Source: Bacteroidetes bacterium GWF2_35_48 (lineage in GTDB: Bacteria > Bacteroidota > Bacteroidia > Bacteroidales > GWF2-35-48). From it: DNA of 64,000 nt. Every line of letters begins with the position of its first letter. Positions within the stretch are counted from its first letter, which is position 1. Below are positions 1-64,000 of the stretch, one piece after another. The stretch covers positions 1,726 to 65,725 of the forward strand of contig MEOG01000093.1 in assembly GCA_001769125.1 (NCBI GenBank). The letters run 5' to 3'. The position numbers were made by a program, and so were the translations under genes. The notes under the pieces were generated by a model. That model had not been told where the DNA came from. It made no database searches and saw only the letters and a list, made by a program, of their open reading frames with translations.

Positions 1-2
1 TA

Positions 3-560
3 GAAGGAATAAAAGTTCTCAATGATTCAACAATTGAAATTTCTCTGGAGAAGCCGAATCCCATGTTTCTTAACTTTCTTGCAAATCCCGTCTGTGCGAT
101 ACAAGCTAAAGAAGCCATAGAAAAATATGGTACTGCGAATCTTATTGGCGCAGGATCTTTCACTGCAACAGAAATGCCCGCTCCCGGAAAGATGATGGTT
201 TTAAAACGCTCGGAAAATTATTTTCTGCAAAATAATCAAAATAAACCCTTACCAATGCTTGATGAAATACATATCAGCTTCACTGAATCTGCATCAAAAG
301 AAATTATTAATTTTATGAACGGAGAACTTGACCTTATCATAGGATTGTCTCAATGCGAAGCGCAGGGTATTGCTGAAAAATATATTGAGGGGTTGAAAAT
401 GAAACCTCCAAAGTATATTTTAAATAGTGTTCCTGATTCAAACGTGCATCTTTTTAACCTGCAATACCCTTATGTAAAAGACTTTTACACAAACAGTATG
501 AATTATCTGGATCTTTCAATTGTATATTTTAACAAAACCGATTCTCTTGTAAAAAAATAA
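3..560 (+). CDS. ABC transporter substrate-binding protein (family 5), C-terminal part; 5' end lies outside the window
   Basis: The frame is open from base 3 (EGIKVLNDSTIEISLEKPNPMFLNFLA...GAGSF...LDEI), a typical SBP family 5 segment. Confidence 0.75.
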   Translation, partial: EGIKVLNDSTIEISLEKPNPMFLNFLANPVCAIQAKEAIEKYGTANLIGAGSFTATEMPAPGKMMVLKRSENYFLQNNQNKPLPMLDEIHISFTESASKEIINFMNGELDLIIGLSQCEAQGIAEKYIEGLKMKPPKYILNSVPDSNVHLFNLQYPYVKDFYTNSMNYLDLSIVYFNKTDSLVKK

Positions 561-580
561 GGCTTACTATAATAAATAAA

Positions 581-618
581 AAAAACGGTTGCTTTTTTAA
601 GGAAGCAACCGTTTTTTG
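581..618. terminator. Bidirectional intrinsic terminator
   Basis: AAAAACGGTTGCTT (581-594) / AAGCAACCGTTTTT (603-616) stem with A/T tracts, between convergent genes. Confidence 0.85.
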
Positions 619-637
619 TTTTATTTTCAGCTAAAGA

Positions 638-1465
638 TTAGTTAAATCCTGTAAATTTTCTAATATCTTCACGAGGATTAATGCACATAACCGGGATTTT
701 AGCATCATTAGCAATAATTTCCTGTTCTGTAGCGCCAAGCACATAATCTTTGAACCCTATATCTTTTGTTGTCATTATAAGAAGGAGGTCGCCATCATTT
801 TTTTGCGAAAATTCGAGAGTTTCATCAGGAAAACTTTTTTTACCTTCAGCCGTAAAGATTTTATATGTAATATCCTTTTCCTCAAGAAATTTTTTCGCAA
901 AAATAATATTATTATTAGCCTTCTTCATCAGTAATTCATCGGAAGTTCCTGTTTTAAAAAGGAGTATTTCTGATTTGTAATACTTTGCGAGATAACCTAC
1001 CCACGCAAGTTTTTCTTTTCCTTCCATTTTGTGGTCAAAAGGAACGATAATGGTTTTAAAAACATGTTCCTTCGGGGGAGACTGCACTACAACAAACGGA
1101 ACTTTTGAGCCTACAATAACTTTAAGCGCCCAGCTACCAGTAAGCTTCTGCATTCCTTTAATTCCATGGGTTCCCATAATAACAAGATTGGAATTAATTT
1201 CAGAAGCGACTTCGCTGATTGTTGTAAAAATACTTCCTACAACAGCTAAAACCCTGGGTTTTATGTTGTATTTTTTCATTGTATCGTCTGCCACCTGGTT
1301 CAATTTGACCAAAATTTCATCTACCTCTTTTTGCTTCTTTACAATATTTAGCAGCGTAATATCATTATTAAATGTATCCGCAATTTTTAAAGCATGCAAT
1401 AAAGCAAATTCTGCAATTGAAGTAAAATCCCAAGGGACAAGAATAGTTTTTCTATTTTCTTCCAT
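638..1465 (-). CDS. Universal stress protein (tandem USP domains)
   Basis: KTILVPWDF start, IVMGTHG motif and C-terminal IPVMCIN; paralog of 57682-58515. Confidence 0.9.
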   Translation of the reverse strand: MEENRKTILVPWDFTSIAEFALLHALKIADTFNNDITLLNIVKKQKEVDEILVKLNQVADDTMKKYNIKPRVLAVVGSIFTTISEVASEINSNLVIMGTHGIKGMQKLTGSWALKVIVGSKVPFVVVQSPPKEHVFKTIIVPFDHKMEGKEKLAWVGYLAKYYKSEILLFKTGTSDELLMKKANNNIIFAKKFLEEKDITYKIFTAEGKKSFPDETLEFSQKNDGDLLLIMTTKDIGFKDYVLGATEQEIIANDAKIPVMCINPREDIRKFTGFN

Positions 1466-1551
1466 AAAAAAAAATTTATTGTGATATTTTCAAAACTAAT
1501 TGTTTTATTTTTGCCCAGATGTCTGAACAAAATTTTTCCTGATACAAAAAT

Positions 1552-4500
1552 ATGAAATTTAAATTAATAATAAAAAAATATTTTTTACTGAGCCTGTCCA
1601 TTCTGTTGTTTAATATCCAGAATTCTCATTCACAGCAGAACCTTGAGCCCGGAATACCCTATTTTAAAAATATTTCTCCAAAGGAATATGGCTTTGAAAA
1701 CTCCAACTATTCTATTACTCAAGACAACAGGGGTTTCATTTATATAGGAAATATGAATGGGGTTATTGAATACGATGGAGTTTCATGGCGTCTTGTCCGC
1801 ATTTACGGTAATCCGATTCTTGATGTTGATAAGCGAGGAAGAGTCTATGCCGGGGGATATAATGAATTCGGTTACATTGATTATGATAAAAAAGGAAGCA
1901 TGAAATTTGTTTCCCTGCTTGACTGTTTAAGTAAAAAACTACGGCATTTCGGGCAGGTCAGGGCAGTTTATACTTTAAATAATGAAGTTTTGTTTTTTTC
2001 ATCCAAACATCTATTCAGATATCATAATAATAAAATAAGCATTATAGACTCAAGCAGTAGTACGCTGGGTCTTTTTAAAGTAAATGATAATATTTATTTT
2101 CATAAAAAAGAAATCGGTCTTTGTGAATATAGTGCTGGTAAAATCAAGCTGCTGCCTCAGGGAGAATACTTTAAGAACAAAGCCATTGACGACATTCTTC
2201 TCTACAATAGAAATTTACTAATAAAAATAACAGGGATTCAAGGATTTACTATTTATACAGGTTATTCAATTAATCAGATAAAAACGCCCATTGATAATTT
2301 TCTTGAAAAAAACATCTATTCATCGGGAGTTTTAATGCAAAATGGAAATTATGCATTTGGCACAAAGCGAATGGGACTAATAATTGTTGACAAAAAATTT
2401 AAAGTAATAACCAGTCTGAATAAAAAAGAAGGTTTGTATGACGATGAGATAATTGATATGTTTCTTGATAAAACAGGTCATCTTTGGGTCGCAATGAAAG
2501 CCGGATTCTGCTACCTTGAAATAATGTCTGCATTTTCTTTTTACGACAACAACTTAGGATTACAAGGAAGCGTGTCGGCAATTACCCGATTTGGTCAAAA
2601 TCTTTATGTGGCAACATCGCACGGTGTATTTTTTCTTCAGCCGGGAATCAATTATGCGAATCCTGAACAATTCGGTCCCAATTATAAAATAGGGCAGGTT
2701 CAGGGAATTAATGCAGAAGCATTTCGGTTTTTTCATATTAAAAATCAACTTCTTGTTTCTACAAGCAATGGCGTTTATTACATTGAAGGAAATAAAGGGT
2801 ATCAAATGTCGCAGCACAAGCTTGAAACCATGCAGCCATCTAAGACAAATCCGAATCTTATTTATATCGGAAAACCAAATGGCTTGGCGGCTATCAATTA
2901 TATTAATGGAACATGGAAAGACAGAAGGCAGGTAAAAGGTTTAAATAAAAGAATACGTACAATTGCAGAAGATGACAATAAATTTCTTTGGCTTGGAACA
3001 GACTATGACGGAGTTTTCAGGGTTGATATTAAAAATGGGTACAATGCAAATGCTCCCATTAAAGAATACAAAGAAAATTGCGGTCTTCCTGATAATTTTT
3101 TATGGTTGGATGTTTATAACACATCAAATGGTGTGATTTTCTCAAACTTCAAAGGTGCTTACAGATATAATGAGCGTTCAGACTGTTTTTATTTAGACAC
3201 TTTATTTAACTTTAACTTTGGTTCAGAAAAAATATGGATTTACCCGATTGTTGAAGATGCGCATAAAAATTTATGGTTCAGTTCTGGCTTCAATGATAAG
3301 TATGATAAAACAACGGGTGTTGCTATGTTTCGCGGTATGGATAAAAAATATTCATTATATACTATTCCTTTTGAAAGGATTAATGATATTACCGTAGAAG
3401 CAATTTATCCTGATGAAAATAGCCTAATTTGGTTTGGATCTTCTGACGGGCTTATACAATTTGATTTCAAAGCATACAAGCTGTTTAATACAGACACTCT
3501 TACATTTAATACATATATACGAAAAATTAAAACAAGCAGGGATTCATTAGTTTACGATGGAGCAAATAACTTCTCAGGATATAAAAATGCAGCTATTGTA
3601 AATGGAACAACACCTCATATTTTTAATTACAAATACAATACGATGCACTTTGAATTTGCATCCCCGACTTTTGACAGTAAAAACAAAATTCTCTTTCAAA
3701 GTTATCTGGATGGCTTCGAAACGACATGGTCTAACTGGACGCATAGTGATATTAAAGAATATACAAACCTCCCGGAAGGAGATTATATATTCAGGGTTCG
3801 TTCAAAAAATATTTATGGTAAAATATCAAATGAGGCATCGTACAATTTTACTATTCTGCCCCCTGTTTACAGGAAATGGTATGCATTTTTGTTTTATCTG
3901 GTAATGATCGGGGCATTTATCCTGATGGTTACAAAATGGAGATCGTACCGATTTGCAAAAGAACGTGCAAAACTTGAAAAAATAATTAACGAAAGAACCG
4001 AGGAACTTGTTAAGCAAAAAGAAAGGTCTGAAGAGCTTGTATCGAACCTGCTTCCCAAAGAAACAGCAGATGAAATTATCTCAAAAGGCAAGGCCGATTC
4101 AAAGCGCTATGACTTAACAACCGTTATGTTTGCGGATTTTCAGGAATTCACAAAAATTACCGAAGCACTTAATCCGGAAGCATTAATAAGTGATTTGGAT
4201 AAAATTTTCCTGCATTTTGATTCCATCGTAGAAAAATATGGTATTGAAAAAATTAAAACTATGGGAGACGCCTATATGTGCGCAGGAGGTATTCCGGAAA
4301 AAAACTGCACAAATCCTGTAGAAATTGTACTGGCTGCTATAGAAATGCAACAGCATCTGTACGCGCTCCACGATGAACTCCATGAAGCAAATGAAACATG
4401 GAACATGCGTATAGGAATTCATACCGGACCTGTTATTGCGGGTGTTGTAGGCAGCAAAAAATTTTCTTATGACATTTGGGGAGATACCGTGAATATAGCC

Positions 4501-5295
4501 AGCCGTATGGAAACATCAGGAATGCCGGGAAAAATTAACATTTCCTCCAAAACTTACGAATACATTAAAGATTTTTTCATTTGCGAGCCGAGAGGGAAAC
4601 TCCCTGTAAAATATAAAGGAGACATTGATATGTTTTTCATAACAGGTATAAAGCCCGAATTATCCATAAACAATAATGGTGATGCTCCAGCTCCGGCGTT
4701 TTCTATTAAGCTTCAACTTGTGAGGTACAGCGACCTTGAGGAAATGCTTTTTTCAAAACTCGAAAAAGGACTACCAAAGAATTTGTATTATCATAATTTT
4801 AAACATACAGTGGATGTTACAGCACAAGTTGAAATTCTTGGCAGGTATGAATCCATTAGCGAAGCAGATATGCTTATTCTAAAAACAGCCTCCCTGTTTC
4901 ACGATAGTGGTTTTATGATTGGGTACGACGATCATGAGCTTTTGGGGATGAAACTTGCACGTGAAACACTGCCTCAATATAAATATACTCCGGATCAGAT
5001 AAAGGCTGTCTGCGATTTAATATATGCAACAAAATTTCCTCCCCAGCCGAAAAACCTGCTGGAACAGATAATTTGCGATGCAGACCTTGACTATCTTGGC
5101 AGGCACGATTTTATTCCAAACTCACAAAACCTGTTTCGCGAACTTTACGAGCGGAATAAAATAAAAACTATGGAAGAATGGAATAAAATGCAGATTAAAT
5201 TCCTTGAAGGGCATCAATTTTATACAGAATCAGCACGAAAACTAAGAGATGTAAATAAAAATAAACAGCTCGAAGAACTCAGGAAAATGATTTGA
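1552..5295 (+). CDS. Membrane sensor adenylate cyclase: signal peptide, beta-propeller repeats, Y_Y_Y domain, TM helix, class III cyclase, C-terminal HD/PDE-like domain
   Basis: YTNLPEGDYIFRVR (Y_Y_Y); TM WYAFLFYLVMIGAFILMV; FADF, KIKTMGDAYM, YDIWGDTVNIASRME (class III cyclase with ATP-type K/D); YHNFKHTVDV, LFHDSG, ICDADLDYLG (HD). Confidence 0.9.
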   Translation: MKFKLIIKKYFLLSLSILLFNIQNSHSQQNLEPGIPYFKNISPKEYGFENSNYSITQDNRGFIYIGNMNGVIEYDGVSWRLVRIYGNPILDVDKRGRVYAGGYNEFGYIDYDKKGSMKFVSLLDCLSKKLRHFGQVRAVYTLNNEVLFFSSKHLFRYHNNKISIIDSSSSTLGLFKVNDNIYFHKKEIGLCEYSAGKIKLLPQGEYFKNKAIDDILLYNRNLLIKITGIQGFTIYTGYSINQIKTPIDNFLEKNIYSSGVLMQNGNYAFGTKRMGLIIVDKKFKVITSLNKKEGLYDDEIIDMFLDKTGHLWVAMKAGFCYLEIMSAFSFYDNNLGLQGSVSAITRFGQNLYVATSHGVFFLQPGINYANPEQFGPNYKIGQVQGINAEAFRFFHIKNQLLVSTSNGVYYIEGNKGYQMSQHKLETMQPSKTNPNLIYIGKPNGLAAINYINGTWKDRRQVKGLNKRIRTIAEDDNKFLWLGTDYDGVFRVDIKNGYNANAPIKEYKENCGLPDNFLWLDVYNTSNGVIFSNFKGAYRYNERSDCFYLDTLFNFNFGSEKIWIYPIVEDAHKNLWFSSGFNDKYDKTTGVAMFRGMDKKYSLYTIPFERINDITVEAIYPDENSLIWFGSSDGLIQFDFKAYKLFNTDTLTFNTYIRKIKTSRDSLVYDGANNFSGYKNAAIVNGTTPHIFNYKYNTMHFEFASPTFDSKNKILFQSYLDGFETTWSNWTHSDIKEYTNLPEGDYIFRVRSKNIYGKISNEASYNFTILPPVYRKWYAFLFYLVMIGAFILMVTKWRSYRFAKERAKLEKIINERTEELVKQKERSEELVSNLLPKETADEIISKGKADSKRYDLTTVMFADFQEFTKITEALNPEALISDLDKIFLHFDSIVEKYGIEKIKTMGDAYMCAGGIPEKNCTNPVEIVLAAIEMQQHLYALHDELHEANETWNMRIGIHTGPVIAGVVGSKKFSYDIWGDTVNIASRMETSGMPGKINISSKTYEYIKDFFICEPRGKLPVKYKGDIDMFFITGIKPELSINNNGDAPAPAFSIKLQLVRYSDLEEMLFSKLEKGLPKNLYYHNFKHTVDVTAQVEILGRYESISEADMLILKTASLFHDSGFMIGYDDHELLGMKLARETLPQYKYTPDQIKAVCDLIYATKFPPQPKNLLEQIICDADLDYLGRHDFIPNSQNLFRELYERNKIKTMEEWNKMQIKFLEGHQFYTESARKLRDVNKNKQLEELRKMI

Positions 5296-6759
5296 TCAGT
5301 TTGATACTTTAGGCGTAAGCCATGAAGAGGGATTGAGCTTATTATTATCTTTCCAGATTTCAAAATGCAGCGTTGTTTTATTGTCTTCATCAGCATCCGT
5401 AAATACTTTCCCTATGCTCTGTTTGGATGAAACCTTGTCGCCTGATTTTACATAAGCCTGCGAAAGATTAGAATACACACTTAAAAAATTTCCATGTCTG
5501 ATAATAATAACATTATTGTGCCCGGGAATCTTCATTACCTTGCTTACCACGCCGCTAAAAATTGCACGAACATTTTCTCCCTCTGCAGTACTGATATCAA
5601 TACCATCATTGCGAATCATGATTCCTTTCAAAATTGGATGTTCATGCTCCCCAAAAGTTCCGGTAATTAATCCATGCTCTGTTGGCCACGGAAGCTTTCC
5701 TCTATTATTTCCAAAACTTGTTGATGTAATTTTTTCTTCAGGGGTCATGTCAAAAACTACAGACTTTTTTACCTTGTCCGTTGTTTCTTTTTCCTCATCT
5801 TTAGATTCAAAATCGTCCTGTTTTTCAGCCTTGTTATCTGCGTGTAAATTATTCTTAGCATTTTTTATTTTTTCTGCTTTACTTTTTTTCTCTTTGGCTT
5901 TTTTCGCTTTTAAAGCAAGAACTCGTTCTTGTCTTCTTGCTTCTTCTTCTGCTGCAATTATTTTATGAATTTCCTTTTGTAACTTCTGTGAAAGCCTTAC
6001 TTGCTCTTCCAGCTTTTTCTTTAACTCTTTTTCTTTGGACTTGAGGCTGGTCAATATTTCTGTTTGTTCACCTTTTTCCCTTTCAAGTAATACTGCTTCC
6101 TCCTCCTGCGCTAATAACAATTCCTGCTTCTGATTCATTCTCTTTTCCAACTCTGCCAGTTTTCGTTGCAGGTATTTCTGATTTTTCACAATTCCCTTTG
6201 CCTGCTTTCTTCTGTATTCTGAATACTGTTGCATGTATTTAAGCCTTTTGTATGCCTGATTGAAATCTTTTGCAGATAAAATAAACATCAGTTTTTCATA
6301 CGAATTTCTGTTCTTATAAGCATAATAAATCAGTTGCGCGTAATCTTCTTTTAATACCCTTAATTCCTTAGTACATGAATTTATATCTTTATTACTTTGA
6401 TCTATTTTTTTATTTAATACCAGAACTTCTGAATTTATATTTTGCATAAGCTCTTTTCTGAGAGAAATTTTTCTGCTTAGAATCAACAGGGCATTGAGGG
6501 ATTTGTTCTTATGCTGTTTGTTTGCTTTTAGAAGTTTATTTGTATAATCAATTTCCTTTTGGTTGTTTTTTTTTGTTTTCTCAAGTTTGTTTTTATTCTG
6601 AGAAAAAGAAAAGGCAGGTAAAAAAAAATATAATGTCAGTAGTAGGAATAATAGCTTGAATATTTTTTTAAAATTTAAAAAAAACATCCTCTGTTCTTTG
6701 TTGCGTGGCTTCAAAAAAGAATGTGAATAAAAACTTATATTCTTAAATTTAAAAATCAC
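5296..6759 (-). CDS. Murein hydrolase activator, EnvC family (coiled coil + M23-like domain); likely start 6687
   Basis: Long coiled coil; GKLPWP, NDGIDI, IIRHG..LSVYSNL and LHFEIW motifs. Confidence 0.9.
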   Translation of the reverse strand: MIFKFKNISFYSHSFLKPRNKEQRMFFLNFKKIFKLLFLLLTLYFFLPAFSFSQNKNKLEKTKKNNQKEIDYTNKLLKANKQHKNKSLNALLILSRKISLRKELMQNINSEVLVLNKKIDQSNKDINSCTKELRVLKEDYAQLIYYAYKNRNSYEKLMFILSAKDFNQAYKRLKYMQQYSEYRRKQAKGIVKNQKYLQRKLAELEKRMNQKQELLLAQEEEAVLLEREKGEQTEILTSLKSKEKELKKKLEEQVRLSQKLQKEIHKIIAAEEEARRQERVLALKAKKAKEKKSKAEKIKNAKNNLHADNKAEKQDDFESKDEEKETTDKVKKSVVFDMTPEEKITSTSFGNNRGKLPWPTEHGLITGTFGEHEHPILKGIMIRNDGIDISTAEGENVRAIFSGVVSKVMKIPGHNNVIIIRHGNFLSVYSNLSQAYVKSGDKVSSKQSIGKVFTDADEDNKTTLHFEIWKDNNKLNPSSWLTPKVSN

Positions 6760-6792
6760 TTCTTCTATTTTTATTATTGCTGAACATGACTA

Positions 6793-7656
6793 TTATTCGG
6801 GCATTTTTAAATATTTTTCAGGAACAGAAAATGGATATTCCAGCTTTTTATTTAAAGTTGCTTTTGTATAAGAAAGATTAAATTTAATAACGGTTTCTTT
6901 ATCTTTAATCGTAAACTTTGTACTCATAGGGAACAATTGATCTTCTACATTTTCAAAATCTGAATATATAACATCCATTGATTTTTGATATTCATGGTCA
7001 TTGGCATACACATGTACGATTTTAAATATTTCAGGTAAAACGGCTACTTCAATAAAAATAAGGTTATCTGTTTTTTTCTTTTTTACCTTACGATGGAGTT
7101 TTCTCTCTTTCAAGGATTGCAATACATACAAATTAGAGTCTTTATATGACTTAAAACCTTTTATATCCTCATCATCGGGTGTACGTGTATAAAAAAACAT
7201 TTCATTGCTTAAAACAGACTGAAGAAGATTATAATCAAGATCCATTTTTGTAAGATTTCTTATGTAATTATAATTCCCCAGATAATACGTTGAATTTATT
7301 CTGTTAATAAATTTAACACTATCCGGGGTTATTATTAATCGCACAGCCTCTATTCCAAGAGCGGGAACAATAGAAACCCAGATAGCGCTGTCTCTTTTAA
7401 TTCTTAAAGTACCACTGAATGACTGGCTCTCTTCCCCTTTTTCATAAGTTGCAGAAAATTTTAAAGACAGGGACTGGTAACGGAATTTTCTGTAATTAAC
7501 ATTGTCGAACACCTTTGAAGCCCTCATTGGTTTTACATTTTTGAAATGAAAAACCTGCTTTTTTGATTTACAAGATGAAAAAACAAATGTAAAAACGGTA
7601 ATACTTATAAAAGTTATAAGTAAAATATTTATCTTTTTCTTCATGATTCTATTCAA
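6793..7656 (-). CDS. DUF4292-family lipoprotein
   Basis: Lipobox FSSC; RIKRDSAIWVSI..LGIEAVRLIITPDSV; conserved Bacteroidota position between TPR and EnvC genes. Confidence 0.8.
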   Translation of the reverse strand: MNRIMKKKINILLITFISITVFTFVFSSCKSKKQVFHFKNVKPMRASKVFDNVNYRKFRYQSLSLKFSATYEKGEESQSFSGTLRIKRDSAIWVSIVPALGIEAVRLIITPDSVKFINRINSTYYLGNYNYIRNLTKMDLDYNLLQSVLSNEMFFYTRTPDDEDIKGFKSYKDSNLYVLQSLKERKLHRKVKKKKTDNLIFIEVAVLPEIFKIVHVYANDHEYQKSMDVIYSDFENVEDQLFPMSTKFTIKDKETVIKFNLSYTKATLNKKLEYPFSVPEKYLKMPE

Positions 7657-9406
7657 ACAGCTTCCCCTCCTTTAATTTCTTATTGAGAAATTCAGAACCG
7701 GTTCCGGTTTCTACAGCTTTTTGCCAATATTCAACCGCCTTTTCCTTTTCCCCGATTTTATAAACAATATCGCCATAATGCTCAAATAAAACAGCACTTG
7801 GCGTGCCCTGATTTTTTATGGCTTTTTCCATTATAATCTTTGCTTCATCAAATTTATTAAGCTTATATAAGACCCATGCATACGTATCAAGATATGTAGC
7901 ACTGTTTGGCTCTTTAGTAACAACTTTCTTAATCATAAGTTCTGCTTTTTCAAGATATTCATTTCGTAAAGCAAGGTAATAACTGTAATTATTTAATGTC
8001 AGAATATTTTCAGGATCAAGCTTGATAAGATTATCAAAAGCAGCGTCGGATTCAGGATGTTTTTTGAGTTTATAATAAGCCTCTCCGAGATAACTGTAAA
8101 ATTGCACTTTCAGAGGAATATTATCTGTTACAAAATCAATTCCTTTGTTTAATACTTCCACACAATAATTGTAATCTTTTAACTGCAATGCTGCAAGACC
8201 TGCAAACATATAGGACGTTGGCTGAACAGGGAAAAGCTCCATCACTTCTTTGCTTTCTTCCAGTAAGGCATTATAGTCTCCTGTATGCACCTCCAGATAT
8301 AACAATTGCTCCCATATTAAAAATTTATCTTTTGTTGATTTTACAACAAATCGCAATTGGTCTCTGGCTTCAACATATTTTTCATCACGAATCAGATAAT
8401 CGGCATAAATTGTATGAACTTTTGGGTCTCCCTCATGCGTTTTCAGAAGTATTTCAAGAAGACCATTTGCTTTTTTGTTTAAGTCGGAATTATTTTCAAT
8501 ATAAGTGATAAAATTCATCATCATTTTTACCTTAACATCCACGTCAACTTCCGTACTTGCAAATGCGAGCAATAATTCTTCATAAGATTTCTCTACTTCA
8601 TTGATTACTCTGTAAAAATCGGCAAGAGAAAGATGAGCAAGACCGTTATTCTTATCTATTTCCAATAATTTCTTATAGGTAGCAAGTGCTTTATCATACT
8701 GCATGCTTGCGGCATAAGCCTCGGCAAGAATTCCATAAAATCGTGATTCTCCCGGATAAGCATTCACAAGTTTTTCTAATTCCGCTAAAGCTTTATTTGC
8801 ATTTCCAAGCAGCATGTACAGCCGCTCTTTTTCAAGGCTTACAACATCTGTAACTCCTACCTGTTTTTCAGATGCATCTAAAATCTTTATGGCGTCTTTG
8901 ATTTTACCAATAGCAGTATAAATCATTGACAGGTTGTAATAAAAATCCAATCGTGCAGGCTCTTGTTTTATGAGGGATTTATAAATATCGACAGCCTGCG
9001 ACAGCATACCATTTTTCTGATACAAGCCTGCCAGTTGTACACTATACCAAATGTTAGAAGGATCTATTTCAACTGCCTTCTGAGAATATTTCAGCGGAGA
9101 AACCCAGTCGCCCTGCGAAATATATAAATTTGCTAGCTCAAAATATGGAACCGGATTATCGGGAATAATCTGAATACATTGCTGGTAATGCTGCAATGCT
9201 TCATTAAAAAAGCCAAGCATTTTCTGCTTATTTCCATCAATAAGATTACTGCTGAAATTCATCTGGTCGTTTTCAGAAATTTCTTTCCCTTTACCCTTAA
9301 CCTGTGATGTCTTGGATGTCTTACAAGCAGAAAAAACAATCGTTAAGCCTATAGCTAAAACAAAAAAAGTGTATGCAATATTTTTCAATGTACTGCCCTT
9401 ATTCAT
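7649..9406 (-). CDS. Tetratricopeptide repeat lipoprotein
   Basis: Lipobox FSAC; multiple TPR helical repeats; LNNYSYYLA and YLDTYAWVLY motifs. Confidence 0.9.
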   Translation of the reverse strand: MNKGSTLKNIAYTFFVLAIGLTIVFSACKTSKTSQVKGKGKEISENDQMNFSSNLIDGNKQKMLGFFNEALQHYQQCIQIIPDNPVPYFELANLYISQGDWVSPLKYSQKAVEIDPSNIWYSVQLAGLYQKNGMLSQAVDIYKSLIKQEPARLDFYYNLSMIYTAIGKIKDAIKILDASEKQVGVTDVVSLEKERLYMLLGNANKALAELEKLVNAYPGESRFYGILAEAYAASMQYDKALATYKKLLEIDKNNGLAHLSLADFYRVINEVEKSYEELLLAFASTEVDVDVKVKMMMNFITYIENNSDLNKKANGLLEILLKTHEGDPKVHTIYADYLIRDEKYVEARDQLRFVVKSTKDKFLIWEQLLYLEVHTGDYNALLEESKEVMELFPVQPTSYMFAGLAALQLKDYNYCVEVLNKGIDFVTDNIPLKVQFYSYLGEAYYKLKKHPESDAAFDNLIKLDPENILTLNNYSYYLALRNEYLEKAELMIKKVVTKEPNSATYLDTYAWVLYKLNKFDEAKIIMEKAIKNQGTPSAVLFEHYGDIVYKIGEKEKAVEYWQKAVETGTGSEFLNKKLKEGKLFE

Positions 9407-10411
9407 TTATTTTGAAATAACGGTATAATCACCAATATTCAATTCTCTGGACTCCCCTTTTATATCAACAAAATTACCAATCATTGAATTTGTAACATTG
9501 AGATCTTCAATGTGCGAGTTTCGCATAATTATTGAATTCTTTAATAACGAATTTTTTATAATTGTATTATAACCAATAGAAACATGAGGACCAATAACAC
9601 TGTTTTCAATCTGCGCATCTTTCCCAATAAAACAAGGAGGGATGATGATAGAATTATTTATAACAGATGTTTCGTCAATCATTTTTTCATTTGAGTGTGT
9701 TTCAAGAATCCTCTGGTTCGTATATACAGTATTATCTTTATTCCCGCAATCGAGCCACTCTTCAACTTCACCTGGAAACATTTTCATTTGTTTAGATTTC
9801 ATATTCTGAAGCGCATCCGTAAGCTGATATTCTCCATTTACAACAATATTATTGTCGAGCAGGAATTTCAGTTCATCACGCAAAATATTTCCATCCTTAA
9901 AATAATAAATACCAATGATTGCGAGATTTGATACAAACTCTTTTGGTTTCTCAATAAAATCTGTTATTAATTTTTTATCACTGATTTTTACAACGCCAAA
10001 TGAAGAGGGATTTTCAACCTTATGAACCCAAATTATAGAATCAGCTTCCTCATCAAGTTTAAAGGCTGCCCTGAAAAGAGTATCTGCAAAAGCGACAATA
10101 ACTTTACCGCTCAAACTTTTCTCTGCGCAATAAATAGCATGGGCAGTACCGAGCGCTTCGTGCTGATAATAAATACTTGCTTTAGCTCCCAGTGAAGCAG
10201 CTATCGCAATCAGGGTGTCTTCCGTTTCTTTACCAAAATCTCCGATTACAAATGCAATTTCTTCTATTTTTTCTGTGCATACAGCTGCGATATCTTCTGC
10301 TAAACGTTGCACAATGGGTTTTCCTGCTATAGGAATAAGGGGTTTGGGAACTGTTAACGTATGAGGCCGCATCCGCTTCCCCATTCCCGCCATAGGAATT
10401 ATTATTTTCAT
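9407..10411 (-). CDS. Sugar-phosphate nucleotidyltransferase (G1P thymidylyltransferase-like) with C-terminal LbH region
   Basis: MKIIIPMAGMGKRMRPHTLTVPKPL motif; start set at ATG 10411 rather than the ORF start 10531, which overlaps dut. Confidence 0.88.
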   Translation of the reverse strand: MKIIIPMAGMGKRMRPHTLTVPKPLIPIAGKPIVQRLAEDIAAVCTEKIEEIAFVIGDFGKETEDTLIAIAASLGAKASIYYQHEALGTAHAIYCAEKSLSGKVIVAFADTLFRAAFKLDEEADSIIWVHKVENPSSFGVVKISDKKLITDFIEKPKEFVSNLAIIGIYYFKDGNILRDELKFLLDNNIVVNGEYQLTDALQNMKSKQMKMFPGEVEEWLDCGNKDNTVYTNQRILETHSNEKMIDETSVINNSIIIPPCFIGKDAQIENSVIGPHVSIGYNTIIKNSLLKNSIIMRNSHIEDLNVTNSMIGNFVDIKGESRELNIGDYTVISK

Positions 10412-10436
10412 ATCGGATTTTTTTCGGGTATTGAAT

Positions 10437-10871
10437 TTATGCTTTGCCTGTTGAACCAAAACCGCCTGCACCTCTTTCTGTTTCCTGTAATTCGTCAACA
10501 AGAATCCATTCTGCAATTTCATGTCTCGCAATTACCATCTGGCAAATACGTTCACCGTCTTCTACAACAAATTCTTCATTAGAAAGATTCACAAGAATTA
10601 CGCCTATTTCGCCTCTGTAATCTGCATCAATAGTACCGGGAGTATTTAAAACGGAAATACCCTTTTTAAGAGCTAAGCCGCTGCGTGGACGAATTTGCGC
10701 TTCATAACCCACGGGTAGTTCGATGAAAAGACCTGTTGAAATAAGCGCTCTTTGCAAGGGTTTTAAGGTAACCACAGCATCAAGATTTGCACGAAGATCT
10801 ACTCCTGCAGAAAACTTTGTACTGTATTGCGGAAGCGCATGTTTTGATTTGTTTACAATTCGGATGTTCAT
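10437..10871 (-). CDS. dut: dUTP diphosphatase
   Basis: [31 protein letters not shown] and [10 protein letters not shown] dUTPase motifs. Confidence 0.97.
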
Positions 10872-11123
10872 TTTTATAAATTTAAAACCCGCTAATTTAA
10901 TTAATCTTGTCCAAATTGCAATATGAAAGTTTTCAGTTTAATCAATTTGCGATGATGGTAACAATTTCAAAGCATGCTTTACAAAGCCAAATTCAGAACT
11001 CTTGAGTTATCACATCTGCTGCGGCAGATAAAATACAGAATTTTGTCAATTATGCTGAACCCGGTACTTGTGCAGAGCAGTTCGATAAAATTATTTCAGC
11101 AGACTCGCTTCGACTAGCTTGTT

Positions 11124-12056
11124 TTATTTTATTATTTGTATTGTGTCTAAAAATACGGCGTAACCTCCCCATATACCTAGTGCTCCACCTTCTATATTTG
11201 TTACAACCGAAGTAGGAGAAGCAAACGGATTTCCATCAGAAGACATTTGTTGCTCGACCGATTTCCAAAAATTAAAATGTGTTTTGTTAATACTGCAGAA
11301 TTTAATAACTGCTGTTTCTCCGGTAACGAAAGCCCAACGCGGAGGTTTTGAGGGATCAGGTGGCGCATTCGGGTCTGTCATAATATTCGGGTTTCTGCCA
11401 CGATAAACCAGATATTCCACATTTCGTCCGTTAATAAGCATATCATTAGCTACAGAACTGAAAGGGTGCACAAATACAGAATCTTTTCCTAATGTTTTTG
11501 AAAAAATCCTGTAGTTATTTCCAATGCTATCTGGGTCGCGAAAATATATCCATAAATAGCCAAGAGTATCGTTCTCTTGAGGATTTCTTGGCTTGAATTT
11601 TACACTGTCCAAAGGAACGAGGTTGGGAATTGTAGTATAAGATGTATATTCTTTCGCATCAACAATTACTTTCAGATAATAGGTTTTCCCAACTTCACCC
11701 TTTATCTGTGAGCCTTTATAGATAAATGGAGGAACCAGATTTGTATCTACCTGCAATGTTAATTTGTCGGTATCGTGTCCGTCTGTTACTATTACGTAGG
11801 CATTTAAAACGAGAAGGCTTATTACTGTTTGCGCATCTACAGGCTCAAAGTATGGAGTGTTTCGGGTTATTATTACCCATGGATATCCTCCATTTTCTAT
11901 AGCTCCTTCAATTACGATGGCTTTCTCGGGTCTTGGTAAATCAACAGTAATGTCTTTTTCGCATGAAGCAATAAAAAAGAAGATGAAAAAAATAAAAAGA
12001 AATAAGTTAAAATTCTTCAGTTTTTTTATATTTATGTTTTGAAATCTTTTCATCAA
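11124..12056 (-). CDS. DUF4249-family lipoprotein
   Basis: Lipobox IASC followed by EKDITVDL...IVIEGAI; SNI/TNIEGGALGIWGG C-terminus; follows a TonB-dependent receptor. Confidence 0.8.
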   Translation of the reverse strand: MMKRFQNINIKKLKNFNLFLFIFFIFFFIASCEKDITVDLPRPEKAIVIEGAIENGGYPWVIITRNTPYFEPVDAQTVISLLVLNAYVIVTDGHDTDKLTLQVDTNLVPPFIYKGSQIKGEVGKTYYLKVIVDAKEYTSYTTIPNLVPLDSVKFKPRNPQENDTLGYLWIYFRDPDSIGNNYRIFSKTLGKDSVFVHPFSSVANDMLINGRNVEYLVYRGRNPNIMTDPNAPPDPSKPPRWAFVTGETAVIKFCSINKTHFNFWKSVEQQMSSDGNPFASPTSVVTNIEGGALGIWGGYAVFLDTIQIIK

Positions 12057-12058
12057 GT

Positions 12059-14455
12059 TTAAAATTTAAAGTTCCATGTTACAGATGGCAGTATTGGGAA
12101 TAAAGAAACCTGTTTTGCTTTAGGGTTTGAATTTCCAAACTGCAAATCGCCTTCGTCTTCAAAATATATAAAATAGGGATTTAATCTTGAATACACATTA
12201 TAAATTGAGAAATTCCAGGATGATTCAAATTTCTCTGTTTTTTTCTGGAGATAATTTGCAGAAATATCGAGGCGGTGATAAGGAGCCATGCGGTAGGAGT
12301 TTCTTTCTGCATATTGACTGATAGGTCTTCCGTCTATTAAATATCTTCCGATTGGTAATGTAAGCGCATTTCCGGTGGCATATACAAATACTGCTGAAAA
12401 CGACCATTTTTTATTTAACTCGTGCGTCGCTATTATTGATAGATCGTGCCTTCTGTCGTATTTTGCAGGATATTCAAGACCATTATTAATTTCAGGGAAC
12501 AAGCGGGTTGTTTTTGAAAGGGTATAACCAATCCAGCCCGTTGTAGCTCCTACTCTCTTTTTAACGAATAGTTCAAGCCCATAAGAAGCGCCTTTCCCAA
12601 ATGTGAAAGAATAGTCCACATTATCATTCAAGCCATCTTCAGGAGTTGATCCTTCTTTATAGTCAATTTGATTTTTCATTGTTTTATAATATGCTTCGAC
12701 AGATGTTTCCCATTTGTTGTCATAGAAATTTCTGAAATATCCGATTGCATATTGTGTTGCAAACTGAGGTTTGATGAGGGAAGTGCTGGGAATCCATAAA
12801 TCAGTAGGTAGAGAAACCGAAGAAAGCGAAGCGAGATGTACATATTGATAATTCTGCGTAAAAGATAGCTTTACAGAAGATTTCATATTTATTGCATATC
12901 GGAGAGATAGCCTGGGTTCAATGTTTTTATACGATTGAATATTTTTCCCTCTTTTGTAGAAAATAGTATCAACTGTATTCCCAAAATCATCTTTAATAAA
13001 GCGGTTAAAGGGACCAATATGCTGAAAAATTGTACCGCGCAAACCTCCCACTATTTTTATTTTATCGGACAAGTCAAAATCGTCAGAAATATAAACAGCG
13101 CCTTCATTTGCATAGAGTTTTACGATATCGCCTGTATTTAATTCTGTTTCTCCAATCCTTGCAGAAACCCCACTGGGTATAAACGTGTGAAAAGTATAAT
13201 TTACTCCAAATAAGACATTATGCCTGATTGTTGGCATCCACGAAAAATCAATATGTGTATTATAATCTCTTATACCGGAAAATAATTTGAAAGCAAAAGA
13301 AGATTGTTCAGCCTCGAATTCAAACTGATAATCACTAAAAATAGCCGTTGCATTCATAAACATTTTATCGCTAAACAAATGGTTCCAGCGAACTGATGTT
13401 GTTGCATTTCCCCATGGAATATAAACTTTAAAAGTATTTTTCGGGCTTCTAAAAGAAAACATATCTCTTCCGTAATAAGCACTCACGTATAGCCTGTTTT
13501 TATCAGAAAAGCGGTAATTGAATTTTGCATTCAAATCATAAAAATAATATCCTGTTCCCTTCATTTTACGAGTACGTTCAAATTCTCCCATAAACGGCTG
13601 AATGAGAATATCAATATATGTTCTGCGGGCAGATAAAATAAAAGCAGCTGTATCTTTTTTAAGAGGTCCCTGCACAGCAATTCTGGAAGAAATAAGACCA
13701 ATTCCGCCTTCCGTATGAAAGCTTTGATTGTTGCCGTCTTTCATTGTAATATCTACAACACTAGATAGTCTTCCTCCGAAATTAGCTGGCATTCCTCCTT
13801 TAATAAGGTTTACATCTTTAATAATGTCTGCATTAAAAACAGAGAAAAAACCAAAAAGGTGCGCTGCATTGTAAACCGTTGCTTCATCAAGAAGAATGAG
13901 ATTTTGGTCGGGTCCCCCACCTCTGACATAAAAACCTGAATTCCCTTCACCGGCAGATTGTACTCCGGGCAACAACTGAATGGTTTTTAACACATCAACT
14001 TCTCCCAAAAAAGCAGGAAGGGATTTTATTTTTTCAATCTGCAGCTTCACCGTTCCCATTTCTGCTCCTTGTATGTTTTTATCAGAACGTTCGCCACTGA
14101 CAACAACTTCCTGAGTTAGTAATGTTTGCTCTTCCATCGCTATATTCAGGGAAATATTTTTGCTCAGGTTTATTGTCTGTACTTGTTCTTTGTACCCGAT
14201 AAAGGAAGAAATAAGTGTGTAGTTTCCTTTGTCAAGTGAAATGGAAAAAAAACCGTATTTGTTTGTTGTGGCTCCTTTAGATAATTCTTTAACGAGTACA
14301 TTGGCACCAATGAGAATTTCTCCTGTACTTTTTTCTTTTATGTATCCGCTGATGGTGTATTTCTGAGCAGAAGTTTTTATGAAAAGAAAAGTAAAAATTA
14401 GAAAGAAAACTAATATATAATTGTATTTATTCAATGTATCAAAAATAAGGAACAA
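12059..14455 (-). CDS. TonB-dependent receptor with N-terminal carboxypeptidase-regulatory-like domain
   Basis: TISGYIKE..TGEILIGANV; DVLKTIQLLPGV; VRGGGPDQNLILLD; GGRLSSV; C-terminal WNFKF. Confidence 0.92.
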   Translation of the reverse strand: MFLIFDTLNKYNYILVFFLIFTFLFIKTSAQKYTISGYIKEKSTGEILIGANVLVKELSKGATTNKYGFFSISLDKGNYTLISSFIGYKEQVQTINLSKNISLNIAMEEQTLLTQEVVVSGERSDKNIQGAEMGTVKLQIEKIKSLPAFLGEVDVLKTIQLLPGVQSAGEGNSGFYVRGGGPDQNLILLDEATVYNAAHLFGFFSVFNADIIKDVNLIKGGMPANFGGRLSSVVDITMKDGNNQSFHTEGGIGLISSRIAVQGPLKKDTAAFILSARRTYIDILIQPFMGEFERTRKMKGTGYYFYDLNAKFNYRFSDKNRLYVSAYYGRDMFSFRSPKNTFKVYIPWGNATTSVRWNHLFSDKMFMNATAIFSDYQFEFEAEQSSFAFKLFSGIRDYNTHIDFSWMPTIRHNVLFGVNYTFHTFIPSGVSARIGETELNTGDIVKLYANEGAVYISDDFDLSDKIKIVGGLRGTIFQHIGPFNRFIKDDFGNTVDTIFYKRGKNIQSYKNIEPRLSLRYAINMKSSVKLSFTQNYQYVHLASLSSVSLPTDLWIPSTSLIKPQFATQYAIGYFRNFYDNKWETSVEAYYKTMKNQIDYKEGSTPEDGLNDNVDYSFTFGKGASYGLELFVKKRVGATTGWIGYTLSKTTRLFPEINNGLEYPAKYDRRHDLSIIATHELNKKWSFSAVFVYATGNALTLPIGRYLIDGRPISQYAERNSYRMAPYHRLDISANYLQKKTEKFESSWNFSIYNVYSRLNPYFIYFEDEGDLQFGNSNPKAKQVSLFPILPSVTWNFKF

Positions 14456-14506
14456 ATATAAGAGGATTTGGGAAAATGGGAGAATAAAGTTTAAGGTATT
14501 GTAGAA

Positions 14507-14545
14507 TTGATGTGTTGATGTGCTGATGTGTTGATGTGTTGATGC
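14507..14545 (+). repeat. Octamer tandem array (TTGATGTG) x about 4.9
   Basis: ttgatgtg ttgatgtg ctgatgtg ttgatgtg ttgatgc. Confidence 0.85.
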
Positions 14546-14640
14546 AAAAATTTGAAAATGAAATAAAATGAAGATTCTGCCTATAGTTGTGTCAGTGGTA
14601 ATATGGTAAAAAGAGGGCTGATGCTCGTTTAAATGGTCTC

Positions 14641-14677
14641 GGATTGCACTTCGGCAAGCTCAGTATGGCACAAATCC
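14641..14677. repeat. REP-like unit CACTTCGGCAAGCTCAGT between the arms GGATTG and CAAATCC
   Basis: The inner unit resembles CACTTCGACAAACTCAGTG at 30785; the outer arms look like a split GGATTGCAAATCC quasi-palindrome. Confidence 0.55.
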
Positions 14678-14733
14678 AAGATAGCAGATGCGGGTAAGAC
14701 GTACTATACCGAGTGCCGAAACAGATATTTGAT

Positions 14734-15114
14734 TTAGTCTGCGATTTCTAATTCAACCATGTTGAAAGGAACTTTCAGAAAGGACTGATAATCTTGCCCA
14801 GATTCGAGGATGTCTTCATCTTCGTAATACCAGTTAAAATTTACTTGATAGCCATCTTTAAAAAGGGCGTCAATTTCTTTAAATAAATCGGTAAGACATT
14901 TTGAGGTTGCAGTATTAAAATATTCAAGATAGATTTTTATTTCTGTGCTTGCTTTTGGAGAGGAACGATAAAGAGAAATCCATTCTACAAGGGGTTTGTA
15001 AAATTCAATAGTATTTTCAATGGCAGAACGACCTTTTATTTCAATCAGGCCGACCTCTGCATCAAATTTCACAAAAGGACTTTTATTTGTTCCGACTATT
15101 TCAATCGTTTCCAT
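14734..15114 (-). CDS. SiaC-family (DUF1987) regulatory phosphoprotein
   Basis: SPFVKFD..G.IEIKGRS..EN..EFYKP; YFNTATSK with the conserved Thr; WYYEDEDILESG. Confidence 0.88.
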   Translation of the reverse strand: METIEIVGTNKSPFVKFDAEVGLIEIKGRSAIENTIEFYKPLVEWISLYRSSPKASTEIKIYLEYFNTATSKCLTDLFKEIDALFKDGYQVNFNWYYEDEDILESGQDYQSFLKVPFNMVELEIAD

Positions 15115-15136
15115 TCAAAAAAATAATATTCATCTA

Positions 15137-15144
15137 CAAAATTA
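15137..15144 (-). promoter_or_regulatory. Bacteroidota -7 promoter box (TAATTTTG) for the SiaC-family gene
   Basis: Matches TAnnTTTG, 22 bp upstream of the ATG. Confidence 0.5.
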
Positions 15145-15346
15145 GTACGTTCGCAATACTTCTTTATACGCTAATATAAAAAAAGGTTACAAAATAAGGG
15201 GGAAATTTTTGCAAGGGAATTAGAATGCGGCGAATCATGCCGATAATTGGTTAAATTTTACAGATTTAGGAATCCAAAACTTAACCGTAGTCAAAGTTTA
15301 AAAAAATTTCGAAGGATACACAAACAATTAATTTTCCACTTCCGAC

Positions 15347-16189
15347 TCAAATGTAACTTAAAATATCCTTAACAACTCTAAGTTTATGAGTATATTTTTT
15401 TTGCTCGAAGCTGAAAATGCCGTTATGATCTATTTTGTCTATTCTTACTTTTCCGGAAGAATGTATAATTTTTGAGTTTCCAAGTAAAATGCCCGTATGC
15501 ACAATCTGACCTTCATCGTTATCAAAAAAAGCAAGATCGCCAGGCTTGGCTTCATTAACAAAATTTACAGCAACCCCCATGTTTACCTGTTGATTTGCAT
15601 CACGTGGTATTTTCGCACCATTAATTTTATAAACTATCTGCGCGAAGCCTGAACAATCAATTCCGAAAGGACTTCTGCCTCCCCACAAATAGGGAGCGTT
15701 TACATACAACATCGCTGTTTTTTTAATATTGTCACGAATTGCTTCTTTTTGTAAAAAATGAAATTTGGTTTTAAGCTTATACCGCGTTCCAACTAATTTA
15801 AATGTTCTTTTTCCGTTAAAAAGAGGAAGGGAACTGCCGGCAACTATTGTCATCATAGGATTTTCCAAAACATCATAAATCTGATGAGTAACTGTATTTA
15901 CAGAAAAATCGCCATGTTCGGTTATTTTCCTGAATAATTTTTCCGGAATGGGAAGAATCATTTTTTTATCCACCCATCCTTCATACCCATCGAAAACCAA
16001 ACGCACACGCGCCCATTTATCATTGGATTTTAATATTTCAAAATGTTCCCCGAAAAGTATTTGGGTTAGCATTTCGCTTTTTTCAGATGGCTCTGACCGA
16101 ACAGGGATGATGCTGATATTTGCCACCCCGAATTCCCAGAACTGTAGTTTTAGTTGCTTTCTGACAATTTTCACGGTATAAAAATTCAC
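15347..16189 (-). CDS. NlpC/P60 (C40) peptidase with N-terminal SH3-like domain; start uncertain (GTG)
   Basis: PVRSEPSEKSEMLTQILFGE, GYEGWV, PYLWGGRSPFGIDCSGF, PGDLAFF, HTGI, IIHS. Confidence 0.92.
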   Translation of the reverse strand: MNFYTVKIVRKQLKLQFWEFGVANISIIPVRSEPSEKSEMLTQILFGEHFEILKSNDKWARVRLVFDGYEGWVDKKMILPIPEKLFRKITEHGDFSVNTVTHQIYDVLENPMMTIVAGSSLPLFNGKRTFKLVGTRYKLKTKFHFLQKEAIRDNIKKTAMLYVNAPYLWGGRSPFGIDCSGFAQIVYKINGAKIPRDANQQVNMGVAVNFVNEAKPGDLAFFDNDEGQIVHTGILLGNSKIIHSSGKVRIDKIDHNGIFSFEQKKYTHKLRVVKDILSYI

Positions 16190-16285
16190 TGTTTACAAAT
16201 GCCAAATTACAAATTATTTTGGAATATGAAAATTTCACCTGATTTTCTCAATATTTTTCTTTCTTTGCTCCCGATATAATTGTGT

Positions 16286-16420
16286 AAACCGCAAGCACCT
16301 ATAGTTCAATGTCATATCTATTGAAGCATAATCTTCCAGTCTGACGCTTGAGATGTATATTTCTCTTTCCCAGAATTATGTTCAATAAGTCGCAATCTTA
16401 ACCCACATTGCAGCTTTAGG
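16286..16420 (-). ncRNA. Candidate 6S-like structured RNA
   Basis: Manual fold of the minus strand: outer stem AAAG-CTGCAA/TTGCGG-TTT, large central bubble containing CATTGAAC, inner stem TTATTGAA-CATAAT/ATTATG-C-TTCAATAG. Confidence 0.5.
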
Positions 16421-16533
16421 GGTGTAAATATCTGATTTTATGGACTGTCATTTTAAAAAATTTCGGCAGGGGTGACTACGGATTTTTTTCTTACGAAAAG
16501 AGCATATTTGTAATGCAACAAGTCGTAAATTTC

Positions 16534-16603
16534 CACTCGTTCGCGCTTGTCTTCGAACAATGCATTGCGTGAAGGGGTTGCCACAGCGACGAGTGCGCTT
16601 GTC
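16534..16603. repeat. Degenerate REP-like element
   Basis: GCGCTTGTC direct repeat (16543, 16595) and CACTCGT/ACGAGTG inverted repeat (16534, 16589). Confidence 0.45.
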
Positions 16604-16619
16604 AGATTGCTGTGTTTTT

Positions 16620-18353
16620 TCAATAGTCCACGCCATTACCAATACTTGTTCTCAGACCTATATAAAAAAACATATTTTCATGTTTTAAAAATGAGGTATT
16701 TTGTATTCTCGAAGCAAATCCTGCTTCTGTGCGCAAATTATTTTTCGGATTAATAAGGTATGATATTTTGATTTCTGCATTTTGGATATATGTGAGAACG
16801 CCCTGCCCGATATGATTTTTGTATTGCTGAACTATCGTGTTATTTTCTCCGGGAACTGGCGAATCAAATGTTACCTGATAAATATTTTGTCCGAAATGTG
16901 TACCCGATGAATCCAGTCCTGTTAAGATATTTACCCATTTCCCTGTAAATGCAAACCTGCCGTGAATGTAATTTATAATAATAATACCCTCTTTAAAATT
17001 GGCTCCGGCAGGGTGTGCCAATGCTTGGTTATAATGCCCGTAGTTCTGATACACATCTCTGTGCGAGTAAGTATAAGGTCTTGCGGCATTCCATTCTGCC
17101 TGTAAAGTTAAATTTTTTACCAGAAAATCATGGTATCGGAATCCCACCTGATATGCCTGCTTGTTTGTCCAATAGCCATAATTGATTGTGCTGTCTGATG
17201 GTTTCAGCAAATGTTTCAGGTCTTGTTTCAGCTCTGAAGTAACAAAATCATCAATCATATATTGTCCGTAAACAAATAGCTTTTCTGTAATTTTAAATTT
17301 CAGATTAAATCCCATTAACGAATTATTCGGCGAACCAAGTGAAAATTCTACAGGTCTGAAAAATATAACAGGATTGAAATAATTCACATCAAGCCCGGAT
17401 GTAGCAATGCTGTCTTCTGCTTTACAAATTATTGCTTCAAAAAACCCGAGAGACAATCGCTTTGAAATGATCCAGTCCAGATAATGAAACACCCCGTATT
17501 TATTATCAAATGCCGACCATGTATGATCATCTGCGAATCGTAAATCTTTAAAATTTGTCCATAAAGAAAGGTACTTGAATTTCCACAAATTTGCTTCAAT
17601 TTTAAAATACGGATAATTGTAAGAATTGTTTGAAAGCAGCATGGAACGATAGCCGTCTCCGATAAAATGTTTTCCTAAACCTGTTTCAAATAAAAAATAC
17701 TGCGAGGGTCTGTAAGCCGCATAAAATCTTGTTCCTGTGAATTCGTAAAATTTCCCTGATTTGTGTGCATAGCCTTCTCCGGGAAATATTTTTGCAACTT
17801 CTGTTATAGGTAAAGTTATGGGATTCAAACGTGAATAATGATGCGCAAGGTCAAGAGAAAAAGCAAGATTTTTTTTATTATCAGTTTTTAATGAAAAGCC
17901 GGTACTTGATTCAAGAATAAAATCTGTATTTTTTAAATCCATTCCTGAATTAATATTCAATAATGGGTCTGCAAAAATTCTGTAATTTTCTTTATTTATT
18001 TCAAACCAGTGTTCATGCAACAATCGCTGTTTTAGCTGGGGTGCGGCAATATCATTAAATGAAAATTTTTTCGTAAATAAAGAATCATCGCTTTTCGTAA
18101 TCTCTGAATAATTAAAAGGCTTTACAGAAGTATGCGTTGCAGATGAAAATTTATGAAGCGATTTTTCAAATCCTGATGAAAATTCGTAGGGAATGGTAAT
18201 TTGATAGGGCTGTGAATACAAAGAAAAGACTGGAAATAAAAATAACCATATCAAAACCAGAAAAAATCTGTTTGCATGTATGAAATTATTAAAAGTCATA
18301 ATAAACATTTGACAAAGAAGTACGAAGCCCCACGAAAACAAAATACGATTCAT
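16620..18353 (-). CDS. RemB-like / Wzi-like outer-membrane beta-barrel protein (likely start 18299)
   Basis: GKHFIGDGYRSMLLS, YPYFKI, NYFNPVIFFRPVEFSLGSP and HYNQALAHPAGANF motifs; paralog of the adjacent gene. Confidence 0.7.
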   Translation of the reverse strand: MNRILFSWGFVLLCQMFIMTFNNFIHANRFFLVLIWLFLFPVFSLYSQPYQITIPYEFSSGFEKSLHKFSSATHTSVKPFNYSEITKSDDSLFTKKFSFNDIAAPQLKQRLLHEHWFEINKENYRIFADPLLNINSGMDLKNTDFILESSTGFSLKTDNKKNLAFSLDLAHHYSRLNPITLPITEVAKIFPGEGYAHKSGKFYEFTGTRFYAAYRPSQYFLFETGLGKHFIGDGYRSMLLSNNSYNYPYFKIEANLWKFKYLSLWTNFKDLRFADDHTWSAFDNKYGVFHYLDWIISKRLSLGFFEAIICKAEDSIATSGLDVNYFNPVIFFRPVEFSLGSPNNSLMGFNLKFKITEKLFVYGQYMIDDFVTSELKQDLKHLLKPSDSTINYGYWTNKQAYQVGFRYHDFLVKNLTLQAEWNAARPYTYSHRDVYQNYGHYNQALAHPAGANFKEGIIIINYIHGRFAFTGKWVNILTGLDSSGTHFGQNIYQVTFDSPVPGENNTIVQQYKNHIGQGVLTYIQNAEIKISYLINPKNNLRTEAGFASRIQNTSFLKHENMFFYIGLRTSIGNGVDY

Positions 18354-19947
18354 TTTTGTTGCCGGGAACGTAGAGCGACCTGTTTGTAATACCTAAGCTG
18401 ACATTCATATTTGTTTTGGGATTGACCACATAAGATACTCTGAAATCCTTGTACATGAGCGTTGTTTTCACACCTTGCAATACTTTATTTCCCCATGAAG
18501 GAAATCCAAGTTGCGCCAGATCGTCGCGTTTAAAAATATTTTTCCCCCAGTGTGAATCCGCAGTATCAGCACCATAAAGGGCATAATTAAATTTTGCTTC
18601 CACGAGAAAATCTCTGAACCTGTAACGCACAATAGTAACAGACTCCATAAAATTTGCTCCGAGCGGATGCGCCAACGATTGATTATAGTGAACATAATTC
18701 TGATGTGGATCTTTGTGCGCGTACACATACGGCTGCACCTGACTGAATTCGGTCTGAAACTGAAGATGCTTTATTTTAAACAGGTCTAAACACTTCACTC
18801 CAAGCTGAAATCCGTATTTTTGCAATAGATAACCCTTGCCTTTTTTCATTCCGGCAACATCAAAATCATCAATTATAAACTGACCGTAGAAATACACCGT
18901 ATTGGATGCTTTGAATTTAAGATTTAGCCCTATCAGCGCGTTATCGGGAGAACCAAGGCTGTATTCAACAGGTCTGTAAAAAATTACCGGATTCAGATAA
19001 TTAACATCAAAGCCGCGTCTTTTTCCTGAAATGGAGTCTTCAAAACTCTGCCATATAATAGACTCAAAAAGTCCCACCTGAAAACACTTATGCAGGGATA
19101 TGTTTAAGAAATGAAACGTACCGAATTTTTTCCCCCATCCATAGCCAAATCCTGAGCTTGAAGAAAGATCCAGAAAAGATGCAAACAAATTCGTGTATTG
19201 AAATTTCCAGATATTGGTAGTTATTTTCAGATAGGGATAATTAAAGGCATTATCTGATAAAAGTAAAGAACGATAGCCATCTCCGATAAAATTTTTTCCA
19301 TGCCCGAACTGAAAATTAAATGTTGAATTTGGAGAATAAGAAATTAAACCCGATGCATAGGCATAATCTTTTCCGTATTCTTTAAACCCTTTGGGAAAGC
19401 CCTGTCCGGGGACTACTCTGTATAAAGAAATAAAATTACTAATGTAATTATTAAATACAGATTGATTTTCGTAGAAGCTTGTTTCAAATGCAAACTCAGA
19501 ACCTATTTTCCCGCGCGCTGTAACACCTCTTGTATTGTTGTACAAATTTCTGTTATTGCTTTTTTCTTTCGAGAATTCAAAGTTGAAGACCGGGTCTATT
19601 GTTAAGAAAAGCTTTCCTGTATCAATGATAAATAAATTCTCATACCGCAATTTCCGAATAAATAAATTGTAGGATTTCGGGTCGCCTGTTCGATTAAAAT
19701 TTAAAAGAGAATCTGTATTAAATTTCGTGTTTAGGAAATACAGGTTCAAGGGTTTAACAGAAGTATGCAATTCGTTGTTAAGCGCATTGGCATCTTTGTC
19801 AACAATGGAGTAAATTTCATTATTTAAAAATAAATTTCCCTGAGCGAAAATTACATGAGAAGAAAGAAGAAAGATTAAAGATAATAAGATTAAAGGGGAA
19901 AAAAACTTTTCCTGATTTTGTTTATGAGCATTTTTCCTTTCTGTCAT
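18289..19947 (-). CDS. RemB-like / Wzi-like outer-membrane beta-barrel protein
   Basis: GKNFIGDGYRSLLLSD, NYLNPVIFYRPVEYSLGSPDN and HYNQSLAHPLGANF motifs; C-terminal YYDF. Confidence 0.75.
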   Translation of the reverse strand: MTERKNAHKQNQEKFFSPLILLSLIFLLSSHVIFAQGNLFLNNEIYSIVDKDANALNNELHTSVKPLNLYFLNTKFNTDSLLNFNRTGDPKSYNLFIRKLRYENLFIIDTGKLFLTIDPVFNFEFSKEKSNNRNLYNNTRGVTARGKIGSEFAFETSFYENQSVFNNYISNFISLYRVVPGQGFPKGFKEYGKDYAYASGLISYSPNSTFNFQFGHGKNFIGDGYRSLLLSDNAFNYPYLKITTNIWKFQYTNLFASFLDLSSSSGFGYGWGKKFGTFHFLNISLHKCFQVGLFESIIWQSFEDSISGKRRGFDVNYLNPVIFYRPVEYSLGSPDNALIGLNLKFKASNTVYFYGQFIIDDFDVAGMKKGKGYLLQKYGFQLGVKCLDLFKIKHLQFQTEFSQVQPYVYAHKDPHQNYVHYNQSLAHPLGANFMESVTIVRYRFRDFLVEAKFNYALYGADTADSHWGKNIFKRDDLAQLGFPSWGNKVLQGVKTTLMYKDFRVSYVVNPKTNMNVSLGITNRSLYVPGNKNESYFVFVGLRTSLSNVYYDF

Positions 19948-19952
19948 TTTAT

Positions 19953-20963
19953 TTATTTCAGATACACTCTTTCGCCCGAATTTTTCAGACTTTCCTGAGC
20001 CGCTTCAATCATTCTGACAATTCGCAATGCATGTTTCGGACCTGTTTTTGGGGGCTGATTTTTTTCAATACAATCCAAAAAGTGTTCACATTCTTCCATA
20101 AGTGGTTCTTTGTTATCAACACGCGGAACATGAATATCTCCGGAGCGATACGTAAGCTGAAACTCGCCAAAAGTGTCAGGCTCACGCACTAAGTCAACGC
20201 CCATATCATACACTTTTATTTTTTCAGAAGGATGCGTATCGTCATAGGTAATCATTTGTTTATCTCCGACAATGTAACTGCTTCTTAGCTTTACAGGTGA
20301 AAGCCAGCTCAACTGAACATTTGCCAATATATCGCCTGGGTAATGCATGTTTATAAAAGCAACATCACATACATTTTGATAAACAGACGCTTTCCCTACT
20401 ACCTGAATCCATATTGGTTCTTCTTCGAGCCAGTATTCAAGAATAGAAAAATCATGCGGCGCCAAATCCCATATTACATTAAAATCATGCTTTACTTTTC
20501 CAAGATTAATGCGGGTAAGCTGAATAAAATCAACATTTCCCACGCTTCCCGATTTCAAAAGTTTTTGCACCTGAATTACCGGAGGGCTGTATAAAAAAGT
20601 ATGCCCCACCATGAGAATTCTGTTTCTTTCAGCAGCCAGCTTTGTAAGTTCTATCACTTCTTCTGAAGATGCGCTTAATGGTTTTTCAACCAGAACATGC
20701 TTGTCGTGCAGCAAGGCATCTTTCGCAATCTGAAAATGCGTAATGATATTTGTTGCAATATTTACCGCTGTAACTTCAGGATCTTTTAGTATGTCAAAAT
20801 AATCTTTTGTAATCGTTGAATGAGGGCAATTTATTCTGGCAGCGCTCATTCTGTCTTCTTTAAGGTCGCACACATATTTCAGGCGCGCTCTTCTGTTCTG
20901 ACTCCATACTCTAGAGAGATTAGGTCCCCAGTAGCCGTATCCGATAACTCCTATTTGTTTCAT
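19953..20963 (-). CDS. Gfo/Idh/MocA oxidoreductase
   Basis: IGVIGYGYWGPN, VLVEKP, MVGH and WDLAPHD motifs; start set at MKQIG (20963). Confidence 0.9.
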   Translation of the reverse strand: MKQIGVIGYGYWGPNLSRVWSQNRRARLKYVCDLKEDRMSAARINCPHSTITKDYFDILKDPEVTAVNIATNIITHFQIAKDALLHDKHVLVEKPLSASSEEVIELTKLAAERNRILMVGHTFLYSPPVIQVQKLLKSGSVGNVDFIQLTRINLGKVKHDFNVIWDLAPHDFSILEYWLEEEPIWIQVVGKASVYQNVCDVAFINMHYPGDILANVQLSWLSPVKLRSSYIVGDKQMITYDDTHPSEKIKVYDMGVDLVREPDTFGEFQLTYRSGDIHVPRVDNKEPLMEECEHFLDCIEKNQPPKTGPKHALRIVRMIEAAQESLKNSGERVYLK

Positions 20964-20966
20964 TTT

Positions 20967-21015
20967 TGTTTCATGTTTCATGTTTAATGTTTAATGTTTA
21001 ATGTTTCATGTTTCA
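20967..21015 (+). repeat. Heptamer array (TGTTTMA) x7
   Basis: tgtttca x2, tgtttaa x3, tgtttca x2. Confidence 0.9.
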
Positions 21016-21044
21016 ACCGCTGACTGAGCGGAGTCGAAGTCAGC
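21015..21044. repeat. REP-like hairpin AACCGCTGACT-GAGCGGAGTCGA-AGTCAGC
   Basis: Near-identical copy at 26944-26977; related copy at 50001-50070. Confidence 0.85.
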
Positions 21045-21049
21045 TGAGT

Positions 21050-21132
21050 TGTTGCATGCAACACATTTACAATCCTATTATTCTATGCAGGTTGGCATGT
21101 GGATGCGTTGGCATACAACACATTTACATGCC
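21050..21132. repeat. Two degenerate copies of the GGCATGTGGATACGTTGCATGCAACGTATTTACATGCC hairpin element
   Basis: gttgcatgcaacacatttaca and ggcatgtggatgcgttggcatacaacacatttacatgcc; compare 44426-44459. Confidence 0.7.
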
Positions 21133-21136
21133 CATA

Positions 21137-22186
21137 TTATTCTCCCAGCGGGCTGTTTGAAAATTGATTATGAATGAAAACCCGCTTTCCTGTTACTGCT
21201 GATTCATAAATTGCATTGATAATTTCCAAAGATTTTCTTCCTGCCATTCCATCTACCAGTGCCGATTTACCACTATCCAAAGAATCTATCACATGTCTTA
21301 AATAAGGCTCATGTCCGAAACCGTAAACATTCGGTGGATTCTCCTTATATTTTTCTTTGATTTCAATATCTTCGGGTATGCTTTCAGAAAATTCCCATGT
21401 TTGAATTTTATTCACAGCAAAACCGCCAATTACAATACTCCCTTTTTCTCCGAGGATTGACAAAGAACCTTCAAGGTCTTTAGGTCTTGTTGCAGTAGTG
21501 GCTTCAATAATGCCAAGCGCTCCATTTGTAAATTTTAAAATTGCCACTCCGGTATCTTCTGTTTCAATATTAACAAGAGCTGTGGTAGTCATTGCCATAA
21601 CACTTTCCACATTACCAAAAAACCACTGAAGTAAATCAATATGATGACTTGCCTGATTGGTAAGCACACCGCCATCTAAAGCCCAGGTGCCTCTCCATCC
21701 GTCAAGATTATAATACGACTGATCTCTGCTCCAACGAACGCGAACTGTTCCCAACACAAGTTTACCAAGACGACCTGTGTCGAGTGCTTCTCTTGCTTTT
21801 ACAACAGATGAGTTAAAGCGATTTTGCTTCACAACAAAGAGGCGCACGCCATTATTATCAGCAGCTTCAATCATCATATCCGCATGATGAATTTTCAGTG
21901 CCATTGGTTTTTCAACGACAACATGTTTTCCATGGTTCATTGCATCTATGGCCATTTCCCAATGCAGACCGGAGGGTGTAAGAATACTTATCACATCGGC
22001 ATTTTCTTTAGTCAGCATTTCGCGATAATCCGTATAGAACGGAACATTCAGATTTTTTGAATACTTTTCAGCCTTTTCTTTATCAATATCACAAACTGCG
22101 ATAATTTCAGCATTGTCTAATTTCTTAAGACATTCCACATGCTTCGGAGCAATTCGCCCGCATCCTATCAACGCAAATTTTATCAT
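21137..22186 (-). CDS. Gfo/Idh/MocA oxidoreductase, WlbA/WbpB-like UDP-GlcNAcA 3-dehydrogenase
   Basis: FALIGCGRIA, TPSGLH, VVVEKPMAL, VVKQNRFN, VRVRWSR.Q.YY and DGGVLTNQASHHIDLLQW motifs. Confidence 0.85.
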   Translation of the reverse strand: MIKFALIGCGRIAPKHVECLKKLDNAEIIAVCDIDKEKAEKYSKNLNVPFYTDYREMLTKENADVISILTPSGLHWEMAIDAMNHGKHVVVEKPMALKIHHADMMIEAADNNGVRLFVVKQNRFNSSVVKAREALDTGRLGKLVLGTVRVRWSRDQSYYNLDGWRGTWALDGGVLTNQASHHIDLLQWFFGNVESVMAMTTTALVNIETEDTGVAILKFTNGALGIIEATTATRPKDLEGSLSILGEKGSIVIGGFAVNKIQTWEFSESIPEDIEIKEKYKENPPNVYGFGHEPYLRHVIDSLDSGKSALVDGMAGRKSLEIINAIYESAVTGKRVFIHNQFSNSPLGE

Positions 22187-22207
22187 TTTTAATTTTTTTT
22201 CTTTGAA

Positions 22208-22696
22208 TTACATTTCAATTTTACGAATCACTCTAGCTGGATTTCCGGCAACAATAGTACCTGCGGGAACATCTTTGGTAACAACAGAACCGGCGCCTAC
22301 AATTGCTTTTTCTCCTACAGAAATACCGCATAAAATAGTCGCATTCGATCCTACAGAAGCTCCTTTTCTTATGTAGGTCGGAACACATGCCCAATCGCTT
22401 TCTGTTTGCAAACCACCGCCCTCAACAGTTGCGCGCGGAAGCTTGTCGTTTATAAACATAACACCATGACCGATAAAACAATCGTCCTCTAAATGCACTC
22501 CTTCACAAATAAAAGTATGAGAAGAAATTTTACAATTTTTTCCGATGGATGCGCCTTTCTGTATTTCAACGAATGTTCCTATTTTTGAATTATCGCCAAT
22601 TTCACAGCCGTATAGATTCACAAAATCAAAAATCTTCACATCCTTGCCAAGCTTCACGTTATTGATATTTTTCTTGGGTGTTATTTCTGTATTCAT
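22208..22696 (-). CDS. Hexapeptide-repeat N-acetyltransferase (WbpD-like)
   Basis: NLYGCEIGDNSKIGTFVEIQKG; VMFIND; GASVGSNATILCG; VAGNPAR. Confidence 0.88.
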   Translation of the reverse strand: MNTEITPKKNINNVKLGKDVKIFDFVNLYGCEIGDNSKIGTFVEIQKGASIGKNCKISSHTFICEGVHLEDDCFIGHGVMFINDKLPRATVEGGGLQTESDWACVPTYIRKGASVGSNATILCGISVGEKAIVGAGSVVTKDVPAGTIVAGNPARVIRKIEM

Positions 22697-22702
22697 AGTA
22701 AA

Positions 22703-23821
22703 TTATTTTGAAAAATAAGAGCGGACAACTTCTCCTGTATATGCAATTTCATCTCTTGTTAATTCCGGAAACATAGGAAGCGATACATTTTTCTTTACTA
22801 CCTCTTCAGTTATCGGAAGGAATCCGTTTTTATGCCCGAGATGCAAAAATGCTTTCTGCAAATGCACCGGAACCTTATAATGCAAAGCTGTTCCCACGCC
22901 TTTTTCCGCGAGATACTGCTGGAACTCTTCTCTTTTATCAACAAGAACCACATAGAGGTGAAACACAGAAAAAATATTTTCAGGTACAAAAGGAATTTTC
23001 AGCCTGGGAATATTTTCAAATTCTTCTTTATACCATGCTGCTATTTGCCTTCTGTTACTATTCCACTCGTCAATATATTTTAATTTTATCTGTAGAATCG
23101 CAGCCTGAAAAGCATCAATTCTGGTATTTTTTCCGGGGAAATCGTGGATGTATTTTTCTTTTGAACCATGATCGCGGAACGTACCTGCAAAATCAGAAAA
23201 TGCTAAATTATCTGTAACAAGAGCGCCTGCTTCACCACAAGCCCCGAGGTTCTTACCGGGATAAAAACTGAAAGAAGAAATATCTGCAAATGTTGAAGGC
23301 GATTTCCATTGTCCTTCATGCAATATTTTTGATCCGATTGACTGTGCAGAATCGCCAATCAAAAGAAGATTGTATTTCTGCGCAAGCTTACGCAGTTCGG
23401 GCATGTTTGCAGGTTGTCCATACAAGTGAACAGGGAGCAGCGCTTTTGTTTTCGGTGTTATCTTTTCCTCCACACTTCTGTAGTCCATATTCCAGGTATC
23501 TATATCAATTTCTGCAAAAACAGGTGTAGCTCCTGTGAAATGAATGCCTGCGACCGTAGCAATAAAAGTATTCGCAACGGTTATGACTTCATCACCCGGA
23601 CCAATACCTGCTGCGCGTAATGAAAGCTCAACAGCAGTAGTTCCGTTATCTAAAGCAATTGCGTATTCTGTTTGATTATACGTTGCAAAATCAGCCTCAA
23701 GTTCCTTACCTGTTTTTCCATAAACAAATTCTGTGCGATCGTATAACTCCTCAAGCTTCGAGAATATCTCGCCACGAACTTTTTCGTGTTGATATTTTAA
23801 ATTTAAAAAAGGAATATTCAT
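22703..23821 (-). CDS. DegT/DnrJ/EryC1/StrS aminotransferase (WbpE-like)
   Basis: NGTTA, DEVITVANTFIAT, PVHLYGQ, DSAQ and SFYPGKNLGACGEAG (PLP lysine) motifs. Confidence 0.92.
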   Translation of the reverse strand: MNIPFLNLKYQHEKVRGEIFSKLEELYDRTEFVYGKTGKELEADFATYNQTEYAIALDNGTTAVELSLRAAGIGPGDEVITVANTFIATVAGIHFTGATPVFAEIDIDTWNMDYRSVEEKITPKTKALLPVHLYGQPANMPELRKLAQKYNLLLIGDSAQSIGSKILHEGQWKSPSTFADISSFSFYPGKNLGACGEAGALVTDNLAFSDFAGTFRDHGSKEKYIHDFPGKNTRIDAFQAAILQIKLKYIDEWNSNRRQIAAWYKEEFENIPRLKIPFVPENIFSVFHLYVVLVDKREEFQQYLAEKGVGTALHYKVPVHLQKAFLHLGHKNGFLPITEEVVKKNVSLPMFPELTRDEIAYTGEVVRSYFSK

Positions 23822-23952
23822 TTTATGCTAAAATATAAAACCGTAAATTTATAATATTTTTTTGTTTCGTGAAGCTTGCAAGGATAATTTTAGAAAATTC
23901 AGTCAGAATATAAATAAATGGGTAAAGGATGAAAGTTTGAATTTATAAAAAT

Positions 23953-24098
23953 GTTGCAGGTTGCATGGTTGCATGGTTGTAAATTGTGATTGATGTTTGA
24001 AATTGTAGTGTTGAGCGAAGCGTCGCACTGAGTTTGTCGAAGTGTCGAAGTATGCTACGCACCTACAATGAAAACCAAACCAACCTGCAACCTGCAAC
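23953..24098. repeat. GTTGCA(G/TG) array, nested REP (24008-24055), inverted CTGCAAC array
   Basis: gttgcag gttgcatg gttgcatg ... caac ctgcaac ctgcaac; the central 48 bp is the reverse complement of 30774-30821 with 2 mismatches. Confidence 0.85.
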
Positions 24099-24124
24099 AA
24101 AAAAAAGTACAGTTACCCTCCCTT

Positions 24125-26794
24125 TTACAATCTATAATCCCTCCTTAATGAGATAGAAATTTTTAAGCCAATCATGTGAAAATTTAACTTATTAAAACCG
24201 ATGAAAACGCCTGCGCCAAATAAAAGTCCGATATTGGTCATTGCATAACCGGCTTCCCAGTAAGGCTGAATTTTTTCAGTATAAAGCAATGAGAAATATA
24301 CATTTTCGTGCCATATCCTGTTGCTTAGCCATGGTAAGTATTTTAATGCTAAATAAGACGATCTGTATTTAATAAAAACCTGCGCATAATAGCTATTGGT
24401 GCTGTATTTATAATATTCTAAAAAGTTATATGCTTTGTTAAAATCATCAATAATAAACAAGAGTAAAGGTGTTTTGAAGTGTTTGTAATCAATAAAATTA
24501 AGATTTTTGCGAGATAAAAAATTGCCATAAATTAATTGATAATTAAATCTGTTTCCCGCACCGGTACGTATTGTTTGCTCAATTCCTCCCTCTAAATTAA
24601 TAAATTTAATTTCACTTTTTCCTATGTCCGGAAATCCCATTTTGCATTGAATACTCATTGTGGGGAAACGCGATGATAGCATATATTTTCGATCGTCTCT
24701 TATCTGATAAAAATGTTCTGGAGTATAACTCAGCGCTAAAGATGCTAATGTTGTATTATGCGGCTGCAACTTATTGAGGATAGAAGAATCAACAGGAGGT
24801 GCATTTATCGTGTATTCTCTGTCATCATATTTAATAAAAGCAAAATCAGAAAAATTACGAAGAAAACTTCTTTGATAATATCCGGCATCTGCTCTGAATA
24901 CAAGACCGTTCACAATGTCAATCTGGTGATTAAGTTCAACAAACTGATGCTCATAAAGCTTTATATAATTCAACCTGTAAAACAAGCTTGCTAGTGTATT
25001 TCCGAAAACACCCACACCCGTTTTACCTCCAAAATCAATGCTTTCACTTCCAAAAACGCCTCCGACAAATCCTCTTTTCATAGGAGCGTAGGAAAATCGG
25101 TACTTCATATTTATCATTAATTTTTCACGATCAATTGCATAAGAAAGCAAAGGGTACAACCGAATATCTGTATTGCCGAAATTCTTCCGGAAAAAACAAC
25201 TGGCGCCCAAAACAAAGCCATCCACCGTATTGAATCTGAATTGCTCCATTGATAATAATCCGCTGAAAGCAATTGCTCTTTTTTTCTCTTTATTGTTCCA
25301 GTATTTCCCAAATATCAAAGTAGAAGCAAAAGAAGATTTTCTTTCTAATGAATCTTCTGACTCTTTTTCATTATTCTGATCTATAATCTTTACCTCTTCT
25401 GAAGTTAATGCAACAGGTCTTATTATATTCCACCGGGCTGTATCAATTATCCTGGCTGAAGAATCAACATTAACTTTATGCGAACGTTTTATTTCAAGAT
25501 TTTTAATCCGGCTTGTATCTCTGGCTTGTCTGGCATTTTTTTCCATAAGTTCAGAAAGCTTGTGCATTTCCCTGTTTGAAAGTTCCTCTTTCTGCATCAA
25601 CTCTTCGATTTGCTCTTTTCTTTTTTGTTCTTTTTTAAGTTGCGCAGGCGTTTTATCTTTCTCTGTTTTGGTTTTTGTAGCTTTAATCTCTTCTTTTTGC
25701 GCAGCATTAAAAGCATCTGTGAGATTAGAGGGTGGCGCAATTTTCGTATTTAAAATAATAAATTTATATTTCACAGAAGATACATAATTAAAGATACCTT
25801 CATTGCCTATAAATTTCCCATTGATGTCGAAGTTGTAACTAATCGGCAGCCATATATTTTTCTCAACTTCTCCGAAAGTTTGTTTAACCTGAATAGAACC
25901 AATCACTGTCTGCGCTGTAAGATCGGCACTATGAATGTTCCAGTAATTATCTGAAATATATATATACCCTTCCACTAATTGCTTGCTTTTTCGTTTGGGA
26001 ATAACACGGATTTTATTGACGATTCTATCTCCCTGCTTTGTATATCCGGCATAGCGGTATTTGTAATGCTTCATTGCATAAGGAGCAAGAGGCAGAATAA
26101 TATCTCCTATTTTAGGCTGATACAGGCTTGCATTCACAAACTCCATAACATCATTGTTCTCTGATTCTCCAGATGGGAAATTGGAACGTATCATTTTAAC
26201 ATGCTGCTCGTATTTATCAGGGGCAGTAAATTGAATGTTGTTTAAAGATTCCTGCACGTATAAACTGCCCTCTTTTACCATATTTTTTTCATTGCGGGTA
26301 GCCACTTTCACTGCCCAGGAAATTTTATTCACTTTAAGTGTTCCCTTCATATAGACTTCAGATGAAAATTCCTGAATCTGATTTCTATAATAGGAAGCCA
26401 TGCCTATAGCTTTTCTGATAATCGGATACGCCTTGTCCTCATTGCTTGAACTTACGGTAACAGCAGGGATTTGGTATGGTTTAAGAGAAAGAATAACATC
26501 AAAAGTATTCAGTCCCTTTTTTACTTGTATTTTTTTTTCAATTGTTCCATAACCGAGGCATTGATATGTTGCAGTGTATGTTCCTTCATTCAGCATCAGA
26601 TAATAAATACCGTCTTTATTGGACAATGTACCAAAACGGGTTTCCTTTATATATACTGTAACGAAAGGCAATGGGGCATCGGTTTCATCTTTGGTTGTTC
26701 CTGTTACAGTTTGAGAAAATCCTGATGCAGCAATTTTCATTAAAATAAAAAACAGAATACTTTTTAATATATAGATTTTACTCGGTTTTCCCAT
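24125..26794 (-). CDS. DUF5686 and carboxypeptidase-regulatory-like domain outer-membrane protein
   Basis: TVTGTTKDETDAPLPFVTVYI; YPIIRKAI; YISDNYWNI; FNTVDGF; beta-barrel-like C-terminus. Confidence 0.8.
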   Translation of the reverse strand: MGKPSKIYILKSILFFILMKIAASGFSQTVTGTTKDETDAPLPFVTVYIKETRFGTLSNKDGIYYLMLNEGTYTATYQCLGYGTIEKKIQVKKGLNTFDVILSLKPYQIPAVTVSSSNEDKAYPIIRKAIGMASYYRNQIQEFSSEVYMKGTLKVNKISWAVKVATRNEKNMVKEGSLYVQESLNNIQFTAPDKYEQHVKMIRSNFPSGESENNDVMEFVNASLYQPKIGDIILPLAPYAMKHYKYRYAGYTKQGDRIVNKIRVIPKRKSKQLVEGYIYISDNYWNIHSADLTAQTVIGSIQVKQTFGEVEKNIWLPISYNFDINGKFIGNEGIFNYVSSVKYKFIILNTKIAPPSNLTDAFNAAQKEEIKATKTKTEKDKTPAQLKKEQKRKEQIEELMQKEELSNREMHKLSELMEKNARQARDTSRIKNLEIKRSHKVNVDSSARIIDTARWNIIRPVALTSEEVKIIDQNNEKESEDSLERKSSFASTLIFGKYWNNKEKKRAIAFSGLLSMEQFRFNTVDGFVLGASCFFRKNFGNTDIRLYPLLSYAIDREKLMINMKYRFSYAPMKRGFVGGVFGSESIDFGGKTGVGVFGNTLASLFYRLNYIKLYEHQFVELNHQIDIVNGLVFRADAGYYQRSFLRNFSDFAFIKYDDREYTINAPPVDSSILNKLQPHNTTLASLALSYTPEHFYQIRDDRKYMLSSRFPTMSIQCKMGFPDIGKSEIKFINLEGGIEQTIRTGAGNRFNYQLIYGNFLSRKNLNFIDYKHFKTPLLLFIIDDFNKAYNFLEYYKYSTNSYYAQVFIKYRSSYLALKYLPWLSNRIWHENVYFSLLYTEKIQPYWEAGYAMTNIGLLFGAGVFIGFNKLNFHMIGLKISISLRRDYRL

Positions 26795-26910
26795 TCTTTA
26801 TTTTATGAAAAATATAATAAAAAAGCTATTTTGAAGTGTGCGCAAAAATAAATTTTTTTACCGGATGTTGAAGTTTTTATCTGAATAATTATTTAACATC
26901 AATAAATTAA

Positions 26911-27003
26911 GTTGCAGGTTTAAGGTTGCAGGTTGCAGATTTTAACCGCTGACTGAACGGAGTCGAAGTCAGCGGTTGAGGCCTGCAACCAACAACCTGC
27001 AAC
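26911..27003. repeat. (GTTGCAG) array, perfect 11-bp-arm REP (26944-26977), inverted (CTGCAAC) array
   Basis: Four heptamer units at 26911-26938; AACCGCTGACT/AGTCAGCGGTT; three heptamer units at 26983-27003. Confidence 0.9.
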
Positions 27004-27058
27004 AAATATTTTTTATCCCCATATTTTCTTTGTATCTTGCAATTAAATTAAATTTATT

Positions 27059-27355
27059 ATGGAACAAATCTTATCATCTTGCGGGCTAATTTGTAATGAA
27101 TGCCGTTTTTATCCGAATGAATGTGCCGGATGTTTTATGGTTAAAGGACAAACCTTTTGGGCAAAAGAAATGATGCCAAACAAAACCTGTCCATTATTTC
27201 ATTGTGCGGGGAATGAAAAAAAGTACGCGCATTGTGGAGAATGCAGTGAACTGCCTTGTGCTATTTTCAGAGAAATGAAAGACCCCGAATCTTCAGCAGA
27301 AGAACATGAAAAAATGCTGGGAGTAAGAGCCGAAAGGTTGAGGAATAAGAATTAA
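27059..27355 (+). CDS. DUF3795-family Cys-rich protein
   Basis: CGLICNEC...CAGC...CPLFHC...HCGECSELPC. Confidence 0.85.
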   Translation: MEQILSSCGLICNECRFYPNECAGCFMVKGQTFWAKEMMPNKTCPLFHCAGNEKKYAHCGECSELPCAIFREMKDPESSAEEHEKMLGVRAERLRNKN

Positions 27356-27648
27356 GAACTCATGTTACGCATATCTAAACGAATCACATAGGAACATAGT
27401 TCATCTATGCTTAAAGCGAAGCATCTTATTTTTAGAACGTTCATTTTTATTAAAGTTTAATATCATTGACGCTCCAACTACGCCATCTATGTGGTTAAAA
27501 TAATTTTGCGTAAAGGGAGTAAGTAACTGAACTTTCGCATAAATTAATTCGCTAAAAAATGAAATTAGTAACCATTTTTTAAAGAAAAATAAAAATATTT
27601 TTGCTTTTTCTGTTTTCATGAAAAATTAGGGCTGAAATCAAAATAATA

Positions 27649-27806
27649 ATATTCCGGTGCGCTGCACCTTTGTAAAAAACGCAGCTATCGCTGCTACAAA
27701 TATTATCGCAGCTCTGCTGCTACATTTGAAATGCAGCGGCAGAGCCGCAAAATATTTGTAAAACTAAAAAGAGATAGAATATCCAAGGTGCAGAGCACCG
27801 TAATAT
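27649..27806. mobile_element. About 158-bp long-hairpin REP/MITE-like element
   Basis: Outer IR ATATTCCGGTGCGCTGCACCTT / AAGGTGCAGAGCACCGTAATAT (2 mismatches); inner IR TACAAATATT..GCAGCTCTGCTGC / GCAGCGGCAGAGCCGC..AATATTTGTA. Confidence 0.7.
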
Positions 27807-28023
27807 ATACTGAAACTTGGCAGGTTTGCAAACAAGGCTGCTTAGTTTCAATTATACTGAGCGAATACAAATTTAATTATATTTTTGTAGCCCTTTTTAG
27901 CTATGCTGTCGAAGTATCTCTTGCATGGATTGCTGTTAACAATTGTTTCTATTTAGTGCTTGCAAGAAAACGTCAATTTCTGTGTTATGCTTGTCCTTAA
28001 AATCAGTCATGTACTTTAGTACA

Positions 28024-28044
28024 CCTGTCTGCCGACAAGGCAGG
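28024..28044. repeat. REP-like CCTGTCTGCCGACAAGGCAGG
   Basis: Same family as the hairpin at 42491/42856-42870 and the CCTGCC..GGCAGG units at 50017-50058. Confidence 0.7.
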
Positions 28045-28198
28045 CTCCTAATTTTAAACCCTTCGCAAGCCTTGAACTTGACATTTTCTTATCAAGCACT
28101 GACACTGTCAAGCAAAAAACATAAGTTTTCTTGCTGACACTAATTACAAAAATTATTAGTTCTTTTTCATACGAAAGCTCAGTAAATAAGATAAAAAT

Positions 28199-28885
28199 AT
28201 GAACAAATTTTTCTTAATCTATATTATTATTATTTATTTGCCTTTATGTGTTTTTTCACAAAATTCTGATACAACAAATTCAAAGAATAAAACTCTTGAA
28301 GAAATTTATCGTGAAGCCAGAGCATCAGAGGGTGAAATAATAGTACCTCCGCAAATAAATCCTGATTATTATAAAAAAATTTCTGCTTATTTCAGCGAGA
28401 ATAAAATTGATATACTCATACTTGAATTTAAAAAATACAGAGACCTTGCAAAGAAAAATTCCGGAAGCTTTGTAAGCGGTAATCTGATTCTTGGAGCACC
28501 ATCTGATCCATACTTCTCTCCCTCTGAAAATGCCAAAAGAGCCTCTTTCCTTGGAAGCTCCATTGAAAAATATATTGCTGAAATTAAAGATACCGCGACA
28601 TTCAGTAAAATCATTCTGAAGCTATTGGGGAATAAAATTATTTATTCCGAGATGCAGTATGTTTTTTATACATTTGAGATGATAGATGTTGTGGGTTCCG
28701 GTCGTTTTACTTATCCTGGAAAAGGAATAGAAATAAAAAAAAACCTTGTTTTGTTATTGTTAGAAAAATCAATGGAATTGTATCCGCAGAAAAATTTTAT
28801 ACTATTAAGATCTGATGCAGAAAAATATAAAGGAAAGCATTTTCTTGAATTTTTAAAAATACTCCATAAAACCATCAGAACCTAA
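28199..28885 (+). CDS. Hypothetical exported protein
   Basis: 228 aa with Sec-type signal peptide (MNKFFLIYIIIIYLPLCVFSQ); no family recognised; stop codon overlaps the mutL stop. Confidence 0.65.
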   Translation: MNKFFLIYIIIIYLPLCVFSQNSDTTNSKNKTLEEIYREARASEGEIIVPPQINPDYYKKISAYFSENKIDILILEFKKYRDLAKKNSGSFVSGNLILGAPSDPYFSPSENAKRASFLGSSIEKYIAEIKDTATFSKIILKLLGNKIIYSEMQYVFYTFEMIDVVGSGRFTYPGKGIEIKKNLVLLLLEKSMELYPQKNFILLRSDAEKYKGKHFLEFLKILHKTIRT

Positions 28886-30729
28886 AACCTGTTGTCTAAC
28901 TCTTCGTTAGATAGAATTGATATGATTGTTTTGCCGTCGTAGGTATAATTCGGTACGGAGCATAAAAAAAGCTGATTAAATAAAATTTTCATTTCTTCTA
29001 AAGCAAGGGACTTTGAATAATTTACTGATGAGGCCTTAGCCAGCGCCCATGCCGCTTTCTCCTGAACACTTGTCTTAATATCGCCCTGTGTTATTTTATA
29101 GTTTTCAAGAAAATTGCTTACAATATTCTCAATGTTTCCGGTATCAATGTTACCCGGTGTACCATTAATTATAAAAGATCTTCCACCAAATTCGCTTATT
29201 TCAAAACCCAGGGCATTTATATCAGGCATAATTTCTTTTAACAATTCAGCATCCGCTGCATTTAATTCAATGGTAACAGGGAAAAGCATTTTCTGAACTT
29301 CTTTTTTATTAGCAGAAGCCATGATTAAATAGCGTTCAAATAAAATTCTTTCATGCGCCCTTTTTTGATGAATCATCATTAGTCCATTTTTAACCGGAGT
29401 CAAAATGTATTTATTTTTAAACTGAAAAAACAAATTTTTTTCTACGCTTTCATTGCTTAGACCTTTTGCAAACAAATCTTCTTCTGATTTTGAAGAAGAA
29501 AAATCATCTCTCTCATTTTTTTCTATACCCTCGTAAAGTGCTTCCCAGTTCTTTTTGTTGTCATTATTATGCTTTTCAAAAAAATCATGAATATTCGAAT
29601 TGGAACTCAATCTTTTTACATTATCAAAAGGATTAAATTCGGGATTTATTTTTACTTCAGGGACTTTAATTTCTGTATCATCTGTAAGCATGGGTATGTC
29701 TACAAATTTTTCAATATCAAAATCAATAGAAGGAACAATATTAAATTTTCCCAAAGCTTCTTTAACGGAAGCCTGAATAATTTGCCAAATTAAATATTCA
29801 TCGCAAAATTTAATTTCTGTTTTAGTAGGATGAATATTTACGTCAATTTTAGAAGGGTCTATTGAAAAATAAAGGAAAAACGAAAGCATTGTATTAGGGG
29901 GAAGAATTTTTTCATACGCAATAGAAACAGCTTTGTAAAAATAAGGGTGTCTCATATAACGCTTATTCACAAAAAAGAACTGCTCCCCGGATGTTTTTCT
30001 TGCAAATTCGGGTTTTCCGATATAACCTTTTATCCCTATCATTGTTGTTTCTGTATCCACGGGAATAAGATTCTGCTGAATATTTTTTCCGAAAACATTG
30101 ATGATTTTTTGTTTCAAAGGAGAAATAGGGAGATTATAAATTTCTTCATCATTATGGAAAAGAGAAAAAGCAATATCCGTATTTGCTAAAGCTATTCTCT
30201 GTATTTCTTCAATTATGTGGCGGAACTCAGTCTGTGGAGATTTTAAAAATTTTCTTCTTGCCGGAACATTGAAAAATAAATTTTTTACAGCAAAGCTGGT
30301 TCCATCAGAGCATGAAACAGGCTGCTGGCTTTCAACTTCAGAAGCACTGATGAGAATACATGTTCCGATTTCGTCTTCTTTACGTTTTGATTTCATCTCA
30401 ACCTGCGCTATTGCAGCAACAGACGCAAGCGCTTCTCCTCTGAAACCCATTGTTCGTATGCAGAACAAATCATTCGCAGTTTTTATTTTTGAAGTAGCAT
30501 GGCGTTCAAAACACAAGCGTGCATCTGTTTCAGACATACCACAACCATTATCAATAATCTGAATCAATGTTCTGCCTGCATCTTTAATTATTATTTTTAT
30601 GAAAGTACTTCCAGCATCTACAGCATTCTCTACAAGTTCTTTCACAACAGATGCTGGTCGCTGAATTACTTCGCCGGCAGCAATCTGGTTCGCTACAGAA
30701 TCGGGAAGAAGTTTTATTATATCGGACAT
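28882..30729 (-). CDS. mutL: DNA mismatch repair endonuclease MutL
   Basis: NQIAAGEVIQRPASVVKELVENAVDAG, HATSKI, GFRGEALAS, DVNIHPTKTE, HQKRAHERILFE. Confidence 0.97.
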   Translation of the reverse strand: MSDIIKLLPDSVANQIAAGEVIQRPASVVKELVENAVDAGSTFIKIIIKDAGRTLIQIIDNGCGMSETDARLCFERHATSKIKTANDLFCIRTMGFRGEALASVAAIAQVEMKSKRKEDEIGTCILISASEVESQQPVSCSDGTSFAVKNLFFNVPARRKFLKSPQTEFRHIIEEIQRIALANTDIAFSLFHNDEEIYNLPISPLKQKIINVFGKNIQQNLIPVDTETTMIGIKGYIGKPEFARKTSGEQFFFVNKRYMRHPYFYKAVSIAYEKILPPNTMLSFFLYFSIDPSKIDVNIHPTKTEIKFCDEYLIWQIIQASVKEALGKFNIVPSIDFDIEKFVDIPMLTDDTEIKVPEVKINPEFNPFDNVKRLSSNSNIHDFFEKHNNDNKKNWEALYEGIEKNERDDFSSSKSEEDLFAKGLSNESVEKNLFFQFKNKYILTPVKNGLMMIHQKRAHERILFERYLIMASANKKEVQKMLFPVTIELNAADAELLKEIMPDINALGFEISEFGGRSFIINGTPGNIDTGNIENIVSNFLENYKITQGDIKTSVQEKAAWALAKASSVNYSKSLALEEMKILFNQLFLCSVPNYTYDGKTIISILSNEELDNRF

Positions 30730-30744
30730 ATTATTTCATATAAA

Positions 30745-30843
30745 TATTGGGGATATGGGGATGTGGATACGTTGCATGCTTCGACACTTCGACAAACTCA
30801 GTGCGACGCTTCGCTCAGCACAGGTGCAACGTATTTACATGCC
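30745..30843. repeat. Filled hairpin element: TGTGGATACGTTGCA[48-bp nested REP]TGCAACGTATTTACATGCC
   Basis: Insert at 30777-30824; the empty form is at 44426-44459. Confidence 0.85.
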
Positions 30844-30864
30844 AAACTCAATGCCAACCAATCA

Positions 30865-31902
30865 TCATTTCAGGATTTTGTTCAGTGGTTTTTTCATTGT
30901 GTTCATAATTTTATCGGTTTTTTGCTTTAGAGGAGTTTTGGAGTAATCTTCCATTTTTAAATCCACCCAAATTTTATTTTTTGAGATTTCAACAGATTTC
31001 AAAGATACGGACAGTGTGTTGCTGGAAACATTCCGATTCAGATTTTCATCTTTTGAATTATCGTAATTACTGTTTGTATCGCTTTTATAGAGGTCTGTAG
31101 CAGTTTTGTTTTTTGAAATCATCATATTAGACGCTGAAATAATGTTCTGTAAAACCGCATCCAGATATGCTTTCCATATTCCTTTTTTCATGTTTGAATA
31201 TCCTCCATATTTTGCCAGATCTATTACTCTTTCCGTTGAATTTTCATATTCCTGCATTGTAGACGTAGAGGATTCAATTGTGTCTTGAAACGTTGAAGCA
31301 ATAGAAACGTCCACATTATTTTCATCCACACAATCGAAATAAAATTTAAGAGAATCGCCGGTTCTTCCTTTCACATCAATAGCTGCCATGCTGAAATTTG
31401 AAGCTGATTTGGACGCTTCATCAATTCTGAATTCCTGCAAAAAAGAAATACATTCAACTTTAAGGGTATCTTTAAATTTGCAAGTGTCGGGTGTTGTCAG
31501 AACTTCCCGGATGAGAACAATGGCCTCCATGTCGGAAGTGTATTTTTTATTTACAATTTCTAAACGTGTAGTGTCAATAATATATTTGGAATATATTTTA
31601 GAAAGTTTTTCGAGTTTTTCCGTATAAATATTCACTCCGTCCTGCTTGTCACTTTTATAAAGATCTATAGCCTGTTGAACCGTACACTGATGAAAAACGG
31701 CAAGCATGGCTTTCGCGCGCAGTAACGCAAGTTGATATGCCTGTCCTTCTTCCATTTTCGGATCAGAAATTCCAATGGAATAGATACGTTTAGCATTAGA
31801 TTTAGGAATGCTTGTTACCCAACCCGGAAGATTTGTGGGAATCTGTGCATAAACCGAAAAGGATGCAATAATAAATACAATTACAAAAATAATATTCCGC
31901 AT
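30865..31902 (-). CDS. Hypothetical exported protein (LPP20-like N-terminus)
   Basis: Signal peptide MRNIIFVIVFIIASFSVYAQ; P.WV..IP..N...YSIGISDP..EE..A...ALLRA pattern. Confidence 0.7.
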   Translation of the reverse strand: MRNIIFVIVFIIASFSVYAQIPTNLPGWVTSIPKSNAKRIYSIGISDPKMEEGQAYQLALLRAKAMLAVFHQCTVQQAIDLYKSDKQDGVNIYTEKLEKLSKIYSKYIIDTTRLEIVNKKYTSDMEAIVLIREVLTTPDTCKFKDTLKVECISFLQEFRIDEASKSASNFSMAAIDVKGRTGDSLKFYFDCVDENNVDVSIASTFQDTIESSTSTMQEYENSTERVIDLAKYGGYSNMKKGIWKAYLDAVLQNIISASNMMISKNKTATDLYKSDTNSNYDNSKDENLNRNVSSNTLSVSLKSVEISKNKIWVDLKMEDYSKTPLKQKTDKIMNTMKKPLNKILK

Positions 31903-31970
31903 AATTAAAAATTTATTATGCAAACCTAATGTAAATTTCGAGAAAAAGCAAGTGTAATTCTATCAAGAGA

Positions 31971-33188
31971 TTACTCAATTCCTTTTACATAATTTTCTAA
32001 GTAAGCAAATCTCTCAGTGAGTTTTCCTCCCTTTGCAATAGTTGCCCTTTCAATGACTCCATCTTTATCTTCCTCCAAAAGGTGTGGGAAAATATTTTCC
32101 ATCAGCCGGTCTCCAAAATATTGAGAAGCATCGCGGGGCAGCTCGCCGGGAAGATTATCCACAGACATTACAGTAATATTGCTAAAACTCCATGGGTCGT
32201 CTTCTTTTTCAGTGCAGGGATTATAACCATAAAAAGGTTCTGCAATAGTTGAAGCACGCAGCGTTGAAGGAATTGGAATCTTAATATCGCAGCTTATGTC
32301 GGCAATTATCTGTATTTTGAAATCTTTCTGCCTGATATGTTCTTTAGTAAAAAAGACAGGTGAGCGCGGGTCCCAAAAATGACATGGGATAAGAATATCA
32401 GTAACTTTCGTGTAAGGAAGAAATGTTGAAACATATTCATCCGGATGCTGAAAAAAATGTGCAAGGTCAAAATCCTTACCATCTTTATGTTTCACATAAT
32501 CATGAGGCTCTATCTGACAAACAACAGGTTCATTAAAATGCTGCGTTAGAAATTCAGAAGGACTGACATTTTTCAGATTCAGATGCGATAAGGTTTGTAA
32601 AGCGCCATGAGCAACACGACCACCACCTGTAATAAGAATTTTAACATTCGGAAGTTTCACTTTTTTAACTTCATCCACCATCTCTATCATATCATGACAC
32701 AAGTATGCGCGTTCCAATTCATAGGCTTTTGTTTTCTTTCCCCATCCGATAAGCGCATTGTAAGCTCCCACAACGCCTGCCCAGTGCCCGAAGGCTACAA
32801 GTCTTGCTCCATTTTTATCTGTCAGATACTCGTAATCAATAAGTGTGATATTTTTTTTCAATATTTCCTGAAGAAGAGGTCTGTTATACGATTGTTTTTT
32901 TGCCGTATGTGAAAAAAACATATAAGTTTTATCAGGGATTAACGTTTCAATTGCTACTTCTTTAATTCCAATCAAAAGATCGCAATGTGATATATCTTCA
33001 ACAACGTGATGACCGAGCAGGTTATATTCTTCATCTTTATATCCCCTTAAATTGCTGGGCTGAACAAAAACATCCCACCTGGGATATTGCTTCAGTGTTT
33101 CAATTCCCTGTTTCGGAGTTAGCGCTACGCGCCTGTCTGTGGGTATTTTTGTTTCTTTCAGCAGTGCTATTTTTTTTCTGTTCGGCAT
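31971..33188 (-). CDS. AlaDH/PNT-fold NAD(P)-dependent oxidoreductase (lysine-ketoglutarate reductase / saccharopine dehydrogenase-like)
   Basis: ETKIPTDRRVALTP, GIKEV, FFSHTAKKQ, LIDYEYL, ITGGGRVAHGA, IADISCD, SVDNLPGELPRDAS. Confidence 0.85.
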   Translation of the reverse strand: MPNRKKIALLKETKIPTDRRVALTPKQGIETLKQYPRWDVFVQPSNLRGYKDEEYNLLGHHVVEDISHCDLLIGIKEVAIETLIPDKTYMFFSHTAKKQSYNRPLLQEILKKNITLIDYEYLTDKNGARLVAFGHWAGVVGAYNALIGWGKKTKAYELERAYLCHDMIEMVDEVKKVKLPNVKILITGGGRVAHGALQTLSHLNLKNVSPSEFLTQHFNEPVVCQIEPHDYVKHKDGKDFDLAHFFQHPDEYVSTFLPYTKVTDILIPCHFWDPRSPVFFTKEHIRQKDFKIQIIADISCDIKIPIPSTLRASTIAEPFYGYNPCTEKEDDPWSFSNITVMSVDNLPGELPRDASQYFGDRLMENIFPHLLEEDKDGVIERATIAKGGKLTERFAYLENYVKGIE

Positions 33189-33289
33189 ATTTAAATAATT
33201 AGATAAAAATCAGATGTTTGTATGAGTTTGTATGAGTTTTGAATTTTTGCGAAATTATATTTTTTCACATACAATCCCCAAAGTTTTTG

Positions 33290-33297
33290 TATATTTG
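33290..33297 (+). promoter_or_regulatory. Bacteroidota -7 box TATATTTG, probable tmRNA promoter
   Basis: Matches TAnnTTTG, 30 bp upstream of the mature 5' end. Confidence 0.5.
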
Positions 33298-33327
33298 TAA
33301 ACATTTTTGATTTTTCTCTTACAATAT

Positions 33328-33719
33328 GGGGCCGGTTTTGGTTTTGACAGCAAGTTGAAAGGATATGTAAGCATGCCGGGTAACGTGGTTCTTCCCGTAA
33401 AAAAGTACTGCAAACAATTAAAAGGCGAAAATTCATACGCGCTTGCAGCTTAATCACCAAGTGACTTAAGCACAGAACAGGACAAGGTCTTGTTCCAGGC
33501 TGTTCCGCTACAGATTTTTCTCAGCAATCTGAAGCATCGGAGCACTAGTTCTGTTGAGATAGCATTTGTGATGTTTCTAAGCAATTGCGAAATAACAGAA
33601 ACTAAGGTTCAGATAGGTCTCTTTTCTCCAGTCTGCACCCTACAATTTCAGAAAAGATAAGCATGTAGAAAGCATATTGGTTCCTTGTTTGGACCCGGGT
33701 TCGACTCCCGGCGGTTCCA
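33328..33719 (+). ncRNA. ssrA: tmRNA; tag peptide (A)GENSYALAA at 33424-33453
   Basis: 5' GGGGCCG..GGTTTTGAC; T-arm CCGGGTTCGACTCCCGG; acceptor 3' strand CGGTTCC-A; tag ORF ends YALAA-TAA; CCA is not fully encoded. Confidence 0.96.
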
Positions 33720-33736
33720 CACATTTAAGAAACACA

Positions 33737-33780
33737 AATGCCTGTAAATCGAATATTAAGATTTACAGGCGTTCTTTTTT
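33737..33780 (+). terminator. Intrinsic terminator after tmRNA
   Basis: GCCTGTAAATC/GATTTACAGGC perfect 11-bp stem with a 9-nt loop, followed by GTTCTTTTTT. Confidence 0.8.
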
Positions 33781-34142
33781 AGCCCACCATTAGCCCACTT
33801 GTTAATAAAAAGTTATTAAAAAAACCGGAATTAATCCGGCTTGTAAAATTTCAATTAAAACATTCAATAATTTGTAAATGCTTAAATTTATGAAAAACCT
33901 GCTTTATTAATTTTTGGTATTTTTTTTTAGCTGAACTATCTTACGAATGTATCTTTTAGTTCTCTCTCAATAAAAAACTTCTGTAGTGTCCCGCAGCAAT
34001 AAATCGGGCTGAATGTATTTCCATTTCACTCAATCATAGGTTAGACAATTCTTCTTTAACCATGTTGCCAAGAACTTCATTCTGATTTACCTCTGATGAA
34101 TTATTAAATGTTACACTGTATTCTGTTCGTTGAATAACATAA

Positions 34143-34826
34143 TCAGGAAAGGATTTTGTTGATTTTTTCAATTACTAAAGAAAGTCGCTCGTTAAGCATA
34201 TTGGGATGAATGTGTGCGCTTACTATTTCTTCGAAATACATGCTATCTTTTATTTTTATAAGTTCTTTTTTCAAATAGCTTTTTACCTGTAGGTCTGCAT
34301 TGATAACGTCTTCTGCTGCGGTAGTACAATTGTCAAGCACATAAATAATATCTTCAAAATCATGACTGGTTCGGTAATCTTTGCCCCTGTCGTTAAATGC
34401 TTCAAATTTGGTAGCTAGAAAGTAGGGAAGTTGAAATATCTGAATATTATGTTTCCCGACCTTCACCGATTTTAAATAACTGAAACCAGGTTTATACCAG
34501 CGGTTAGCTTTTCCCACAGGACTATCTTCTGAAGGAATAATGTCTATCAGGATTCCTTTGTAGATAAAATTACACATGGCATGTCCTTCTGGATTTGGGT
34601 ATATACGAAGTTTTTGCAGCGTTTCCTGGAGTTTAATCCAGTTGGAATATCCCGTAAGCTGAACTGTAAAATCAATATCATTGGTTGTTCTTACTTCATC
34701 AGCAGCAGGGTCGTCAATATACATTGAAATTACAGATCCACCTACAAAAACAATTTCATGCAGCAGGTCTTTTAAAACATCGGCTACTTCTTCAACCGCA
34801 TTTAGGTCAATAGCTCTAAAGTTCAT
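34143..34826 (-). CDS. AbiEii/AbiGii-like nucleotidyltransferase toxin
   Basis: VFVGGS and RTTNDIDF (DNA pol beta-like NTase motif), YFLATKFEAF..RG, SHDFEDI. Confidence 0.8.
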   Translation of the reverse strand: MNFRAIDLNAVEEVADVLKDLLHEIVFVGGSVISMYIDDPAADEVRTTNDIDFTVQLTGYSNWIKLQETLQKLRIYPNPEGHAMCNFIYKGILIDIIPSEDSPVGKANRWYKPGFSYLKSVKVGKHNIQIFQLPYFLATKFEAFNDRGKDYRTSHDFEDIIYVLDNCTTAAEDVINADLQVKSYLKKELIKIKDSMYFEEIVSAHIHPNMLNERLSLVIEKINKILS

Positions 34827-35319
34827 TCTGAAATTTGTTTTTTAATTCTTTTATCGCAATATTTTTTTCTCGCACTTTTCCTACCCGCAATGCATCGGTA
34901 AGTGCCAGCAACTGATACAGCTTTTCGTCTTCGATTACCGCTTTTACTACAGAGGGGTATAATGGTCCAATGGTTTGTCCACGTACAGTTCCTTTGGCGT
35001 AGGGCCAAACATAAATTTCAGAACTGTTTATCAAAGCACTGAGCGGAGGAGCAGAATGAGCAGTAGGTATTCCACGAACAAGTGCTCCAGGACGCTGCGG
35101 AAAAACATACGAAAGACCATATTGCAGGAAGTCGATAAATCCAAGACGCATTACTTTTTTTCCATCAGTATCAAGCAGACCAGAGTACTTTGAGCGGGCA
35201 ACCGATTGGCTGATTTCAGACTGACTTATTTTTAATGCATCGGCAAGGGCAGATTGCTGCCAGTTGTTATTATTCCAAGCTATAATTTTTAGTAGAATCA
35301 CTACATCCTGTGGTTTCAT
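34816..35319 (-). CDS. Putative antitoxin / HTH regulator of a type IV TA pair
   Basis: MKPQDVVILLK; HTH-like LADALKISQSEISQS; RGIPTAHSAPPL; LLALTDALRVG; overlaps the toxin start by 11 bp. Confidence 0.72.
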   Translation of the reverse strand: MKPQDVVILLKIIAWNNNNWQQSALADALKISQSEISQSVARSKYSGLLDTDGKKVMRLGFIDFLQYGLSYVFPQRPGALVRGIPTAHSAPPLSALINSSEIYVWPYAKGTVRGQTIGPLYPSVVKAVIEDEKLYQLLALTDALRVGKVREKNIAIKELKNKFQNEL

Positions 35320-35354
35320 CGTATATTGAATCTGTCGCATAAAAAATAATATAT

Positions 35355-35442
35355 TTAATATTGCAAATCGCAATATTAATAATTAATATGCTGAAAAACA
35401 AATATTTTATTAATAATATCTGATATTGCGATTTGCAATATT
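35355..35442. promoter_or_regulatory. Twin palindromic operator upstream of the TA pair
   Basis: AATATTGCAAATCGCAATAT (35357-35376) and its exact reverse complement (35423-35442); each site is itself ATATTGC-N5-GCAATAT. Confidence 0.75.
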
Positions 35443-35571
35443 ATTTCAACATCTCATTCAGCAATTTTCGCTTTTGATTTTTATATGTTTTATTTTTTTT
35501 ATAATTGTATTTCTGTTGCTTTAAAAAAAATATTATCTTTCGCTTTTTAATTTTGAAACCTTTGCATACCC

Positions 35572-38500
35572 ATGAGCATTAATTTCAATTTAAAATTTGA
35601 CAAAAATAAAGAGAGCGGTTTTCAGAAAGATTACTTTTCTAAATCTGAAAAAATAATCCGTATAGGTCTTGGTTTAGGTATTTTTCTGTATGCCGTTTTT
35701 GGAATTTTAGACATCTGGATTCTTCCAGAAACAAAACACATCGCCTGGATAATTCGATTTGCTGTCGTTGTACCTGTTTTCCTTATTCTTCTTCTGCTTA
35801 CAAAATCAGGAATATTTAAAAAATATCATCAGATTTTACTTTCATTAGGAGGTCTTGTTGCCGGTTTGGGAATTATCGTTATGATTGCATTTTCAAATAA
35901 AAATGAACCCGGTTATCATTACTACTATTCAGGTTTGATATTGGTTATTATGTGGGTTCATACCTTTGTTCGCCTGAGATTTGTATCCAGTACGGTTGTT
36001 TCTCTTCTTATTACTCTTTGTTACGAAATTACCGCCATTTTTTTTCAGGATTTACTCAACGGAGAATCTGCTGTTTTCTTTAACAATAATTTCTTTTTTA
36101 TTTCAGCAAATGTAATTGGAATGTTTGCATCCTATAATTTGGAATCTTTATCAAGAAAAGAATTTATTCATAGAAAAGAAACTGAAAAAGAAGTAGCATC
36201 AGCGTTACAGAAGAGCGAAGAAATCTCAACACAGAAAGAAGAAATTCTTCAGAAAAATGATGAACTTCATGCACAAAAAGAAGAAATTGATAAACACACA
36301 CAGGCACTTGTTAATGTCAATCGTGAACTTGAGCAATTATCGGTTGTTGCAAAAAAAACGGATAATGCAATCATGATAACAGACATCAAGGGGAATATTG
36401 AATGGGTAAACGAAGGTTTTACGCGACTTTACGGCTATAATCTTGATCAGCTTTTTCTCTTCAAAGGAAATAACCTGCTGAACATTTCAACAAATATTTG
36501 TTTGAATGAAGTAATACAGCATGGATTCAAAGGAAGAGAAGCAATTGTTTATGAAACACAGACTACAACAAAATTCGGAGAAAAAATTTGGGTGCAAACA
36601 ACCTTAACTCCGGTTCTCAATGATAAAAAAGAAGTAATAAAACTTGTGGCTATTGATAGTAATATCAATAAAATAAAAAAAGCCGAAGAAGAAATTCTCA
36701 AGCAGAAACAAGAAATTGAACAGAAAAAAGAAGTGCTTCAAAGGCAAAATGATATTATTGAGCAGGCTTTTCAGAATATTAAAATACTGAATCAAATTGG
36801 GCAGAATATCATTTCAACATTAGAAATAGAAAAAATCAGCGATATTGTTTACAACAGCATTAACGCTATGATGGATGCTTCTGTTTTTGTAATTGCAATT
36901 CATGACCCTAAAAAAAATGCGCTGGTATCTTTAACAGGAAAAGAAAAAGGAAAAAAACTTCCTTCTTTTTCGTGGGAACTGGACAATGAATCAAGGCTTG
37001 CTGCATGGTGCTTTACGAATCAAAAACATGTGTTGGTAAACAATTTTACAGAAGAATGGAGTAAATATCTAAAAAATATAAAACCTCCGGTTATTGGTGA
37101 AAATGCGAGATCAATTATTTATTATCCCTTAACAATAAAAGACAAATATATTGGGGTTATTACAGTTCAGAGTTTTGAAGTAAATGCATTTAATGAATAC
37201 CATTGCAATATAATTAAAAATTTAGCATTGTACGTTTCCATTGCACTTGATAATGCAAAAGCATACAGAGAAATTATTGAGCAGAAAAACCGTATTGAAA
37301 AAACCAATAAGGAGCTTGAAAAACTTTCTATCGTTGCCAGTAAAACCGACAATGCAGTTATTATTGCAGAACCCGATGGTCGTGTTGAATGGGTTAATGA
37401 GGGCTTTACCCGTATCTATGGGTATAATTTGAGTCAATTGGAAATTTTCCTTGGGAATAATCTTTTGAATCTTGCATCCAGTCCTGTTCTTAAGGATGTA
37501 ATTGAAACCGGATTTAAAGATCGCGATGCCATTATTTATGAAAATCTGGTAACTACAAAATACAGAGAAAAAATTTGGGTGCAAACAACGCTAACTCCCA
37601 TTCTTAATGAGAAGAAAGAAGTTGTGAAATTGGTTGCCATTGACACCAATATTCACAAGAGAAAAATGGCTGAAGAAGAAATCATACGTCAGAAAGACGA
37701 GCTTGAAACGCAGCGTGATTTCGTGATGCGACAGGGAGATAAAATTGCCAGCCAGAATGTTAAAATAAAACAGCAGCGCGACCTTGTAATACGCCAGAAA
37801 AAAGAAATCACGGACAGTATTCAGTACGCTCAGAGAATACAAAGCGCAATTCTTCCGAGAAAAGAACAATTAGATAATATTTTCAGTGAATACCTCGTTC
37901 TTTTCCGCCCAAAAGACATTGTCAGCGGAGACTTTTATTGGGTACACGAACAAAACAATCATATATTCTTTGCCGCAGTAGACTGTACCGGTCATGGCGT
38001 ACCGGGAGCTTTTATGAGCATGCTGGGTATAAGTTATCTTAATGAGATTGTGGTTGAGAAAGGAATTACAGAACCCGCACAAATATTAACAAGATTAAGA
38101 AATATTGTAATTAGTACATTGCATCAGACAGGACAAGTTGGAGAATCAAAAGATGGTATGGATATCTCTCTGTGTGTATTTGACAGAAAAACAAATATTC
38201 TGAAATACTCCGGAGCAAATAACCCTGTTTATATTATAAGAAAAAATGATTTGCCACCGATCGAGAAAGAAGGACTGCCTTGTATTTTCCACACCAATCC
38301 TGATGTTCCGGATTATATTCTAAACGAAATCAAAGCAGATAAAATGCCAATAGGTGTTCATCTTAAAGAAATGAGCCCTTTTACGAATCACTTTATTCCT
38401 TTGATGGAAAATGATACTATTTATATTTTTTCAGACGGCTATGCAGACCAGTTTGGTGGAGAGCGACATAAAAAATTCATGTCGAAAAAATTCAAAGACC

Positions 38501-38625
38501 TTTTGTTGTCGCTTCAAAAAACTCCATTAAAGGAACAGAGAAAAGAAATTACAGCCGTTTTTGAGGCGTGGAAAGGACAGTACGAACAGGTTGATGATGT
38601 GCTGGTAATTGGCGTGAAAGTGTAG
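35572..38625 (+). CDS. Multi-TM sensor, PAS-GAF-PAS, SpoIIE/PP2C phosphatase
   Basis: About 5-6 N-terminal TM helices; duplicated TDNA..EWVNEGFTR.YGY PAS module; GAF YYPLTIKDKYIGVITVQS; PKDIVSGDFYW, VDCTGHGVPGAFMS, DGMD, FSDGYADQFGG, QVDDVLVIG. Confidence 0.9.
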   Translation: MSINFNLKFDKNKESGFQKDYFSKSEKIIRIGLGLGIFLYAVFGILDIWILPETKHIAWIIRFAVVVPVFLILLLLTKSGIFKKYHQILLSLGGLVAGLGIIVMIAFSNKNEPGYHYYYSGLILVIMWVHTFVRLRFVSSTVVSLLITLCYEITAIFFQDLLNGESAVFFNNNFFFISANVIGMFASYNLESLSRKEFIHRKETEKEVASALQKSEEISTQKEEILQKNDELHAQKEEIDKHTQALVNVNRELEQLSVVAKKTDNAIMITDIKGNIEWVNEGFTRLYGYNLDQLFLFKGNNLLNISTNICLNEVIQHGFKGREAIVYETQTTTKFGEKIWVQTTLTPVLNDKKEVIKLVAIDSNINKIKKAEEEILKQKQEIEQKKEVLQRQNDIIEQAFQNIKILNQIGQNIISTLEIEKISDIVYNSINAMMDASVFVIAIHDPKKNALVSLTGKEKGKKLPSFSWELDNESRLAAWCFTNQKHVLVNNFTEEWSKYLKNIKPPVIGENARSIIYYPLTIKDKYIGVITVQSFEVNAFNEYHCNIIKNLALYVSIALDNAKAYREIIEQKNRIEKTNKELEKLSIVASKTDNAVIIAEPDGRVEWVNEGFTRIYGYNLSQLEIFLGNNLLNLASSPVLKDVIETGFKDRDAIIYENLVTTKYREKIWVQTTLTPILNEKKEVVKLVAIDTNIHKRKMAEEEIIRQKDELETQRDFVMRQGDKIASQNVKIKQQRDLVIRQKKEITDSIQYAQRIQSAILPRKEQLDNIFSEYLVLFRPKDIVSGDFYWVHEQNNHIFFAAVDCTGHGVPGAFMSMLGISYLNEIVVEKGITEPAQILTRLRNIVISTLHQTGQVGESKDGMDISLCVFDRKTNILKYSGANNPVYIIRKNDLPPIEKEGLPCIFHTNPDVPDYILNEIKADKMPIGVHLKEMSPFTNHFIPLMENDTIYIFSDGYADQFGGERHKKFMSKKFKDLLLSLQKTPLKEQRKEITAVFEAWKGQYEQVDDVLVIGVKV

Positions 38626-38635
38626 AATTACGAAT

Positions 38636-38805
38636 TAGGAATACAGTAGGAATTCGATAGGAATTCGATAGGAATTCGATAGGAATTCGATAGGAATACA
38701 ATAGGAATACAATAGGAGTACAGTAGAAATACAATTGTACATCTACTGAACATCTATTGTTGTACTATTGAACACCTATCAAATCAACAATTGTATATCT
38801 ACTGA
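38636..38805. repeat. 11-bp tandem array that inverts polarity at 38734/38735
   Basis: Nine TAG-N5-CRR units (4 exact TAGGAATTCGA) at 38636-38734, then TTG/CTG-N5-CTA units (ttgtacatcta, ctgaacatcta, ttgttgtacta, ttgaacaccta). Confidence 0.88.
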
Positions 38806-38907
38806 ATAGTATCGTAGCACAAAAGAATTTTTTATGAATGATGATTTTTGAATTCGCAATTAATAAAGAAATCGTATAATTGCAATTATCTCGTTAAAAT
38901 TTCGCCC

Positions 38908-40374
38908 ATGTTTTTTCTTTCTTTTAGAAATATTTTTCCTGCCTTTTTTTTTGTTTTATTTTCTTTTTTTTCAATAAATGTATTTGCTAGTGCAAAGGAT
39001 ACGACAGAGATAATCATTATTCATGTTAATGATCTGCATGGGAAAATAGACTCTTTTGAAAAATTTATCCCTTATGTTAAAAAATTAAAACAGCAACATC
39101 CTAATGTTATAATAGTTTCTGCCGGCGATTTATTTAGCGGCAATCCTGTAGTAGATCAATATCCCGACAAGGGTTATCCGATGATAGAACTTATGAACAA
39201 AGCTGGATTTCAATTATCTGCTTTAGGGAATCATGAGTTTGACTATGGATTGGATGTGCTTGAAAAACGTATGGAGCAGGCAAAATTTATTTTTATCAGC
39301 GCAAATACCAAAGCCCCGGAAAATAGTTTAAAATATTTATTCTCTGATAAAATAATACGTATAGAAAATGGCCCTTCCCTTGTATTTATTGGGGTCATTC
39401 AACTGAACGAAAATAAAACTCCGGATGCTCACCCGGATAAACTTAAGGGGTTTTTCTTTACCGATCCTGTTATTGAGATTAAAAAAAGAATGCCCAAAGG
39501 AAAAAATAATGCAGTTTTTATTGCGCTGTCTCATCTGGGTATTGAAACCGATTCCATTTTAGCTCTTGAAATTCCACAGCTTGATATTATAATTGGAGGG
39601 CACACGCACACGTTTCGCGATAATCCATCCAACATACCCGGAAAACCATACATTGTGCAGGCTGGAGCAAATTTCAAGCATTTTGGGCAGCTTACATTAA
39701 AGTATTTTAATAATCAAATTGTGTACAGGAAAGACACACTGATCGCGCTGCAAAATCTTACTGAAACAGATTCATTGATTCATTTGGAAATAAAAAAATA
39801 CAACAACAATCCTGCTCTGAATGAAAAAACAGGAATTGCTGAAACTGATTTCCCGGATAAGAATGCTCTTGGAAATTTAATGACAGATGCAGTTATAGCT
39901 GCCACAGAAGCAGATATTGCTTTTCAAAATAACGGCGGAATACGTATACGAAAACTTGAGAAAGGAGATATCCTTATAAAAAATATTTATCAAATGGATC
40001 CCTTTGATAATAATCTCGTTTTAATGAACCTGAGCACAGAAGAAATTAATAATCTCATTTTATATTCGTTTGAAAAGAAAGATGAATTGCCTCTGGTATC
40101 CGGCCTCTTTTACGCAATAGATACAAGCAAATCAAATTTAAAAATAAGTTTGACAAATTCAGATGGAAAACCTTTGGATTCAGGAAAAAAATACAAAGTT
40201 GCAATGAACAGTTATATGGCGAACATGTATAATTTTCGGCATGCAGACAAGGGACAGCCATTACCTATTACTACAGCAGAAGCATTAATCCGCTACATCA
40301 AAAAGAAACAAAAAATTTCCGCTAATCTTGTTCTAAGAGGGGTTTTGATGAATTCGGATGCAAAGCGGGATTAG
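38908..40374 (+). CDS. Bifunctional UDP-sugar hydrolase / 5'-nucleotidase
   Basis: HVNDLHG, SAGDLFSG, LGNHEFDYG, LSHLG, GGHTH, FQNNGGIR; start set at 38908 (ORF start 38848). Confidence 0.9.
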   Translation: MFFLSFRNIFPAFFFVLFSFFSINVFASAKDTTEIIIIHVNDLHGKIDSFEKFIPYVKKLKQQHPNVIIVSAGDLFSGNPVVDQYPDKGYPMIELMNKAGFQLSALGNHEFDYGLDVLEKRMEQAKFIFISANTKAPENSLKYLFSDKIIRIENGPSLVFIGVIQLNENKTPDAHPDKLKGFFFTDPVIEIKKRMPKGKNNAVFIALSHLGIETDSILALEIPQLDIIIGGHTHTFRDNPSNIPGKPYIVQAGANFKHFGQLTLKYFNNQIVYRKDTLIALQNLTETDSLIHLEIKKYNNNPALNEKTGIAETDFPDKNALGNLMTDAVIAATEADIAFQNNGGIRIRKLEKGDILIKNIYQMDPFDNNLVLMNLSTEEINNLILYSFEKKDELPLVSGLFYAIDTSKSNLKISLTNSDGKPLDSGKKYKVAMNSYMANMYNFRHADKGQPLPITTAEALIRYIKKKQKISANLVLRGVLMNSDAKRD

Positions 40375-40380
40375 TAATTC

Positions 40381-41223
40381 TTATTCTACAACCTGCGCAG
40401 ATTTTTTCCTCACTACTCTTTTGCTTATATGAATACTTATTTCATAAAGAATATACAAAGGCATAGCGACAAGAATCTGACTGAACATATCTGTTGAAGG
40501 GGTAATGAAGCCTGCTAATATAAGAATTACAACAACAGCATGTTTTCGATATTTTCTTAAAAAAACGGGTGTTAGTATGCCGATGCGTGAGAGAAAATAA
40601 ATAAGAACCGGAAGCTCAAAAACCAAACCCATGGACAAAGACAATACCGCGACAATTGAAATATAAGACCCGATTGTAATTGTATTTTCTATTTGTGCAC
40701 TCAGTTCATACGTTGCCAGAAAATTTACTGTCAGCGGGACAATGATAAAATATCCAAAAAGTACTCCAGTGAAAAATAATGATGAAATATAAAAAACCAT
40801 ACCTTTTGCATAGCCGAGCTCTTTATCTGTTAATGCAGGTTTCACAAAAAGCCATAGCTGGTAAAAAATATAAGGAGCTGCTAAAATAATACCTGAAATT
40901 ATTGAAATAACAAGATGATAACGGAACTGTCCTGCAAGGTCTATATTAATAAGTTTGAAAGGAAGAACATCTATACAAAGGGATTTAAAATCTGTTAAAG
41001 CAGCAATTTTACATAAAACCTTGTATGTTATAAAATCAGGAGTTTTTGGTCCTAAAATAATTATGTCAAAGACAATATTTTTGAAGAAAAAAGCAAGAAT
41101 GGAAAAAAGAAAAATCGCAAGGATGGCACGTATTAAATAAGAACGCAGAACATCAACGTGTTCAAGAAACGTCATGTCCTGCGTCTTACGCGAAAATTTT
41201 CTGAAAAGAAAATCAAAAATCAT
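40381..41223 (-). CDS. tatC: Twin-arginine translocase subunit TatC
   Basis: MTFLEHVDVLR, YQLWLFVKPAL, GVLFGYF, GLVFELP, YRKHAVV, ITPSTD, LYEISI. Confidence 0.95.
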   Translation of the reverse strand: MIFDFLFRKFSRKTQDMTFLEHVDVLRSYLIRAILAIFLFSILAFFFKNIVFDIIILGPKTPDFITYKVLCKIAALTDFKSLCIDVLPFKLINIDLAGQFRYHLVISIISGIILAAPYIFYQLWLFVKPALTDKELGYAKGMVFYISSLFFTGVLFGYFIIVPLTVNFLATYELSAQIENTITIGSYISIVAVLSLSMGLVFELPVLIYFLSRIGILTPVFLRKYRKHAVVVILILAGFITPSTDMFSQILVAMPLYILYEISIHISKRVVRKKSAQVVE

Positions 41224-41249
41224 TAGTCAGAAGAATAACCCGGAAACGG

Positions 41250-41465
41250 TTATTTTTTCTCGCTTTTTGCATTATTCTCTTTGGTAATATCTTCAACCTC
41301 ATCGTAAACTCCGTCTTTGGCTTTTTTAAACTCGTTGACGCCTTTGCCAAGTCCGCGCATTAACTGAGGGATTTTTGTGCCACCAAATAATACCAAAACA
41401 ATAATAAGAACAAGAATCAATTCCTGTCCCCCGAATATTCCTAAAATTACATTTAAACCAGACAT
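41250..41465 (-). CDS. tatA: Twin-arginine translocase TatA/E
   Basis: GGQELILVLIIVLVLFGGTKIPQLMRGLGKGVNEFK. Confidence 0.95.
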   Translation of the reverse strand: MSGLNVILGIFGGQELILVLIIVLVLFGGTKIPQLMRGLGKGVNEFKKAKDGVYDEVEDITKENNAKSEKK

Positions 41466-41474
41466 AAAATTTCA

Positions 41475-41858
41475 TTAACGTTTATAACTTTTTTCTTTAA
41501 AATCAGTACTAACAGGTCTATTGTCAATATCTTTATTTTTCACAGAAGTGCCCGTTGTACTTTTTTCATATTTTCTGGGTTCTTGTTTTTTAATAATTTC
41601 GTTCGTATGATTACCTTTTGCAGGTACATCTCTTTTTATTACATATTCTTTCTTTTTGTTGTCCGGATTACAAACGCCACATTCATGGTAGCCCTTTTCT
41701 ATTGCTTTTGAAACAGACAATATTTCATAGGGCTTTTTACAAAATCTGCACTTTTCGCTGTAGTGGTATGTTTTTGTTGACAAAACACAATAAACATTTT
41801 GGGAATGTAAAGTTCCCAAAATGCAAAAAAATGCTACTAAGAAAATGACAAGTTTCAT
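41475..41858 (-). CDS. Exported small protein with an Ada-like Zn-binding motif
   Basis: Signal peptide; VY....TKTYH....C..C......A...GY..C..C. Confidence 0.6.
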   Translation of the reverse strand: MKLVIFLVAFFCILGTLHSQNVYCVLSTKTYHYSEKCRFCKKPYEILSVSKAIEKGYHECGVCNPDNKKKEYVIKRDVPAKGNHTNEIIKKQEPRKYEKSTTGTSVKNKDIDNRPVSTDFKEKSYKR

Positions 41859-41864
41859 AAGCTA

Positions 41865-42275
41865 TTAGTCAATAAAGAAAAAGAAAAAAGCAGCGGCTGC
41901 ATATTCTTTCTTTACTCCCTGTGCGCTTCCTATGATAGAACCATTTTTACGAACATCGCCGTTGGATTCGATTTTTCCAACAATAGAGCCATTCTTACGA
42001 ACATCGCCGTTGGATTCAATTTTTCCAACAATAGAACCACTTTTGCGAATATCGCCGTTTGATTCGATTTTTCCAACAATACTGCCGCTTTTGCGAACAT
42101 CACCGTTGGATTCAAATTTTCCGACAATACTTCCATTAATTCTTACATCGCCATTGGATTCAACTTTTCCGACAATGCTGCCGTTTTTACGCAAATCCTG
42201 TGCTGTTGCCTGATTGGTATTTAAAACCATAACAGCAAATAAAAAAACAAATGATAAAAAAAGTCCTTTTTTCAT
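41865..42275 (-). CDS. Exported 16-aa repeat protein (beta-flower-like)
   Basis: Signal peptide MKKGLFL..ATAQ; D(V/I)RKNGSIVGKIESNG x5.5; hydrophobic tail YAAAAFFFFFID. Confidence 0.75.
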   Translation of the reverse strand: MKKGLFLSFVFLFAVMVLNTNQATAQDLRKNGSIVGKVESNGDVRINGSIVGKFESNGDVRKSGSIVGKIESNGDIRKSGSIVGKIESNGDVRKNGSIVGKIESNGDVRKNGSIIGSAQGVKKEYAAAAFFFFFID

Positions 42276-42444
42276 AATATTTAGTATTAATTTAATTTTT
42301 GGCAATTTACAAAAAAAATCAAAACGGCTGACAATGAGCGATAACTTTTTCAAAAGACTATATTAAAAATCATAAAAAATTTGGTTTCAGGTAAAAATCA
42401 GAAGCTTGTTTTAACCTGTATTATTCATGACCTTTAATAAAAGT

Positions 42445-42486
42445 GTTGCAGGTTGCAGGTTGCAGGTTGCAGGTTGCAGGTTGCAG
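42445..42486 (+). repeat. (GTTGCAG) x6 perfect heptamer array; inverted CTGCAAC units at 42915-42935
   Basis: Direct reading of the sequence. Confidence 0.95.
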
Positions 42487-42501
42487 GTTACCTGTCGGCA
42501 G

Positions 42502-42855
42502 CTACCGTGTGGACACATCTTTGAGAAGAGAAAAAGTTTATTAAAAACTCCTGTCTTCTCGTACAATACAATGCTGTGATTTTGTCACAAAATTTGCAAG
42601 CATTATTTTGTACAAAATAAACTCTGTGATGTAGCAAATTTTCCGCCAAAATCTTTAATTTACATTTGTTTTAGAACCCCCGAGCTTTAGCTCGGGGTTA
42701 TTCACCTGCCAGCCGATTCACTTGCTCAATTAGGCAAGGCAAGCAGGTAAATCCCCCAAGCGGGATAAGCTCTAAAGGGTCATATTAAACGCATTTTTAT
42801 CCGCTAAGGCGGATGCGAGCGTATTATAATAAAACGATTTGTGTCCACACGGTAG
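42502..42855. mobile_element. 354-bp MITE with 16-bp perfect TIRs and a 10-bp target-site duplication
   Basis: TIRs CTACCGTGTGGACACA (42502-42517) / TGTGTCCACACGGTAG (42840-42855); direct repeat CTGTCGGCAG at 42492-42501 and 42856-42865; no ORF of 60 aa or more inside. Confidence 0.88.
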
Positions 42856-42979
42856 CTGTCGGCAGACAGGGCTGCAAGTAACGTGTTGAAATATCAAATA
42901 TCATTGCAAACAACCTGCAACTTGCATCCTGCAACAAAGGGTAGAAATTTATGAATTGAATAAGTTAAATATTTGTTTG

Positions 42980-44251
42980 CTACATTGCCTTCATTCTTCC
43001 CCATAATTTTTTACTTTGTTCCTGAGAAAAACGCAGAATATCTTTTTCATCCACAGATTGAAGCTGCCAGTCTTTTACAATAAGTTTTCCTGAAGATATC
43101 ACATGCCTCACATGACGGTTTTCGAGACCAAAAATGAAATGTCCTAAAAAATTATTCTGATTGAAATCAGTCGGAGAATCATAATCCAGCACTACAAGAT
43201 TGTTTTCAGCATCTCCGGAGAAATTATTTTCTTTAATATAACGGTGTACATTCCTGAAGCGTTTGTATGCTCCCGGGTAATCTATTGCATCAAATCCCTG
43301 ACCTACATAAAAAGCAGTTTTCGCACTACGCAGCATATCGCTATACATTCCGTCGGTTCCAAGCATAATATTTTCTCCCAAACCGCACGAATTAAAATAT
43401 CCCACATTATTGTTCAGGTTGCTTTCACAGTTCTGTACGACCCAAACCGGAGAAATTCGTATCAGTTCTTTTTCTATATCATCAAGGTGAAGGCAATGAC
43501 CCAAAATTGTTTTACCGGAATTCAACGCACCTGCTTTTGAAAGCCGCTCAACAACAGTCATTCCATATTCTTTTTTGCAATGCTCTTCGTCTGATTTGTC
43601 CTCTGCAACATGAATATGAATCCCTGAATTGTATTTTTGTGATAATTTAACAGCCTTATTCAGAGTATTTTCTCCAACAGTAAAGCTTGCATGCAAACCC
43701 ACAAGTGCCTGTTTTTTCTTCATGTATTCTTCTGTTTCTTCATGTCCTGATGTCGCTTTGTCTAATCCATCGCGGTCTGTAATTTCGTAACATAATAAAT
43801 GCGATACACCTACTTTTTCAAAAGCTTGTGCAATAATTTCAAGAGAACCTTTTATATAATTTGGAGATGCATGATGATCAATAACAAAGGTAACTCCATT
43901 TTTCGCGCAAGCCATAGCGGTTACTAATGCAGAGGCTTCTATTGATTCTTTGTCCAAGCATTTGTCGAGTGTCCACCAAATATATTCCAGAATTTCAATA
44001 AAATTTCCCGGAGATTTTTTCGGAGCGCCCATGCCACGTGCCAGAGCAGAATAAACATGATGATGGCCGCATGCAAAAGAATGTGTTACATATTTACCTG
44101 AACAGTCAATTACATTATCCCCAGCATCGGGTTGCGCATTTTTAAGAAAAGTTATTGTTCCATTTATCCCTTCAGAAACACGAATATCTGTTTTAGAAAA
44201 TTCCAGTGTTTCAGCATTGATGTAATTTGTATTTTTTAATAATATTGACAT
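42980..44251 (-). CDS. ssnA: Amidohydrolase, SsnA-like putative aminohydrolase
   Basis: CGHHHVYSALARGM, WWTLDKCLD, VIDHHASP, LCYEITDR, GLHASFT, HIHVAE, LGHCLH, NNNVG, LGTDG. Confidence 0.75.
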   Translation of the reverse strand: MSILLKNTNYINAETLEFSKTDIRVSEGINGTITFLKNAQPDAGDNVIDCSGKYVTHSFACGHHHVYSALARGMGAPKKSPGNFIEILEYIWWTLDKCLDKESIEASALVTAMACAKNGVTFVIDHHASPNYIKGSLEIIAQAFEKVGVSHLLCYEITDRDGLDKATSGHEETEEYMKKKQALVGLHASFTVGENTLNKAVKLSQKYNSGIHIHVAEDKSDEEHCKKEYGMTVVERLSKAGALNSGKTILGHCLHLDDIEKELIRISPVWVVQNCESNLNNNVGYFNSCGLGENIMLGTDGMYSDMLRSAKTAFYVGQGFDAIDYPGAYKRFRNVHRYIKENNFSGDAENNLVVLDYDSPTDFNQNNFLGHFIFGLENRHVRHVISSGKLIVKDWQLQSVDEKDILRFSQEQSKKLWGRMKAM

Positions 44252-44256
44252 ATTGG

Positions 44257-44389
44257 TTTTGGGTTTTGGGTTTTAGGTTTTGGGTTTTAGGTTTTGGGTT
44301 TTAGGTTTTAGGTTTTAGGTTTTAGGTTTTAGGTTTTAGGTTTTAGGTTTTAGGTTTTAGGTTTTAGGTTTTAGGTTTTAGGTTTTAGG
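44257..44389 (+). repeat. Telomere-like heptamer array (TTTTRGG) x19
   Basis: 4 TTTTGGG and 15 TTTTAGG units, with 13 consecutive TTTTAGG at 44299-44389. Confidence 0.97.
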
Positions 44390-44395
44390 TTTTGA

Positions 44396-44481
44396 AATGT
44401 GGAATGTGGAATGTGGAATGTGGAATGTGGATACGTTGCATGCAACGTATTTACATGCCAAGTACATGCCAAGTACATACC
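44396..44481 (+). repeat. (AATGTGG) x5, perfect 20-bp palindrome ATACGTTGCATGCAACGTAT (44431-44450), then TACATGCCAAG x2
   Basis: Direct reading; this is the empty form of the element at 30762-30843. Confidence 0.92.
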
Positions 44482-44483
44482 TA

Positions 44484-44936
44484 TTAATTCGGATATTTTC
44501 CGGCAATTTTTTTAAAAAACCTATGAAAGCGGTGTGGAAAAGCAAGCGGTTCAAGGTACATAAAAATACATTCACCGGTAATAAGGCAAATATTTGCCCT
44601 TACCGCTGTATCAACAGCCTTTTCAGATTCGCATCCAGTTTGAATCCATAGATGTTTTATCTTTTTCAATGCCAGTTCTTCCACTATTTTAACGGTTAAT
44701 TCTTTATTAACAATTATAACAGCACCTTCAACTTCTGTGGGCAAAGATTGAACATTTGCACAACATTTTTCATCAAGTATGAAATCGGCATTTGGGTTAA
44801 CCGGATAAATTGTTTTCCCGCATAACTTTAGCTGCTTACAAGCTAAATGACCAAATTTCCTAGACTTTCTTGATGCTCCGATAACAGCAATATGCTGAAT
44901 GTCTAAAAAATCTTTTATTGCAGTTAAGGATACCAT
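44484..44936 (-). CDS. CoA-binding domain protein
   Basis: IAVIGASR...KFG, IYPVNP and LWIQTG motifs. Confidence 0.88.
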   Translation of the reverse strand: MVSLTAIKDFLDIQHIAVIGASRKSRKFGHLACKQLKLCGKTIYPVNPNADFILDEKCCANVQSLPTEVEGAVIIVNKELTVKIVEELALKKIKHLWIQTGCESEKAVDTAVRANICLITGECIFMYLEPLAFPHRFHRFFKKIAGKYPN

Positions 44937-44939
44937 ATT

Positions 44940-46580
44940 TTATTTTATTATCATTTCAAGAATAGGTTCTCCCGTGCTTGCATTGGGAAAAGACATATTT
45001 AAAAAAGCAGCGATTGTTGGTGCTATATCTGTGATATTGACAGGTCGGGAAATGGAATTTCTTCCGATTTTCCATCCATAAAAAATCAAGGGAACATGTG
45101 TGTCGTAGCTGTAACCGGAGTTATGCGTTGTAGCCGTACTGATATCTTCAACCCAACCGGAAGTAAGATTAATCAGAACATCGCCAGAACGTTTTTGCTG
45201 GAAACTGTTTTGCATTTTCTCGAAAATACCTTTTGTAAAATGTGTAGTCTGCAAAGTTGTTGATGTAATCGTATTGGAAACACCATTAAACTGAAGCAAA
45301 AACTGAGCTGTTTTATTCTGAATATCTTCAAGAGAAATTTTTGCATCTTCAATCATGTTATGATTCAGAAATATCTGCTGCTCTACATATCCCTGCACCC
45401 ATTCACCTTTTCCATAAACAGCATTCAGATACGTTTTAAGTAAAGTCAATGCATAAAAATTTTTAAAATAACCCGATGCAACTTTCAAGCTGTCTAAGTA
45501 TCTTGGTATTTCAGCCACACCGCAATTCGATGTTACAAAAATCAATGTATTTTCTTTTCCGATGAGATCGTCAACTACCTCCAAAAAATGCGCTATATCT
45601 TTATCAAGGCGTAAGTAACAATCCTGAATTTCCACAGAGGAAGGGCCAAACTGAAGACCAATATTATCCGGAACAGAATAGCTGATCGCAATTAAATCCG
45701 TATGTTCATCTTTTCCCATTTCTTCATTTACAATTGCATGAACAGCAAAATCAGTTGTAAGCGTATTTCCGGCAGGAACATTTTTAATAATGTTCAGGGT
45801 TTTCATTTTTTCTTTTATTGCTTTTATATCATAAGGGAATGTTGTACCATTTCTTTCAAAGCCAATTTCAAAACTGTTTTTATCGGTCAGAGATTCCTTG
45901 TATTCAGAAATAGGAAGGAGTGTATTCCACTCTCTGTCTGAAAATGTTTTAGAAAAATCTTTATCATTAAATTCTTTTACCCATTTAGGCAATTCATCCA
46001 TATAATAGGTATTACTTACCCATTGTCCGCTTTTGCCTTCGATCCAGTAAGCTGCATTTGCAGAATGCCCTGCGCCGAGGATTGCAGAACGCTCTTCAAG
46101 AGAAACACCAATAACTTTAGATTTTCCGGTAGAAAAAAGTTTAATTTCATCTCCAAGTGTAGAAGCAAGGAGTTGTTTCGGAGATTTTTTCCCTTCATCA
46201 GATTTAATGCCAACCATTTTGTATGCAGGGTCGTCTACACAATTTACTTTTTCATTTTTCAAACGCAGGTACCATTCATTGGAAACAATTCCATGAAAAG
46301 AAGGAGTTGTTCCCGTGTAAATACTGGCTATTCCAGGTGCGTTTTGAGTAAACATATAATTAATGTTTGCATTTTTAAAAGAAGTTCCTTCATACATTAA
46401 ACGTTTGAATCCTTTTTCTTCAAACTTATCCCAAAATCGGTAAATATAATCGTAGCGCATGCCTTCAATAACAATTCCAATTACAAGTTTTGGTTTTTCA
46501 GGAGGAATTTTTTTATTCTGAGCTGTTGAAGCAGACATAATCGCAATAGAAAAAATTAAAAGAAAGAAGAAAAATTTCAT
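44940..46580 (-). CDS. Alkaline phosphatase superfamily protein, PafA-like, with a degenerate active site
   Basis: PKLVIGIVIEGMRYDY, GFKRLM, SIYTGTTPSFHGIVSNEW, YLRLDKDIA, GDV, HNSGYSYDTHVPLIFYG. Confidence 0.85.
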   Translation of the reverse strand: MKFFFFLLIFSIAIMSASTAQNKKIPPEKPKLVIGIVIEGMRYDYIYRFWDKFEEKGFKRLMYEGTSFKNANINYMFTQNAPGIASIYTGTTPSFHGIVSNEWYLRLKNEKVNCVDDPAYKMVGIKSDEGKKSPKQLLASTLGDEIKLFSTGKSKVIGVSLEERSAILGAGHSANAAYWIEGKSGQWVSNTYYMDELPKWVKEFNDKDFSKTFSDREWNTLLPISEYKESLTDKNSFEIGFERNGTTFPYDIKAIKEKMKTLNIIKNVPAGNTLTTDFAVHAIVNEEMGKDEHTDLIAISYSVPDNIGLQFGPSSVEIQDCYLRLDKDIAHFLEVVDDLIGKENTLIFVTSNCGVAEIPRYLDSLKVASGYFKNFYALTLLKTYLNAVYGKGEWVQGYVEQQIFLNHNMIEDAKISLEDIQNKTAQFLLQFNGVSNTITSTTLQTTHFTKGIFEKMQNSFQQKRSGDVLINLTSGWVEDISTATTHNSGYSYDTHVPLIFYGWKIGRNSISRPVNITDIAPTIAAFLNMSFPNASTGEPILEMIIK

Positions 46581-46700
46581 ATTTGTATATATTATTGTAA
46601 GCTGTAAAGATAAAACAAATAGCCATATTTTTAAAAGTAGAAAATGGGATTTTCAAAAAATAATGAACAGGCTTTTCAACAAAATATTATTCATTTTTTC

Positions 46701-46869
46701 TTAATCCTTAATCCTACTACTAAATCCTTAATCCCTTCTAATCTCACGAAACCGCAAACCTGTGAGGAGCTTCCACACTATCTTACGCACAAAACCTCAC
46801 AGGATTGCTGAATCCTTAATTCTACTTCTTAACCTGCCAGACTGCGTCAAGCAGGCAAGTCCTTAATCC
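46701..46869 (-). repeat. (GGATTAA)/(GGAGTA)-type array on the minus strand, carrying a CCTGTGAGG/CCTCACAGG IR (46759-46803) and a 27-bp REP (46833-46859)
   Basis: TTAATCC units at 46701, 46708, 46728 and 46863, with variants in between. Confidence 0.8.
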
Positions 46870-46930
46870 ATTTTTTATAATTTGATAAGTCGGAAATACA
46901 TACTACTTTTGAAGCTACATTTAATAATTT

Positions 46931-47797
46931 ATGAATTTGTTTATTTATTGGATATTCAGAGTGTTTTTATTCAAGCTGCGGTTCACACCTTTTTTTTTAC
47001 TGCGCTTCTTTGCCTCTTTTCTTTTTTTTATCTTGTACTATATCGCAGAGTACAGAAAAAATGTTGTAATTTCTAATTTAAAAAAGTGCTTCCCTGAAAA
47101 AAGTGATTCGGAAATTAAATCAATTACTAAGCAATTTTATCTTCATTTAAGCGATATAACATTAGAAAGTCTGAAAGGATTTTCTATGACAAAAAAACAA
47201 ATTCTCAACCATTACAAAGTCCTTAATCCTGATGTACTCGATAAATTTCTAACGCAACAAAAAGACATTATTTGTCTTGCCAGTCATTATGGGAACTGGG
47301 AGTGGGGAATTCTTGCTGTTCCATTTCAGGTTAAGCTTTCCATGATTGCACTGTACAAGCCATTAACCAATAAATACATCGAAAAATTTTTAATAAAAAA
47401 ACGCGCTGCAATGGGCATGAAAATGGTTTCCATTTATGACACCCGCGCATCCTTTGAGTCTCAAAAAGAAAAAAAATCAGGCTATATAATGGCCGCCGAT
47501 CAATGCCCTTCTAATGTAGAAAAAGCAGTATGGATTAAGTTTTTTAATATTGAAACAGCTTGTCTGCATGGCGTAGAATATTATACAATAAAGTACAAAA
47601 TGCCGCTCGTATTTTTTAATGTTCAGAAAGTGAAACGCAATTACTACACTTTAGAAATAAAGGAAATTGAGTACAATCCTGAACAATACAATGCCGGATT
47701 TGTTACTTCATCTTATATGAAAATGCTTGAAGAAATTATTTACAAAAAGCCTGAATTCTGGCTCTGGTCGCATAAAAGGTGGAAGCATGTCAGGTAA
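46931..47797 (+). CDS. Lipid A late acyltransferase (LpxL/HtrB family)
   Basis: NLKKCFPEKS, SHYGNWE, ADQCP, FFN, Y...LE..I...PEFWLWSHKRWK. Confidence 0.9.
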   Translation: MNLFIYWIFRVFLFKLRFTPFFLLRFFASFLFFILYYIAEYRKNVVISNLKKCFPEKSDSEIKSITKQFYLHLSDITLESLKGFSMTKKQILNHYKVLNPDVLDKFLTQQKDIICLASHYGNWEWGILAVPFQVKLSMIALYKPLTNKYIEKFLIKKRAAMGMKMVSIYDTRASFESQKEKKSGYIMAADQCPSNVEKAVWIKFFNIETACLHGVEYYTIKYKMPLVFFNVQKVKRNYYTLEIKEIEYNPEQYNAGFVTSSYMKMLEEIIYKKPEFWLWSHKRWKHVR

Positions 47798-47821
47798 TTG
47801 GTATTTTGTTGAGAGAAAAAG

Positions 47822-48382
47822 ATGGAACTGTTCACTATATTTTTAATTGCAATAGGATTATGTTTTGATACTTTTGCTGTTTCTGTTTCATGCGGACTGT
47901 TAGAAAAAGAAATATCATTTTTCAAAGCAGTGAAAGTTGCAAGTTCTCTTGCCTTTTTTCAGGCGTTTATGCCTTTTGCAGGATGGCTTCTTGGGGTTAA
48001 AGTTAATCTGTTTATTGCAGATTTTGATCATTGGATCGCTTTTGGAATGCTTTCTTTAATTGGGTTAAAAATGATTTACGAAAGTCTCAAAAAAGAGGAG
48101 AAAAAGAAAAAATTCAATCCGCTTGATATTAAAATTTTACTTTGGATTTCTTTAGCTACCAGTATTGATGCTTTTGTTGTTGGTATCAGTTTCGGACTCA
48201 TCAGTATTCCGATTGTAGTTCCGATTATTATTATTGGTACTACTACTTTTTTCGTTGCAATGCTTGGAATGTTGTTCGGAAAGAAAACGGGTGGAAAACT
48301 CGGTAAAAAAATGGAAACTGTCGGAGGAATTATTTTAATTGGGATTGGAATAAAAATATTGATTGAGCATTTGTATTTTTAG
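47822..48382 (+). CDS. mntP: Manganese efflux pump MntP
   Basis: AIGLCFDTFAVS, FQAFMP..GW, DHWIAF, LATSIDAF.VG, GGIILIGIG. Confidence 0.92.
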   Translation: MELFTIFLIAIGLCFDTFAVSVSCGLLEKEISFFKAVKVASSLAFFQAFMPFAGWLLGVKVNLFIADFDHWIAFGMLSLIGLKMIYESLKKEEKKKKFNPLDIKILLWISLATSIDAFVVGISFGLISIPIVVPIIIIGTTTFFVAMLGMLFGKKTGGKLGKKMETVGGIILIGIGIKILIEHLYF

Positions 48383-48394
48383 TATATTTATATT

Positions 48395-48526
48395 GGATTA
48401 AGGATTAAGGATTAAGGATTAAGGATTAAGGATTAAGGAGTAAGGAGTAGGAGTAGGATTAAGGAGTAGGAGTAGCCTGCCAGACTGCGTAAAGCAGGCA
48501 GGGAGTAGGAGTAAGAGTAGGAGTAA
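48395..48526 (+). repeat. (GGATTAA) x6 then GGAGTA(A) units, with a 27-bp REP CCTGCCAGACTGCGTAAAGCAGGCAGG at 48476-48502
   Basis: Direct reading; the REP matches 46833-46859 at 25/27 positions. Confidence 0.92.
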
Positions 48527-48564
48527 GAAATACAATTTACGAATCAAATTACGTTTTATAAAAT

Positions 48565-49956
48565 ATGAAAATTATTTTTTCAATATTATTTTTAATTTTT
48601 TCAGGATTATTTCTTACAGGTCAGAATGTTCAAATAAAAGGGAATAATCCTTTGTTTGTAGGTAAGACAATTTTTTTCTGCACATATACGGATCAAATCA
48701 CATACCTGTTTGATACGCTTTGTACATCTAACGTTGACGCAAATGGAAACTTTAACTGTTCTTTTTTTCTTGATGAAATAAAACCTGTTTTTACATCATT
48801 CGGAGCATACAAATATTTAATCTATGCAGAGCCCAGAAAAATATACACTGTAACATTTCCTGACATAAAAGATAAAAGTAAAGCTGATGATATAAACCCC
48901 TATTTTGAAGAGATAACCTTGTTTTTGAAAATTGAGAATTCTGATCGCTCCGAATTAAATAATGCGATTTTTCGTTTTGATTTAACATGCAATGATTACA
49001 TCAATGCACGCTACAATGAAATTTATAAGCAAGCTAAAAATTCCGGGGTTGATAAAATGATAAACTATATAGATTCGCTTTTTTCTTTCTGTAATCATCC
49101 GTATTTCATAAAATACAAAGAATATAAGTATGCGCTGATTAAATATTTTGCTTACGTGAGGCACGAACAAACAATGACACGTGAATTTTATAAAGGAAAG
49201 CCGGTTCTGTATCACAATACATCTTATATGAATCTTTTCAATCAGACATTTGATAATTACTTTACTTATTTTGCTAAAACCACCGAGGGATCAACATTGC
49301 CAGACCTTATTGGCAAAGCAAAAAGTCCGCGACGAATTAAAAACCTGTTGAAAAAGAATAACGCTTACGATGATGAAGTCCTACAGGAGCTTATCATATT
49401 AAAAGGCTTAAGGGATGTTTTGCTCTCAGGAGAATATAGTAAAAATGTTATTATACAAACACTCGATTCATTAGGACTACAAACGTCAGTTCCTTTTCAT
49501 AAAACTATTGCAGGAAATATTGTAAAACTTGCCATGCAAAAAGAACCTGCTGTATCATTAAATACAATACCTTTATTCAATACAGACAGTACTGCTTTTA
49601 ATACAGAGAAGTTTAAAGGAAAATTTGTATATCTGAATTTTTGCAGATGCAAAAGTTATCCCTGTCTTGAAGAAAGTGAATTGATAAAAATCTGGAATAA
49701 AAAAAAGCCTTTCAATATAGAGTTTATAACTGTTTTTGTTGAAGAAACGGCAGAAATAGTAAGAATACATCATGCTAAAAATAAAGCAGACTGGACTATT
49801 TTATATTGTCCGAAATCGGAACCAATATTAAAAACATTAAAAGTCAGAGCTTATCCGGCATATTTTTTATTTGATACAGACGGAAAAATGCTAATGCCTT
49901 ACGCGAAAACAATGAAAGAGGGATTTGAGTCTTTTTTCATGAGAACATTCAAATAG
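48565..49956 (+). CDS. Exported protein with C-terminal TlpA/thioredoxin-like domain (non-canonical CxxC)
   Basis: Signal peptide; FKGKFVYLNFCRCKSYPC, IEFITV, KVRAYPAYFLFD.DGK. Confidence 0.7.
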   Translation: MKIIFSILFLIFSGLFLTGQNVQIKGNNPLFVGKTIFFCTYTDQITYLFDTLCTSNVDANGNFNCSFFLDEIKPVFTSFGAYKYLIYAEPRKIYTVTFPDIKDKSKADDINPYFEEITLFLKIENSDRSELNNAIFRFDLTCNDYINARYNEIYKQAKNSGVDKMINYIDSLFSFCNHPYFIKYKEYKYALIKYFAYVRHEQTMTREFYKGKPVLYHNTSYMNLFNQTFDNYFTYFAKTTEGSTLPDLIGKAKSPRRIKNLLKKNNAYDDEVLQELIILKGLRDVLLSGEYSKNVIIQTLDSLGLQTSVPFHKTIAGNIVKLAMQKEPAVSLNTIPLFNTDSTAFNTEKFKGKFVYLNFCRCKSYPCLEESELIKIWNKKKPFNIEFITVFVEETAEIVRIHHAKNKADWTILYCPKSEPILKTLKVRAYPAYFLFDTDGKMLMPYAKTMKEGFESFFMRTFK

Positions 49957-49961
49957 TGGGG

Positions 49962-50079
49962 GTTGCTGTTGCAGGTTAAAAAGGTTGCAGGTTGCATGTT
50001 AACCGCTGGTTGAGCGCCTGCCTGTCCGCCTGCCTGCCGGCGAGGCAGGGTAGGCAGGGAGTCGAAACCAAGGTTGCAG
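49962..50079. repeat. GTTGCAG units flanking a triple-nested REP (50007-50070)
   Basis: TGGTTGAGCG[CCTGCCTGTCCG[CCTGCCTGCCGGCGAGGCAGG]GTAGGCAGG]GAGTCGAAACCA. Confidence 0.85.
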
Positions 50080-50080
50080 A

Positions 50081-51355
50081 TTAAGCTTCGTTTATTATCA
50101 ACTTCAGAAGATCTATTTTATTATTATCTACTTTTAAAACTTTAATGATGAACGTGTGCTCAAGCTTTATTGTAATTTCTTCGTTTTCCAAAGGAATGCT
50201 ACCATGATAATAAAGTAAAAATCCGGCTAGAGTTTCATATTCATTCGAAACAGGAAGACTTATATTAAATTTCTCGTTCAGGTAATCTATTTCTAAGCGA
50301 CCCGACAACGAATATTCATTTTCTGCAATCTTTTTTTCTTCATAGATTTGGGTGTCGTGTTCGTCTTCAATTTCTCCGAAAATTTCTTCAATAACATCTT
50401 CAATCGTTACAATTCCGGCAGTTCCTCCAAACTCATCAACAACAACTGCAAGATTTTTTTTATCGTGTATAAACTTTGTAAGTAACTTTTGTGCAGACAT
50501 AGATTCCGGCACATAAATGACATCTATAAGAACACTTTTTATTGAAGGAGGATTTTTGTAAAGTGCCGACAAATGAACGAATCCGATAATATTATCTATA
50601 GAATTTTCGTAAACAATAATTTTAGAAAAACCTGTATGTATAAATTTTCCCTTTAGTTCATCCATTGGATCATCTACTTCTACAGCTTCAATTTCAGTTC
50701 TGGGTACAATACATTCACGCAGTTTTACTTCTGAAAAATCAAGCGCATTCTGAAATATTTTTATGTCCCTGTCTATTTCATTATTTTTGAGTACTGAATC
50801 ATTTTGGGTTGTTTCATCAAGAAGATTTCCGAGATCCATTTTCGTAAATGCTATTTGCTCATTTTGCCTACTTACATTTACCTTGAAAATCCTGAGCAAT
50901 AAAAAGGTTAAACTTGTAAACATTTTTACAACAGGATACAATAATATATATATAATAAAAACCGGAGCAGCCATAAAATTCAGAAGTGTATTTGGAATCG
51001 TTCGGAACACGGCTTTCGGTATAAATTCAGCAGTAACAAGAATCAGAGCTGTTGATAAAATCGTTTGAATTATCAGTACGCCCGCTGATGATTGAATATA
51101 TTGCATAATCAAAGGCTCCAGAACATACGCCATCTGGATTCCATAAACTACAAGCGAAATTGTATTTCCCACAAGCATTGTTGCAATAAAATGCGAGGGA
51201 TTATGAGAAAGAATTGAAACAATTTTCGCATTCAGGGAACCCTGTTTTTTTTCAAGCTCCAGCCTTAATTTATTGGACGTAACAAAAGCTATTTCCATTC
51301 CGGAGAAAAAAGCTGAAAAAATCAGCGATATAAGTATTACAATCAAGTTATCCAA
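50081..51355 (-). CDS. HlyC/CorC (hemolysin-family) CNNM-CBS-CorC protein
   Basis: SAFFSGMEIAF, LVGNTI, AEFIPK, CIVPRTEI, VVVDEFGGTAGIVTIEDVIEEIFGEIEDEHD, YETLAG. Confidence 0.93.
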   Translation of the reverse strand: MDNLIVILISLIFSAFFSGMEIAFVTSNKLRLELEKKQGSLNAKIVSILSHNPSHFIATMLVGNTISLVVYGIQMAYVLEPLIMQYIQSSAGVLIIQTILSTALILVTAEFIPKAVFRTIPNTLLNFMAAPVFIIYILLYPVVKMFTSLTFLLLRIFKVNVSRQNEQIAFTKMDLGNLLDETTQNDSVLKNNEIDRDIKIFQNALDFSEVKLRECIVPRTEIEAVEVDDPMDELKGKFIHTGFSKIIVYENSIDNIIGFVHLSALYKNPPSIKSVLIDVIYVPESMSAQKLLTKFIHDKKNLAVVVDEFGGTAGIVTIEDVIEEIFGEIEDEHDTQIYEEKKIAENEYSLSGRLEIDYLNEKFNISLPVSNEYETLAGFLLYYHGSIPLENEEITIKLEHTFIIKVLKVDNNKIDLLKLIINEA

Positions 51356-51363
51356 TTCCTGAA

Positions 51364-51552
51364 TTATTGTGAATTATTTTTACGTGTATATCTGCGGAAA
51401 AAAAACATTAAAACAGCAATAAAAGTTATTATGTAAAAAGGGTAACTTTCTGAGAATCCTTGTCTGTATGTTTTATGCACGGCAGCAATCACACTGAGCA
51501 CAGCAATGACAAGCCACGTATATTCCAGTATTTTTCTGAATAATTTACTCAT
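51364..51552 (-). CDS. Small two-TM membrane protein
   Basis: 62 aa with two hydrophobic helices; translationally coupled between lptC and the CBS gene. Confidence 0.65.
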   Translation of the reverse strand: MSKLFRKILEYTWLVIAVLSVIAAVHKTYRQGFSESYPFYIITFIAVLMFFFRRYTRKNNSQ

Positions 51553-52096
51553 CTTTTAAATTTACGTAACTATTTCTGATTTTACGGATTTTCCAATTAT
51601 TAAAATTCTGATTTGCCTGAAATCCTTCGCCACATAAAACTTCTTCATTGGAAGAAATTTTGACGAATTTTTCTGAAAAAAATTTTTCTCCGGTTACATC
51701 CCAGAAAAGCTCTTCTGTGTTTAGCGTCTTCCCTTCTCTTTTATTAAAAGCAACTACATTATTTCTTGCGGTCCAGAATTGTTTTTTTTCATCAAACACG
51801 GCATAATCTGCTGTCAAATTTGACTCGACCTCATCGGTGCTGTTAAAAAATTCTACTTCAATTCCTTTCGGATATTCTATCAAAGGATTTTTTTCATCAG
51901 AAATACGTAATACTTCGCGCGCTTTCAGACGCAAACGTATTTTTCCTGAATCGCTGTAAAGCACTTCAATTTTTTTTGCAGACATGGAGAGGGAGTTGTT
52001 CTCAACAGAATATTCGCTTACTTCTTTCAGAGAATTTTCACAGGCAATAAGCAGAAAAGCGCCTACAATAAATAAGTATTTCAGATAGGAAAACAA
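51545..52096 (-). CDS. lptC: LPS export ABC transporter periplasmic protein LptC
   Basis: Lipobox LIAC; YSDSGK, EYPKGIEVEF, LTADYA, LNTEELFWD, GEGF motifs of Bacteroidota LptC. Confidence 0.85.
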   Translation of the reverse strand: MFSYLKYLFIVGAFLLIACENSLKEVSEYSVENNSLSMSAKKIEVLYSDSGKIRLRLKAREVLRISDEKNPLIEYPKGIEVEFFNSTDEVESNLTADYAVFDEKKQFWTARNNVVAFNKREGKTLNTEELFWDVTGEKFFSEKFVKISSNEEVLCGEGFQANQNFNNWKIRKIRNSYVNLKDE

Positions 52097-52099
52097 AAA

Positions 52100-53389
52100 T
52101 TAATCAAATTTATATTTATGAAACCAGGAATCCGAAAGGCTGAAATTAATGCCAATATTCATATACGTTTCCCTGATAAGATTTTTATTTGTTGTCCCTC
52201 TGCTCCCCAATTCAAGAGAAAGATTCAATATTGAACGGGATTTTTTAACAGGCATAGCGATCCCAAAACTAATTCCTACATCATTAAGTTGTTCGTTTTT
52301 TTCAGAAAATCTGAGGAACGATTTTGAATAATGAGACCCAAAGCGGTAAGTAACGCGTTTCCAAAAATTGCTCATAGAACTTTTTTCCGGCGTATATTCA
52401 GCACCCGCTGATACAGTATGACTGTTTGCGAGAGAATCATTCATTCCGAATAGACGGAAGCTTTCCCAGTTCTGAAAATAATAATCCGTACCAAACATCC
52501 ACTTATCTCCTTTAATCGTATATCCAACTCCAAAATTCATTGGAAGTGCTATTTTTCCTTTTTCATCGGGCGTATTTATAATGGTATCAACCAAAGAGCT
52601 TCCACCCTTATTGTAAAAATTGGTGGCAAGCGTATTTCTTGTTGCTGAAATATTGTGTTTATTATCAAAAACAGCTCCTAAGGTATATTCATATTTTCCC
52701 ATCATTTTATTTGTGTATTGCAGCCCCAAATTGTAATAAAAATCACTGATTGTAATATTATTTTGTGTTCTCAGATTCATATACAAATATGAAGTATCTG
52801 TAAATTTAAGGGTTTTCATCTGTTCAATCGTACCAAACATATATGAAGCATTAACGCCAATTGAAAAAGTTTTGTGTAGTTTAAACGAATTGCCGAAATA
52901 AAATTTATTAATTCCTCCTGAGCCCGTGTAAAATATTTCGCGTGGAAGTGTTGCTGATTCGATTTCTTCTTTCAGGTTATAACCAACAGAGCTTAATGGA
53001 ATAAGACCGATGCTTCCGTACCACCATTTTGTTAAAGGAAAACCAAATGAAAGATAGCTGATATTTGTATTGTGCATCAGTTCACTTACATCCGATGACT
53101 GCACGTATACTGATTTATTTCTGACTCCGAATTCAAAAATAAACGTAAGCGTATCAATACTACTATAAGAGGCGGGGTTCATAATGTTTAAACTTTTGTT
53201 ATTGCGCAAACCAATTCCCAAACCCCCTAAAGCGTCATTCTGACAAAAGCCTCTTGAGCTGATTTCGCCAATTCCATAGCGGGAATAAGGAGAACTGGTA
53301 AAATTATTTTGACCAACAGCAATTGCGGAAAAAACAATAATCGCAAAAAAAGCAATTATATTTCTGATATTAAAAATAGTATGTATCAA
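52100..53389 (-). CDS. FadL/PorV-like outer-membrane beta-barrel protein (TTG start overlapping the coaX stop)
   Basis: SSPYSRYGIG, MNPASYS, GSGGINK, ISFGIAMPV, GSRGTT..NLIRE, WFHKYKFD; conserved coaX-lptC context. Confidence 0.75.
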   Translation of the reverse strand: MIHTIFNIRNIIAFFAIIVFSAIAVGQNNFTSSPYSRYGIGEISSRGFCQNDALGGLGIGLRNNKSLNIMNPASYSSIDTLTFIFEFGVRNKSVYVQSSDVSELMHNTNISYLSFGFPLTKWWYGSIGLIPLSSVGYNLKEEIESATLPREIFYTGSGGINKFYFGNSFKLHKTFSIGVNASYMFGTIEQMKTLKFTDTSYLYMNLRTQNNITISDFYYNLGLQYTNKMMGKYEYTLGAVFDNKHNISATRNTLATNFYNKGGSSLVDTIINTPDEKGKIALPMNFGVGYTIKGDKWMFGTDYYFQNWESFRLFGMNDSLANSHTVSAGAEYTPEKSSMSNFWKRVTYRFGSHYSKSFLRFSEKNEQLNDVGISFGIAMPVKKSRSILNLSLELGSRGTTNKNLIRETYMNIGINFSLSDSWFHKYKFD

Positions 53390-54123
53390 TTTTTTAATTT
53401 TAAATTATAATCAAGAATAAAATTCAAACCTTTTAACACAAGGTCAGAATCTGCAAAGATGGGATTTTTTAATTTCTTCTCAAAAAAAACAGCATCTCCC
53501 CCTGTTATTATGGTAATCAAACAATTATGTTTTCTTTTAAAGCGGGCAACGTATTCGTTCATTTCAAAAACACAGCTATTTTGAACACCTGCCCTTATAG
53601 ATGACTCGGTAGTGTTGCCCGTTAAAACAGATTCATCCGAGGGAGAAATCAGGGGAAGTCTTTTTGTAAATGAATGCAAAGCTTTAAAGCGCATATTCAG
53701 ACCCGGAGAAATTATTCCACCCTGATAAACACCTTTTTTATCAATAAAATCTATTGTAATTGCAGTCCCTGCATCAATTACCAGTACATCATTTTCAGGA
53801 AAAAGATATTTCGCTCCGCAAACAGCAGCCAATCTGTCTTTCCCTAAAGTTTTCGGGGTTTGATACGCATTTTTTAACGGCACTGGAGTTTCTGAAGAAA
53901 AATCAATAAAAAATGGAATTTCAGAAATTAATTTTTTATTTATTTTTTTATAACGGTTGCTTACCGAAGAAAAAATACCGGCTTTCAGACCGGAATATAG
54001 AGACAACAAAGCCGTTACTTCATCCAAATTATCTGATTTACAGACTGTTTTTTTTATCAACTTCTTATTTTTAAACAAAGATGTTTTTGTCAGGGTATTA
54101 CCGACATCAATCACAAAATTCAT
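53386..54123 (-). CDS. coaX: Type III pantothenate kinase
   Basis: VIDVGNT, LGKDR, VIDAGTAITID, GGIISPG, TGGDA, LVLKGL. Confidence 0.95.
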   Translation of the reverse strand: MNFVIDVGNTLTKTSLFKNKKLIKKTVCKSDNLDEVTALLSLYSGLKAGIFSSVSNRYKKINKKLISEIPFFIDFSSETPVPLKNAYQTPKTLGKDRLAAVCGAKYLFPENDVLVIDAGTAITIDFIDKKGVYQGGIISPGLNMRFKALHSFTKRLPLISPSDESVLTGNTTESSIRAGVQNSCVFEMNEYVARFKRKHNCLITIITGGDAVFFEKKLKNPIFADSDLVLKGLNFILDYNLKLKN

Positions 54124-54224
54124 GGAATTAAATTTTTTTTTTGAAATTATAACAATTTTTCATAATTTCATAACTTTTTACACGAGGAAAAATTGTTCAG
54201 ATTATAAAATAAATCCCATTTGTA

Positions 54225-57200
54225 ATGCAGCCCAAGAAAGTTCTTGTAGTTGACGACGATAAAATGCTTACCACACTTATCAAGATGTTTCTTGACGAGT
54301 TGGGCTTTGAAACAGTCGGTGTGTTTGCCGAAGCAAAACCGGCAATTGAAAAATGCAGGGAAAACCTTCCGGACGTTATTCTTATGGATATTCATCTTGA
54401 TGGAGAAATAGACGGAATCAAAGCCGTTGATTTAATCCGCAAAGAGTTTGACGTTCCTGTTGTTTTTATTACCAGCGACACAGAAGAGGCTACTGTGAAC
54501 AAGGCAATCAATACAAATCCTTATGGCTATCTTGTTAAACCAATTATTAAATCATCACTGAGCATTACTCTGGAATTGGCCTATTTTAAACACAGGCATG
54601 AACAGGAACTGGAGCTACGTGAAAGACCTTACAGAAAACTTGTTGACGATACTGAAAATACAATTCTTGTTGTTATTAACGACAATATTGAATATGTGAA
54701 CATGTCCGGGCTGAAACTGTTTGGCACTATTAATATTGAGGATTTGCTGCAAAAATCTATACTTTCTTTTATTCAGGATGAAAAAAAGGAAACTTTTAAA
54801 AACAAAATGATTTTTGCGCTGAAGTCCAATACCCGTATCGAATATTTTGAAACGGTTATTAATTCATTATCGGGAGTACAGTGTTTTGTAGGAATTGTTG
54901 GCTCCGTAATTACCTTTAAAAGACAGAAAGCGCTTCAGCTTGTAATTGCTGATAAAACAGAGGAAATCCAGTCAAAAAGACTTCTTTCAGAACAGGATAA
55001 TATCATCAATAATCTTTATGATGGTGTAGTTTCATTAAGTCTGAACGGAAAAATAAAATCATGGAATCTGGGAGCCGAGCGTATTCTGGGAATTCCAAAA
55101 CATATTATTATCGGAGAGCACATTTCAAAAATTTTTCCCGAAAAAGATGAAATGTTTTTACAGGAAAATTTATTGGAAGTTCCATTAGACAAAGAGGTTC
55201 ACAACCTGCCGATTGACTACACGCACCCTGTAACAAAAAAGCGGGCTTATCTCAGACTTTCGCTGTCTGTACTAAAAAACATGGCCAATGAAATTACCGG
55301 AATTGTTTGCTATTGTACCGATATCACAGAAGTTAAAATTCATGAGGAAACAATAAAAACCTCTGCAAATAATCTGAAAGCTATATTTAACGGTAGCACT
55401 GAGGCAATTTTTCTTATTGATAATAAGCTGCGGATTCTCGATTTTAATAAGCTTGCTGAAACCTACAGCCATGATTTTTTCTTTGTTGAACCCACGATTG
55501 GAGAAAATATATTTTTAGCACTTCCTTTTCTTGATAAAACAGAATTCGGAGGTCTTTTCAGTAATACTATAGAAGGAATTACCCATTATCTCGAACGGCA
55601 ATTTCAATTTCCGGAATACAAAAAATATCTTAAAATAACAATCTATCCTATTTTAGACGACAAAGAAGATATTGTTGACCGGTTTTGCATATCATTTTTA
55701 GATATATCAGAAAGAAAGAAAATTGAAAAAGACCTTGAGGATTCCCGCGCAGAATTAAAACCACTTTTCGACAGCAGTATACAGCGCTTCTATCTTGTTG
55801 ATACAAATTATAAAATTATTGCATTTAATAAAGCTGCCAAAGAAATTATTCAGAAAGAATTCAAATATTCGCTGAAAAAGGGAGACAACATACTTGATTT
55901 TGTACCTGCCGGACTGGGTATTGATTTCTTCAAACAGAAATTTGAAAAAGCAAGATCCGGAGAGCATGTTGTTTACAAAGAAAAAGCGGGTTATGATAAT
56001 GTAGAATACTGGAACGAAGTACACCTTGACCCAATAGCAAACTATAAAGGAGAAATTCACAGAATCCTTTTGTGGACGCTTGATATTACGGATCGTGAAA
56101 ATAATATGATTGCCCTGAAACAAAGCGAAGAAAGATATTTTCTTGTTTCACAGGCAGGAAATGACGGGATGTGGGATTGGAATATTTTATCAGACGAAAT
56201 GTATCTTTCGCCAAGATGGAAAGATATTTTGGGATTTTCCGATTACGAAATCATAAACCGGCGCGATGCGCGTGATAAACTCATCCACCCGGAAGATGTT
56301 TCGCGGACAAAACAAAAAATGCAGGAGTATCTTGATGGAAGAACAGATATCTATGCGCATGAATACCGCCTGCGCCATAAAGACGGAACGTATCGCTGGG
56401 TACTTGAAAGAGCACTTGCCCTTAAAGATAATTCCGGAGAAGCATACAGAATTGCCGGTTCTATTTCTGATATTACCGAAAGAAAAAAATACGAAGAACA
56501 AATTTATGAAATGAACAAAGCATTGCTTGAAGAGCGTAGCATGTTCATAAAAGGAAATGTAATTGTGCTTCGCGTGGATGCCTCTAACCCTGATCAGGTA
56601 ATTTATGTATCAGAAAATGTCGCGAATGTTCTAGGTTATTCTGCAGAGGATTTTGTAAATAAAAAAGTAGAACTATCCTCCCTCGTTTACCCCAGCGATT
56701 ATGATATGCACATGAAGGAAAGAATAGACGCAATAAAAAAAGATGCCAATTATGTAGAGTTTTCTAACTACAGGCTGAAAGCTAAAAATGGCAAAACAAT
56801 TTGGGTCAAAGACTTTACCTCTATCGTTCGTAATGAGAAAAAAGAACCTGTACAATTACTGGGTTATTTTGTTGATATTACACAGGAAAAAGAAGCGGAA
56901 CAGCAATTTGAAGAAAGCCAGCAAAAATATTATGCGCTATTCAATGAAGCCAATGATTCTATTTTGATTATTGATGCGGATACGGATAAAATTGTTGACT
57001 GCAATAATAAAGCCGTTGAAGTTTTCGGATATGTTAAAAGTGAAATGCTCAGCTTCAGTCTGCTGAAACTTTCACCGGAAGTACAACCGAATGGCATTCT
57101 TTCAAAAGAAAAAAGACAGGAAAAAATTACGGAAGCAAGTAAAAACGGAAACACAACTTTTTACTGGCAACAACGAAAAAAGAACGGAGAACTTTTTGAT

Positions 57201-57668
57201 GCAGAAGTCAGTCTTACTGTTTTGACTATCGGTAAAAAACGCTACAGACATGCGATTATAAGAGATATTACTGAAAGAAAAAAAATAGAATTATCCCTGC
57301 GTGATAGTGAACAAAAAAATAAAGCGCTCTTAAAAGCAATTCCAGATATAATTTTTGTTCTTGACAAAAATGGAACGTATCTTGATTTTAAGGCAGACTA
57401 TTATTCTAAGTTTATACCATCTCAAAATATTATCGGGATGAACCACAGGCATTATTTTGAAGGAGATGTTCTGGAAGAAATTCTTCAGAAAATAAAAAAG
57501 GCGATTGAGACATCTGAGGTTCAAACAGTAGAGTATCAGATGAATTCCCCAATTGGATTGCGTTGGTTTGAAGCAAGAATTTCTCCACTCAATGAAAATG
57601 AAGTTTTATCACTTGTAAGAGATGTTACAGAAAGATATGAAAAAGTAGAACACTCCAAAATTAACTAA
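54225..57668 (+). CDS. Response-regulator receiver plus about 8 PAS domains, no recognisable output domain
   Basis: VLVVDDD, ILMDI, FITS and YLVKP (REC); eight PAS-like segments, including the PAS_3 segment DGMWDWNI..YLSPRW. Confidence 0.85.
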   Translation: MQPKKVLVVDDDKMLTTLIKMFLDELGFETVGVFAEAKPAIEKCRENLPDVILMDIHLDGEIDGIKAVDLIRKEFDVPVVFITSDTEEATVNKAINTNPYGYLVKPIIKSSLSITLELAYFKHRHEQELELRERPYRKLVDDTENTILVVINDNIEYVNMSGLKLFGTINIEDLLQKSILSFIQDEKKETFKNKMIFALKSNTRIEYFETVINSLSGVQCFVGIVGSVITFKRQKALQLVIADKTEEIQSKRLLSEQDNIINNLYDGVVSLSLNGKIKSWNLGAERILGIPKHIIIGEHISKIFPEKDEMFLQENLLEVPLDKEVHNLPIDYTHPVTKKRAYLRLSLSVLKNMANEITGIVCYCTDITEVKIHEETIKTSANNLKAIFNGSTEAIFLIDNKLRILDFNKLAETYSHDFFFVEPTIGENIFLALPFLDKTEFGGLFSNTIEGITHYLERQFQFPEYKKYLKITIYPILDDKEDIVDRFCISFLDISERKKIEKDLEDSRAELKPLFDSSIQRFYLVDTNYKIIAFNKAAKEIIQKEFKYSLKKGDNILDFVPAGLGIDFFKQKFEKARSGEHVVYKEKAGYDNVEYWNEVHLDPIANYKGEIHRILLWTLDITDRENNMIALKQSEERYFLVSQAGNDGMWDWNILSDEMYLSPRWKDILGFSDYEIINRRDARDKLIHPEDVSRTKQKMQEYLDGRTDIYAHEYRLRHKDGTYRWVLERALALKDNSGEAYRIAGSISDITERKKYEEQIYEMNKALLEERSMFIKGNVIVLRVDASNPDQVIYVSENVANVLGYSAEDFVNKKVELSSLVYPSDYDMHMKERIDAIKKDANYVEFSNYRLKAKNGKTIWVKDFTSIVRNEKKEPVQLLGYFVDITQEKEAEQQFEESQQKYYALFNEANDSILIIDADTDKIVDCNNKAVEVFGYVKSEMLSFSLLKLSPEVQPNGILSKEKRQEKITEASKNGNTTFYWQQRKKNGELFDAEVSLTVLTIGKKRYRHAIIRDITERKKIELSLRDSEQKNKALLKAIPDIIFVLDKNGTYLDFKADYYSKFIPSQNIIGMNHRHYFEGDVLEEILQKIKKAIETSEVQTVEYQMNSPIGLRWFEARISPLNENEVLSLVRDVTERYEKVEHSKIN

Positions 57669-57681
57669 TCATTTTAAATGT

Positions 57682-58515
57682 ATGGATTCAAAAAATAAAA
57701 AGACCATTCTGGTTCCATGGGACTTTACACCGGCTGCAGAAAATGCATTATTACATGCCGTTTCTTTAGGGAAAAAATTTGACAACAATGTTACCCTTCT
57801 GCACATTGCAGACCGTGGAAAATCGCTTTCAAACAATTCAAAAAAAATTCAGGAAACCATTGCTGCTACTAATAAATTAAACGAACTTACCCGGCAGTAT
57901 TCCGAAAAATGCAAAATATGTATCAACTCTATTGTTATTGAAGGAAGCATTTTTACAACCATTGCAGACGTCGCATCACAGTTGGATGTAAGTTTAATTT
58001 GCATGGGAACGCATGGAATGAAAGGCATGCAGAAAATTACCGGAAGCTGGGCAATGAAAGTTATTTCAAGCACAGATATTCCTTTTTATGTAGTGCAGGC
58101 TCCGCCTTCAAAACAGGATATTAAAAATATTATTTTTCCAGTTGACGAAAATAAAGAGACCGCGGAAAAACTTACATGGGGGAAATTTCTTACAACAAAG
58201 CTTGATGCTTCAATACGAATCGTTAAACAACATTTTGAGGGAGGTACAAAGGTCAGCTCCAATATGGCTTTTGTAAATAAATATTTGAAAAATCATGAGA
58301 TTGAATTTGATATTTATGAACCGCCGAAAACTAAAAATTTCATAGACTCTATGATAAGTTATGCTAGCAAAAAAGAGCCCTGCATGATTTTGATTATGGT
58401 TAAAAGAGGAATTAATATTACTGATTATATCATGGGACTGGATGAACAAAAATTAATTTTCAATCAGTACAAAATTCCTGTTATGTGCATCAATCATGGC
58501 AATAAAGCTAAATAG
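57682..58515 (+). CDS. Universal stress protein
   Basis: KTILVPWDFT, ICMGTHGMKGMQK.TGSWA, IPVMCIN. Confidence 0.9.
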   Translation: MDSKNKKTILVPWDFTPAAENALLHAVSLGKKFDNNVTLLHIADRGKSLSNNSKKIQETIAATNKLNELTRQYSEKCKICINSIVIEGSIFTTIADVASQLDVSLICMGTHGMKGMQKITGSWAMKVISSTDIPFYVVQAPPSKQDIKNIIFPVDENKETAEKLTWGKFLTTKLDASIRIVKQHFEGGTKVSSNMAFVNKYLKNHEIEFDIYEPPKTKNFIDSMISYASKKEPCMILIMVKRGINITDYIMGLDEQKLIFNQYKIPVMCINHGNKAK

Positions 58516-58539
58516 TTTTTTAACATTTATATTTGAAAA

Positions 58540-59871
58540 ATGAAGAAACCGGATCATAAAAAAATATTTGTTTTAGATACAAATGTGCTTTTGCACGATC
58601 ATCGCTGTATTTATAATTTTGAAGAGAATGACATAGTTATTCCTATCGTGGTTTTAGAAGAGCTTGACAGGTTTAAAAAAGGAAATGATTTAATCAATTT
58701 TCAGGCGCGTGAGTTTGTTCGCGACCTCGATAAATTAGCTGGAGACCTGCTTCTGACCAAAGGAATTTCATTAGGTGTTAACAAGGGAACCCTGACTATT
58801 GAGCCTGGGAAAAAATCCGAAGCGGTTCATGATGCATTTCCTGAAAACACTTCAGATCATCGCATTCTTGCTACTGCCGATTTTGTTAAGAAAAGCAATC
58901 CGAAACGAGCGGTTGTGCTTATTACAAAAGACATCAACTTGCGCATGAAGGCTAAATCACTGGGAATTCCGGCAGAAGATTATGAGAACGACAAGGTACA
59001 GAATATATCAGAACTTTTCAAAACAGTAATTACCCTTGAGGGTGTTGATGATGTTCTTGTAAGCGGCTTGTATGAAAATTTCAACGGCATTCCCATTGAA
59101 GATTTTAAATTCGATAAAGAACCCCACCCGCATCAATATTTTATTTTAAAATCAAGGAAAGCAAGCGTTTTAGCTCATTTTGATCCGATTAACCGTGTGA
59201 TGAACCGCGTTGAAAAACAACAAGTTTATGGTATAGACCCCAGGAATGCAGAGCAAACCTTCTCTATTGATGCGCTTTCCAGACCCGAAATTCAATTAGT
59301 TGCCCTTACAGGAAAAGCAGGTACCGGAAAAACGTTACTGGCTCTAGCAGCCGCACTTCAGCAGAAAAAAGAATTTCAACAGATTTTCCTTGCCCGCCCA
59401 ATCGTTCCTCTTGCCAATAAGGATATAGGCTTTTTGCCAGGCGATGTAAACGATAAAATCGGTCCTTACATGCAACCGCTGTATGATAATCTTTCTGTAA
59501 TAAAACATAAATTCAGACAGCAAAGCCCCGAATTCAACAAAATTGAAGAAATGCTGAAAACAGAAAAGCTTATTATTACTCCTCTTGCATACATCAGAGG
59601 AAGAAGTCTTTCTAATATTTTCTTTATTGTTGACGAAGCTCAGAATCTCACACCTCATGAAGTTAAGACAATAATTACAAGAGCAGGAGAAGGTACAAAA
59701 ATCGTATTTACGGGCGATGTGGAGCAAATTGACTCTCCTTATCTTGATACACAATCAAACGGATTGACCTATTTAACTGACAGGATGAAAGGTCAAAGCC
59801 TTTTTGCACACATGAACTTAATTAAAGGAGAAAGAAGCTACCTTGCTGAGCTTGCAAGTAATTTATTATAA
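58540..59871 (+). CDS. PIN-PhoH (PhoH2/YlaK-type) protein
   Basis: PIN: VLDTNVLLHD, EELD, DHRIL, TKDINLR; PhoH: GKAGTGKT, YIRGRSL, DEAQN, GDVEQID. Confidence 0.92.
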   Translation: MKKPDHKKIFVLDTNVLLHDHRCIYNFEENDIVIPIVVLEELDRFKKGNDLINFQAREFVRDLDKLAGDLLLTKGISLGVNKGTLTIEPGKKSEAVHDAFPENTSDHRILATADFVKKSNPKRAVVLITKDINLRMKAKSLGIPAEDYENDKVQNISELFKTVITLEGVDDVLVSGLYENFNGIPIEDFKFDKEPHPHQYFILKSRKASVLAHFDPINRVMNRVEKQQVYGIDPRNAEQTFSIDALSRPEIQLVALTGKAGTGKTLLALAAALQQKKEFQQIFLARPIVPLANKDIGFLPGDVNDKIGPYMQPLYDNLSVIKHKFRQQSPEFNKIEEMLKTEKLIITPLAYIRGRSLSNIFFIVDEAQNLTPHEVKTIITRAGEGTKIVFTGDVEQIDSPYLDTQSNGLTYLTDRMKGQSLFAHMNLIKGERSYLAELASNLL

Positions 59872-59941
59872 AAAATTGTTGAAAAATTTGGATTTTGTAA
59901 AACTTTTCAGTAAATTGTTCAAAAATTTAAAATTATAAATT

Positions 59942-61117
59942 ATGAGAACATTTGTTTTACTATCCGTTTTATTGTTTTTTTCATTTTCAACCTTTGCTCA
60001 AACCTACCAATTAGGGCATAAAACAATAACTTATCAGGATTCGGCTCGAAACAACAGGAATATTCCAACGGAACTTTTTTACCCTGCAGCTACAGCCGGT
60101 AATGATGTTGCTATTTTAAACGATCAGTTTCCAATCATCGTTTTTGGTCATGGCTTTGTAATGGCAAATCCTGATTTGTATGATTACATTTGGAATGCAT
60201 TGATTCCTGATGGTTATATCATTGCTTTTCCGACAACAGAAAGCAGCTCGATTTTTCCTCCTCCGAATCATGAAGCCTTTGGACTTGACCTTGCATTTTT
60301 AATAAATAAATTAAAAAGCGAGGGAAGCAATGCGGCATCTTTTTTTTACAATCATATCGGGACAACTTCTGCCATTATGGGGCATTCCATGGGAGGAAAA
60401 GCAACAATCATAGCAGCCGCAAATAATAACGATATTACTACATGTATCAGCATGGGAGCCGCTATGAGCGCAGGAGTCGGAAATAATTTAGATGTACTAA
60501 AAGATTATGCGCCCAACATTTCAGTGCCATCCATCGTATTTTCGGGCGAACTGGATTGCGTTGCCGAGCCTGATGAAAACCAGATTCCGCTTTATGATAC
60601 ATTAGGATCACCCTGCAAAACTTTTATCAGTATCTTAGGCGGAGGTCATTGTTATTTTGCATCGAATTCTAGTAATTGCGAAATTGGCGAAATGGGAACC
60701 TGCCACACAGCAACACGCGAACATCAGAATCAGGTTGTGTTGACTTTGCTTGCTCCCTATCTGCGCTTTATGCTGAAAAATAATAGTAATGCCGGACTGG
60801 AATTTCTTGCACGTTTAGACACTTCTGTATTTATTTTGACCGAACGCGATTGCGCAATATCCGGATTTGCATCTCTGCTAAATGATGAAATAATTATTTC
60901 TCCAAACCCTTCACAAGGCAAATTTTTTGTTACAGTTCCTGCTTCATCAGATGATTTGGTGTTGCAAATTTATAATGTTTCCGGAAAGAATGTTTTTCTG
61001 GAAAAAATTACTTCAGGCACTAAAACTTTTGATTTATCGTTTCTGTCAAAAGGTGTATATATTTGCAATATAACACATCCAGGAAAAAATTACTATAAAA
61101 AAATTATACTCAATTAA
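59942..61117 (+). CDS. T9SS-secreted alpha/beta hydrolase (chlorophyllase/cutinase-like)
   Basis: FGHGF, GHSMGG nucleophile elbow, SGELDCV (Asp), GGGHCYF (His); type-A CTD SPNPSQGKF...IYNVSGK...KGVY...KKIILN. Confidence 0.85.
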   Translation: MRTFVLLSVLLFFSFSTFAQTYQLGHKTITYQDSARNNRNIPTELFYPAATAGNDVAILNDQFPIIVFGHGFVMANPDLYDYIWNALIPDGYIIAFPTTESSSIFPPPNHEAFGLDLAFLINKLKSEGSNAASFFYNHIGTTSAIMGHSMGGKATIIAAANNNDITTCISMGAAMSAGVGNNLDVLKDYAPNISVPSIVFSGELDCVAEPDENQIPLYDTLGSPCKTFISILGGGHCYFASNSSNCEIGEMGTCHTATREHQNQVVLTLLAPYLRFMLKNNSNAGLEFLARLDTSVFILTERDCAISGFASLLNDEIIISPNPSQGKFFVTVPASSDDLVLQIYNVSGKNVFLEKITSGTKTFDLSFLSKGVYICNITHPGKNYYKKIILN

Positions 61118-61129
61118 TGTATACTCAAA

Positions 61130-61951
61130 ATGCTTAAATCCTTTATCTTTAGGTTTCGACAAGCAGCAAAAGTGAAAAAGTTAAAATATCATACGTTTAC
61201 AGTATATCAATCATACCTGTTATTATTATTACTTTTTTTATTTAGCACAAAAACTTTTTTTGCGCAAGAGTACGTAGAGGCGCACGCAATCCCAATGCCC
61301 GGTATATCTTATTCTTTTCAGATTCCGGGTGGAGATATGGCAAAACGCTTCGGAAATAATTCTAATATCGGGGCACATTTTACATTTAAAACAAAAAATA
61401 ACTGGATATTTTCTGCAGAAGGCATATTTATGTTTGGAGATAAAGTAAAAGAGCCCATTCTCGACAGCCTTAAATCATCTAACGGAGAAATTATTAATGA
61501 ATTCGGAGAATACGCGAGAGTTGTTCTTTCAGAACGCGGATTATTTTTTGCAGGATCTATAGGAAGATTAATTCCCGTGTGGGGACCGAACAAAAATTCA
61601 GGCATACTTATTACGGCAGGAGCGGGATTTCTTCAGCATAAAATACGCATTGAAACAGAAGGGAACAATGTTCCCGCGCTGTTCGGCGATTATTCAAAAG
61701 GATACGACCGACTTTCCAATGGCTTTGCCCTGAAACAATTTGTCGGCTATCTTTATCTGGGGAAAAGAAAACTTTATAATTTTTTCATTGGGGTTGAATT
61801 CTGGCAGGCTTTTACTCAATGCCGCAGGGATTATAATTTCGACATGATGAAAAAAGATGAAACGCTTAGAAAGGATTTTTTATATTCTTTTAAATTCGGA
61901 TGGATACTGCCCATCTATATTCAGCAGACACAGAAGTATTACACACACTAA
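61130..61951 (+). CDS. Hypothetical outer-membrane beta-barrel protein
   Basis: Alternating beta-strand pattern; PGGDMAKRFG, GFLQHKIRI, YDRLSNG; start uncertain. Confidence 0.65.
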   Translation: MLKSFIFRFRQAAKVKKLKYHTFTVYQSYLLLLLLFLFSTKTFFAQEYVEAHAIPMPGISYSFQIPGGDMAKRFGNNSNIGAHFTFKTKNNWIFSAEGIFMFGDKVKEPILDSLKSSNGEIINEFGEYARVVLSERGLFFAGSIGRLIPVWGPNKNSGILITAGAGFLQHKIRIETEGNNVPALFGDYSKGYDRLSNGFALKQFVGYLYLGKRKLYNFFIGVEFWQAFTQCRRDYNFDMMKKDETLRKDFLYSFKFGWILPIYIQQTQKYYTH

Positions 61952-62097
61952 TAATCTGTTTTTTAAATCACATTCGCTGTTATTCATTTTCCATTTTCGA
62001 ATCGTACAATGTTTAAGTTATTTGCTGTGAATAACTTTAATTTTATTATTTTACAGATTCTTCTATTTTTGCACAGCTAAAATAAAAGCAGGAAAGT

Positions 62098-63882
62098 ATG
62101 GAAAATAAAAATGTATTAAAAGGAGGCGAATTCCTTACCCGCGAATCACAGGCAGCAAATGTATTTATTCCTGAAGAATTTTCTGAAGAACAGCAAATGA
62201 TTGCCGGCATGTGTCAGGATTTTCTTGAGAAAGAAATTTTTCCGAATCTGGAACAAATTGATAAAAATGAACCGGGGTTTATGCGTTCGTTTGTATCTAA
62301 GGCAGGGGAACTTGGACTTCTTGGAATTTCTGTTCCTGAAGAATTTGGCGGTTTCGGACAGACGTTTGTAACATCTATGATTACATCGGATATTTTGGGT
62401 GCTGGTTATTCCTTTGCTGTTGCTTATTCTGCGCATACAGGTATTGGCACGCTTCCTATTTTATATTACGGAAATGAAGAAACCAAACAAAAATATTTAC
62501 CTAAACTTGCTTCCGGAGAATTTGCAGGCGCATATTGCCTCACAGAACCTAATGCGGGTTCCGATGCTAACTCGGGAAAAACAAAAGCAGTTCTTTCTGA
62601 AGACGGAAAACATTATATTCTCAATGGTCAGAAAATGTGGATTACCAATGGCGGCTTTGCAGATGTAATGACTGTTTTCGCTAAAATTGACAATGATAAA
62701 ATTCTCAGCGCTTTTGTTGTTGAAAGAACATTCCCCGGAGTATCTTTTAATCCTGAAGAAAAGAAAATGGGAATTAAAGGTTCTTCAACAGTACAGATAT
62801 TTTTCAACGACTGCAAAGTCCCTGTAGAGAATATGCTTGGCAAGCGCGGAGAAGGGTTCAGAATAGCTTTAAATATTCTTCATATTGGTCGTATTAAACT
62901 TGGCGCAAATGTTCTCGGAGCAATGCGGCGCGCAACCATGCAATCGGTTAATTACGCCAATGAGCGTAAACAATTCGGAACATTAATTTCAAATTTTGGC
63001 GCTATCAAATATAAACTGGCGGAACAGGTAATTCGTACTTTTGTTTCAGAATCGGCTACATACCGCACCAGCAAATATGTTGACGATACCATTCAAAAAC
63101 GTGTATCAGAAGGAATGGCAAAAAATCAGGCATATCTTGAAGCAATTGGCGAATATGCACTGGAAGCAGCAGTTCTTAAAGTTTTTGGGTCCGAATCCTT
63201 AGATTATATTGTTGACGAAGCAGTTCAAGTACACGGAGGTATGGGCTACTCAGCAGAAATGCCTGTGGACAGAGCATACCGCGATTCCCGCATCAACAGA
63301 ATATTTGAAGGCACCAATGAAATCAACCGCCTTGTTGTTGCTGATACATTCCTGAAATTTGCTAAAAAAGCTGATTCTCCAATTTTTGCCACAGCAAAAT
63401 CTGTTTATGAAAATTTAGAAAATGCAGCAGAAAACAGCACAACAGCCAATGAATATTTTGCTAAAAAATATTTGTACATCCGCAATTTCAAAAAAGCAGT
63501 AATGCTGGTTCTTGGCAGGGCTTATGAAACTCTCGGAAAGAACTATTCAACAGAACAGGAAGTAATGATGAATATTTCTGACATGATTATTCAGTTATTT
63601 GCTGCAGAAAGCGCTATTCTAAGAACAGAAAAATTGCAAAAAATTAAGTCTGCTGAAGAAGCCCCATTTTACAAAGATATTACAGATAGTTTTGTTTACG
63701 AAGCTGCGGCAAGAATATTCAAATCTGCTACAGATGCCATATCTTCATTTGCCGAAGGCGAAGAATTCAGCAAATTACAAAACGGTCTGAGAAAGCTTAC
63801 TGCTATTGAGCCTGTGAATGCTAAGGAAGCAAGAAGAAGAATTGCAAATAAACTGATTGAAGAAAACAAATATTGTTTTTAA
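62098..63882 (+). CDS. Acyl-CoA dehydrogenase (long form)
   Basis: AYCLTEPNAGSDANS, LNGQKMWITNG, KMGIKGSST, GRIKLG, ERKQFG, VQVHGGMGYS, RIFEGTNEINR. Confidence 0.96.
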   Translation: MENKNVLKGGEFLTRESQAANVFIPEEFSEEQQMIAGMCQDFLEKEIFPNLEQIDKNEPGFMRSFVSKAGELGLLGISVPEEFGGFGQTFVTSMITSDILGAGYSFAVAYSAHTGIGTLPILYYGNEETKQKYLPKLASGEFAGAYCLTEPNAGSDANSGKTKAVLSEDGKHYILNGQKMWITNGGFADVMTVFAKIDNDKILSAFVVERTFPGVSFNPEEKKMGIKGSSTVQIFFNDCKVPVENMLGKRGEGFRIALNILHIGRIKLGANVLGAMRRATMQSVNYANERKQFGTLISNFGAIKYKLAEQVIRTFVSESATYRTSKYVDDTIQKRVSEGMAKNQAYLEAIGEYALEAAVLKVFGSESLDYIVDEAVQVHGGMGYSAEMPVDRAYRDSRINRIFEGTNEINRLVVADTFLKFAKKADSPIFATAKSVYENLENAAENSTTANEYFAKKYLYIRNFKKAVMLVLGRAYETLGKNYSTEQEVMMNISDMIIQLFAAESAILRTEKLQKIKSAEEAPFYKDITDSFVYEAAARIFKSATDAISSFAEGEEFSKLQNGLRKLTAIEPVNAKEARRRIANKLIEENKYCF

Positions 63883-63898
63883 TTTAACCCACAAAAAT

Positions 63899-63935
63899 AA
63901 AAAGCCGGTGTGATGAAAATTGCACCGGCTTTTTT
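63899..63935 (+). terminator. Intrinsic terminator
   Basis: AAAAAGCCGGTG / CACCGGCTTTTT stem followed by a T-tract. Confidence 0.85.
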
Positions 63936-64000
63936 GTTAATGTTGTTTTTGTTTGCGCTTTGTTGCTAATGCTCTATAACAATTTTCTCATAATAAACTT

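Follow-up and report, generated by a model that had tools for sequence, protein, structure and literature searches.

Mirror-image heptamer arrays bracketing hairpins in a Bacteroidia genome and their possible relation to a four-helix-bundle gene cassette

Mirror-image pairs of tandem heptamer arrays, in which the G-rich array lies 5' of its C-rich counterpart, bracket hairpins at three loci in a 64,000-nt stretch of contig MEOG01000093.1 of Bacteroidetes bacterium GWF2_35_48 (the window) and recur with the same polarity across this genome (G000). Tentatively, we favor reading the window loci as representatives, without a gene, of a widespread class of selfish hairpin elements with mirror-image array arms, in which complete versions carry a gene, the arms slip and the loops collect inserts. 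Such repeats, already on record in bacteria but without an explanation, can in this groundwater Bacteroidia genome be connected with a small four-helix-bundle gene cassette.

The GTTGCAG loci and other arrays of the window

The original prediction placed (GTTGCAG)n ... (CTGCAAC)n arrays around a hairpin at three loci (23953-24098, 26911-27003 and 42445-42935) and the same units in direct orientation at a fourth (49962-50079). A sequence check of the window found all four in place and oriented as described; features below carry no strand unless one is named. At locus 1, the 5' G-rich arm (23953-23979), GTTGCAG followed by GTTGCATG units, pairs in the fold with the 3' C-rich arm (24081-24098; (CAACCTG)2.6), although TRF assigns the former a period of 8, which differs slightly from the earlier description. 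The cargo between them (23980-24080) combines a composite REP-like hairpin (GAGCGAAGCG...GTCGAAG) with a degenerate inner stem, and its 43-52-nt core has copies at C103, C105, C132 and window positions 30774-30817 (C93:32499-32542). The 5' arm of locus 2 (26911-26938) consists of four in-phase units, GTTGCAG GTTTAAG GTTGCAG GTTGCAG, with GTTTAAG as the variant, and its 3' C-rich arm (26982-27003) reads CCTGCAA CCAACAA CCTGCAA C, so the 7-bp phase is indeed kept through variant units. These arms bracket a REP-like hairpin (26944-26977) whose stem is 11 bp long (AACCGCTGACT) and whose cap, GAACGGAGTCGA, belongs to a family with 199-220 copies in the genome.

Locus 3 has a perfect (GTTGCAG)6.4 5' arm (42445-42489) and a (CAACCTG)3.6 3' arm (42911-42935), and its cargo comprises a 380-bp MITE and a 57-nt core. 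The MITE (42491-42870), with inverted ends CTACCGTGTGGACAC ... GTGTCCACACGGTAG and the flanking direct repeat CTGTCGGCAG, sits in a small hairpin (CCTGTCGGCAGACAGG) and has full or partial copies at C13, C5, C35 and C129 as well as many solo ends. The core cargo (42871-42910; GGCTGCAAGTAACGTGTTGAAATATCAAATATCATTGCAAACAA) is part of a dispersed palindromic element of about 160 bp, five copies of which align over a stretch that extends beyond the arrays; the inner hairpin and the MITE are present in some copies of this family and missing from others. Locus 4, on the + strand, shows GTTGCAG-type units in direct orientation (49962-50000), a triple-nested REP (50001-50070) whose GAGCG...GAGTCGAA cap is split by two nested CCTGCC..GGCAGG hairpins, and a single direct GTTGCAG unit (50073-50079). 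All nine copies of this REP (9/9) sit within direct GTTGCAR arrays. In a shuffle-based folding test, loci 1 and 2 behaved as single long hairpins (z -5.3 and -8.1; 0/200 shuffles matched), and locus 4 did not (z -1.7).

The other heptamer units predicted for the window were present as well. (GGTTTTA)19.9 (44255-44393) is directly followed by (AATGTGG)5.1 (44396-44431), and the whole block (44255-44431) adjoins the gene at 42980-44251 at its start codon. (GGATTAA)10.4 (48395-48465) leads into GGAGTA hexamers broken by the hairpin CCTGCCAGACTGCGTAAAGCAGGCAGG (48395-48528 in all). A (TGTTTCA/TGTTTAA)9 array (20956-21044) abuts a REP hairpin whose stem is of the locus 2 family, and C-rich (CTTAATC) units at 46700-46870 flank the hairpin CCTGTGAGG...CCTCACAGG and a CCTGCC..GCAGGC hairpin. 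The former hairpin occurs in 57 copies, 13 of them with an array within 40 nt, which is of the GGATTAA type in 12/13. Across G000, REP caps are about threefold enriched within 30 nt of arrays relative to chance, and those within direct (GTTGCAG) arrays take one orientation 14 times and the other twice. These counts support the nesting of REP-like hairpins and the MITE in arrays above chance and in a preferred orientation. As predicted, the window contained no relevant gene.

Period, polarity and variation of the arrays

Genome-wide scans of G000 bore out the proposed enrichment of period 7 and of inverted pairing. We counted 353 period-7 arrays against 49 of period 6 and 46 of period 8 (126 against 8 and 5 at a TRF score of at least 50), and 238/247 strong arrays (96%) lie in intergenic DNA. 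(GTTGCAG)n arm pairs were convergent (G->C) in 23 cases and divergent (C->G) in none (p = 2.4e-7). For 80 exact runs, the reverse-complement unit lay downstream in 32 and upstream in 2, and over all unit families the G-rich arm came first 71 times versus 6. The same order prevailed in 1.55 Mb of unrelated (foreign) DNA (82 vs 7; 25 vs 4 when counted by unit family with GTTGCAG-like units excluded) and in GTTGCAG arrays from metagenomes (22 vs 3). Because ordinary hairpins were without bias (739 vs 744), G-first polarity is specific to arrays. Empty palindromes with a 4-6-nt loop also exist in G000. The notion that units end in GG held up weakly, since GG or CC occurs in the unit of 49% of arrays against 30% expected, but whether a unit ends this way is a matter of the rotation chosen for it.

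A genome of the same genus has the same array density (61 vs 59 per Mb) and also contains G-first pairs, but its units are different (CGGTAAT and others); G005, a sampled relative, carries AACTGAT (= TAACTGA) arrays. Between same-species assemblies, the only varying array was the 20-copy GGTTTTA block (44255-44393), which changed in steps of 7, with differences of 7 and 42 nt between otherwise identical flanks. Loci 1-4 were invariant in all same-species assemblies, the 5' arm of locus 3 being of identical length in six others, and the array at 48395-48528 kept its length across 7 assemblies. Neither a target duplication nor a filled/empty orthologous pair was seen, and synteny breaks down in the nearest genome.

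Four-helix-bundle genes and competing explanations

The suggested check for four-helix-bundle genes proved informative, as such genes lie elsewhere in the genome between inverted arrays of like kind. G000 has five genes above the PF05635 cut-off; PF05635/TIGR02436 is the "23S rRNA intervening-sequence protein" family, and the closest solved structure to the protein is 2RLD. Inverted arrays bracket 3/5 of these genes: the one at C10 lies between (ATTTGAAG)3.4 and (ATCTTCAA)7, that at C30 between (GATAAAA)11 and degenerate TTTTATC units, and that at C135 between (GATTGAGGG)9 and (TCAATCTACCC)20. In relatives, tandem arrays flank 8/8 genes examined on both sides, and the arrays are clearly inverted and G-first at 6/8. 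In three relatives, units found in the arms of gene-bearing copies also make up common arrays that lack a gene: CGGTAAT/ACCGATT in G002, AAGTGAC/CTTGTCA in G009, and ATAACTG and AAGGCTA in G005. Gene number may loosely track array density, with 59-76 arrays per Mb in genomes with 3-6 such genes (G000, G002, G005, G009) and 10-25 in those with 0-3, in a comparison of 7 genomes through 110-200 kb samples whose groups overlap at three genes (76 per Mb in G005 and 10 in G003, each with 3 genes over cut-off). GTTGCAG arms occur at 0/5 of the G000 genes; the gene at C82 adjoins a (GTTGCAG)3-REP, but on the wrong side. Because no GTTGCAG-armed gene appeared among the fetched loci at the one spacing range tested, the window's own family would be linked to the cassette by analogy.

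In the proposed element class, both hairpin arms would be mirror-image tandem arrays of a 7-10-nt unit, with the G-rich array 5' on either strand, and complete versions would hold a small four-helix-bundle gene in the loop, like those of this genome with other units. Once an element was established, replication slippage would add or remove whole arm units. Its hairpin center could then receive smaller repeats that seek out structure, namely the MITE, CCTGCC..GGCAGG hairpins and capped hairpins of REP type, whose nesting would give the loci their layered look. We infer past or present mobility of the gene-less GTTGCAG hairpins; the four-helix-bundle protein would act on the arms, and the inserts would target the hairpin loop. 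The four-helix-bundle genes may also be mere cargo, one more thing landing in array hairpins.

A purely mutational origin, which we consider possible if rather doubtful, would require neither an element nor a trans factor: slippage would favor 7-nt units, the G/T-rich strand would fold back and self-prime to yield a G-first inverted pair, and REPs, MITEs and four-helix-bundle genes would be later passengers. This is consistent with the period-7 excess in most sampled genomes of the order, each with its own units and whatever its gene content, and with the published surveys as cited in PMC4679880 (Mrazek 2007), where heptanucleotides are the commonest long simple sequence repeat. Blocks of single-base variants within arrays (e.g. 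C6:3105), copy-number steps of 7 and the even spread of arrays over intergenic types, without orientation relative to genes, point the same way. The G-strand also folded better than the C-strand in 6/6 units tested, but the asymmetry is small (0.6-1.5 kcal/mol ensemble energy). Slippage leaves unexplained the tight and frequent bracketing of genes (3/5 here and at least 6/8 in relatives, against an array in about 7% of intergenic regions), the pairing of hairpin families with particular unit families, and the recurrence of GTTGCAG arms of the same polarity in contigs of 32-70% GC. That selection maintains the arrays for a host function, as binding sites of regulators or nucleoid proteins or as RNA stem-loops (stabilizers, RNase III sites, terminators), is unlikely. 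Several arrays do abut start codons (e.g. 44252, 20981), TAACTGA repeats lie directly upstream of start codons in Beggiatoaceae (PMC4679880), the paired sites of Geobacter were read by their authors as global-regulator binding sites (PMC2700814), and loci 1-4 are the same across assemblies. However, the arrays have no orientation relative to genes (111 vs 90) and no preference for convergent spacers, and G->C pairs occur in every type of context. Units are not kept even within the genus, (GTTGCAG)3 being absent from 40 relatives and present in 1/400 genomes of the phylum, and the genome holds dozens of unrelated units side by side.

Slightly less probable again is mobilization of the hairpins by Y1 (IS200/RAYT-like) transposases, with arrays as target or by-product. 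The cargo hairpins are REP-like and reach about 200 copies, the 14 vs 2 cap orientation is what strand-specific single-strand transposition would produce, and G000 has about 8-10 Y1_Tnp matches. Gene number nevertheless did not track array density in the suggested check for RAYT/IS200-like genes: G005 combines 2 Y1 genes with 76 arrays per Mb and G003 6 genes with 10, and the array nearest to a Y1 gene is 2.7-8 kb away. Moreover, no conserved 3-4-mer was found adjoining the REP stems, and arm sequence varies between families, unlike REP. The original prediction had envisaged a dedicated repeat-writing or repeat-targeting process. A telomerase-like or RT-based polymerase could add G-rich units to 3' ends at breaks, whose joining would give G-first palindromes, much like a head-to-head telomere fusion. 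The polarity would fit, but we regard this as highly improbable: the genome's sole RT belongs to a group II intron (RT/maturase, TIGR04416, 353.7 bits), no evidence of a repeat-writing enzyme was found in the genome, dozens of unrelated units would require dozens of templates, and the only change observed is the gain or loss of whole 7-nt units. What stands of the predicted layered system is its architecture, which recurs non-randomly genome-wide, in other units and with REP/MITE nesting; its repeat-writing enzyme is unsupported.

Comparison with known repeat systems

The cargo resembles REP, BIME and REPIN elements with their RAYT genes (e.g. Bertels and Rainey 2011, PMC3116915) in being made up of short palindromes between genes, nested and mosaic, in hundreds of copies; other mobile elements insert into such palindromes. 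The arms here differ in being tandem arrays of family-specific sequence, for which no Y1/RAYT linkage was found. The long heptanucleotide simple sequence repeats, cyanobacterial STRR and TAACTGA repeats (Mrazek 2007 via PMC4679880; MacGregor 2015), as far as these accounts present them, are likewise tandem 7-nt units in excess over other periods; they lie mostly between genes, are lineage-specific and sporadic in occurrence, and include some Bacteroidetes. Those descriptions present direct arrays and do not extend to nested hairpins, to inverted pairing or to any rule of polarity. In cyanobacterial RNase P RNA, STRR units reportedly extend helix P12 (Vioque 1997); such units would be arranged in inverted fashion.

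Intervening sequences (IVS) in 23S rRNA genes, with S23p four-helix-bundle ORFs, are known from Coxiella, Leptospira and Xanthomonas (PMC4990558). Shared features are inverted ends that pair into a long stem and, within the loop, an ORF of the PF05635 family; in Coxiella the GACAGAT heptamers beside the ORF number 2 or 3 among strains (PMC4990558). IVS lie inside 23S rRNA genes and are excised by RNase III, whereas the present elements occupy spacers between protein-coding genes and have long tandem arrays for stems, and the window copies are without an ORF.

To speak of undescribed biology, as was first done, is too strong, since convergent heptamer pairs are already published, without a mechanism, for Geobacter and Xanthomonas. 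Geobacter metallireducens has paired tandem-repeat sites of classes 1-4 (Aklujkar et al. 2009, PMC2700814), in which short repeats of 3-5 copies, including the heptamer MTYCTGA, form opposite-strand pairs at variable distance in many intergenic places. Those have other units, and nested REP cargo is not described for them (PMC2700814). Xanthomonas campestris and X. citri have 70-75 closely spaced, convergent GGGAATC heptamer array pairs per genome (Rehm et al. 2015, PMC4692102), which are intergenic, stem-loop-capable tandem heptamers with one array per strand, their convergence corresponding to the G-first polarity, and for which no mobile-element link or mechanism was given. G-quadruplexes are not expected from the present units, which lack GGG runs. 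Phylum and units also differ, and the present system comprises many unit families, encloses REP-like hairpins and a MITE, and has gene-bearing versions in the genome.

Heptamer arrays in the window and across the genome

All four loci at which the original prediction placed (GTTGCAG)n arrays with hairpin elements were recovered by TRF and by direct reading of the sequence. At locus 1 (23953-24098), the array is present, but its left arm is partly of period 8 (GTTGCATG). At locus 2 (26911-27003), the 7-nt phase survives variant units on both arms, as had been claimed, and a REP hairpin lies between the arms. Locus 3 (42445-42935) consists of a perfect (GTTGCAG)6.4 arm, cargo made up of a 380-bp MITE and, separately, a core of 57 nt, and a (CAACCTG)3.6 arm. 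At locus 4 (49962-50079), the units are in direct orientation, again in line with the prediction, and surround a nested REP. Upon single-strand folding, a single long hairpin resulted for locus 1 (z -5.3) and likewise for locus 2 (z -8.1), so that their inverted arms can form a long stem; no such hairpin was obtained for locus 4 (z -1.7).

The window (C93:1726-65725, C-numbers denoting contigs) belongs to a 5.98-Mb draft of 142 contigs with 34.8% GC. Its placement in Bacteroidia is indicated by a DUF5686/CarboxypepD_reg protein and by a MutL with 68% identity to that of a groundwater Bacteroidia MAG (about 57% to Prolixibacteraceae). Metagenomes from aquifers contain identical contigs, as do two MAG assemblies at NCBI. 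An Rfam search of the window returned the tmRNA gene (33328-33722, + strand; RF00023, 127 bits) as the sole match over threshold and nothing credible in the cargo of locus 3, that is, the sequence between its arms. A 48-nt unit is repeated five times at 41935-42176 inside an ORF (41865-42353); since this ORF matches Bflower_2 and Bactofilin, its repeat looks like a 16-residue coding repeat. A separate palindrome family of about 30 bp, with the centre ACGTTGCATGCAACGT and usually flanked by TGTARATA/TATYTACA, occurs at 44432-44451 and 21050-21063 and has 25 copies in the genome; the 12-mer GTTGCATGCAAC occurs 25 times in the genome, with fewer than one occurrence expected.

Period 7 dominates genome-wide, with 353 arrays compared to 49 of period 6 and 46 of period 8; at a TRF score of at least 50, the respective numbers are 126, 8 and 5. 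The genome therefore carries the mark of heptanucleotide long simple sequence repeats (LSSR), namely tandem 5-11-nt units with period 7 over-represented. On a crude ORF map, 238 of the 247 strong arrays fall between genes. The arrays fall into more than 70 unit families, the largest of which, GTTGCAG, accounts for 91 arrays at 78 loci. Many families are separated by single-base differences (GTTGCAG, GTTGCAA, GTTTCAA, GTTTCAT), and blocks of single-base unit variants occur inside some arrays, e.g. at C6:3105.

Two kinds of higher-order arrangement were also observed. Composite arrays have a fixed order of (AGTCGGC/GGCAGTC)n followed by (GACTGTA)n, reach up to 27 copies and often form a 21-nt higher-order unit (C8:43964, C10:3672, C19:14671, C37:32080, C67:30580 and about 25 more loci); their units have the complementary cores CAGTC and GACTG in common. 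In addition, short direct-orientation CTGCAAC arrays alternate with a 57-63-nt unit that contains many CTTAGTG motifs at C105:192692, C132:25541, C54:18761, C122:15340 and C58:8018-8271, where the alternation forms a higher-order tandem.

With 0.30-0.46 per kb in each type of intergenic region, the arrays are evenly distributed, and their orientation relative to flanking genes is unbiased (111 vs 90). The arrays are thus not ordinary regulatory elements. A role as terminators was rejected because pairs with a G-rich 5' and a C-rich 3' arm occur in every gene-orientation context.

Polarity of paired arrays and their cargo

Paired arrays follow a polarity rule. A complementary unit lies within 600 nt downstream of 32 of the 80 exact runs of at least two GTTGCAG units, and upstream of 2. 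When one mismatch per unit was allowed, neighbouring GTTGCAG arms were convergent in 23 pairs, divergent in none and direct in 20, so that convergent arrays of the Xanthomonas/Geobacter type (one unit, opposite strands, close together) are present. We extended the comparison to every unit family of the genome by local alignment and found the G-rich arm on the 5' side in 71 arm observations versus 6, four of the contrary cases being (GGCAGTC)n(GACTGTA)n composites, which are complementary only in part. Stems within arrays are similarly skewed (126 vs 20), whereas perfect ordinary hairpins outside arrays, which served as control, are unbiased (739 vs 744). The order recurs in DNA from other sources: on 93 metagenome contigs with (GTTGCAG)3, ranging from 32 to 70% GC, the complement lies downstream in 22 and upstream in 3, and 1.55 Mb of foreign loci gave 82 vs 7 in favor of the G-rich arm first, 35 vs 7 once GTTGCAG-like units were excluded and 25 vs 4 when counted by unit family. 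The rule that the G-rich arm comes 5' therefore spans unit families and phyla and is missing from ordinary hairpins. The original prediction that period and orientation are non-random was borne out by this genome-wide scan, in both the lead of period 7 and the G-first bias. Selection against a leading C-rich arm as a Rho loading site was rejected as the cause, as the sense strand often carries C-rich arrays that have no partner.

The 23 convergent GTTGCAG pairs differ in cargo. Three have none and a loop of 4-6 nt, a REP-like hairpin with the GAGCGNAGTCGAA cap occupies about eleven, two hold a MITE and the remainder other sequence. Examples of empty palindromes are those at C5:36754, C41:110286 and C100:125313. 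Of the 220 copies of the cap (199 simple, 21 split), 201 are intergenic, and the cap so represents the short, many-copy intergenic palindrome typical of REP/REPIN elements. Arrays lie within 30 nt of 17% of REP caps compared to 5.6% of random non-coding positions. Of 34 REP caps that lie no more than 40 nt from an array, 12 adjoin GTTGCAG-type arrays, and of 13 copies of another hairpin, CCTGTGAGG..CCTCACAGG, at the same maximal distance, 12 adjoin GGATTAA-type arrays; hairpin families thus have particular partner unit families. All nine copies of a triple-nested REP sit within direct GTTGCAR arrays, with identical interiors and stem differences that mostly preserve pairing. The cap itself is oriented: read from GAGCG to TCGAA, its 5' flank is G-type in 40 copies and C-type in 6, and in direct arrays G-type on both sides outnumbers C-type on both sides by 14 to 2, the C-then-G arrangement being absent.

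Locus 3 is one of five copies of an about 160-bp palindromic element whose conservation extends past the arrays; the copies vary in arm length and in the presence of the inner hairpin and of the MITE. MITE features, namely inverted ends, the CTGTCGGCAG direct repeat and several copies, were found for the span 42491-42870 only. In a same-species scaffold (ERZ28563708 scaffold_16606, L299), the MITE interior differs at the equivalent of 42690-42790, where about 100 nt with several hairpins are swapped for about 45 nt bearing a REP cap; the difference is either genuine or due to a chimeric assembly with a further MITE copy. Array hairpins showed a target duplication at their outer ends in one case (ATTTTAT at C100:125313), other flanks being AT-rich and free of clear duplications. 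With crude calling of stem ends, no conserved motif was detected beside REP stems, the top 3-mer occurring in 11 of 171. Arrays have an abrupt outer edge, and inside the inner edge the first unit is still partly related (3.6 mismatches vs 5.2). Growth at the outer edge was rejected on the finding that strict-phase sequence is random past this first inner unit.

Array-bracketed genes and variation among relatives

The genome encodes five PF05635 proteins above cut-off, members of the four-helix-bundle family named after the 23S rRNA intervening sequence (IVS); one was confirmed as TIGR02436, with the uncharacterised 2RLD as closest solved structure. Bacteroides thetaiotaomicron, used as a control, also has members of the family. 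Co-occurrence of arrays with such genes had been suggested as a check, and three of the five are flanked by inverted tandem arrays with the G-rich arm first: at C10:56257 ((ATTTGAAG)3.4 before and (ATCTTCAA)7 after the gene), at C30:6758 ((GATAAAA)11 before and degenerate TTTTATC units after) and at C135:12793 ((GATTGAGGG)9 before and (TCAATCTACCC)20 after). We refer to an array-armed hairpin with a gene of this family in its loop as a cassette. The C103 gene (27128-27442) is flanked by 21-nt arrays and the C82 gene is not bracketed. Adjoining the C103 gene is TATTCCTATTG (L322:1018-1050, C103:27617-27649), the reverse complement of the unit of an 11-nt array in the window, (TAGGAATACAA)9 at 38636-38735.

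Each of the eight genes examined in relatives has tandem arrays (period 7-10) on either side, no more than about 100 nt away, and six of these eight gene-bearing copies are clearly inverted with the G-rich arm first. In G002, which was placed in the same genus and has a four-helix-bundle gene at C252:25522, and in two other relatives, G009 and G005, the units of gene-flanking arms are also those of some of the most frequent gene-less arrays in the respective genome. Our genome, G002, G005 and G009, with 3-6 four-helix-bundle genes, have 59-76 arrays per Mb, compared to 10-25 in genomes with 0-3 genes, in a comparison of seven genomes whose groups overlap at three genes (G005 with 76, G003 with 10 per Mb). 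The window loci themselves are free of ORFs. Neither the fetched loci, searched over one spacing range, nor the five genes of the genome yielded a gene-bearing copy with GTTGCAG arms, so that for the window's own family the cassette link is one of analogy.

The units are lineage-specific and the architecture is not. (GTTGCAG)3 was not found in 40 relatives, including two same-genus genomes, and has a single occurrence among 400 genomes from the phylum. G002 equals our genome in array density (61 vs 59 per Mb) and has its own G-first pairs, with different units (CGGTAAT, GGTAGTT, GGATTTA, GAAGTAA). Since their DUF5686 proteins are only about 59% identical, this genus is deep; the two same-genus genomes measure 2.9 and 4.0 Mb compared to 6.0 Mb here. 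Other genomes of the order have 10 to 76 arrays per Mb, and period 7 clearly leads in the array-rich samples G005 and G009, counts in array-poor samples being too small for ranking. No empty or filled orthologous sites were identified: DUF5686 (about 59% identity) is the only gene in common with the nearest genome, where the flanks are not syntenic, and loci 1-4 are identical throughout the same-species assemblies.

Origin of the arrays and relation to known systems

The original prediction invoked a trans-acting process that writes or targets the repeats and attracts REP/MITE insertions. The search for an enzyme lent it no support. A reverse transcriptase was rejected as the writer, the sole one in the genome being that of a group II intron, and the number of Y1 (IS200/RAYT-like) genes, about 8-10 here, bears no relation to array density in seven genomes, which argues against these as builders. 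The nearest array lies 2.7-8 kb from Y1 genes; a cursory look placed the nearest Y1 gene 0.6-11 kb from REP caps. The 20-copy GGTTTTA array (44255-44393) differs by 7 and 42 nt between same-species short-read assemblies, its spacer measuring 233, 226 or 191 nt, and several same-species contigs terminate within it; with the caveat of short-read assembly, this is ordinary length-dependent slippage of whole units. Loci 1-4 and (GGATTAA)10 are of constant length in all other same-species assemblies.

Slippage combined with an origin in hairpin cassettes is our best current reading, which we hold tentatively. The main rival, a purely mutational origin, would need no cassettes and seems to us less likely. 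Should the gene link turn out not to be causal, any slippage or template-switch model would nonetheless be constrained by the polarity rule. A bolder form of the cassette origin, which we regard as a long shot, would make TIGR02436/PF05635 proteins, relatives of rRNA-IVS proteins, the unit-specific partners of cross-phylum hairpin cassettes. Much of the so far unaccounted-for heptamer load of bacteria (LSSR, STRR, the Xanthomonas/Geobacter pairs and the present arrays) would then be their gene-less progeny, and the G-first polarity, being universal, would be the trace of a strand-specific ssDNA or RNA step in making or copying them. Were the gene link causal, a large family of "hypothetical" proteins would gain a function, and a widespread repeat class and rRNA intervening sequences would be explained together.

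The origin of tandem heptamers has been a question since the reports of STRR, the tandem heptamers of filamentous cyanobacteria with the units CCCCAGT, TTGGTCA and CAACAGT. The top 50 unit families here include none of them, and the host is a member of Bacteroidia rather than a cyanobacterium. Our finding is real and has strong statistical support; it exemplifies a repeat class that is known but lacks an explanation, here in a new phylum and with a new unit. To this class it adds the layered REP and MITE cargo and the tie to four-helix-bundle cassettes, and the genome contributes the polarity rule, partner specificity and a candidate partner gene, the array-bracketed four-helix-bundle gene.

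The commonest long SSRs of prokaryotes are heptanucleotides, and some Bacteroidetes carry TAACTGA arrays (PMC4679880). The AACTGAT arrays at G005 sample loci L277-L286 are the same heptamer, known from Beggiatoaceae, Cyanobacteria and a few Bacteroidetes (PMC4679880). In a distant genome of the phylum (G260:C148, L233:1272-1564), (AGGTGAC)4.4 is followed by a 30-nt hairpin repeat (CGCCGTCATTCCCGCGAAAGCGGGAATCCA) in three perfect copies and then by (AACCTGC)20.6. The layout, with hairpin cargo between a G-rich and a C-rich array, is the same as at the window loci, the hairpin being a different one. Xanthomonas has 70-75 convergent GGGAATC array pairs per genome, left without explanation (PMC4692102), and in Geobacter metallireducens tandem-repeat sites occur in pairs, one on each strand (PMC2700814). 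Convergent pairing is common to Xanthomonas and our genome, whereas the GGG runs (G-quadruplex, Xanthomonas/Nostoc subtype) are absent from GTTGCAG, GGATTAA, GGAAGTC and GGTTTTA. The 23S IVS of Coxiella combines inverted ends, an S23p four-helix ORF and strain-variable GACAGAT heptamers (PMC4990558). While classical IVSs lie in 23S rRNA and are excised by RNase III, all copies seen here lie between protein-coding genes.

Follow-up and report, generated by a model that had tools for sequence, protein, structure and literature searches.

Filled and empty copies of one palindrome

The window, a 64,000-nt stretch of one contig of Bacteroidetes bacterium GWF2_35_48, contains two copies of the same palindromic repeat, one of which is interrupted by a 48-nt insert (Table 1). 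When the flanks of the insert were joined (30762-30776 and 30825-30843), they were identical at 34/34 positions to the uninterrupted copy at 44426-44459, and the 48 nt (30777-30824) lay exactly between both palindrome halves, that is, at the centre. The insert had no coding capacity and was itself composite, reading on the minus strand CCTGTGCTGAGCGAAG, CGTCGCACTGAGTTTGTCGAAGTG and TCGAAGCA, in that order. These results upheld the initial annotation, which had described a composite element with a filled and an empty site. The copy at 44426-44459 has the identical flanks expected of an empty partner, but it is not unique: the exact 34-mer was present twice in the genome, and 11 copies were found at three or fewer mismatches. 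Upon folding, the empty site gave a 14-bp hairpin of -11.3 kcal/mol, compared to -19 to -21 kcal/mol for filled hairpins. An orthologous empty site was not found in relatives, the closest genomes being approximately 79% identical in the neighbouring gene and non-syntenic, and the unique left flank of the site had 0 matches in a metagenome scan.

Table 1. Coordinates of the palindromes and modules in the window.
Feature	Position	Strand	Remarks
Separate 24-nt I-type module, TGCCATACTGAGCTTGCCGAAGTG	14647-14670	-	In loop of degenerate CTCGGATT..AATCCGAG palindrome
Longer-stem U-type hairpin, CCGCTGAC-TGAGCGGAGTCGAA-GTCAGC	21017-21044	+	Repeats D9, D12; adjoins P-like half-site 21051-21080
Older U24/I24 composite, lineage B	24008-24052	+	GTGTTGAGCGAAG 24008-24020, I24 24021-24044, TCGAAGTA 24045-24052
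Diverged right P arm, TGCTACGCACCTACAAT	24053-24069		Foot CTACAAT pairs with ATTGTAG at 24002-24008
Left arm of filled P copy, TGTGGATACGTTGCA	30762-30776		Complementary to 30825-30834; ATACGTTGCA is the arm of one P subfamily
U24 3' segment, TCGAAGCA on minus strand	30777-30784	-	
Module I24, CGTCGCACTGAGTTTGTCGAAGTG on minus strand	30785-30808	-	Inside U24 loop, between GAGCGAAG and TCGAA
U24 5' segment, CCTGTGCTGAGCGAAG on minus strand	30809-30824	-	
Right arm and tail of filled P copy, TGCAACGTATTTACATGCC	30825-30843		
Empty copy, P subfamily as at 30762-30843	44426-44459		34/34 identical to joined flanks

The outer palindrome family

The interrupted palindrome belongs to a REP-like family, P, whose two halves read NNNCGNNNCA and TGNNNCGNNN. 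At least 170 copies were counted in the genome, many with tGTAg...cTACa feet, and 108 of the copies in this wider family were empty, which confirmed the proposal that the flanking element exists in empty form elsewhere. The spacing of complementary 10-nt arms was quantised. In 108 cases the arms lay 0 nt apart, and in 18 they were separated by 1 nt; 39 cases clustered at 23-24 nt (approximately 33 true modules, the others tandem P copies) and 8 at 48-49 nt, 5 of which were composites. Chance is ruled out as the source of this pattern. Empty copies outnumbered filled ones (108 versus approximately 45) and were found in every arm subfamily. Filled copies at C19, C53 and C96 had identical imperfect arms and similar outer flanks; some filled P copies have therefore multiplied as whole units, and independent insertions are fewer than filled copies.

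Unlike the 48-nt insert, P has the features of a REP, namely a high-copy short intergenic palindrome with a conserved GTAG-type foot. A narrow P pattern matched 60 copies in this genome, 0 in both same-genus genomes and 16 in another genome, G010, from which U24, the outer module of the insert, was absent. P and U24 are independent entities, since P occurs without U24 in G010 and U24 occurs without P in at least 15 phyla. The 186-copy word TTCCACTATGGGACGAT was rejected as a P arm; it is the CRISPR repeat on contig C135.

Modules and junctions

The outer module, U24, is 24 nt long (CYTGTGC-TGAGCGRAGTCGAA-GYA) and holds in its loop a second module of 24 nt, I24 (CGTCGCACTGAGTTTGTCGAAGTG). The modules share one plan: an overhang of 4-5 nt at the 5' end, a clamp of 3 bp, and a loop of 13-14 nt that is conserved (TGAG...GYCGAA). 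The unit length of 24 nt was determined by trimming: matches to empty sites peaked where left and right trim together came to 10 nt, with peaks of 29, 28, 21 and 19 matches compared to no more than 5 in the control. Symmetric trimming missed the empty sites because the units are asymmetric, whereas asymmetric trimming succeeded. The genome contained approximately 160 simple U loops, 28 copies of U24, 18 of I24 and 14 of K, a 21-nt unit; a further unit, J, is 25 nt long. Copies of I24, J, K and U24-like units were nested in U loops, each type at its own fixed position. For I24 this position was a single one, shared by U hairpins of at least seven different stems in the genome; it was the same in cross-phylum composites, in which it was fixed beforehand by the search pattern. 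In the stems, G.T mismatches exceeded A.C mismatches on the sense strand (49 versus 25, p = 0.007).

Most U24 copies in the genome (24/28) lay at a P apex, in at least five arm subfamilies that each also had empty copies. The junctions were consistent: all 24 of 24 apex copies were inserted at CA/TG (slashes mark junctions), the filled site reading CCA/C...GTA/TGG, with target bases neither duplicated nor lost. The 3-bp TGC duplication that had been put forward as one possible insertion rule proved to be the GCA allele of U24. This allele was also found in non-GCA contexts, and the GTA allele was found in a GCA-type palindrome, which argues against a duplication. The units also differ from MITEs, which combine terminal inverted repeats with a target-site duplication, in being asymmetric and in making no duplication.

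Insertion at other targets

Insertion at hairpin apices, initially suggested from the site in the window, is a general rule here that covers P apices, module loops, another palindrome family and heptamer arrays. In the other palindrome family (CTCGGATT..AATCCGAG), 12 copies were empty, their loop being 3 nt long, and 4 were filled. Heptamer arrays split by modules had an exactly continuous phase, both in this genome and in cyanobacteria; a period scan at a strict threshold returned no arrays, and these were found instead by direct reading. Several P subfamilies, heptamer arrays, the other palindrome family and module loops all received inserts, precisely and repeatedly at one position. The target words varied, and only an A/T junction was frequent. 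In other genomes U24 lay mostly outside perfect palindromes, 93 of 133 copies having no complementary flank, so the preference for apices may be local, or may be borne by homology between donor and target.

Distribution across phyla

A sequence search recovered exact U24 at more than 117 loci in at least 15 phyla, and an I module in a U loop at 69 loci, including many Nostoc genomes, Pseudanabaena, Chloroflexota and Bacteroidota. The label of composite REP given in the initial annotation was therefore abandoned: the modules are 24-nt units, resembling the small dispersed repeats (SDRs) compared below, that are found in at least 15 phyla, and the nesting of I in U is a cross-phylum and not a local feature. 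With U24 invariant from phylum to phylum, the lack of differences among its copies in separate P subfamilies is useless as a clock. Among Bacteroidota, the hairpins were found in 60 of 301 genomes, at 0-83 copies each, with a patchy distribution among relatives. Phages were rejected as carriers, as just one IMG/VR contig had U24.

This distribution bears on whether the hairpins are host elements under selection (terminators, RNA-stability elements or protein-binding sites) that are alike through function. In agreement with such a role, 141 of 159 U loops were intergenic, their density was 0.23-0.25 per kb after gene ends compared to 0.064 per kb between divergent genes, and hairpins were more stable when filled. 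We nevertheless consider it extremely unlikely that function accounts for the likeness. Orientation to transcription followed no rule (43 same sense, 61 antisense), no Rfam family matched, the occurrence in relatives was patchy, and neither letter-for-letter identity across phyla nor nesting would be expected of convergent terminators.

Specific RNA identities were also rejected. A tRNA origin of the reverse strand (TTCGACTYCGCTCAGC, with likeness to a T-loop and 3' end) was matched by 0 of 43 genome tRNAs. For known RNA families and ribozymes, Rfam at gathering thresholds returned tmRNA only, and when the site was scanned permissively no meaningful match emerged; the hammerhead core CUGANGA was absent by eye.

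Probable movement of the composite

The composite had been reported to recur in reverse at 24008-24055 with two mismatches in 48 nt. The recurrence and the two mismatches were confirmed, but over 45 nt (24008-24052); the TGC at 24053-24055 falls within TGCTACGCACCTACA (24053-24067), a diverged form of the right arm of the outer palindrome. This copy no longer has the CCT that opens U24, nor the inner left P arm, and the junction TGTAG/TGYYGAGCG is common to it and to a copy at C105:202457. A repeat of 60 nt in the same region (I1) was 90% complementary to 30762-30821. Only five copies of the 48-mer were found in the genome at up to 10 mismatches. Between the two intact composites, the arms differed at 8/20 positions and the inserts at 1/48 (p = 1.3e-4, or p = 2.3e-3 when paired changes were counted once). 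The P-borne composites share a private I24 variant (CGTCG..TTT..T) that was absent from all other contexts; three copies were identical and the fourth, on C105, was off by one base.

The most likely reading of these sequences, although it is not proven, is that the U24/I24 pair entered the P copy at 30.7 kb as one 48-nt unit. The original suggestion that the composite moved as a unit thus gained the shared private variant and the contrast between arms and inserts, but separate insertion of I24 is equally parsimonious. In that case no unit would have moved, and I24 would have been inserted separately into at least two U24-bearing P copies because it strictly prefers a single site within the U loop. 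We regard this as somewhat unlikely. It is consistent with the constant loop position in at least seven stems, with I24 in the U loops of many phyla and with its frequency, approximately 9% of all U loops holding I24 and a similar share among U24-bearing P copies. Furthermore, the 3' alleles of U24 in the composites match their own P subfamily (GTA in the CTCCA-type, GCA in the TTGCA-type), so that separate insertion would need one substitution, the same as unit movement. Against separate insertion, the private variant was confined to U24-bearing P hosts. With such hosts accounting for roughly one U loop in five, two or more further random hits there would be unlikely (probability about 0.04). 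In addition, the U24 loop base at 30.7 kb was GAGCGAAG, compared to the resident GAGCGGAG in TTGCA-type P copies with U24.

The same two results, the arm and insert divergence and the private variant, also argue against a reading in which nothing was inserted. P with a 48-nt centre would then be an old variant that spread whole, with arms altered by compensatory mutation or conversion and with empty copies produced by hairpin-mediated loss of the centre. The centres of palindromes are prone to deletion, some filled P copies (C19, C53 and C96) did spread whole, and the constrained U24 sequence carries no age information, all of which is compatible with this reading. It is very improbable all the same, given that P and U24 each occur without the other, that empty copies outnumber filled ones in every arm subfamily, and that heptamer arrays and other palindromes are interrupted with exact continuity by the same modules.

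Candidate enzymes

The initial annotation had pointed to a RAYT or TnpA enzyme. The Y1 proteins of the genome comprise one of IS200 type and five RAYT-like ones, in addition to fragments, but each Y1 gene had different hairpin arrays of its own beside it, and P or U/I loops flanked none of these genes; the proposed link was not supported. A composite of REP type that is mobilised in single-stranded form by a Y1 HUH enzyme (RAYT or IS200/IS605 TnpA), which would cut and rejoin hairpins without duplication, would explain the lack of a target duplication, the hairpin form of the element and the structure-forming targets. The GTAG/CTAC feet of P resemble those of REPs, the genome does have Y1 proteins, and the G.T bias of the stems would fit recognition of one folded strand. 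Such an enzyme is improbable, since in other genomes the 186 loci surrounding copies of U24 or of the composite included just one that encodes a Y1 protein, each module has one hairpin and not two distinct ends, and a fixed 4-5-nt target word is absent. The two different subterminal hairpins and insertion 3' of a fixed 4-5-nt word that characterise the miniature elements derived from IS200/IS605 (PATEs) were likewise not found in the modules.

A different gene was associated with the hairpins. The single-copy GIY-YIG gene of the genome (C39:112372), whose Slx1-like (UPF0213) product is approximately 95 aa, lies amid a cluster of about 12 U/I-type hairpins. Relatives of this product with 68-81% identity were encoded at 80 loci, and at 73 of these U/I-type loops lay no more than 500 nt away. 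The density of the loop TGAG(N3-5)GYCGAA was 4.03 per kb within 500 nt of the minigene, compared to 0.04-0.17 per kb at 0.5-5 kb, which corresponds to a 25-100-fold enrichment. These hairpins have the same loops on longer, variable stems. No exact U24 or I24 module was found in 647 kb around the 80 loci, so the shared loop alone ties the modules to the nuclease. Among Bacteroidota, 18 of 26 U-rich genomes had a nuclease homolog, compared to 7 of 26 U-free ones (p = 0.005). U-free was defined by a narrow pattern; 7 such genomes had a homolog, and 8 U-bearing genomes lacked a close one.

The association was limited to one subfamily. Loops were found at 0 of 16 genes of other GIY-YIG subfamilies and at only 3 of 7 looser members of the C39 type. 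A link to GIY-YIG minigenes in general was rejected, as 2 of 20 in four U-rich genomes had nearby loops. There was also no overall enrichment of GIY-YIG or Y1 genes near dispersed modules (three GIY-YIG and one Y1 in 1.36 Mb); two of these three GIY-YIG genes, near U24 or composite copies, were close homologs of the C39 gene. In contrast to GIY-YIG homing elements, in which the mobile DNA encodes the nuclease, the nuclease gene here lies elsewhere in the genome.

As a tentative and rather doubtful proposal, the U, I and K modules may be non-autonomous partners of this single-copy, minimal Slx1-like nuclease, which would nick extruded hairpins at their single-stranded tips, where units of 21-48 nt would be copied in. 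Alternatively, the nuclease gene might be a parasite that targets the hairpins.

Proposed mechanism

Taken as a whole, the data are probably best explained by nested, SDR-like modules that were inserted precisely at the tip of P, which was nicked by a nuclease, and copied in by repair. The modules would be non-autonomous elements whose targets can extrude a single-stranded tip, as hairpin apices, loops or slipped repeats can. This tip would be nicked, most plausibly by the GIY-YIG nuclease in trans, and the module would then be copied in from a filled donor through short-homology templated repair. Because a hydrolytic nuclease is unable to ligate, the mechanism would be copy-and-paste.

If the modules are indeed partners of the nuclease, the two would form a second partnership of the REP-RAYT kind, with a different class of enzyme and spread over many bacterial phyla. 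The units copied in would include nested composites that travel as one piece. Such a partnership would explain loops that hold constant on stems that vary among copies, and would supply the missing enzyme for cyanobacterial SDRs. The modules enlarge and reshape intergenic hairpins, can pass for REPs, terminators or small RNAs, and may serve as strain markers.

Comparison with known systems

Insertion sequences that target REPs, namely IS1397, ISKpn1 and ISRm22 (Tobes and Pareja 2006, PMC1525189), are also mobile DNA that lands specifically within palindromic repeat units. Those elements are at least 1 kb in length and coding, with inverted ends and target duplications, whereas the units here are 24-48 nt, non-coding and inserted without duplication.

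REPs and REPINs, which are associated with RAYT (Y1 HUH) transposases (Bertels and Rainey 2011, PMC3116915), are likewise high-copy intergenic palindromes placed after genes, and they surround a single-copy nuclease gene that presumably serves them, here the GIY-YIG minigene. P itself is REP-like in its GTAG/CTAC feet. In contrast, the candidate enzyme here is a hydrolytic GIY-YIG nuclease and not a Y1 HUH protein, the 24-nt unit has a conserved loop and free stems where REPs have the reverse, the units nest in each other's loops, and the RAYT genes of the genome are accompanied by other repeats.

The nuclease gene beside the U-type hairpins matches by sequence the prokaryotic stand-alone Slx1-family GIY-YIG proteins (UPF0213; PDB 1zg2 and 1ywl; Dunin-Horkawicz et al. 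2006, PMC1564403). The eukaryotic Slx1 nuclease is structure-selective, with branched DNA and stem-loops as its substrates (PMC6902002). In the searched literature, the bacterial proteins were assigned neither a function nor a partner repeat, and mobility was not reported for them.

In behaviour, the modules appear to match the SDRs of Nostocaceae, to which they are likened by description and not by sequence. As summarised in citing papers, SDR4-6 are mobile units of 21-27 nt (Elhai et al. 2008, Genome Res 18:1484, cited in PMC4390886, PMC13756078 and PMC3116915), and SDR5 inserts between nt 3 and 4 of HIP1 (GCGATCGC) (PMC4390886). In the searched literature on SDRs, no enzyme was named and the function was called unknown (PMC13756078, PMC4390886). 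The U and I sequences were not found in the searched literature, which comprised sources other than the 2008 SDR description itself. SDRs, according to these accounts, are small (21-27 nt), non-coding, hairpin-forming units that nest in one another and insert precisely and without duplication into a palindrome; the modules likewise are small (21-25 nt), non-coding and dispersed, with mutual nesting and precise, duplication-free insertion. SDRs reportedly insert into heptamer repeats too. The present analysis adds a clean pair of filled and empty sites, units that are identical letter for letter in at least 15 phyla, duplication-free insertion at structure-forming DNA, and a loop that is characteristic of the DNA around the genes of one minimal GIY-YIG nuclease family (73/80 loci). 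The system here differs from SDRs in its Bacteroidales host, in its target, which is the apex of a 20-30-bp REP-like palindrome and not HIP1, and in modules that are identical across at least 15 phyla and have their loop in common with the hairpins around a GIY-YIG minigene.

Filled and empty palindromes in the window and genome

The initial annotation had paired a filled with an empty site of one palindrome, and the sequences were found in the window as claimed. When 30762-30776 (TGTGGATACGTTGCA) was joined to 30825-30843 (TGCAACGTATTTACATGCC), the product was identical to 44426-44459 at 34/34 positions, the palindrome halves being separated by exactly 48 nt (30777-30824). This insert consists of two 24-nt hairpin modules, I24 being nested in the loop of U24. 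Hairpins were predicted to be approximately twice as stable when filled (-19 to -21 kcal/mol, compared to -11.3 kcal/mol for the empty copy).

The genome, a Bacteroidales metagenome-assembled genome of 5.98 Mb (142 contigs, 34.8% G+C), was searched for 10-nt arms matching NNNCGNNNCA, each with its reverse complement after it. The arms of this REP-like family, P, were separated by 0 nt in 108 cases and by 1 nt in 18, with further clusters at 23-24 nt (39 cases, approximately 33 of them true modules and the remainder tandem P copies) and 48-49 nt (8 cases, including 5 composites). Arm subfamilies with compensating changes were observed (CGTTGCA, CGTTCCA, CGCTCCA, CGCCCCA and CGTCCCA), and the feet were frequently tGTAg...cTACa. 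The proposed empty site therefore exists but is not unique; given the 108 zero-spacing copies and several subfamilies, it represents the form in which this REP-like family usually occurs. Two copies of the exact 34-mer were found in the genome, and 11 copies at ≤3 mismatches. Some filled P copies spread as whole units, with identical imperfect arms on contigs C19, C53 and C96.

Among relatives P was patchy, with 60 narrow-pattern copies in this genome, 16 in one genome of another family and 0 in two genomes of the same genus. Since one genome carried P without U24, P and U24 are separate entities that met in this genome.

The additional composite at 24008 was present, but the match extended over 45 nt (24008-24052, 2 mismatches) and not the 48 nt originally described. 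The 15 nt after 24052 represented the right arm, now diverged, of a P-like palindrome; on the left side the inner arm was missing, as were the unit's first bases. Its left junction (TGTAG|TGYYGAGCG) was shared with a copy at C105:202457 and, because of this common junction, the two were assigned to one older lineage. Across 24002-24067 and C105:202440-202520 the inner left arm was lost at one junction and the right arms differed at 5/15 positions, reflecting either a common ancestor with later arm change or recurrent deletion. The 24008 copy, the 30.7-kb site and the 44426 site were all located between tandem genes on the - strand. A tmRNA gene was identified at 33328-33722 (+) of the window (Rfam RF00023, 127 bits).

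Coordinates of modules, arrays and RAYT-like genes (C-prefixed positions refer to contigs of the same genome, all others to the window)
Feature	Location	Strand	Detail
48-nt insert, parts	30777-30824	-	CCTGTGCTGAGCGAAG / CGTCGCACTGAGTTTGTCGAAGTG / TCGAAGCA
Intact composite (30.7-kb site)	C93:32492		arms ATACGTTGCA
Intact composite	C103:20558		arms AATCGCTCCA
24-nt I-type unit	14647-14670		in degenerate CTCGGATT-NNN-AATCCGAG family member
K copies	C17:19174, C24:27960, C39:112307, C60:1420, C92:2941, C97:40362		8 more
Partial tandem copies	C19:19863-20010, C47:10347-10470, C41:81715, C39:113544
Tandem arrays	44255-44425, 23953-23985, 42444-42489, 48395-48449, 38636-38745
RAYT-like Y1 genes	C64:90274-90762, C105:89945-90406, C140:38707-39204, C82:73130-73594, C88:50280-50765

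Module plan and insertion junctions

The fillers of P were always positioned between CA and TG. Approximately 27 were copies of U24 (CYTGTGC-TGAGCGRAGTCGAA-GYA), and a 23-nt relative had unchanged arms and the loop TGAGCYTGYCGAA. Three kinds of composite were observed: I24 in U24 (48 nt), J in U24 (49 nt, three copies) and one 44-nt case, J being a 25-nt unit at a loop position other than that of I24. The units had a common plan, comprising a 4-5-nt 5' overhang, a 3-bp clamp, a 13-14-nt loop (TGAG...GYCGAA) and the clamp partner. Genome-wide, at ≤2 mismatches, 24 of the 28 copies of U24 were at a P apex, one was in another U-type loop and three were elsewhere.

A 3-bp TGC duplication had been named as one of two possible insertion rules, and was not supported. 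The apparent 3-nt repeat at 30.7 kb is due to the GCA allele carried by the U24 copy there; this allele was also carried by copies in CCA-type palindromes and, in other phyla, by copies in unrelated surroundings, and a GTA allele was found in a GCA-type palindrome. At P junctions of the CCA|TGG type, which read CCA|C...GTA|TGG, there was no target duplication and only a 1-nt ambiguity.

Junctions were analysed genome-wide by cutting out the loop plus i nt to its left and j nt to its right and seeking the joined flanks elsewhere. Matches peaked at i + j = 10, with 29 at (8,2), 28 at (7,3), 21 at (9,1) and 19 at (6,4), compared to ≤5 in the mismatched-flank control; this peak corresponds to the 24-nt unit. 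The same analysis revealed 25-28-nt U-type units within (GTTGCAG)n / (CTGCAAC)n arrays, with exactly continuous phase, and further units within CCCGAGCT..AGCTCGGG palindromes. Another palindrome family, CTCGGATT-NNN-AATCCGAG, was represented by 12 empty and 4 filled copies.

Units nested in U loops had their own fixed place according to type: I24 after TGAGCGRA(G), U24-like units after TGAGCG(A), and the 21-nt hairpin unit K (CCTGCCTGTCCGGTAGGCAGG) always as TGAGCG|K|GAGTCGAA, in 14 identical copies within at least 6 different host stems.

Tandem partial copies, of either the left half (arm + TGAGCG..) or the right half (..AGCGGAGTCGAAGCC), were frequent in U-type hairpins, and their breakpoints in the loop coincided with the insertion places of other modules. 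The window also contained long intergenic tandem arrays of 7-nt units (11-nt units in one case), namely GGTTTTA, GTGGAAT, GTTGCAG, GGATTAA and TAGGAATTCGA; hairpins were often flanked by these arrays, sometimes by inverted arrays on the two sides. In Dokdonia, Mariniflexile and Olleya (loci L138, L180 and L189) the U24 copies lay in a tandem repeat of 20 nt and had an additional TAG at either side; among the contexts seen, only this one might be interpreted as a 3-nt duplication.

Probable movement of the 48-nt composite

The two intact composites differed at 8/20 arm positions and at 1/48 insert positions (hypergeometric p = 1.3e-4; p = 2.3e-3 with paired changes counted once). The identity of U24 provides no clock, since U24 is identical across phyla. 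I24 has free positions, and its variant CGTCG..TTT..T was present in 3/4 composite copies inside P, the fourth (C105) being one base off; this variant was seen in no context other than composites inside P. The common variant points to recent common descent, which would imply movement between P subfamilies. Had I24 instead entered two P(U24) copies already in place, each time on its own, the substitution cost would be the same, one, as for movement of the pair; the main objection to this alternative is that the I24 variant was confined to P(U24) hosts, which make up approximately 1/5 of all U loops. Movement of the 48-nt pair as a unit was judged roughly twice as probable as separate insertion.

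Distribution and genomic context of the modules

The loop CTGAGCGRAGTCGAAG was present in 60/301 sampled Bacteroidota genomes, at 0-83 copies each; the reversed pattern, used as a control, gave 0-1 copies. Among the matches listed, the exact 24-nt U24 was found at >117 loci, including loci in the Cyanobacteria, Chloroflexota, Nitrospinota, Margulisiibacteriota, Saccharibacteria, Peribacteria and Levyibacteriota, as well as Fibrobacter, Geobacter, Chromatiaceae, Methylococcaceae and Leptospirales; one 1.8-kb contig was binned as Methanosarcinales, possibly by mis-binning. The I-in-U loop was found at 69 loci, including Nostoc, Calothrix, Tolypothrix, Chloroflexota, Melioribacteraceae and Flavobacteriaceae, with approximately 20 copies in one Pseudanabaena genome and stems that were always short, variable and complementary. 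As these matches show, the modules are not local inventions.

In other genomes U24 was mostly outside perfect palindromes, 93/133 copies having no complementary flank. It recurred there within loops belonging to other U-type hairpins and, with exact continuity, in heptamer arrays (for example ccaaaat ccaaaa|U24|t ccaaaat; cagttat cagtta|U24|t cagttat).

In the present genome 141/159 U loops were intergenic on a crude ORF map, by which intergenic DNA is approximately 14% of the genome. Their density was 0.23-0.25 per kb after gene ends versus 0.064 per kb between divergent genes, and orientation followed no rule with respect to the direction of transcription (43 same sense, 61 antisense). The three loop-adjacent base pairs were Watson-Crick in 97-98% of copies. 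In the outer stem, sense strand, G.T exceeded A.C (49 vs 25, p = 0.007), a weak indication that it is one particular strand that folds.

Candidate enzymes

A search for a RAYT/TnpA gene with matching flanking repeats had been proposed, and the RAYT idea did not pass it. No gene of the Y1 class (HUH enzymes including RAYT and IS200-type TnpA) was flanked by P or U in this genome, which encodes one IS200-type and five RAYT-like proteins. Each gene had its own, different flanking hairpin arrays (for example CAGTCCGCTTTAGCGGACTG, CCATCGGTGCAACCGATGG and CACTCCGTAGGAGTG). Since each of the five RAYT-like genes lies in a separate array family, several distinct REP-RAYT-like systems are present in the genome in addition to P and the loop modules. 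A CRISPR array at C135:122-12159 (186 repeats, …ATTCCACTATGGGACGATTAAAAG…, spaced 64-68 bp) had a repeat that was superficially similar to a P arm but unrelated to it.

A general link to GIY-YIG minigenes was rejected, as loops were nearby in only 2/20 across four U-rich genomes. The three loop-positive cases were all members of a single subfamily that carries GWSRxKKEALI as its C-terminal motif and is represented in this genome by C39:112372, inside a 3.7-kb cluster of approximately 12 U-type hairpins. By sequence its product is assigned to the minimal GIY-YIG domains of UPF0213/Slx1-like type (PDB 1zg2, 1ywl), a group with no function reported for its bacterial members (PMC1564403).

In 80 loci encoding relatives 68-81% identical to this protein, U- or I-type loops were ≤500 nt from the gene in 73/80; loop density was 4.03 per kb at 0-500 nt versus 0.04-0.17 per kb at 0.5-5 kb. 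The loops flanked the gene on either side and pointed in either direction; their stems varied, and partial copies in tandem were common. Exact U24 and I24 were absent from the 647 kb around these loci. Homologs were present in 18/26 U-rich versus 7/26 U-free genomes (p = 0.005), an imperfect profile. Two minigenes of a different GIY-YIG subfamily (C64:64100-64500 and C124:40100-40480) were beside or inside tRNA genes; one of these minigenes had the intact tRNA on one side and, on the other, a partial 5' tRNA copy with a CCTGCC..GGCAGG hairpin.

Either the hairpins may be served by the nuclease, or the nuclease gene may use them as targets. Because GIY-YIG enzymes cleave DNA by hydrolysis and are unable to rejoin the ends, the mechanism of module insertion that we infer would require host repair with a filled donor as template; this would agree with the way each genome tends towards a dominant host repeat of its own.

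Comparison with small dispersed repeats

In behaviour the modules match the small dispersed repeats (SDRs) of Nostocaceae, which are modules of 21-27 nt. SDR5 is described in PMC4390886 as inserting precisely into the HIP1 palindrome, between its nt 3 and 4, and its function is still termed unknown in PMC13756078. The elements reported here are real and provide a clean instance of a class that is already known yet little understood, and offer a testable enzyme candidate, the GIY-YIG nuclease. New relative to the SDR work are the Bacteroidota setting, the REP-like target, the identity of units across phyla, the fixed module-specific loop positions and the link to a nuclease family.

Follow-up and report, generated by a model that had tools for sequence, protein, structure and literature searches.

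We found that a 354-bp insert in the window (the whole 64,000-nucleotide stretch of DNA analysed here) is very probably a non-autonomous transposon: a MITE or, more precisely, a cassette in which unrelated DNA rich in hairpins is linked to its parent insertion sequence, IS-A, only by about 20 nt of IS-A sequence at each end. It would be mobilised by a Tn5-like transposase acting in trans. The two 16-bp terminal inverted repeats (TIRs) of the insert are complementary at 16/16 positions, and a perfect 10-bp direct repeat, CTGTCGGCAG, stands at both of its borders, with junctions (marked by slashes) that read ...GGTTAC-CTGTCGGCAG/CTACCGTGTGGACACA-TCTTT on the left and CGATT-TGTGTCCACACGGTAG/CTGTCGGCAG-ACAGGG on the right (Table 1). 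When up to three mismatches were allowed, the 16-mer was still found at these two sites of the window only, compared with 0.05 sites expected from shuffled sequences. An earlier note on this DNA had described perfect 16-bp TIRs, a length of 354 bp and a 10-bp direct repeat, all of which were confirmed by the sequence readout and the mismatch search. The repeat CTGTCGGCAG is itself nearly palindromic, and a repeat finder also reports a 26-nt, 92% inverted repeat at this position; the family data below establish the 10 bp as a target duplication (TSD) that lies outside the element. The open reading frames (ORFs) that overlap the window copy are spurious, reaching at most 53 aa, with no transposase gene among them.

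Table 1. Positions, strands and properties of the element, its surroundings and related sites in the window.
Feature	Position	Strand	Remark
MITE, 354 bp	42502-42855	-	IRL-to-IRR reading; co-oriented with both flanking genes
IRL-type end	42840-42855	-	CTACCGTGTGGACACA then AATC; matches left end of parent IS (..ACACAAATATT)
IRR-type end	42502-42517	+	CTACCGTGTGGACACA then TCTTT; matches right end of parent IS (..ACACATCTTTTT)
TSD, left copy	42492-42501	+	10 bp, CTGTCGGCAG
TSD, right copy	42856-42865	+	10 bp, CTGTCGGCAG
Right arm of target palindrome	42866-42870	+	ACAGG, flush with TSD
Heptamer array (GTTGCAG)n	42445-42490	+	Left part of the repeated host sequence hit by the MITE
Inverted heptamer units	42911-42936	+	CAACCTGCAAC...; right part of the host repeat
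Cargo module	42578-42697	+	Box 1, variable stretch, box 2, hairpin; ~40 copies in genome
Cargo box 1	42578-42597		GATTTTGTCACAAAATTTGC
Cargo box 2	42634-42653		GCAAATTTTCCGCCAAAATC; separated from box 1 by a 36-nt variable stretch
Hairpin	42678-42697		CCCCGAGCTTTAGCTCGGGG
CCTGCC...GCAGG unit within MITE	42705-42747	+	Target-family arms CCTGC/GCAGG around 33 nt of other sequence
Small hairpin near IRL end	42799-42814	+	ATCCGC-TAAG-GCGGAT (ATCCGCTAAGGCGGAT)
Unoccupied target-type REP	28024-28044	+	CCTGT-CTGCCGACAAG-GCAGG
Unoccupied target-type REP	50029-50049	+	CCTGC-CTGCCGGCGAG-GCAGG
Bactofilin / beta-flower-like gene	41865-42353	-	Downstream neighbour; start codon 139 bp from insertion
Amidohydrolase family gene	42980-44251	-	Upstream neighbour; stop codon 115 bp from insertion

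The window copy belongs to a multicopy family. Across the assembly of its own genome (5.98 Mb in 142 contigs, 34.8% G+C), the 16-mer occurs about 68 times and bounds 31 properly paired elements of 140-388 bp, none with coding capacity. A TSD with at most one mismatch flanks 30 of the 31 copies; its sequence differs from copy to copy, and its length is 9 bp (n = 2), 10 bp (n = 13), 11 bp (n = 14) or 12 bp (n = 1). Both the identification of the insert as a MITE and the proposal to search the genome for further TIR copies, made in the earlier note, were borne out by these 31 pairs of ends and their duplications. Beyond the 16 bp the two ends are not equivalent, as all 31 copies combine one AAT(A/C) end with one TCTT/TCAT end, which is also the arrangement in the IS. 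The copies form subfamilies of 13, 7, 5 and 2 members plus singletons, with differing interiors. In the five-copy subfamily of the window element, copies C13, C5 and C35 are about 97-99% identical outside one indel region (C13 is 97% identical to the window copy, and C5 and C35 are 99% identical over the cargo module described below), and this near-identity points to a probably recent spread.

Uninterrupted versions of the occupied sites also exist. We removed the MITE and one repeat copy in silico and searched the same genome for the rebuilt site, and found for the window locus an empty paralogue (C43:5553-5662) that is 90% identical over 110 nt with no gap across the junction, a match that takes in the heptamer array and the palindrome and runs on for some 50 nt. 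Two empty paralogues were likewise found for the copy on C46 (on C31, 96.6% identical, and on C122, 95.7%), both gapless at the junction and one carrying the identical 11-mer once. These paralogous uninterrupted sites, aligned without gaps, show that the insertion gave rise to the duplication. An orthologous empty site was found in neither of two same-genus relatives, in which the counterparts of the two flanking genes are on separate contigs and show an identity of only 71-83%, and an exact-match search of metagenome contigs for the empty allele gave 0 matches.

The parent insertion sequence and the source of transposase

We screened 401 sampled genomes of the order for the 16-mer and found it repeated in five, namely the own genome, one genome of the same genus, and members of three further families. 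Outside the own genome, nearly all copies lie about 100-135 nt from contig ends, a pattern expected because a multicopy IS breaks short-read assemblies, and the sequence inward of them is of two kinds, either the start of an ORF (MNKISHKPNF...) or a reverse-complemented ORF end. An exact-pattern scan of species-representative genomes then yielded a complete IS-A of 1,461 bp on contig L079 of another Bacteroidales MAG (positions 248-1708), with TIRs identical to the 16 bp of the window element and a single 471-aa ORF whose TAG stop forms the last three bases of the element; the IRR-type end within the parent IS contains the last codons of the transposase gene and its stop. IS-A copies range in size from 1,457 to 1,461 bp. 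Another candidate IS copy (G232:C216) was rejected as a 68-nt remnant only.

The IS-A protein matches the Pfam families Tnp_DNA_bind (PF14706) and DDE_Tnp_1 (PF01609), both above their gathering scores, as well as the NCBIfam model NF033590 (transpos_IS4_3, IS4 family transposase), for which it scores 318 bits where the cut-off is 160. Nearly the full length of the protein aligns with the Tn5 transposase (E = 2e-22), with the catalytic D, D and E residues (QDTS, EDREGD, YRQRWYIEQVFRLLK) and the Y(2)R(3)E(6)K motif (in YRQRWYIEQVFRLLK) in register with those of Tn5. More than 4,000 homologues, about 4,400 in all, are present in the protein collection, mostly on contigs of about 1.5 kb as is typical of repeats, and among those with a name are 'IS4 family transposase' proteins of Pedobacter species. 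The ends of the MITE therefore bound a 1.46-kb IS with a Tn5-like DDE/YREK transposase, in agreement with the IS4-like enzyme that the earlier note had proposed from the ends and the duplication. Its further expectations, of an autonomous copy with a transposase and of a transposase encoded elsewhere, also held, as the IS on L079 is such a copy and the transposase is present in other Bacteroidales, including the same genus, and absent from the own assembly.

Beyond the 16-bp TIR, each MITE end shares 4-7 more nucleotides with the 1,461-bp IS, in an IRL- or IRR-specific manner. Since the similarity between IS-A and the MITEs stops at the terminal 21-28 nt, the MITEs are IS ends placed around unrelated DNA, and not deletion derivatives of the IS. 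Non-matching flanks were seen in one MITE copy (C84) and in several IS copies (L079, L103, L115, L141 and L224), which we attribute to putative recombination between copies.

A search of the own assembly returned no IS-A sequence beyond the TIRs, and the ORFs beside its unpaired TIRs were housekeeping genes, with no transposases among them. The sole related transposase gene in this assembly is that of another element, IS-B, which is 42% identical to that of IS-A. IS-B is seen there as three ends at or near contig breaks, its TIR (CTACCGTGTACCCATA) differs from the IS-A TIR at 4/16 positions, and its full-length reading frame contains an in-frame TAA at codon 24, both in the genome and in an identical complete copy on a metagenome contig. 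On account of the divergent TIR and the in-frame stop, IS-B was rejected as the helper transposase. A pairing of the IS-B ends on C30 and C82 through a common 9-mer was also set aside as unsafe, since the 9-mer is part of a REP consensus and an identical metagenome contig links the C30 flank with the C2 flank. Because the assembly is without IS-A and its cousin IS-B carries an in-frame stop, the MITE copies may be orphaned at present, with the helper transposase either recently lost or missing from the bin.

Target palindromes and their recognition

The IS and the MITEs obey one target rule, in which the length of the TSD follows the arm spacing of a palindrome. Across the MITE sites, the duplicated stretch is exactly the spacer that separates a left CCTGY from a right RCAGG. 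In 29 of 30 sites an exact CCTGY/RCAGG arm stands flush with the TSD on at least one side, both arms are exact in 15/30 (at spacings of 10, 11 and 12 bp), and most of the remaining arms are one base off the consensus, where the calculated probability of a flush CCTGY by chance is about 0.001 at the genome's base composition. At the window locus the left arm is degenerate (GTTAC in place of CCTGY), and the right arm ACAGG alone is canonical. Palindromes of the form CCTGY-N9-12-RCAGG occur at 243 sites in the genome, compared with about 18 expected, and a handful of spacer types, CTACCGGACAG and CTTGCCGGTAG among them, predominate.

Intact IS copies are placed in the same manner. An IS on a 380-kb contig reads CCTGC-CTACCGGCAAG/IS/CTACCGGCAAG-GCAGG, with a TSD of 11 bp; a second intact IS reads CCTGC-CTACCACAG/IS/CTACCACAG-GCAGG, with a TSD of 9 bp; and a Pedobacter relative that is 57% identical reads CCTGT-CTACTGTAG/IS/CTACTGTAG-GCAGG. 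Further IS relatives have duplications of 10 and 11 bp, one of them (L112) lying in a gene with a left arm CCTGC only, and in the same-genus genome and two further families the IS ends found at contig breaks adjoin CCTGY-N9-11. The proposal of the earlier note that the insertion was targeted to a REP is upheld by the flush arms of MITEs and IS alike; tabulating the duplications against the hairpins, as it had suggested, places the flush arms at a fixed position and the insertion sites non-randomly, and related uninterrupted palindromes are present in the window at or close to the positions that it had given (Table 1). The perfect hairpin CCTGTC-GGCA-GACAGG that it took as the target belongs to the right REP family, but the landmark is CCTGY-N9-12-RCAGG with the TSD as its spacer, and that hairpin is a local variant.

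In the proposed mechanism, a Tn5-like DDE transposase supplied in trans would bind the two non-identical ends, IRL (..ACACAAAT) and IRR (..ACACATCTT), cut the element out, and join its 3' ends immediately 3' of CCTGY on each strand of CCTGY-N9-12-RCAGG, after which repair of the staggered gaps would duplicate the spacer (10 bp in the window). The cut-and-paste chemistry is here predicted by homology to Tn5, and we infer both the recognition of the arms by the transposase and the mobilisation of the MITEs in trans by the IS-A enzyme.

We then considered diverged relatives in metagenomes, which were scanned with an IS-B-type TIR; lone matches to CTACCGTGTACCCATA were discounted as possible chance, and paired ends only were retained. 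Both ends and enough flank were available for 27 elements (179-364 bp for the MITEs, 1.42-1.47 kb for the IS), and a direct repeat of 8-11 bp flanks 13 of them. The five nucleotides outside the repeat are mutually inverted (at least 3/5 matches) in 12 of the 13, compared with 3/13 for control positions moved 6 nt outward. Arms are rich in GC and vary from element to element (GCGCTC/GAGTG, CCCCT/AGGGG, TCCTC/GAGGA, CCCCG/CGGGA), and the proteins of the full-length members are only 45-55% identical. These diverged relatives keep the TSD-as-spacer rule with different arms. It is conceivable, if doubtful, that a large Tn5-like clade, common in Bacteroidota and found in many metagenomes, selects its targets by the geometry of short GC-armed palindromes instead of a fixed sequence, joining at the arm/spacer boundaries and so duplicating the spacer of 9-12 bp. 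If so, relatives could follow whatever REP family their host carries, and a DDE transposase would be capable of structure-guided or rapidly retargetable target capture.

Were the target read as structure, the transposase would capture an extruded hairpin or cruciform, or any inverted repeat rich in GC whose arms stand about one helical turn from each other, and would join at the stem-loop junctions, such that the TSD equals a loop of any length. The tracking of arm spacing (9-12 bp) by TSD length in MITEs and IS is in line with such capture, as are the metagenomic elements with the related TIR CTACCGTGTACCCAYA, whose TSDs of 9-11 bp are spacers of palindromes with quite different arms. We nevertheless consider this reading unlikely. 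Stems of 5-7 bp with loops of 9-12 nt extrude poorly from duplex DNA, the arms in the IS-A clade are always CCTGY/RCAGG from Bacteroidales to Pedobacter, and the one-armed insertions (the window locus, L112 and the G023 pair L041/L050) fit a sequence-specific reading of half-sites; moreover, the transposases of the elements with other arms are so diverged that their specificities may simply have diverged as well. Because the arms are constant in the IS-A clade and one-armed insertions occur, we favour half-sites that are probably read by sequence.

The 30 MITE sites and the IS sites in several genera provide a natural data set for the mechanistic question of how a Tn5-like transposase sets its strand-transfer stagger at arms 9, 10, 11 or 12 bp apart. 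For annotation, a widespread IS of Bacteroidota is identified together with its precise target rule. A large part of the short repeats that lie between genes in this genome is also accounted for. Beyond the stagger question, the element is ordinary selfish DNA.

The cargo module and the orientation of copies

The 354-bp element as a whole folds far better than shuffled sequences on either strand (z ~ -9.5), and the three internal hairpin features listed by the earlier note are all present (Table 1). One of them closes a cargo module with the consensus of a first box, GATTTTGTCAYAAAATTTGC, about 35 variable nucleotides, a second box, GCAAATTTTYCGCCAAAATC, and a hairpin, ACCCCGAGC..GCTCGGGGT. 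Of the module copies in the own genome, 22 lie inside MITEs of the window family and 18 elsewhere, some of the latter within a second MITE family with the ends TTCAGAACTCCTGA. Most copies also carry a terminal hairpin plus T-run, TTCGACTCCnnnGGAGTCGTTTTT, and the window copy is without this feature. Smaller REPs are nested in the hairpin loop of the module, and several copies contain an inserted CCTGCCTGACCGGCAAGGCAGG unit.

The two 20-nt boxes are invariant while the module copies are otherwise about 25% diverged, and the module runs antisense to both adjacent genes in 27 cases and sense in 3. Together with the hairpin-plus-T-run of most copies, these features would suit an element that matters to its host as the carrier of a functional module, for instance a gene for a small RNA, a terminator or a regulator site, in this case upstream of the bactofilin-like gene. 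We judge this improbable. Box 2 was found in none of 40 relatives, two same-genus genomes included, and Rfam searches returned only sub-threshold chance matches for the window region (MicX, 21.8 bits for a gathering score of 75, and HEARO, 18.3 bits for one of 83) and nothing relevant for ten module-bearing loci. The module was accordingly dropped as an omega/HEARO-like or other known RNA on the Rfam scores, and as a conserved functional RNA on the absence of box 2 from the relatives. It also rides in the second MITE family, and its window copy is one of those without the terminal hairpin and T-run. Since it matches no Rfam family and its second box is absent from the 40 relatives, the module is lineage-specific selfish DNA, not a conserved RNA.

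Taken together, the MITEs share the orientation of their neighbouring genes in 17 cases versus 4 (p = 0.007). We read the 27:3 and 17:4 biases as the purging of copies whose terminator-like hairpin faces genes, which is a simpler explanation of the module's orientation than a function for the host. The 17:4 bias shows that selection acts on insertions, and all 31 copies are intergenic, with 0 inside a long ORF, as they would be if the association with REPs reflected survival and not target choice, with insertion occurring widely and only harmless insertions into REPs persisting. Such an origin of the pattern is very hard to credit: selection cannot account for joints that fall on one and the same nucleotide of the palindrome in 29/30 sites, and survival leaves unexplained both the same rule in other genomes and the in-gene insertion L112 at a CCTGC arm. 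That a Y1 (RAYT/IS200-like) nuclease has instead spread the element as a composite of REP/BIME type is scarcely credible even with an interior that is a mosaic of REP-like hairpins and folds strongly on either strand, as Y1 elements have neither a target duplication nor terminal inverted repeats, and here 16-bp TIRs identical to those of a DDE-type IS occur with TSDs of 9-12 bp.

Comparison with known systems

Targeting of REPs by IS is established for five families, including IS4 (PMC1525189). ISRm22 of Sinorhizobium meliloti, of the IS4Sa subgroup of the IS4 family, is a REP-targeting member (Tobes & Pareja 2006, PMC1525189; De Palmenaer et al. 2008, PMC2266710), with a 6-bp repeat at the palindrome axis and hybrid flanks ascribed to recombination (PMC1525189). 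The elements described here are similar to ISRm22 in their IS4-family DDE transposase and their REP palindromes; all ISRm22 copies stand at the symmetry axis, their repeat is the palindrome centre, and removal of the IS and one repeat rebuilds the REP, while some copies in both systems have hybrid flanks. Insertion of all or nearly all copies at a fixed position of a REP, and a REP rebuilt on removal of the element and one repeat, characterise type 1 of the REP-targeting IS (Tobes & Pareja); both were found here, with uninterrupted REPs of that type in abundance. The differences are that ISRm22 is alphaproteobacterial, of another subgroup and with a fixed 6-bp repeat, whereas the parent here is IS50/Tn5-like and Bacteroidota-borne, with duplications of 9-12 bp that follow the arm spacing, and the window element is a transposase-less derivative. 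The description of the element as new-looking in the earlier note overstated its novelty, as REP-targeting elements of the IS4 family are already published (PMC1525189).

Other REP-targeting IS belong to the IS3 family (IS1397/ISKpn1, ISPsy8) and the IS110 family (IS621, ISPa11, ISPpu9/10) (PMC1525189). These also insert at one fixed position in the REP hairpins of their hosts, but use other transposase families and chemistries, with repeats of 0-4 bp.

The IS4 family is defined by its DDE and YREK motifs and by duplications of about one helical turn, which are of variable length in some members (PMC2266710). IS-A has both motifs, a match to the curated family model and just one ORF, and its TSD spans about one helical turn. 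Within this family, the IS50 subgroup has ends of the form CW------Y---CA-A--W-, sizes of 1,350-1,550 bp and repeats of 8-9 bp (PMC2266710, Table 1). The end CTACCGTGTGGACACAAATA fits this signature at every specified position, the 1,457-1,461 bp of IS-A fall within the size range, and the full-length alignment, the DDE and YREK residues and the N-terminal Tnp_DNA_bind domain are shared with IS50/Tn5 (PDB 1MUS/1MUH). In contrast to the 8-9 bp repeats and weak target preference of the subgroup, the duplications here are of 9-12 bp, with a mode of 10-11, and insertion is strongly site-specific. IS-A thus resembles the IS50 subgroup without strict membership, because its repeats are of 9-12 bp and not 8-9 bp.

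A further comparison is provided by IS231A, whose target consensus is GGG-N5-CCC. IS231A, of the IS231 subgroup and the Bacillus cereus group, has variable repeats of 10-12 bp and some insertion specificity, and the MIC231 cassettes are non-autonomous, bounded by IS ends alone around unrelated DNA, and moved in trans (PMC2266710). The window element is similar to MIC231 in its IS ends around unrelated DNA, and its family to IS231A in the variable length of the repeat. IS231A and MIC231 differ in subgroup, in their 5'-CAT ends and in host phylum, and the MIC231 cassettes carry passenger genes, whereas the interior of the window element, although unrelated to the IS, is non-coding and holds hairpin repeats only.

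REP-targeting elements of the IS4 family, such as ISRm22, and IS4-derived cassettes, such as MIC231, are already known. What is modestly unusual here is an IS50-like parent with duplications of 9-12 bp, and the strict equality of the duplication with the spacing of the palindrome arms.

Target spacers and the host repeat

In many spacers of the target palindromes (CCTGY-N9-12-RCAGG), among REPs genome-wide and, for example, at window 28029-28039, the initial bases are CTACCG or the final ones CGGTAG. CTACCG constitutes the first six bases of the terminal inverted repeat (TIR), so that IS and MITE junctions read CGGTAG|CTACCG; CTACCGGACAG, more frequent than any other spacer, looks like the TIR without TGTG. 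This likeness may be coincidental, or may stem from imitation of the IS tip or from shared ancestry.

The sequence hosting the window MITE is itself a repeated unit, in which a (GTTGCAG)n array is followed by the palindrome, approximately 40 nt and inverted heptamers; a second copy in the same genome is 90% identical. Similar heptamer flanks occur at target REPs on three further contigs (C64, C129, C84), and CGCAAAG-type units accompany target REPs in a genome of the same genus (locus L035).

Coordinates of the repeats, elements and insertions described in this part (C, contigs of the GWF2_35_48 genome; L, loci)
Feature	Position	Further occurrences
Host repeat unit	window 42445-42490 and 42911-42936	C43:5553-5662
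Inverted-spacer IS flanks	L079:221-247 / 1709-1735	
Lone IRL-type end	L004:1475-1500 = C5:42511-42536	
IS relative in DUF6624 gene	L112:368-1816	
Cargo module	window 42578-42697	~39 further places in own genome
Nested MITEs, examples	L008:1501-1700 (C81:10335-10538)	L009, L026
Second MITE family (TTCAGAACTCCTGA ends)	L013:1385-1665 = C58:11483-11763	5 further paired copies
IS-B, complete copy	L188:898-2366	identical sequence at contig ends C30:9984-11197, C82:162564-162656, C2:1-91

Atypical insertions

Several IS copies (L079, L103, L115, L141, L224) are flanked by inverted rather than direct versions of a REP spacer, as in the pairing of CTGTCAGGTAG with CTACCGGACAG, an arrangement consistent with either recombination or inversion between REP-borne copies or chimeric assembly. 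At the MITE on contig C5, a lone end of the left (IRL) type, with 1 mismatch, adjoins the left copy of the target-site duplication, giving the order TGTGTCTACACGGTAG-CTACCGACAG-[MITE]-CTACCGACAG-GCAGG; here, a second insertion apparently reused the spacer duplicated by an older element that now has a single end. A DUF6624 gene is interrupted, with an 11-bp duplication, by a relative of the IS whose transposase is 59-60% identical to that of the IS. Of the two arms, this site has just the left one, CCTGC, so a single arm seems sufficient for targeting.

The cargo module and a second MITE family

Two inverted 20-nt boxes are invariant among copies of the cargo module carried by the window MITE, and the remainder is ~25% diverged. 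Across the 41 genomes tested the module is confined to its own genome, where its orientation relative to both neighbours is strongly biased (antisense 27 versus sense 3). MITEs of this genome also display Russian-doll nesting: within the module, the loop of the CCCCGAGC hairpin harbours an inserted GAGCGAAGTCGAA-type hairpin, and several copies, but not others, contain a CCTGCCTGACCGGCAAGGCAGG REP inserted between the hairpins of the module. The module with its two boxes recurs inside some copies of a second MITE family, for whose ends 91 end-like matches were found genome-wide.

IS-B, a second Tn5-like IS

The genome carries a second Tn5-like IS, IS-B (1,469 bp; TIR CTACCGTGTACCCATA), whose ORF is full-length apart from an in-frame TAA at codon 24 (LLNEKR*EKRGSQ). 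Its transposase is 42% identical to that of the parent IS, and the REP family around it, GCRCTC-N9-GAGYGC, differs from that targeted by the window MITE.

Follow-up and report, generated by a model that had tools for sequence, protein, structure and literature searches.

How did a hairpin at nucleotides 50007-50070 come to hold a second hairpin in its loop, and the second hairpin a third? The window, that is, the whole stretch of 64,000 nucleotides that was analysed, is C93:1726-65725 of a 5.98-Mb assembly with 34.8% GC, labelled G000 here, from a Bacteroidales bacterium whose nearest ortholog in our genome collection shows 64% identity. The nest is located between two convergent open reading frames (ORFs), 48565-49956 on the plus strand and 50081-51355 on the minus strand. 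Its parts, the array beside it and an empty host hairpin are as follows.

49962-50000, plus strand: heptamer-type array (GTTGCAG-like units) beside the host hairpin, resuming at 50071-50080
50007-50011, plus strand: 5' arm of the host hairpin, TGGTT, pairing with 50066-50070
50012-50016, plus strand: left part of the conserved host loop, GAGCG, with the insertion point just 3' of G50016
50017-50028, plus strand: left half of the outer 21-nt unit, CCTGCCTGTCCG (outer unit: CCTGCCTGTCCG^GTAGGCAGG)
50029-50049, plus strand: inner 21-nt unit, CCTGCCTGCCGGCGAGGCAGG, which is the perfect 20-nt palindrome CCTGCCTGCCGGCAGGCAGG plus one base
50050-50058, plus strand: right half of the outer 21-nt unit, GTAGGCAGG
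50059-50065, plus strand: right part of the conserved host loop, GAGTCGA
50066-50070, plus strand: 3' arm of the host hairpin, AACCA
21021-21042, plus strand: empty host hairpin, TGACT GAGCGGAGTCGA AGTCA, with a stem different from that of the 50007-50070 copy

The locus reads TGGTT GAGCG (CCTGCCTGTCCG (CCTGCCTGCCGGCGAGGCAGG) GTAGGCAGG) GAGTCGA AACCA, just as an earlier note on this DNA had described it. The nest is real, and only the start had to be corrected, from 50001 to 50007, where the hairpin proper begins. The note was also right that the host loop, GAGCG plus GAGTCGA, is identical to the uninterrupted loop GAGCGGAGTCGA at 21026-21037, and that both inserts at 50007-50070 stand 3' of CG with no target duplication visible. 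Three separate DNA hairpin modules make up the nest, and its two inner layers belong to one micro-element family. Folded as a single long hairpin, the 50007-50070 segment gave -19.6 kcal/mol as DNA (z -2.0) and -42.5 kcal/mol as RNA (z -2.9).

By chance, the outer 21-mer should occur about 6e-8 times in 5.98 Mb at 35% GC. We found it intact 29 times and split by the inner unit 12 times, so that chance is excluded. The reversed-pattern control gave 0 matches in all 61 Bacteroidales genomes. The two genomes of the same genus were non-syntenic at the locus; the downstream gene was kept at 71-75% and the neighbouring gene was different. In the Rfam search of the window, the sole match was the tmRNA gene at 33328-33722 on the plus strand (RF00023, 127 bits).

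The host loop was counted in the whole genome with the pattern GAGCG|NAGTCGA, tolerating one mismatch in the right half. It occurs about 200 times: 177 copies are empty, 14 contain the 21-bp unit, and 11 contain an identical 42-bp double unit. The insertion point and the orientation were identical in 25 of 25 filled loops, and these were on at least eight different stems. Host stems vary between copies, and they co-vary. Many host hairpins across the genome are flanked by heptamer arrays; within the window, tandem arrays of GTTGCAG, GTTTCAT and similar units were observed at 49962-50000, 20961-21015 and 23953-24098. At six loci, a 20-nt relative of the unit is placed exactly between heptamer units, leaving 7-nt direct repeats on both sides. 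In total, 64 units of the family were found in this genome, none of them within a long ORF.

A second host repeat family, host B, and a nested pair of host-type hairpins are also represented in the window.

27965-28142, minus strand: copy of host B, a MITE-like repeat of about 180 nt forming a long hairpin, with its hot-spot site 1 (between 28070 and 28071) empty
28024-28044, no strand assigned: related 21-nt unit CCTGTCTGCCGACAAGGCAGG at site 2 of this host B copy, a site that is empty in other host B copies
30777-30824, minus strand: 48-bp nested pair of host-type (GAGCG...TCGA) hairpins, splitting the palindrome acgttgca^tgcaacgt at its centre; empty counterpart at 44440/44441

Host B is present in about 100 copies genome-wide, with the ends TAGTG.../...CACTA, at least two subfamilies, co-varying helices and a fold z of -10. 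Site 1 was empty in 63 copies, filled with a 21-mer in 29 and with the 42-mer in one, and occupied by other tiny inserts in 14. By subfamily, 43 sites were empty, 14 filled and one filled with the 42-mer in the first, while 20 were empty and 15 contained a variant in the other. The other inserts of 20-27 nt belong to four sequence families in the 14 copies. At least five kinds of tiny insert (20-42 nt) have entered the site, CAAG^GCTT, which is a hot spot.

Modules other than the 21-mer have also been inserted in this genome. The comparison of the filled site at 30777-30824 with the empty site at 44440/44441 shows that hairpins of the host type are insertional modules in their own right. Similar palindromes elsewhere in the genome are occupied by 24-nt units (CCTGTGCT GAGCGNAGTCGA AGCA). 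A still smaller module, a 12-nt palindrome (TCGCCGCGGCGA or TCGCCGCAACGA), was observed within GAGTCGA of host loops on C140 (minus strand, near 76968) and at C41:84844.

One unit of the family has broken a gene. A RAYT-like Y1 gene outside the window (C103:101256-101842) is interrupted by the 20-nt hairpin CCTGCCTGGCGGCAGACAGG at C103:101561-101580. When exactly these 20 nt were removed, the product aligned without gaps over residues 1-189, at 73% identity, with an intact ORF of another Bacteroidales genome, and homologs in G007 and G001 are intact. The Pfam match of the mended protein stops short of the junction, and the assignment of the hairpin as an insert rests on the homologs.

Comparisons of filled and empty sites were thus available for two host repeat families, for a broken gene of this genome and, in addition, for housekeeping genes of genome G011. 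Target-site duplication was absent at host loops, host B, self-nests and gene sites, with at most one ambiguous G. The filled and empty sites show that the CCTGCC...GGCAGG units of 20-21 nt are discrete, precisely placed inserts without target duplication, as had been proposed for units of about 21 bp, and they behave as non-autonomous insertional elements. MITEs of DDE transposons have terminal inverted repeats accompanied by a duplication, and this combination was not found here. We infer that the CCTGCC...GGCAGG units may still be mobile.

The nest had been explained in the earlier note by two sequential insertions at 50007-50070. The distribution of the 42-bp double unit did not agree with this. 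It is identical at 12 loci, namely 11 host loops on at least five different stems and one host B copy, and the inner unit in this genome occurs exclusively within the outer unit, all 12 times. The double unit therefore probably came as one piece; most likely, to judge from these copies, it formed once and then moved as a whole, keeping the ends of the family. The ratio of 42-mers to 21-mers was unequal between hosts (11:14 in the host loop vs 1:14 in host B, p=0.015). At the present locus, one insertion probably brought a preformed 42-bp double unit into the GAGCG^GAGTCGA loop of a REP-like hairpin.

Six of the 11 hosts with the 42-mer have a common stem (TAGACT/AGTCAA) and heptamer flanks, and some copies may therefore have spread along with the host. 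The same six hosts, with their one stem and same flanks, are what would be expected if the whole structure were a BIME-type mosaic, in which an immobile 21-mer and its host were copied together by duplication, recombination or gene conversion; the copies in host B, too, were possibly inherited by descent. At least eight different host stems, however, bear the 21-mer, which also occurs in an unrelated MITE, within a unique gene and, in other genomes, within unrelated genes and hairpins, and the flanking homology of 5 + 7 nt is too short for recombination. We regard the mosaic as quite improbable.

The unit was not restricted to the genome of the window. Four of 61 Bacteroidales genomes have the exact 21-mer, and a fifth has a variant differing by one base; among the holders, a genome of another family has 35 copies, while one genome of the same genus has none. 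Beyond these genomes, the 21-mer was detected, with unrelated flanks, in at least 120 metagenome contigs, whose GC content ranges from 0.30 to 0.72, and in viral sequence (15 stretches from about 11 contigs). One metagenome contig (L267, 11,196 nt) is 100% identical to C17:9459-20654 of G000, so that it revealed no strain difference; the metagenome collection must contain either the sample from which the genome came or the same strain. In another contig with two copies (L229), the genes between them were pilin-like, and no enzyme was found there. A search of the phylum allowing 5-8 central bases detected the family in 127 of 401 Bacteroidota genomes, with 0 to 99 copies distributed unevenly even within one genus.

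Identity of a 21-mer over contigs of such different GC content is unusual, and it raises the suspicion of an adapter, a synthetic oligonucleotide or an assembly error, or else of a functional motif that evolved many times independently. The sequences, however, come from many independent sources and assemblers (JGI, ENA, NCBI), positions are conserved in paralogous repeats, the units nest, and their bias for one reading frame in genes is strong (see below). Convergence is excluded by the identity of 21 out of 21 bases. An artefact or a recurrent motif is, in our judgment, scarcely credible.

Nests were also found in other genomes. In G011, the unit is nested in its own loop up to three to four layers deep, and in G002 two variants nest reciprocally, in both orders. 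Nesting results from the acceptance of the units by the loop of their own family. Hairpin arms could instead have grown by local duplication, through replication slippage or hairpin extension, with no insertion at all; arrays of the form (CCTGCCTGTCCG)n(GTAGGCAGG)m in G011, at times with n ≠ m, look like what slippage gives. But the inner and outer units at 50007-50070 are different variants, as are those in the reciprocal nests of G002, and slippage is unable to put one unit at unrelated loci. Slippage alone was rejected because it is contradicted by nests of variant within variant; it may act secondarily on nests, and as the origin of the structures it is highly improbable. Insertion, by comparison with empty sites, is also seen in genes of G011, where many copies are in frame: RfbB, RecR and a TolB-like protein have clean inserts of 11, 7 and 17 residues compared with their orthologs in G000. 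A MORN-like repeat protein of G011 (L108, G011:C245:3272-4360) has two in-frame nested arrays, which are read as NLPTLPTLPTGQAGGQAGGQAGGQ and SLPTLPTGQAGGQAGGQAGG.

The choice of the target was analyzed at independent sites in metagenome and viral contigs. With the unit removed, 28 of the 135 sites listed lay within a perfect stem of 6 bp or more, compared with 5.2% of 2,700 control positions (p=1.5e-9), so that among the matches listed placement departs from random in favor of hairpins. At 19 of these 28 sites, the unit abuts a stem arm or occupies the exact centre of a palindrome. Copies in tRNA follow the same rule, being placed in the T- and D-arms, for example GCAGG^TTCGAGTCCTG in a T-arm. 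Insertion into loops, which had been proposed from the present locus, stands as a bias; loops are not a requirement, as 61 of 168 independent sites listed (36%) are in frame within long ORFs. The base at position -1 among the 135 sites listed was G in 96 (71%), A in 32, C in 5 and T in 2, and position -2 was unbiased. The placement after CG at 50007-50070 is accordingly no general rule. Insertion is usually 3' of a purine, and the preferred spots are the stem/loop boundary, the palindrome centre and the loop of the unit's own family.

The genic copies also favor one reading frame strongly. Among the matches listed, 44 of the 61 genic copies read LPTGQA, and in 56 of the 61 the same strand of the unit is the coding strand (p=5e-8 against the 3:2 expected from open frames). 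This bias could come from selection on the peptide or from strand-specific insertion.

Which enzyme could insert such units? The earlier note had proposed two successive 21-bp insertions by an HUH (RAYT/IS200-like) transposase, which recognizes hairpins and acts on single strands. The units are indeed hairpins, precise, free of duplication and fixed in orientation relative to an asymmetric target (25/25), and strand-specific insertion would suit the shared coding strand of the 56 genic cases among the matches listed. The Y1 HUH domain had 12 matches in this genome (about 8-11 genes), and GTAG, with which many REPs are tagged (PMC3733652), is part of the unit. As in REP/RAYT systems, it is a short imperfect palindrome with many copies, mostly extragenic in this genome.

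The search for a cognate HUH nuclease did not, however, support the proposal. None of the 12 Y1-domain matches in the genome is flanked by CCTGCC units, and the strong RAYT-like genes each have a different repeat of their own; one RAYT-like gene, on C103, is itself broken by a hairpin of the family. Of 61 genomes, 47 had Y1 genes, whose presence did not follow that of the hairpins (p=0.48), and none of four unit classes showed a bias of orientation relative to GC skew. The GTAG is located in the loop and 3' arm (CCG^GTAGGCAGG), not in a 5' tail, and the perfect 20-nt variant is without it. Miniature elements of the IS200/IS605 type also fit poorly: they insert 3' of a fixed tetra- or pentanucleotide and have one hairpin at the left end and another at the right, while here the bias is confined to base -1, with none at -2 and -3, and the unit is a single hairpin. 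The sameness of the unit across very different genomes is unlike lineage-specific REP/RAYT pairs, and the identity of the 42-bp unit at 12 loci argues against repeated two-step events. We consider the model of two successive insertions by HUH chemistry improbable.

Other hairpin repeats of this genome do accompany such genes. Six RAYT-like genes (C88, C64, C82, C105, C140 and C105:176283) are each bracketed by their own distinct short hairpin repeat, one of them with a long tandem array downstream (gccatcggtgcaaccgatggc repeated). Several separate REP/RAYT-like systems appear to coexist in this genome.

A different lead came from small GIY-YIG genes, which were found through PF01541 matches. 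This genome has three of them, on C39, C64 and C124. The gene on C39 is intact, and a host hairpin bearing the 21-mer is located 39 nt upstream. The C64 gene is part of a cassette at C64:64098-64471, in the order of a tRNA 5' half with the hairpin CCTGCCTGCCTGCCGGCAGG, an 80-aa GIY-YIG ORF, and a full tRNA copy; the N-terminus is in another frame, which is probably a frameshift. The gene on C124 lies beside a tRNA gene, and a family-like hairpin is about 430 nt away. Genes of the C64 type form a distinct GIY-YIG subfamily ('HN.GKTRSTKGY.PW') of about 80 aa, lodged in tRNA genes.

The hairpins are associated with this one subfamily both by position and by genome. A family palindrome in a tRNA fragment about 25-70 nt upstream of the gene was found in G011 (two genes), G043, G025, G000 (C64), G099, G067 and the viral contig L353, and 11-13 of 25 subfamily genes examined across the phylum have an upstream family palindrome. 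Intact upstream tRNA copies lack the hairpin. Among 401 Bacteroidota genomes, hairpins were present in 30 of 35 with a subfamily gene versus 97 of 366 without (p=6e-12), and at least ten hairpins were present in 11 of 35 versus 10 of 366 (p=9e-8). The co-occurrence across the 61 Bacteroidales genomes gave p=5e-5. As a hint, the hairpin variant CCTGTCTACCGACAGGTAGA pairs with a second GIY-YIG subfamily ('...RTTKPY.PF...AGLSTDR'). Eight tandem genes of about 80 aa from another GIY-YIG subfamily were observed at L314 (G031:C1:3903600-3907000), in a genome without CCTGCC hairpins.

GIY-YIG genes were found beside solo hairpins at none of the 135 21-mer loci listed and at one of 35 viral loci with the perfect palindrome, and 10 of 21 hairpin-rich Bacteroidota genomes did not have the subfamily at the threshold used. 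The positional link could reflect broken tRNA copies serving as tolerant, well-structured targets. GIY-YIG genes and hairpins could also both track genomes rich in mobile DNA; Y1 genes have no such link. To our knowledge, GIY-YIG enzymes are nucleases and not strand-transferases, and we know of no hairpin insertion by a GIY-YIG enzyme.

From the associations above, we infer that the single-domain GIY-YIG subfamily of about 80 residues is the best candidate for the agent that moves the hairpins, and it is a better lead than HUH/RAYT. The candidate enzyme might nick selectively at a stem/loop junction, after which the hairpin would be joined in or the nick repaired. Such a nick with joining or repair would account for both the choice of target and the missing duplication. 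GIY-YIG homing endonucleases and structure-selective nucleases of the Slx1/UPF0213 type are known. The candidate is like a homing cassette in having a single GIY-YIG domain of about 80 residues inside a conserved gene (tRNA), and unlike homing endonucleases and Slx1-type enzymes in having neither a DNA-binding domain nor an intron.

The closest precedent is that of the small dispersed repeats (SDR4-6) of Nostocaceae, reportedly described by Elhai and colleagues in 2008, for which we know of no transposase. Like the CCTGCC units, they are dispersed units of 21-27 nt, far below the size of MITEs, with precise insertion and nesting in other repeats and in a palindrome. They are set apart by description, having other sequences and occurring in another phylum; unlike SDRs, the 21-mer has exactly one sequence in very different genomes and in viral contigs, is often in frame in genes, and is associated with GIY-YIG genes. 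One paper (PMC4390886) mentions that SDR5 inserts precisely into the HIP1 octamer.

REP, BIME and REPIN sequences with their RAYTs resemble the present family as short GC-rich palindromes with many copies, between convergent genes and in mosaics, and some REP families are found within small target palindromes or genes (Di Nocera et al. 2013, PMC3733652). Unlike them, the CCTGCC unit has no cognate RAYT that we could find and no 5' GTAG/CGTC tail, is not lineage-specific, and nests in itself in several layers.

Rickettsia palindromic elements are about 100-150 bp long and confined to Rickettsia, and the housekeeping genes that host them are apparently functional. PMC3733652 describes these elements as in-frame palindromic inserts in protein-coding genes. 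The likeness lies in palindromic in-frame insertion into genes, including housekeeping ones, which in the present family is seen in other genomes; unlike those elements, the CCTGCC unit has only 21 nt (7 codons), is widespread, and is intergenic in the genome of the window.

Fungal and algal mitochondria contain mobile GC clusters and double-hairpin elements, which are small GC-rich palindromes that spread in AT-rich genomes. They are similar in that they can sit in genes and that their genomes also hold GIY-YIG homing endonuclease genes, but they are organellar and of different sequence, with no link shown to the bacterial units. Our literature search returned no match to the DNA or peptide strings of the unit, and no account of these sequences, their spread, or the GIY-YIG link. 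The units belong with the ultra-small palindromic insertional repeats, and there is a real chance that the mechanism itself is new.

Taken as a whole, we consider it likely that the locus is a nest of palindromic micro-elements that insert precisely, that the double unit came as one piece, and that a GIY-YIG protein is the candidate enzyme. A bolder and rather doubtful extension is a cross-phylum, virus-borne system, in which the hairpins would be the cis-acting elements and the sole protein would be the GIY-YIG of about 80 residues in tRNA genes, cutting at stem/loop junctions where a hairpin is then joined in. If true, this would be a mode of transposition so far undescribed, with the smallest mobile unit known, and it would account both for the nesting and for the in-frame inserts of seven residues in housekeeping proteins.

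The question of how ultra-small repeats spread dates from the description of the SDRs of cyanobacteria. The nests provide a natural read-out of target choice, and the association with GIY-YIG genes offers a concrete candidate enzyme. The units confound gene calling, repeat annotation and alignment. They reshape hairpins between genes, and conserved proteins such as RfbB and RecR gain loops of seven residues from them. If the units are mobile, they would be among the smallest mobile DNA known (20-21 nt), common letter for letter to very different bacteria and to viral contigs.
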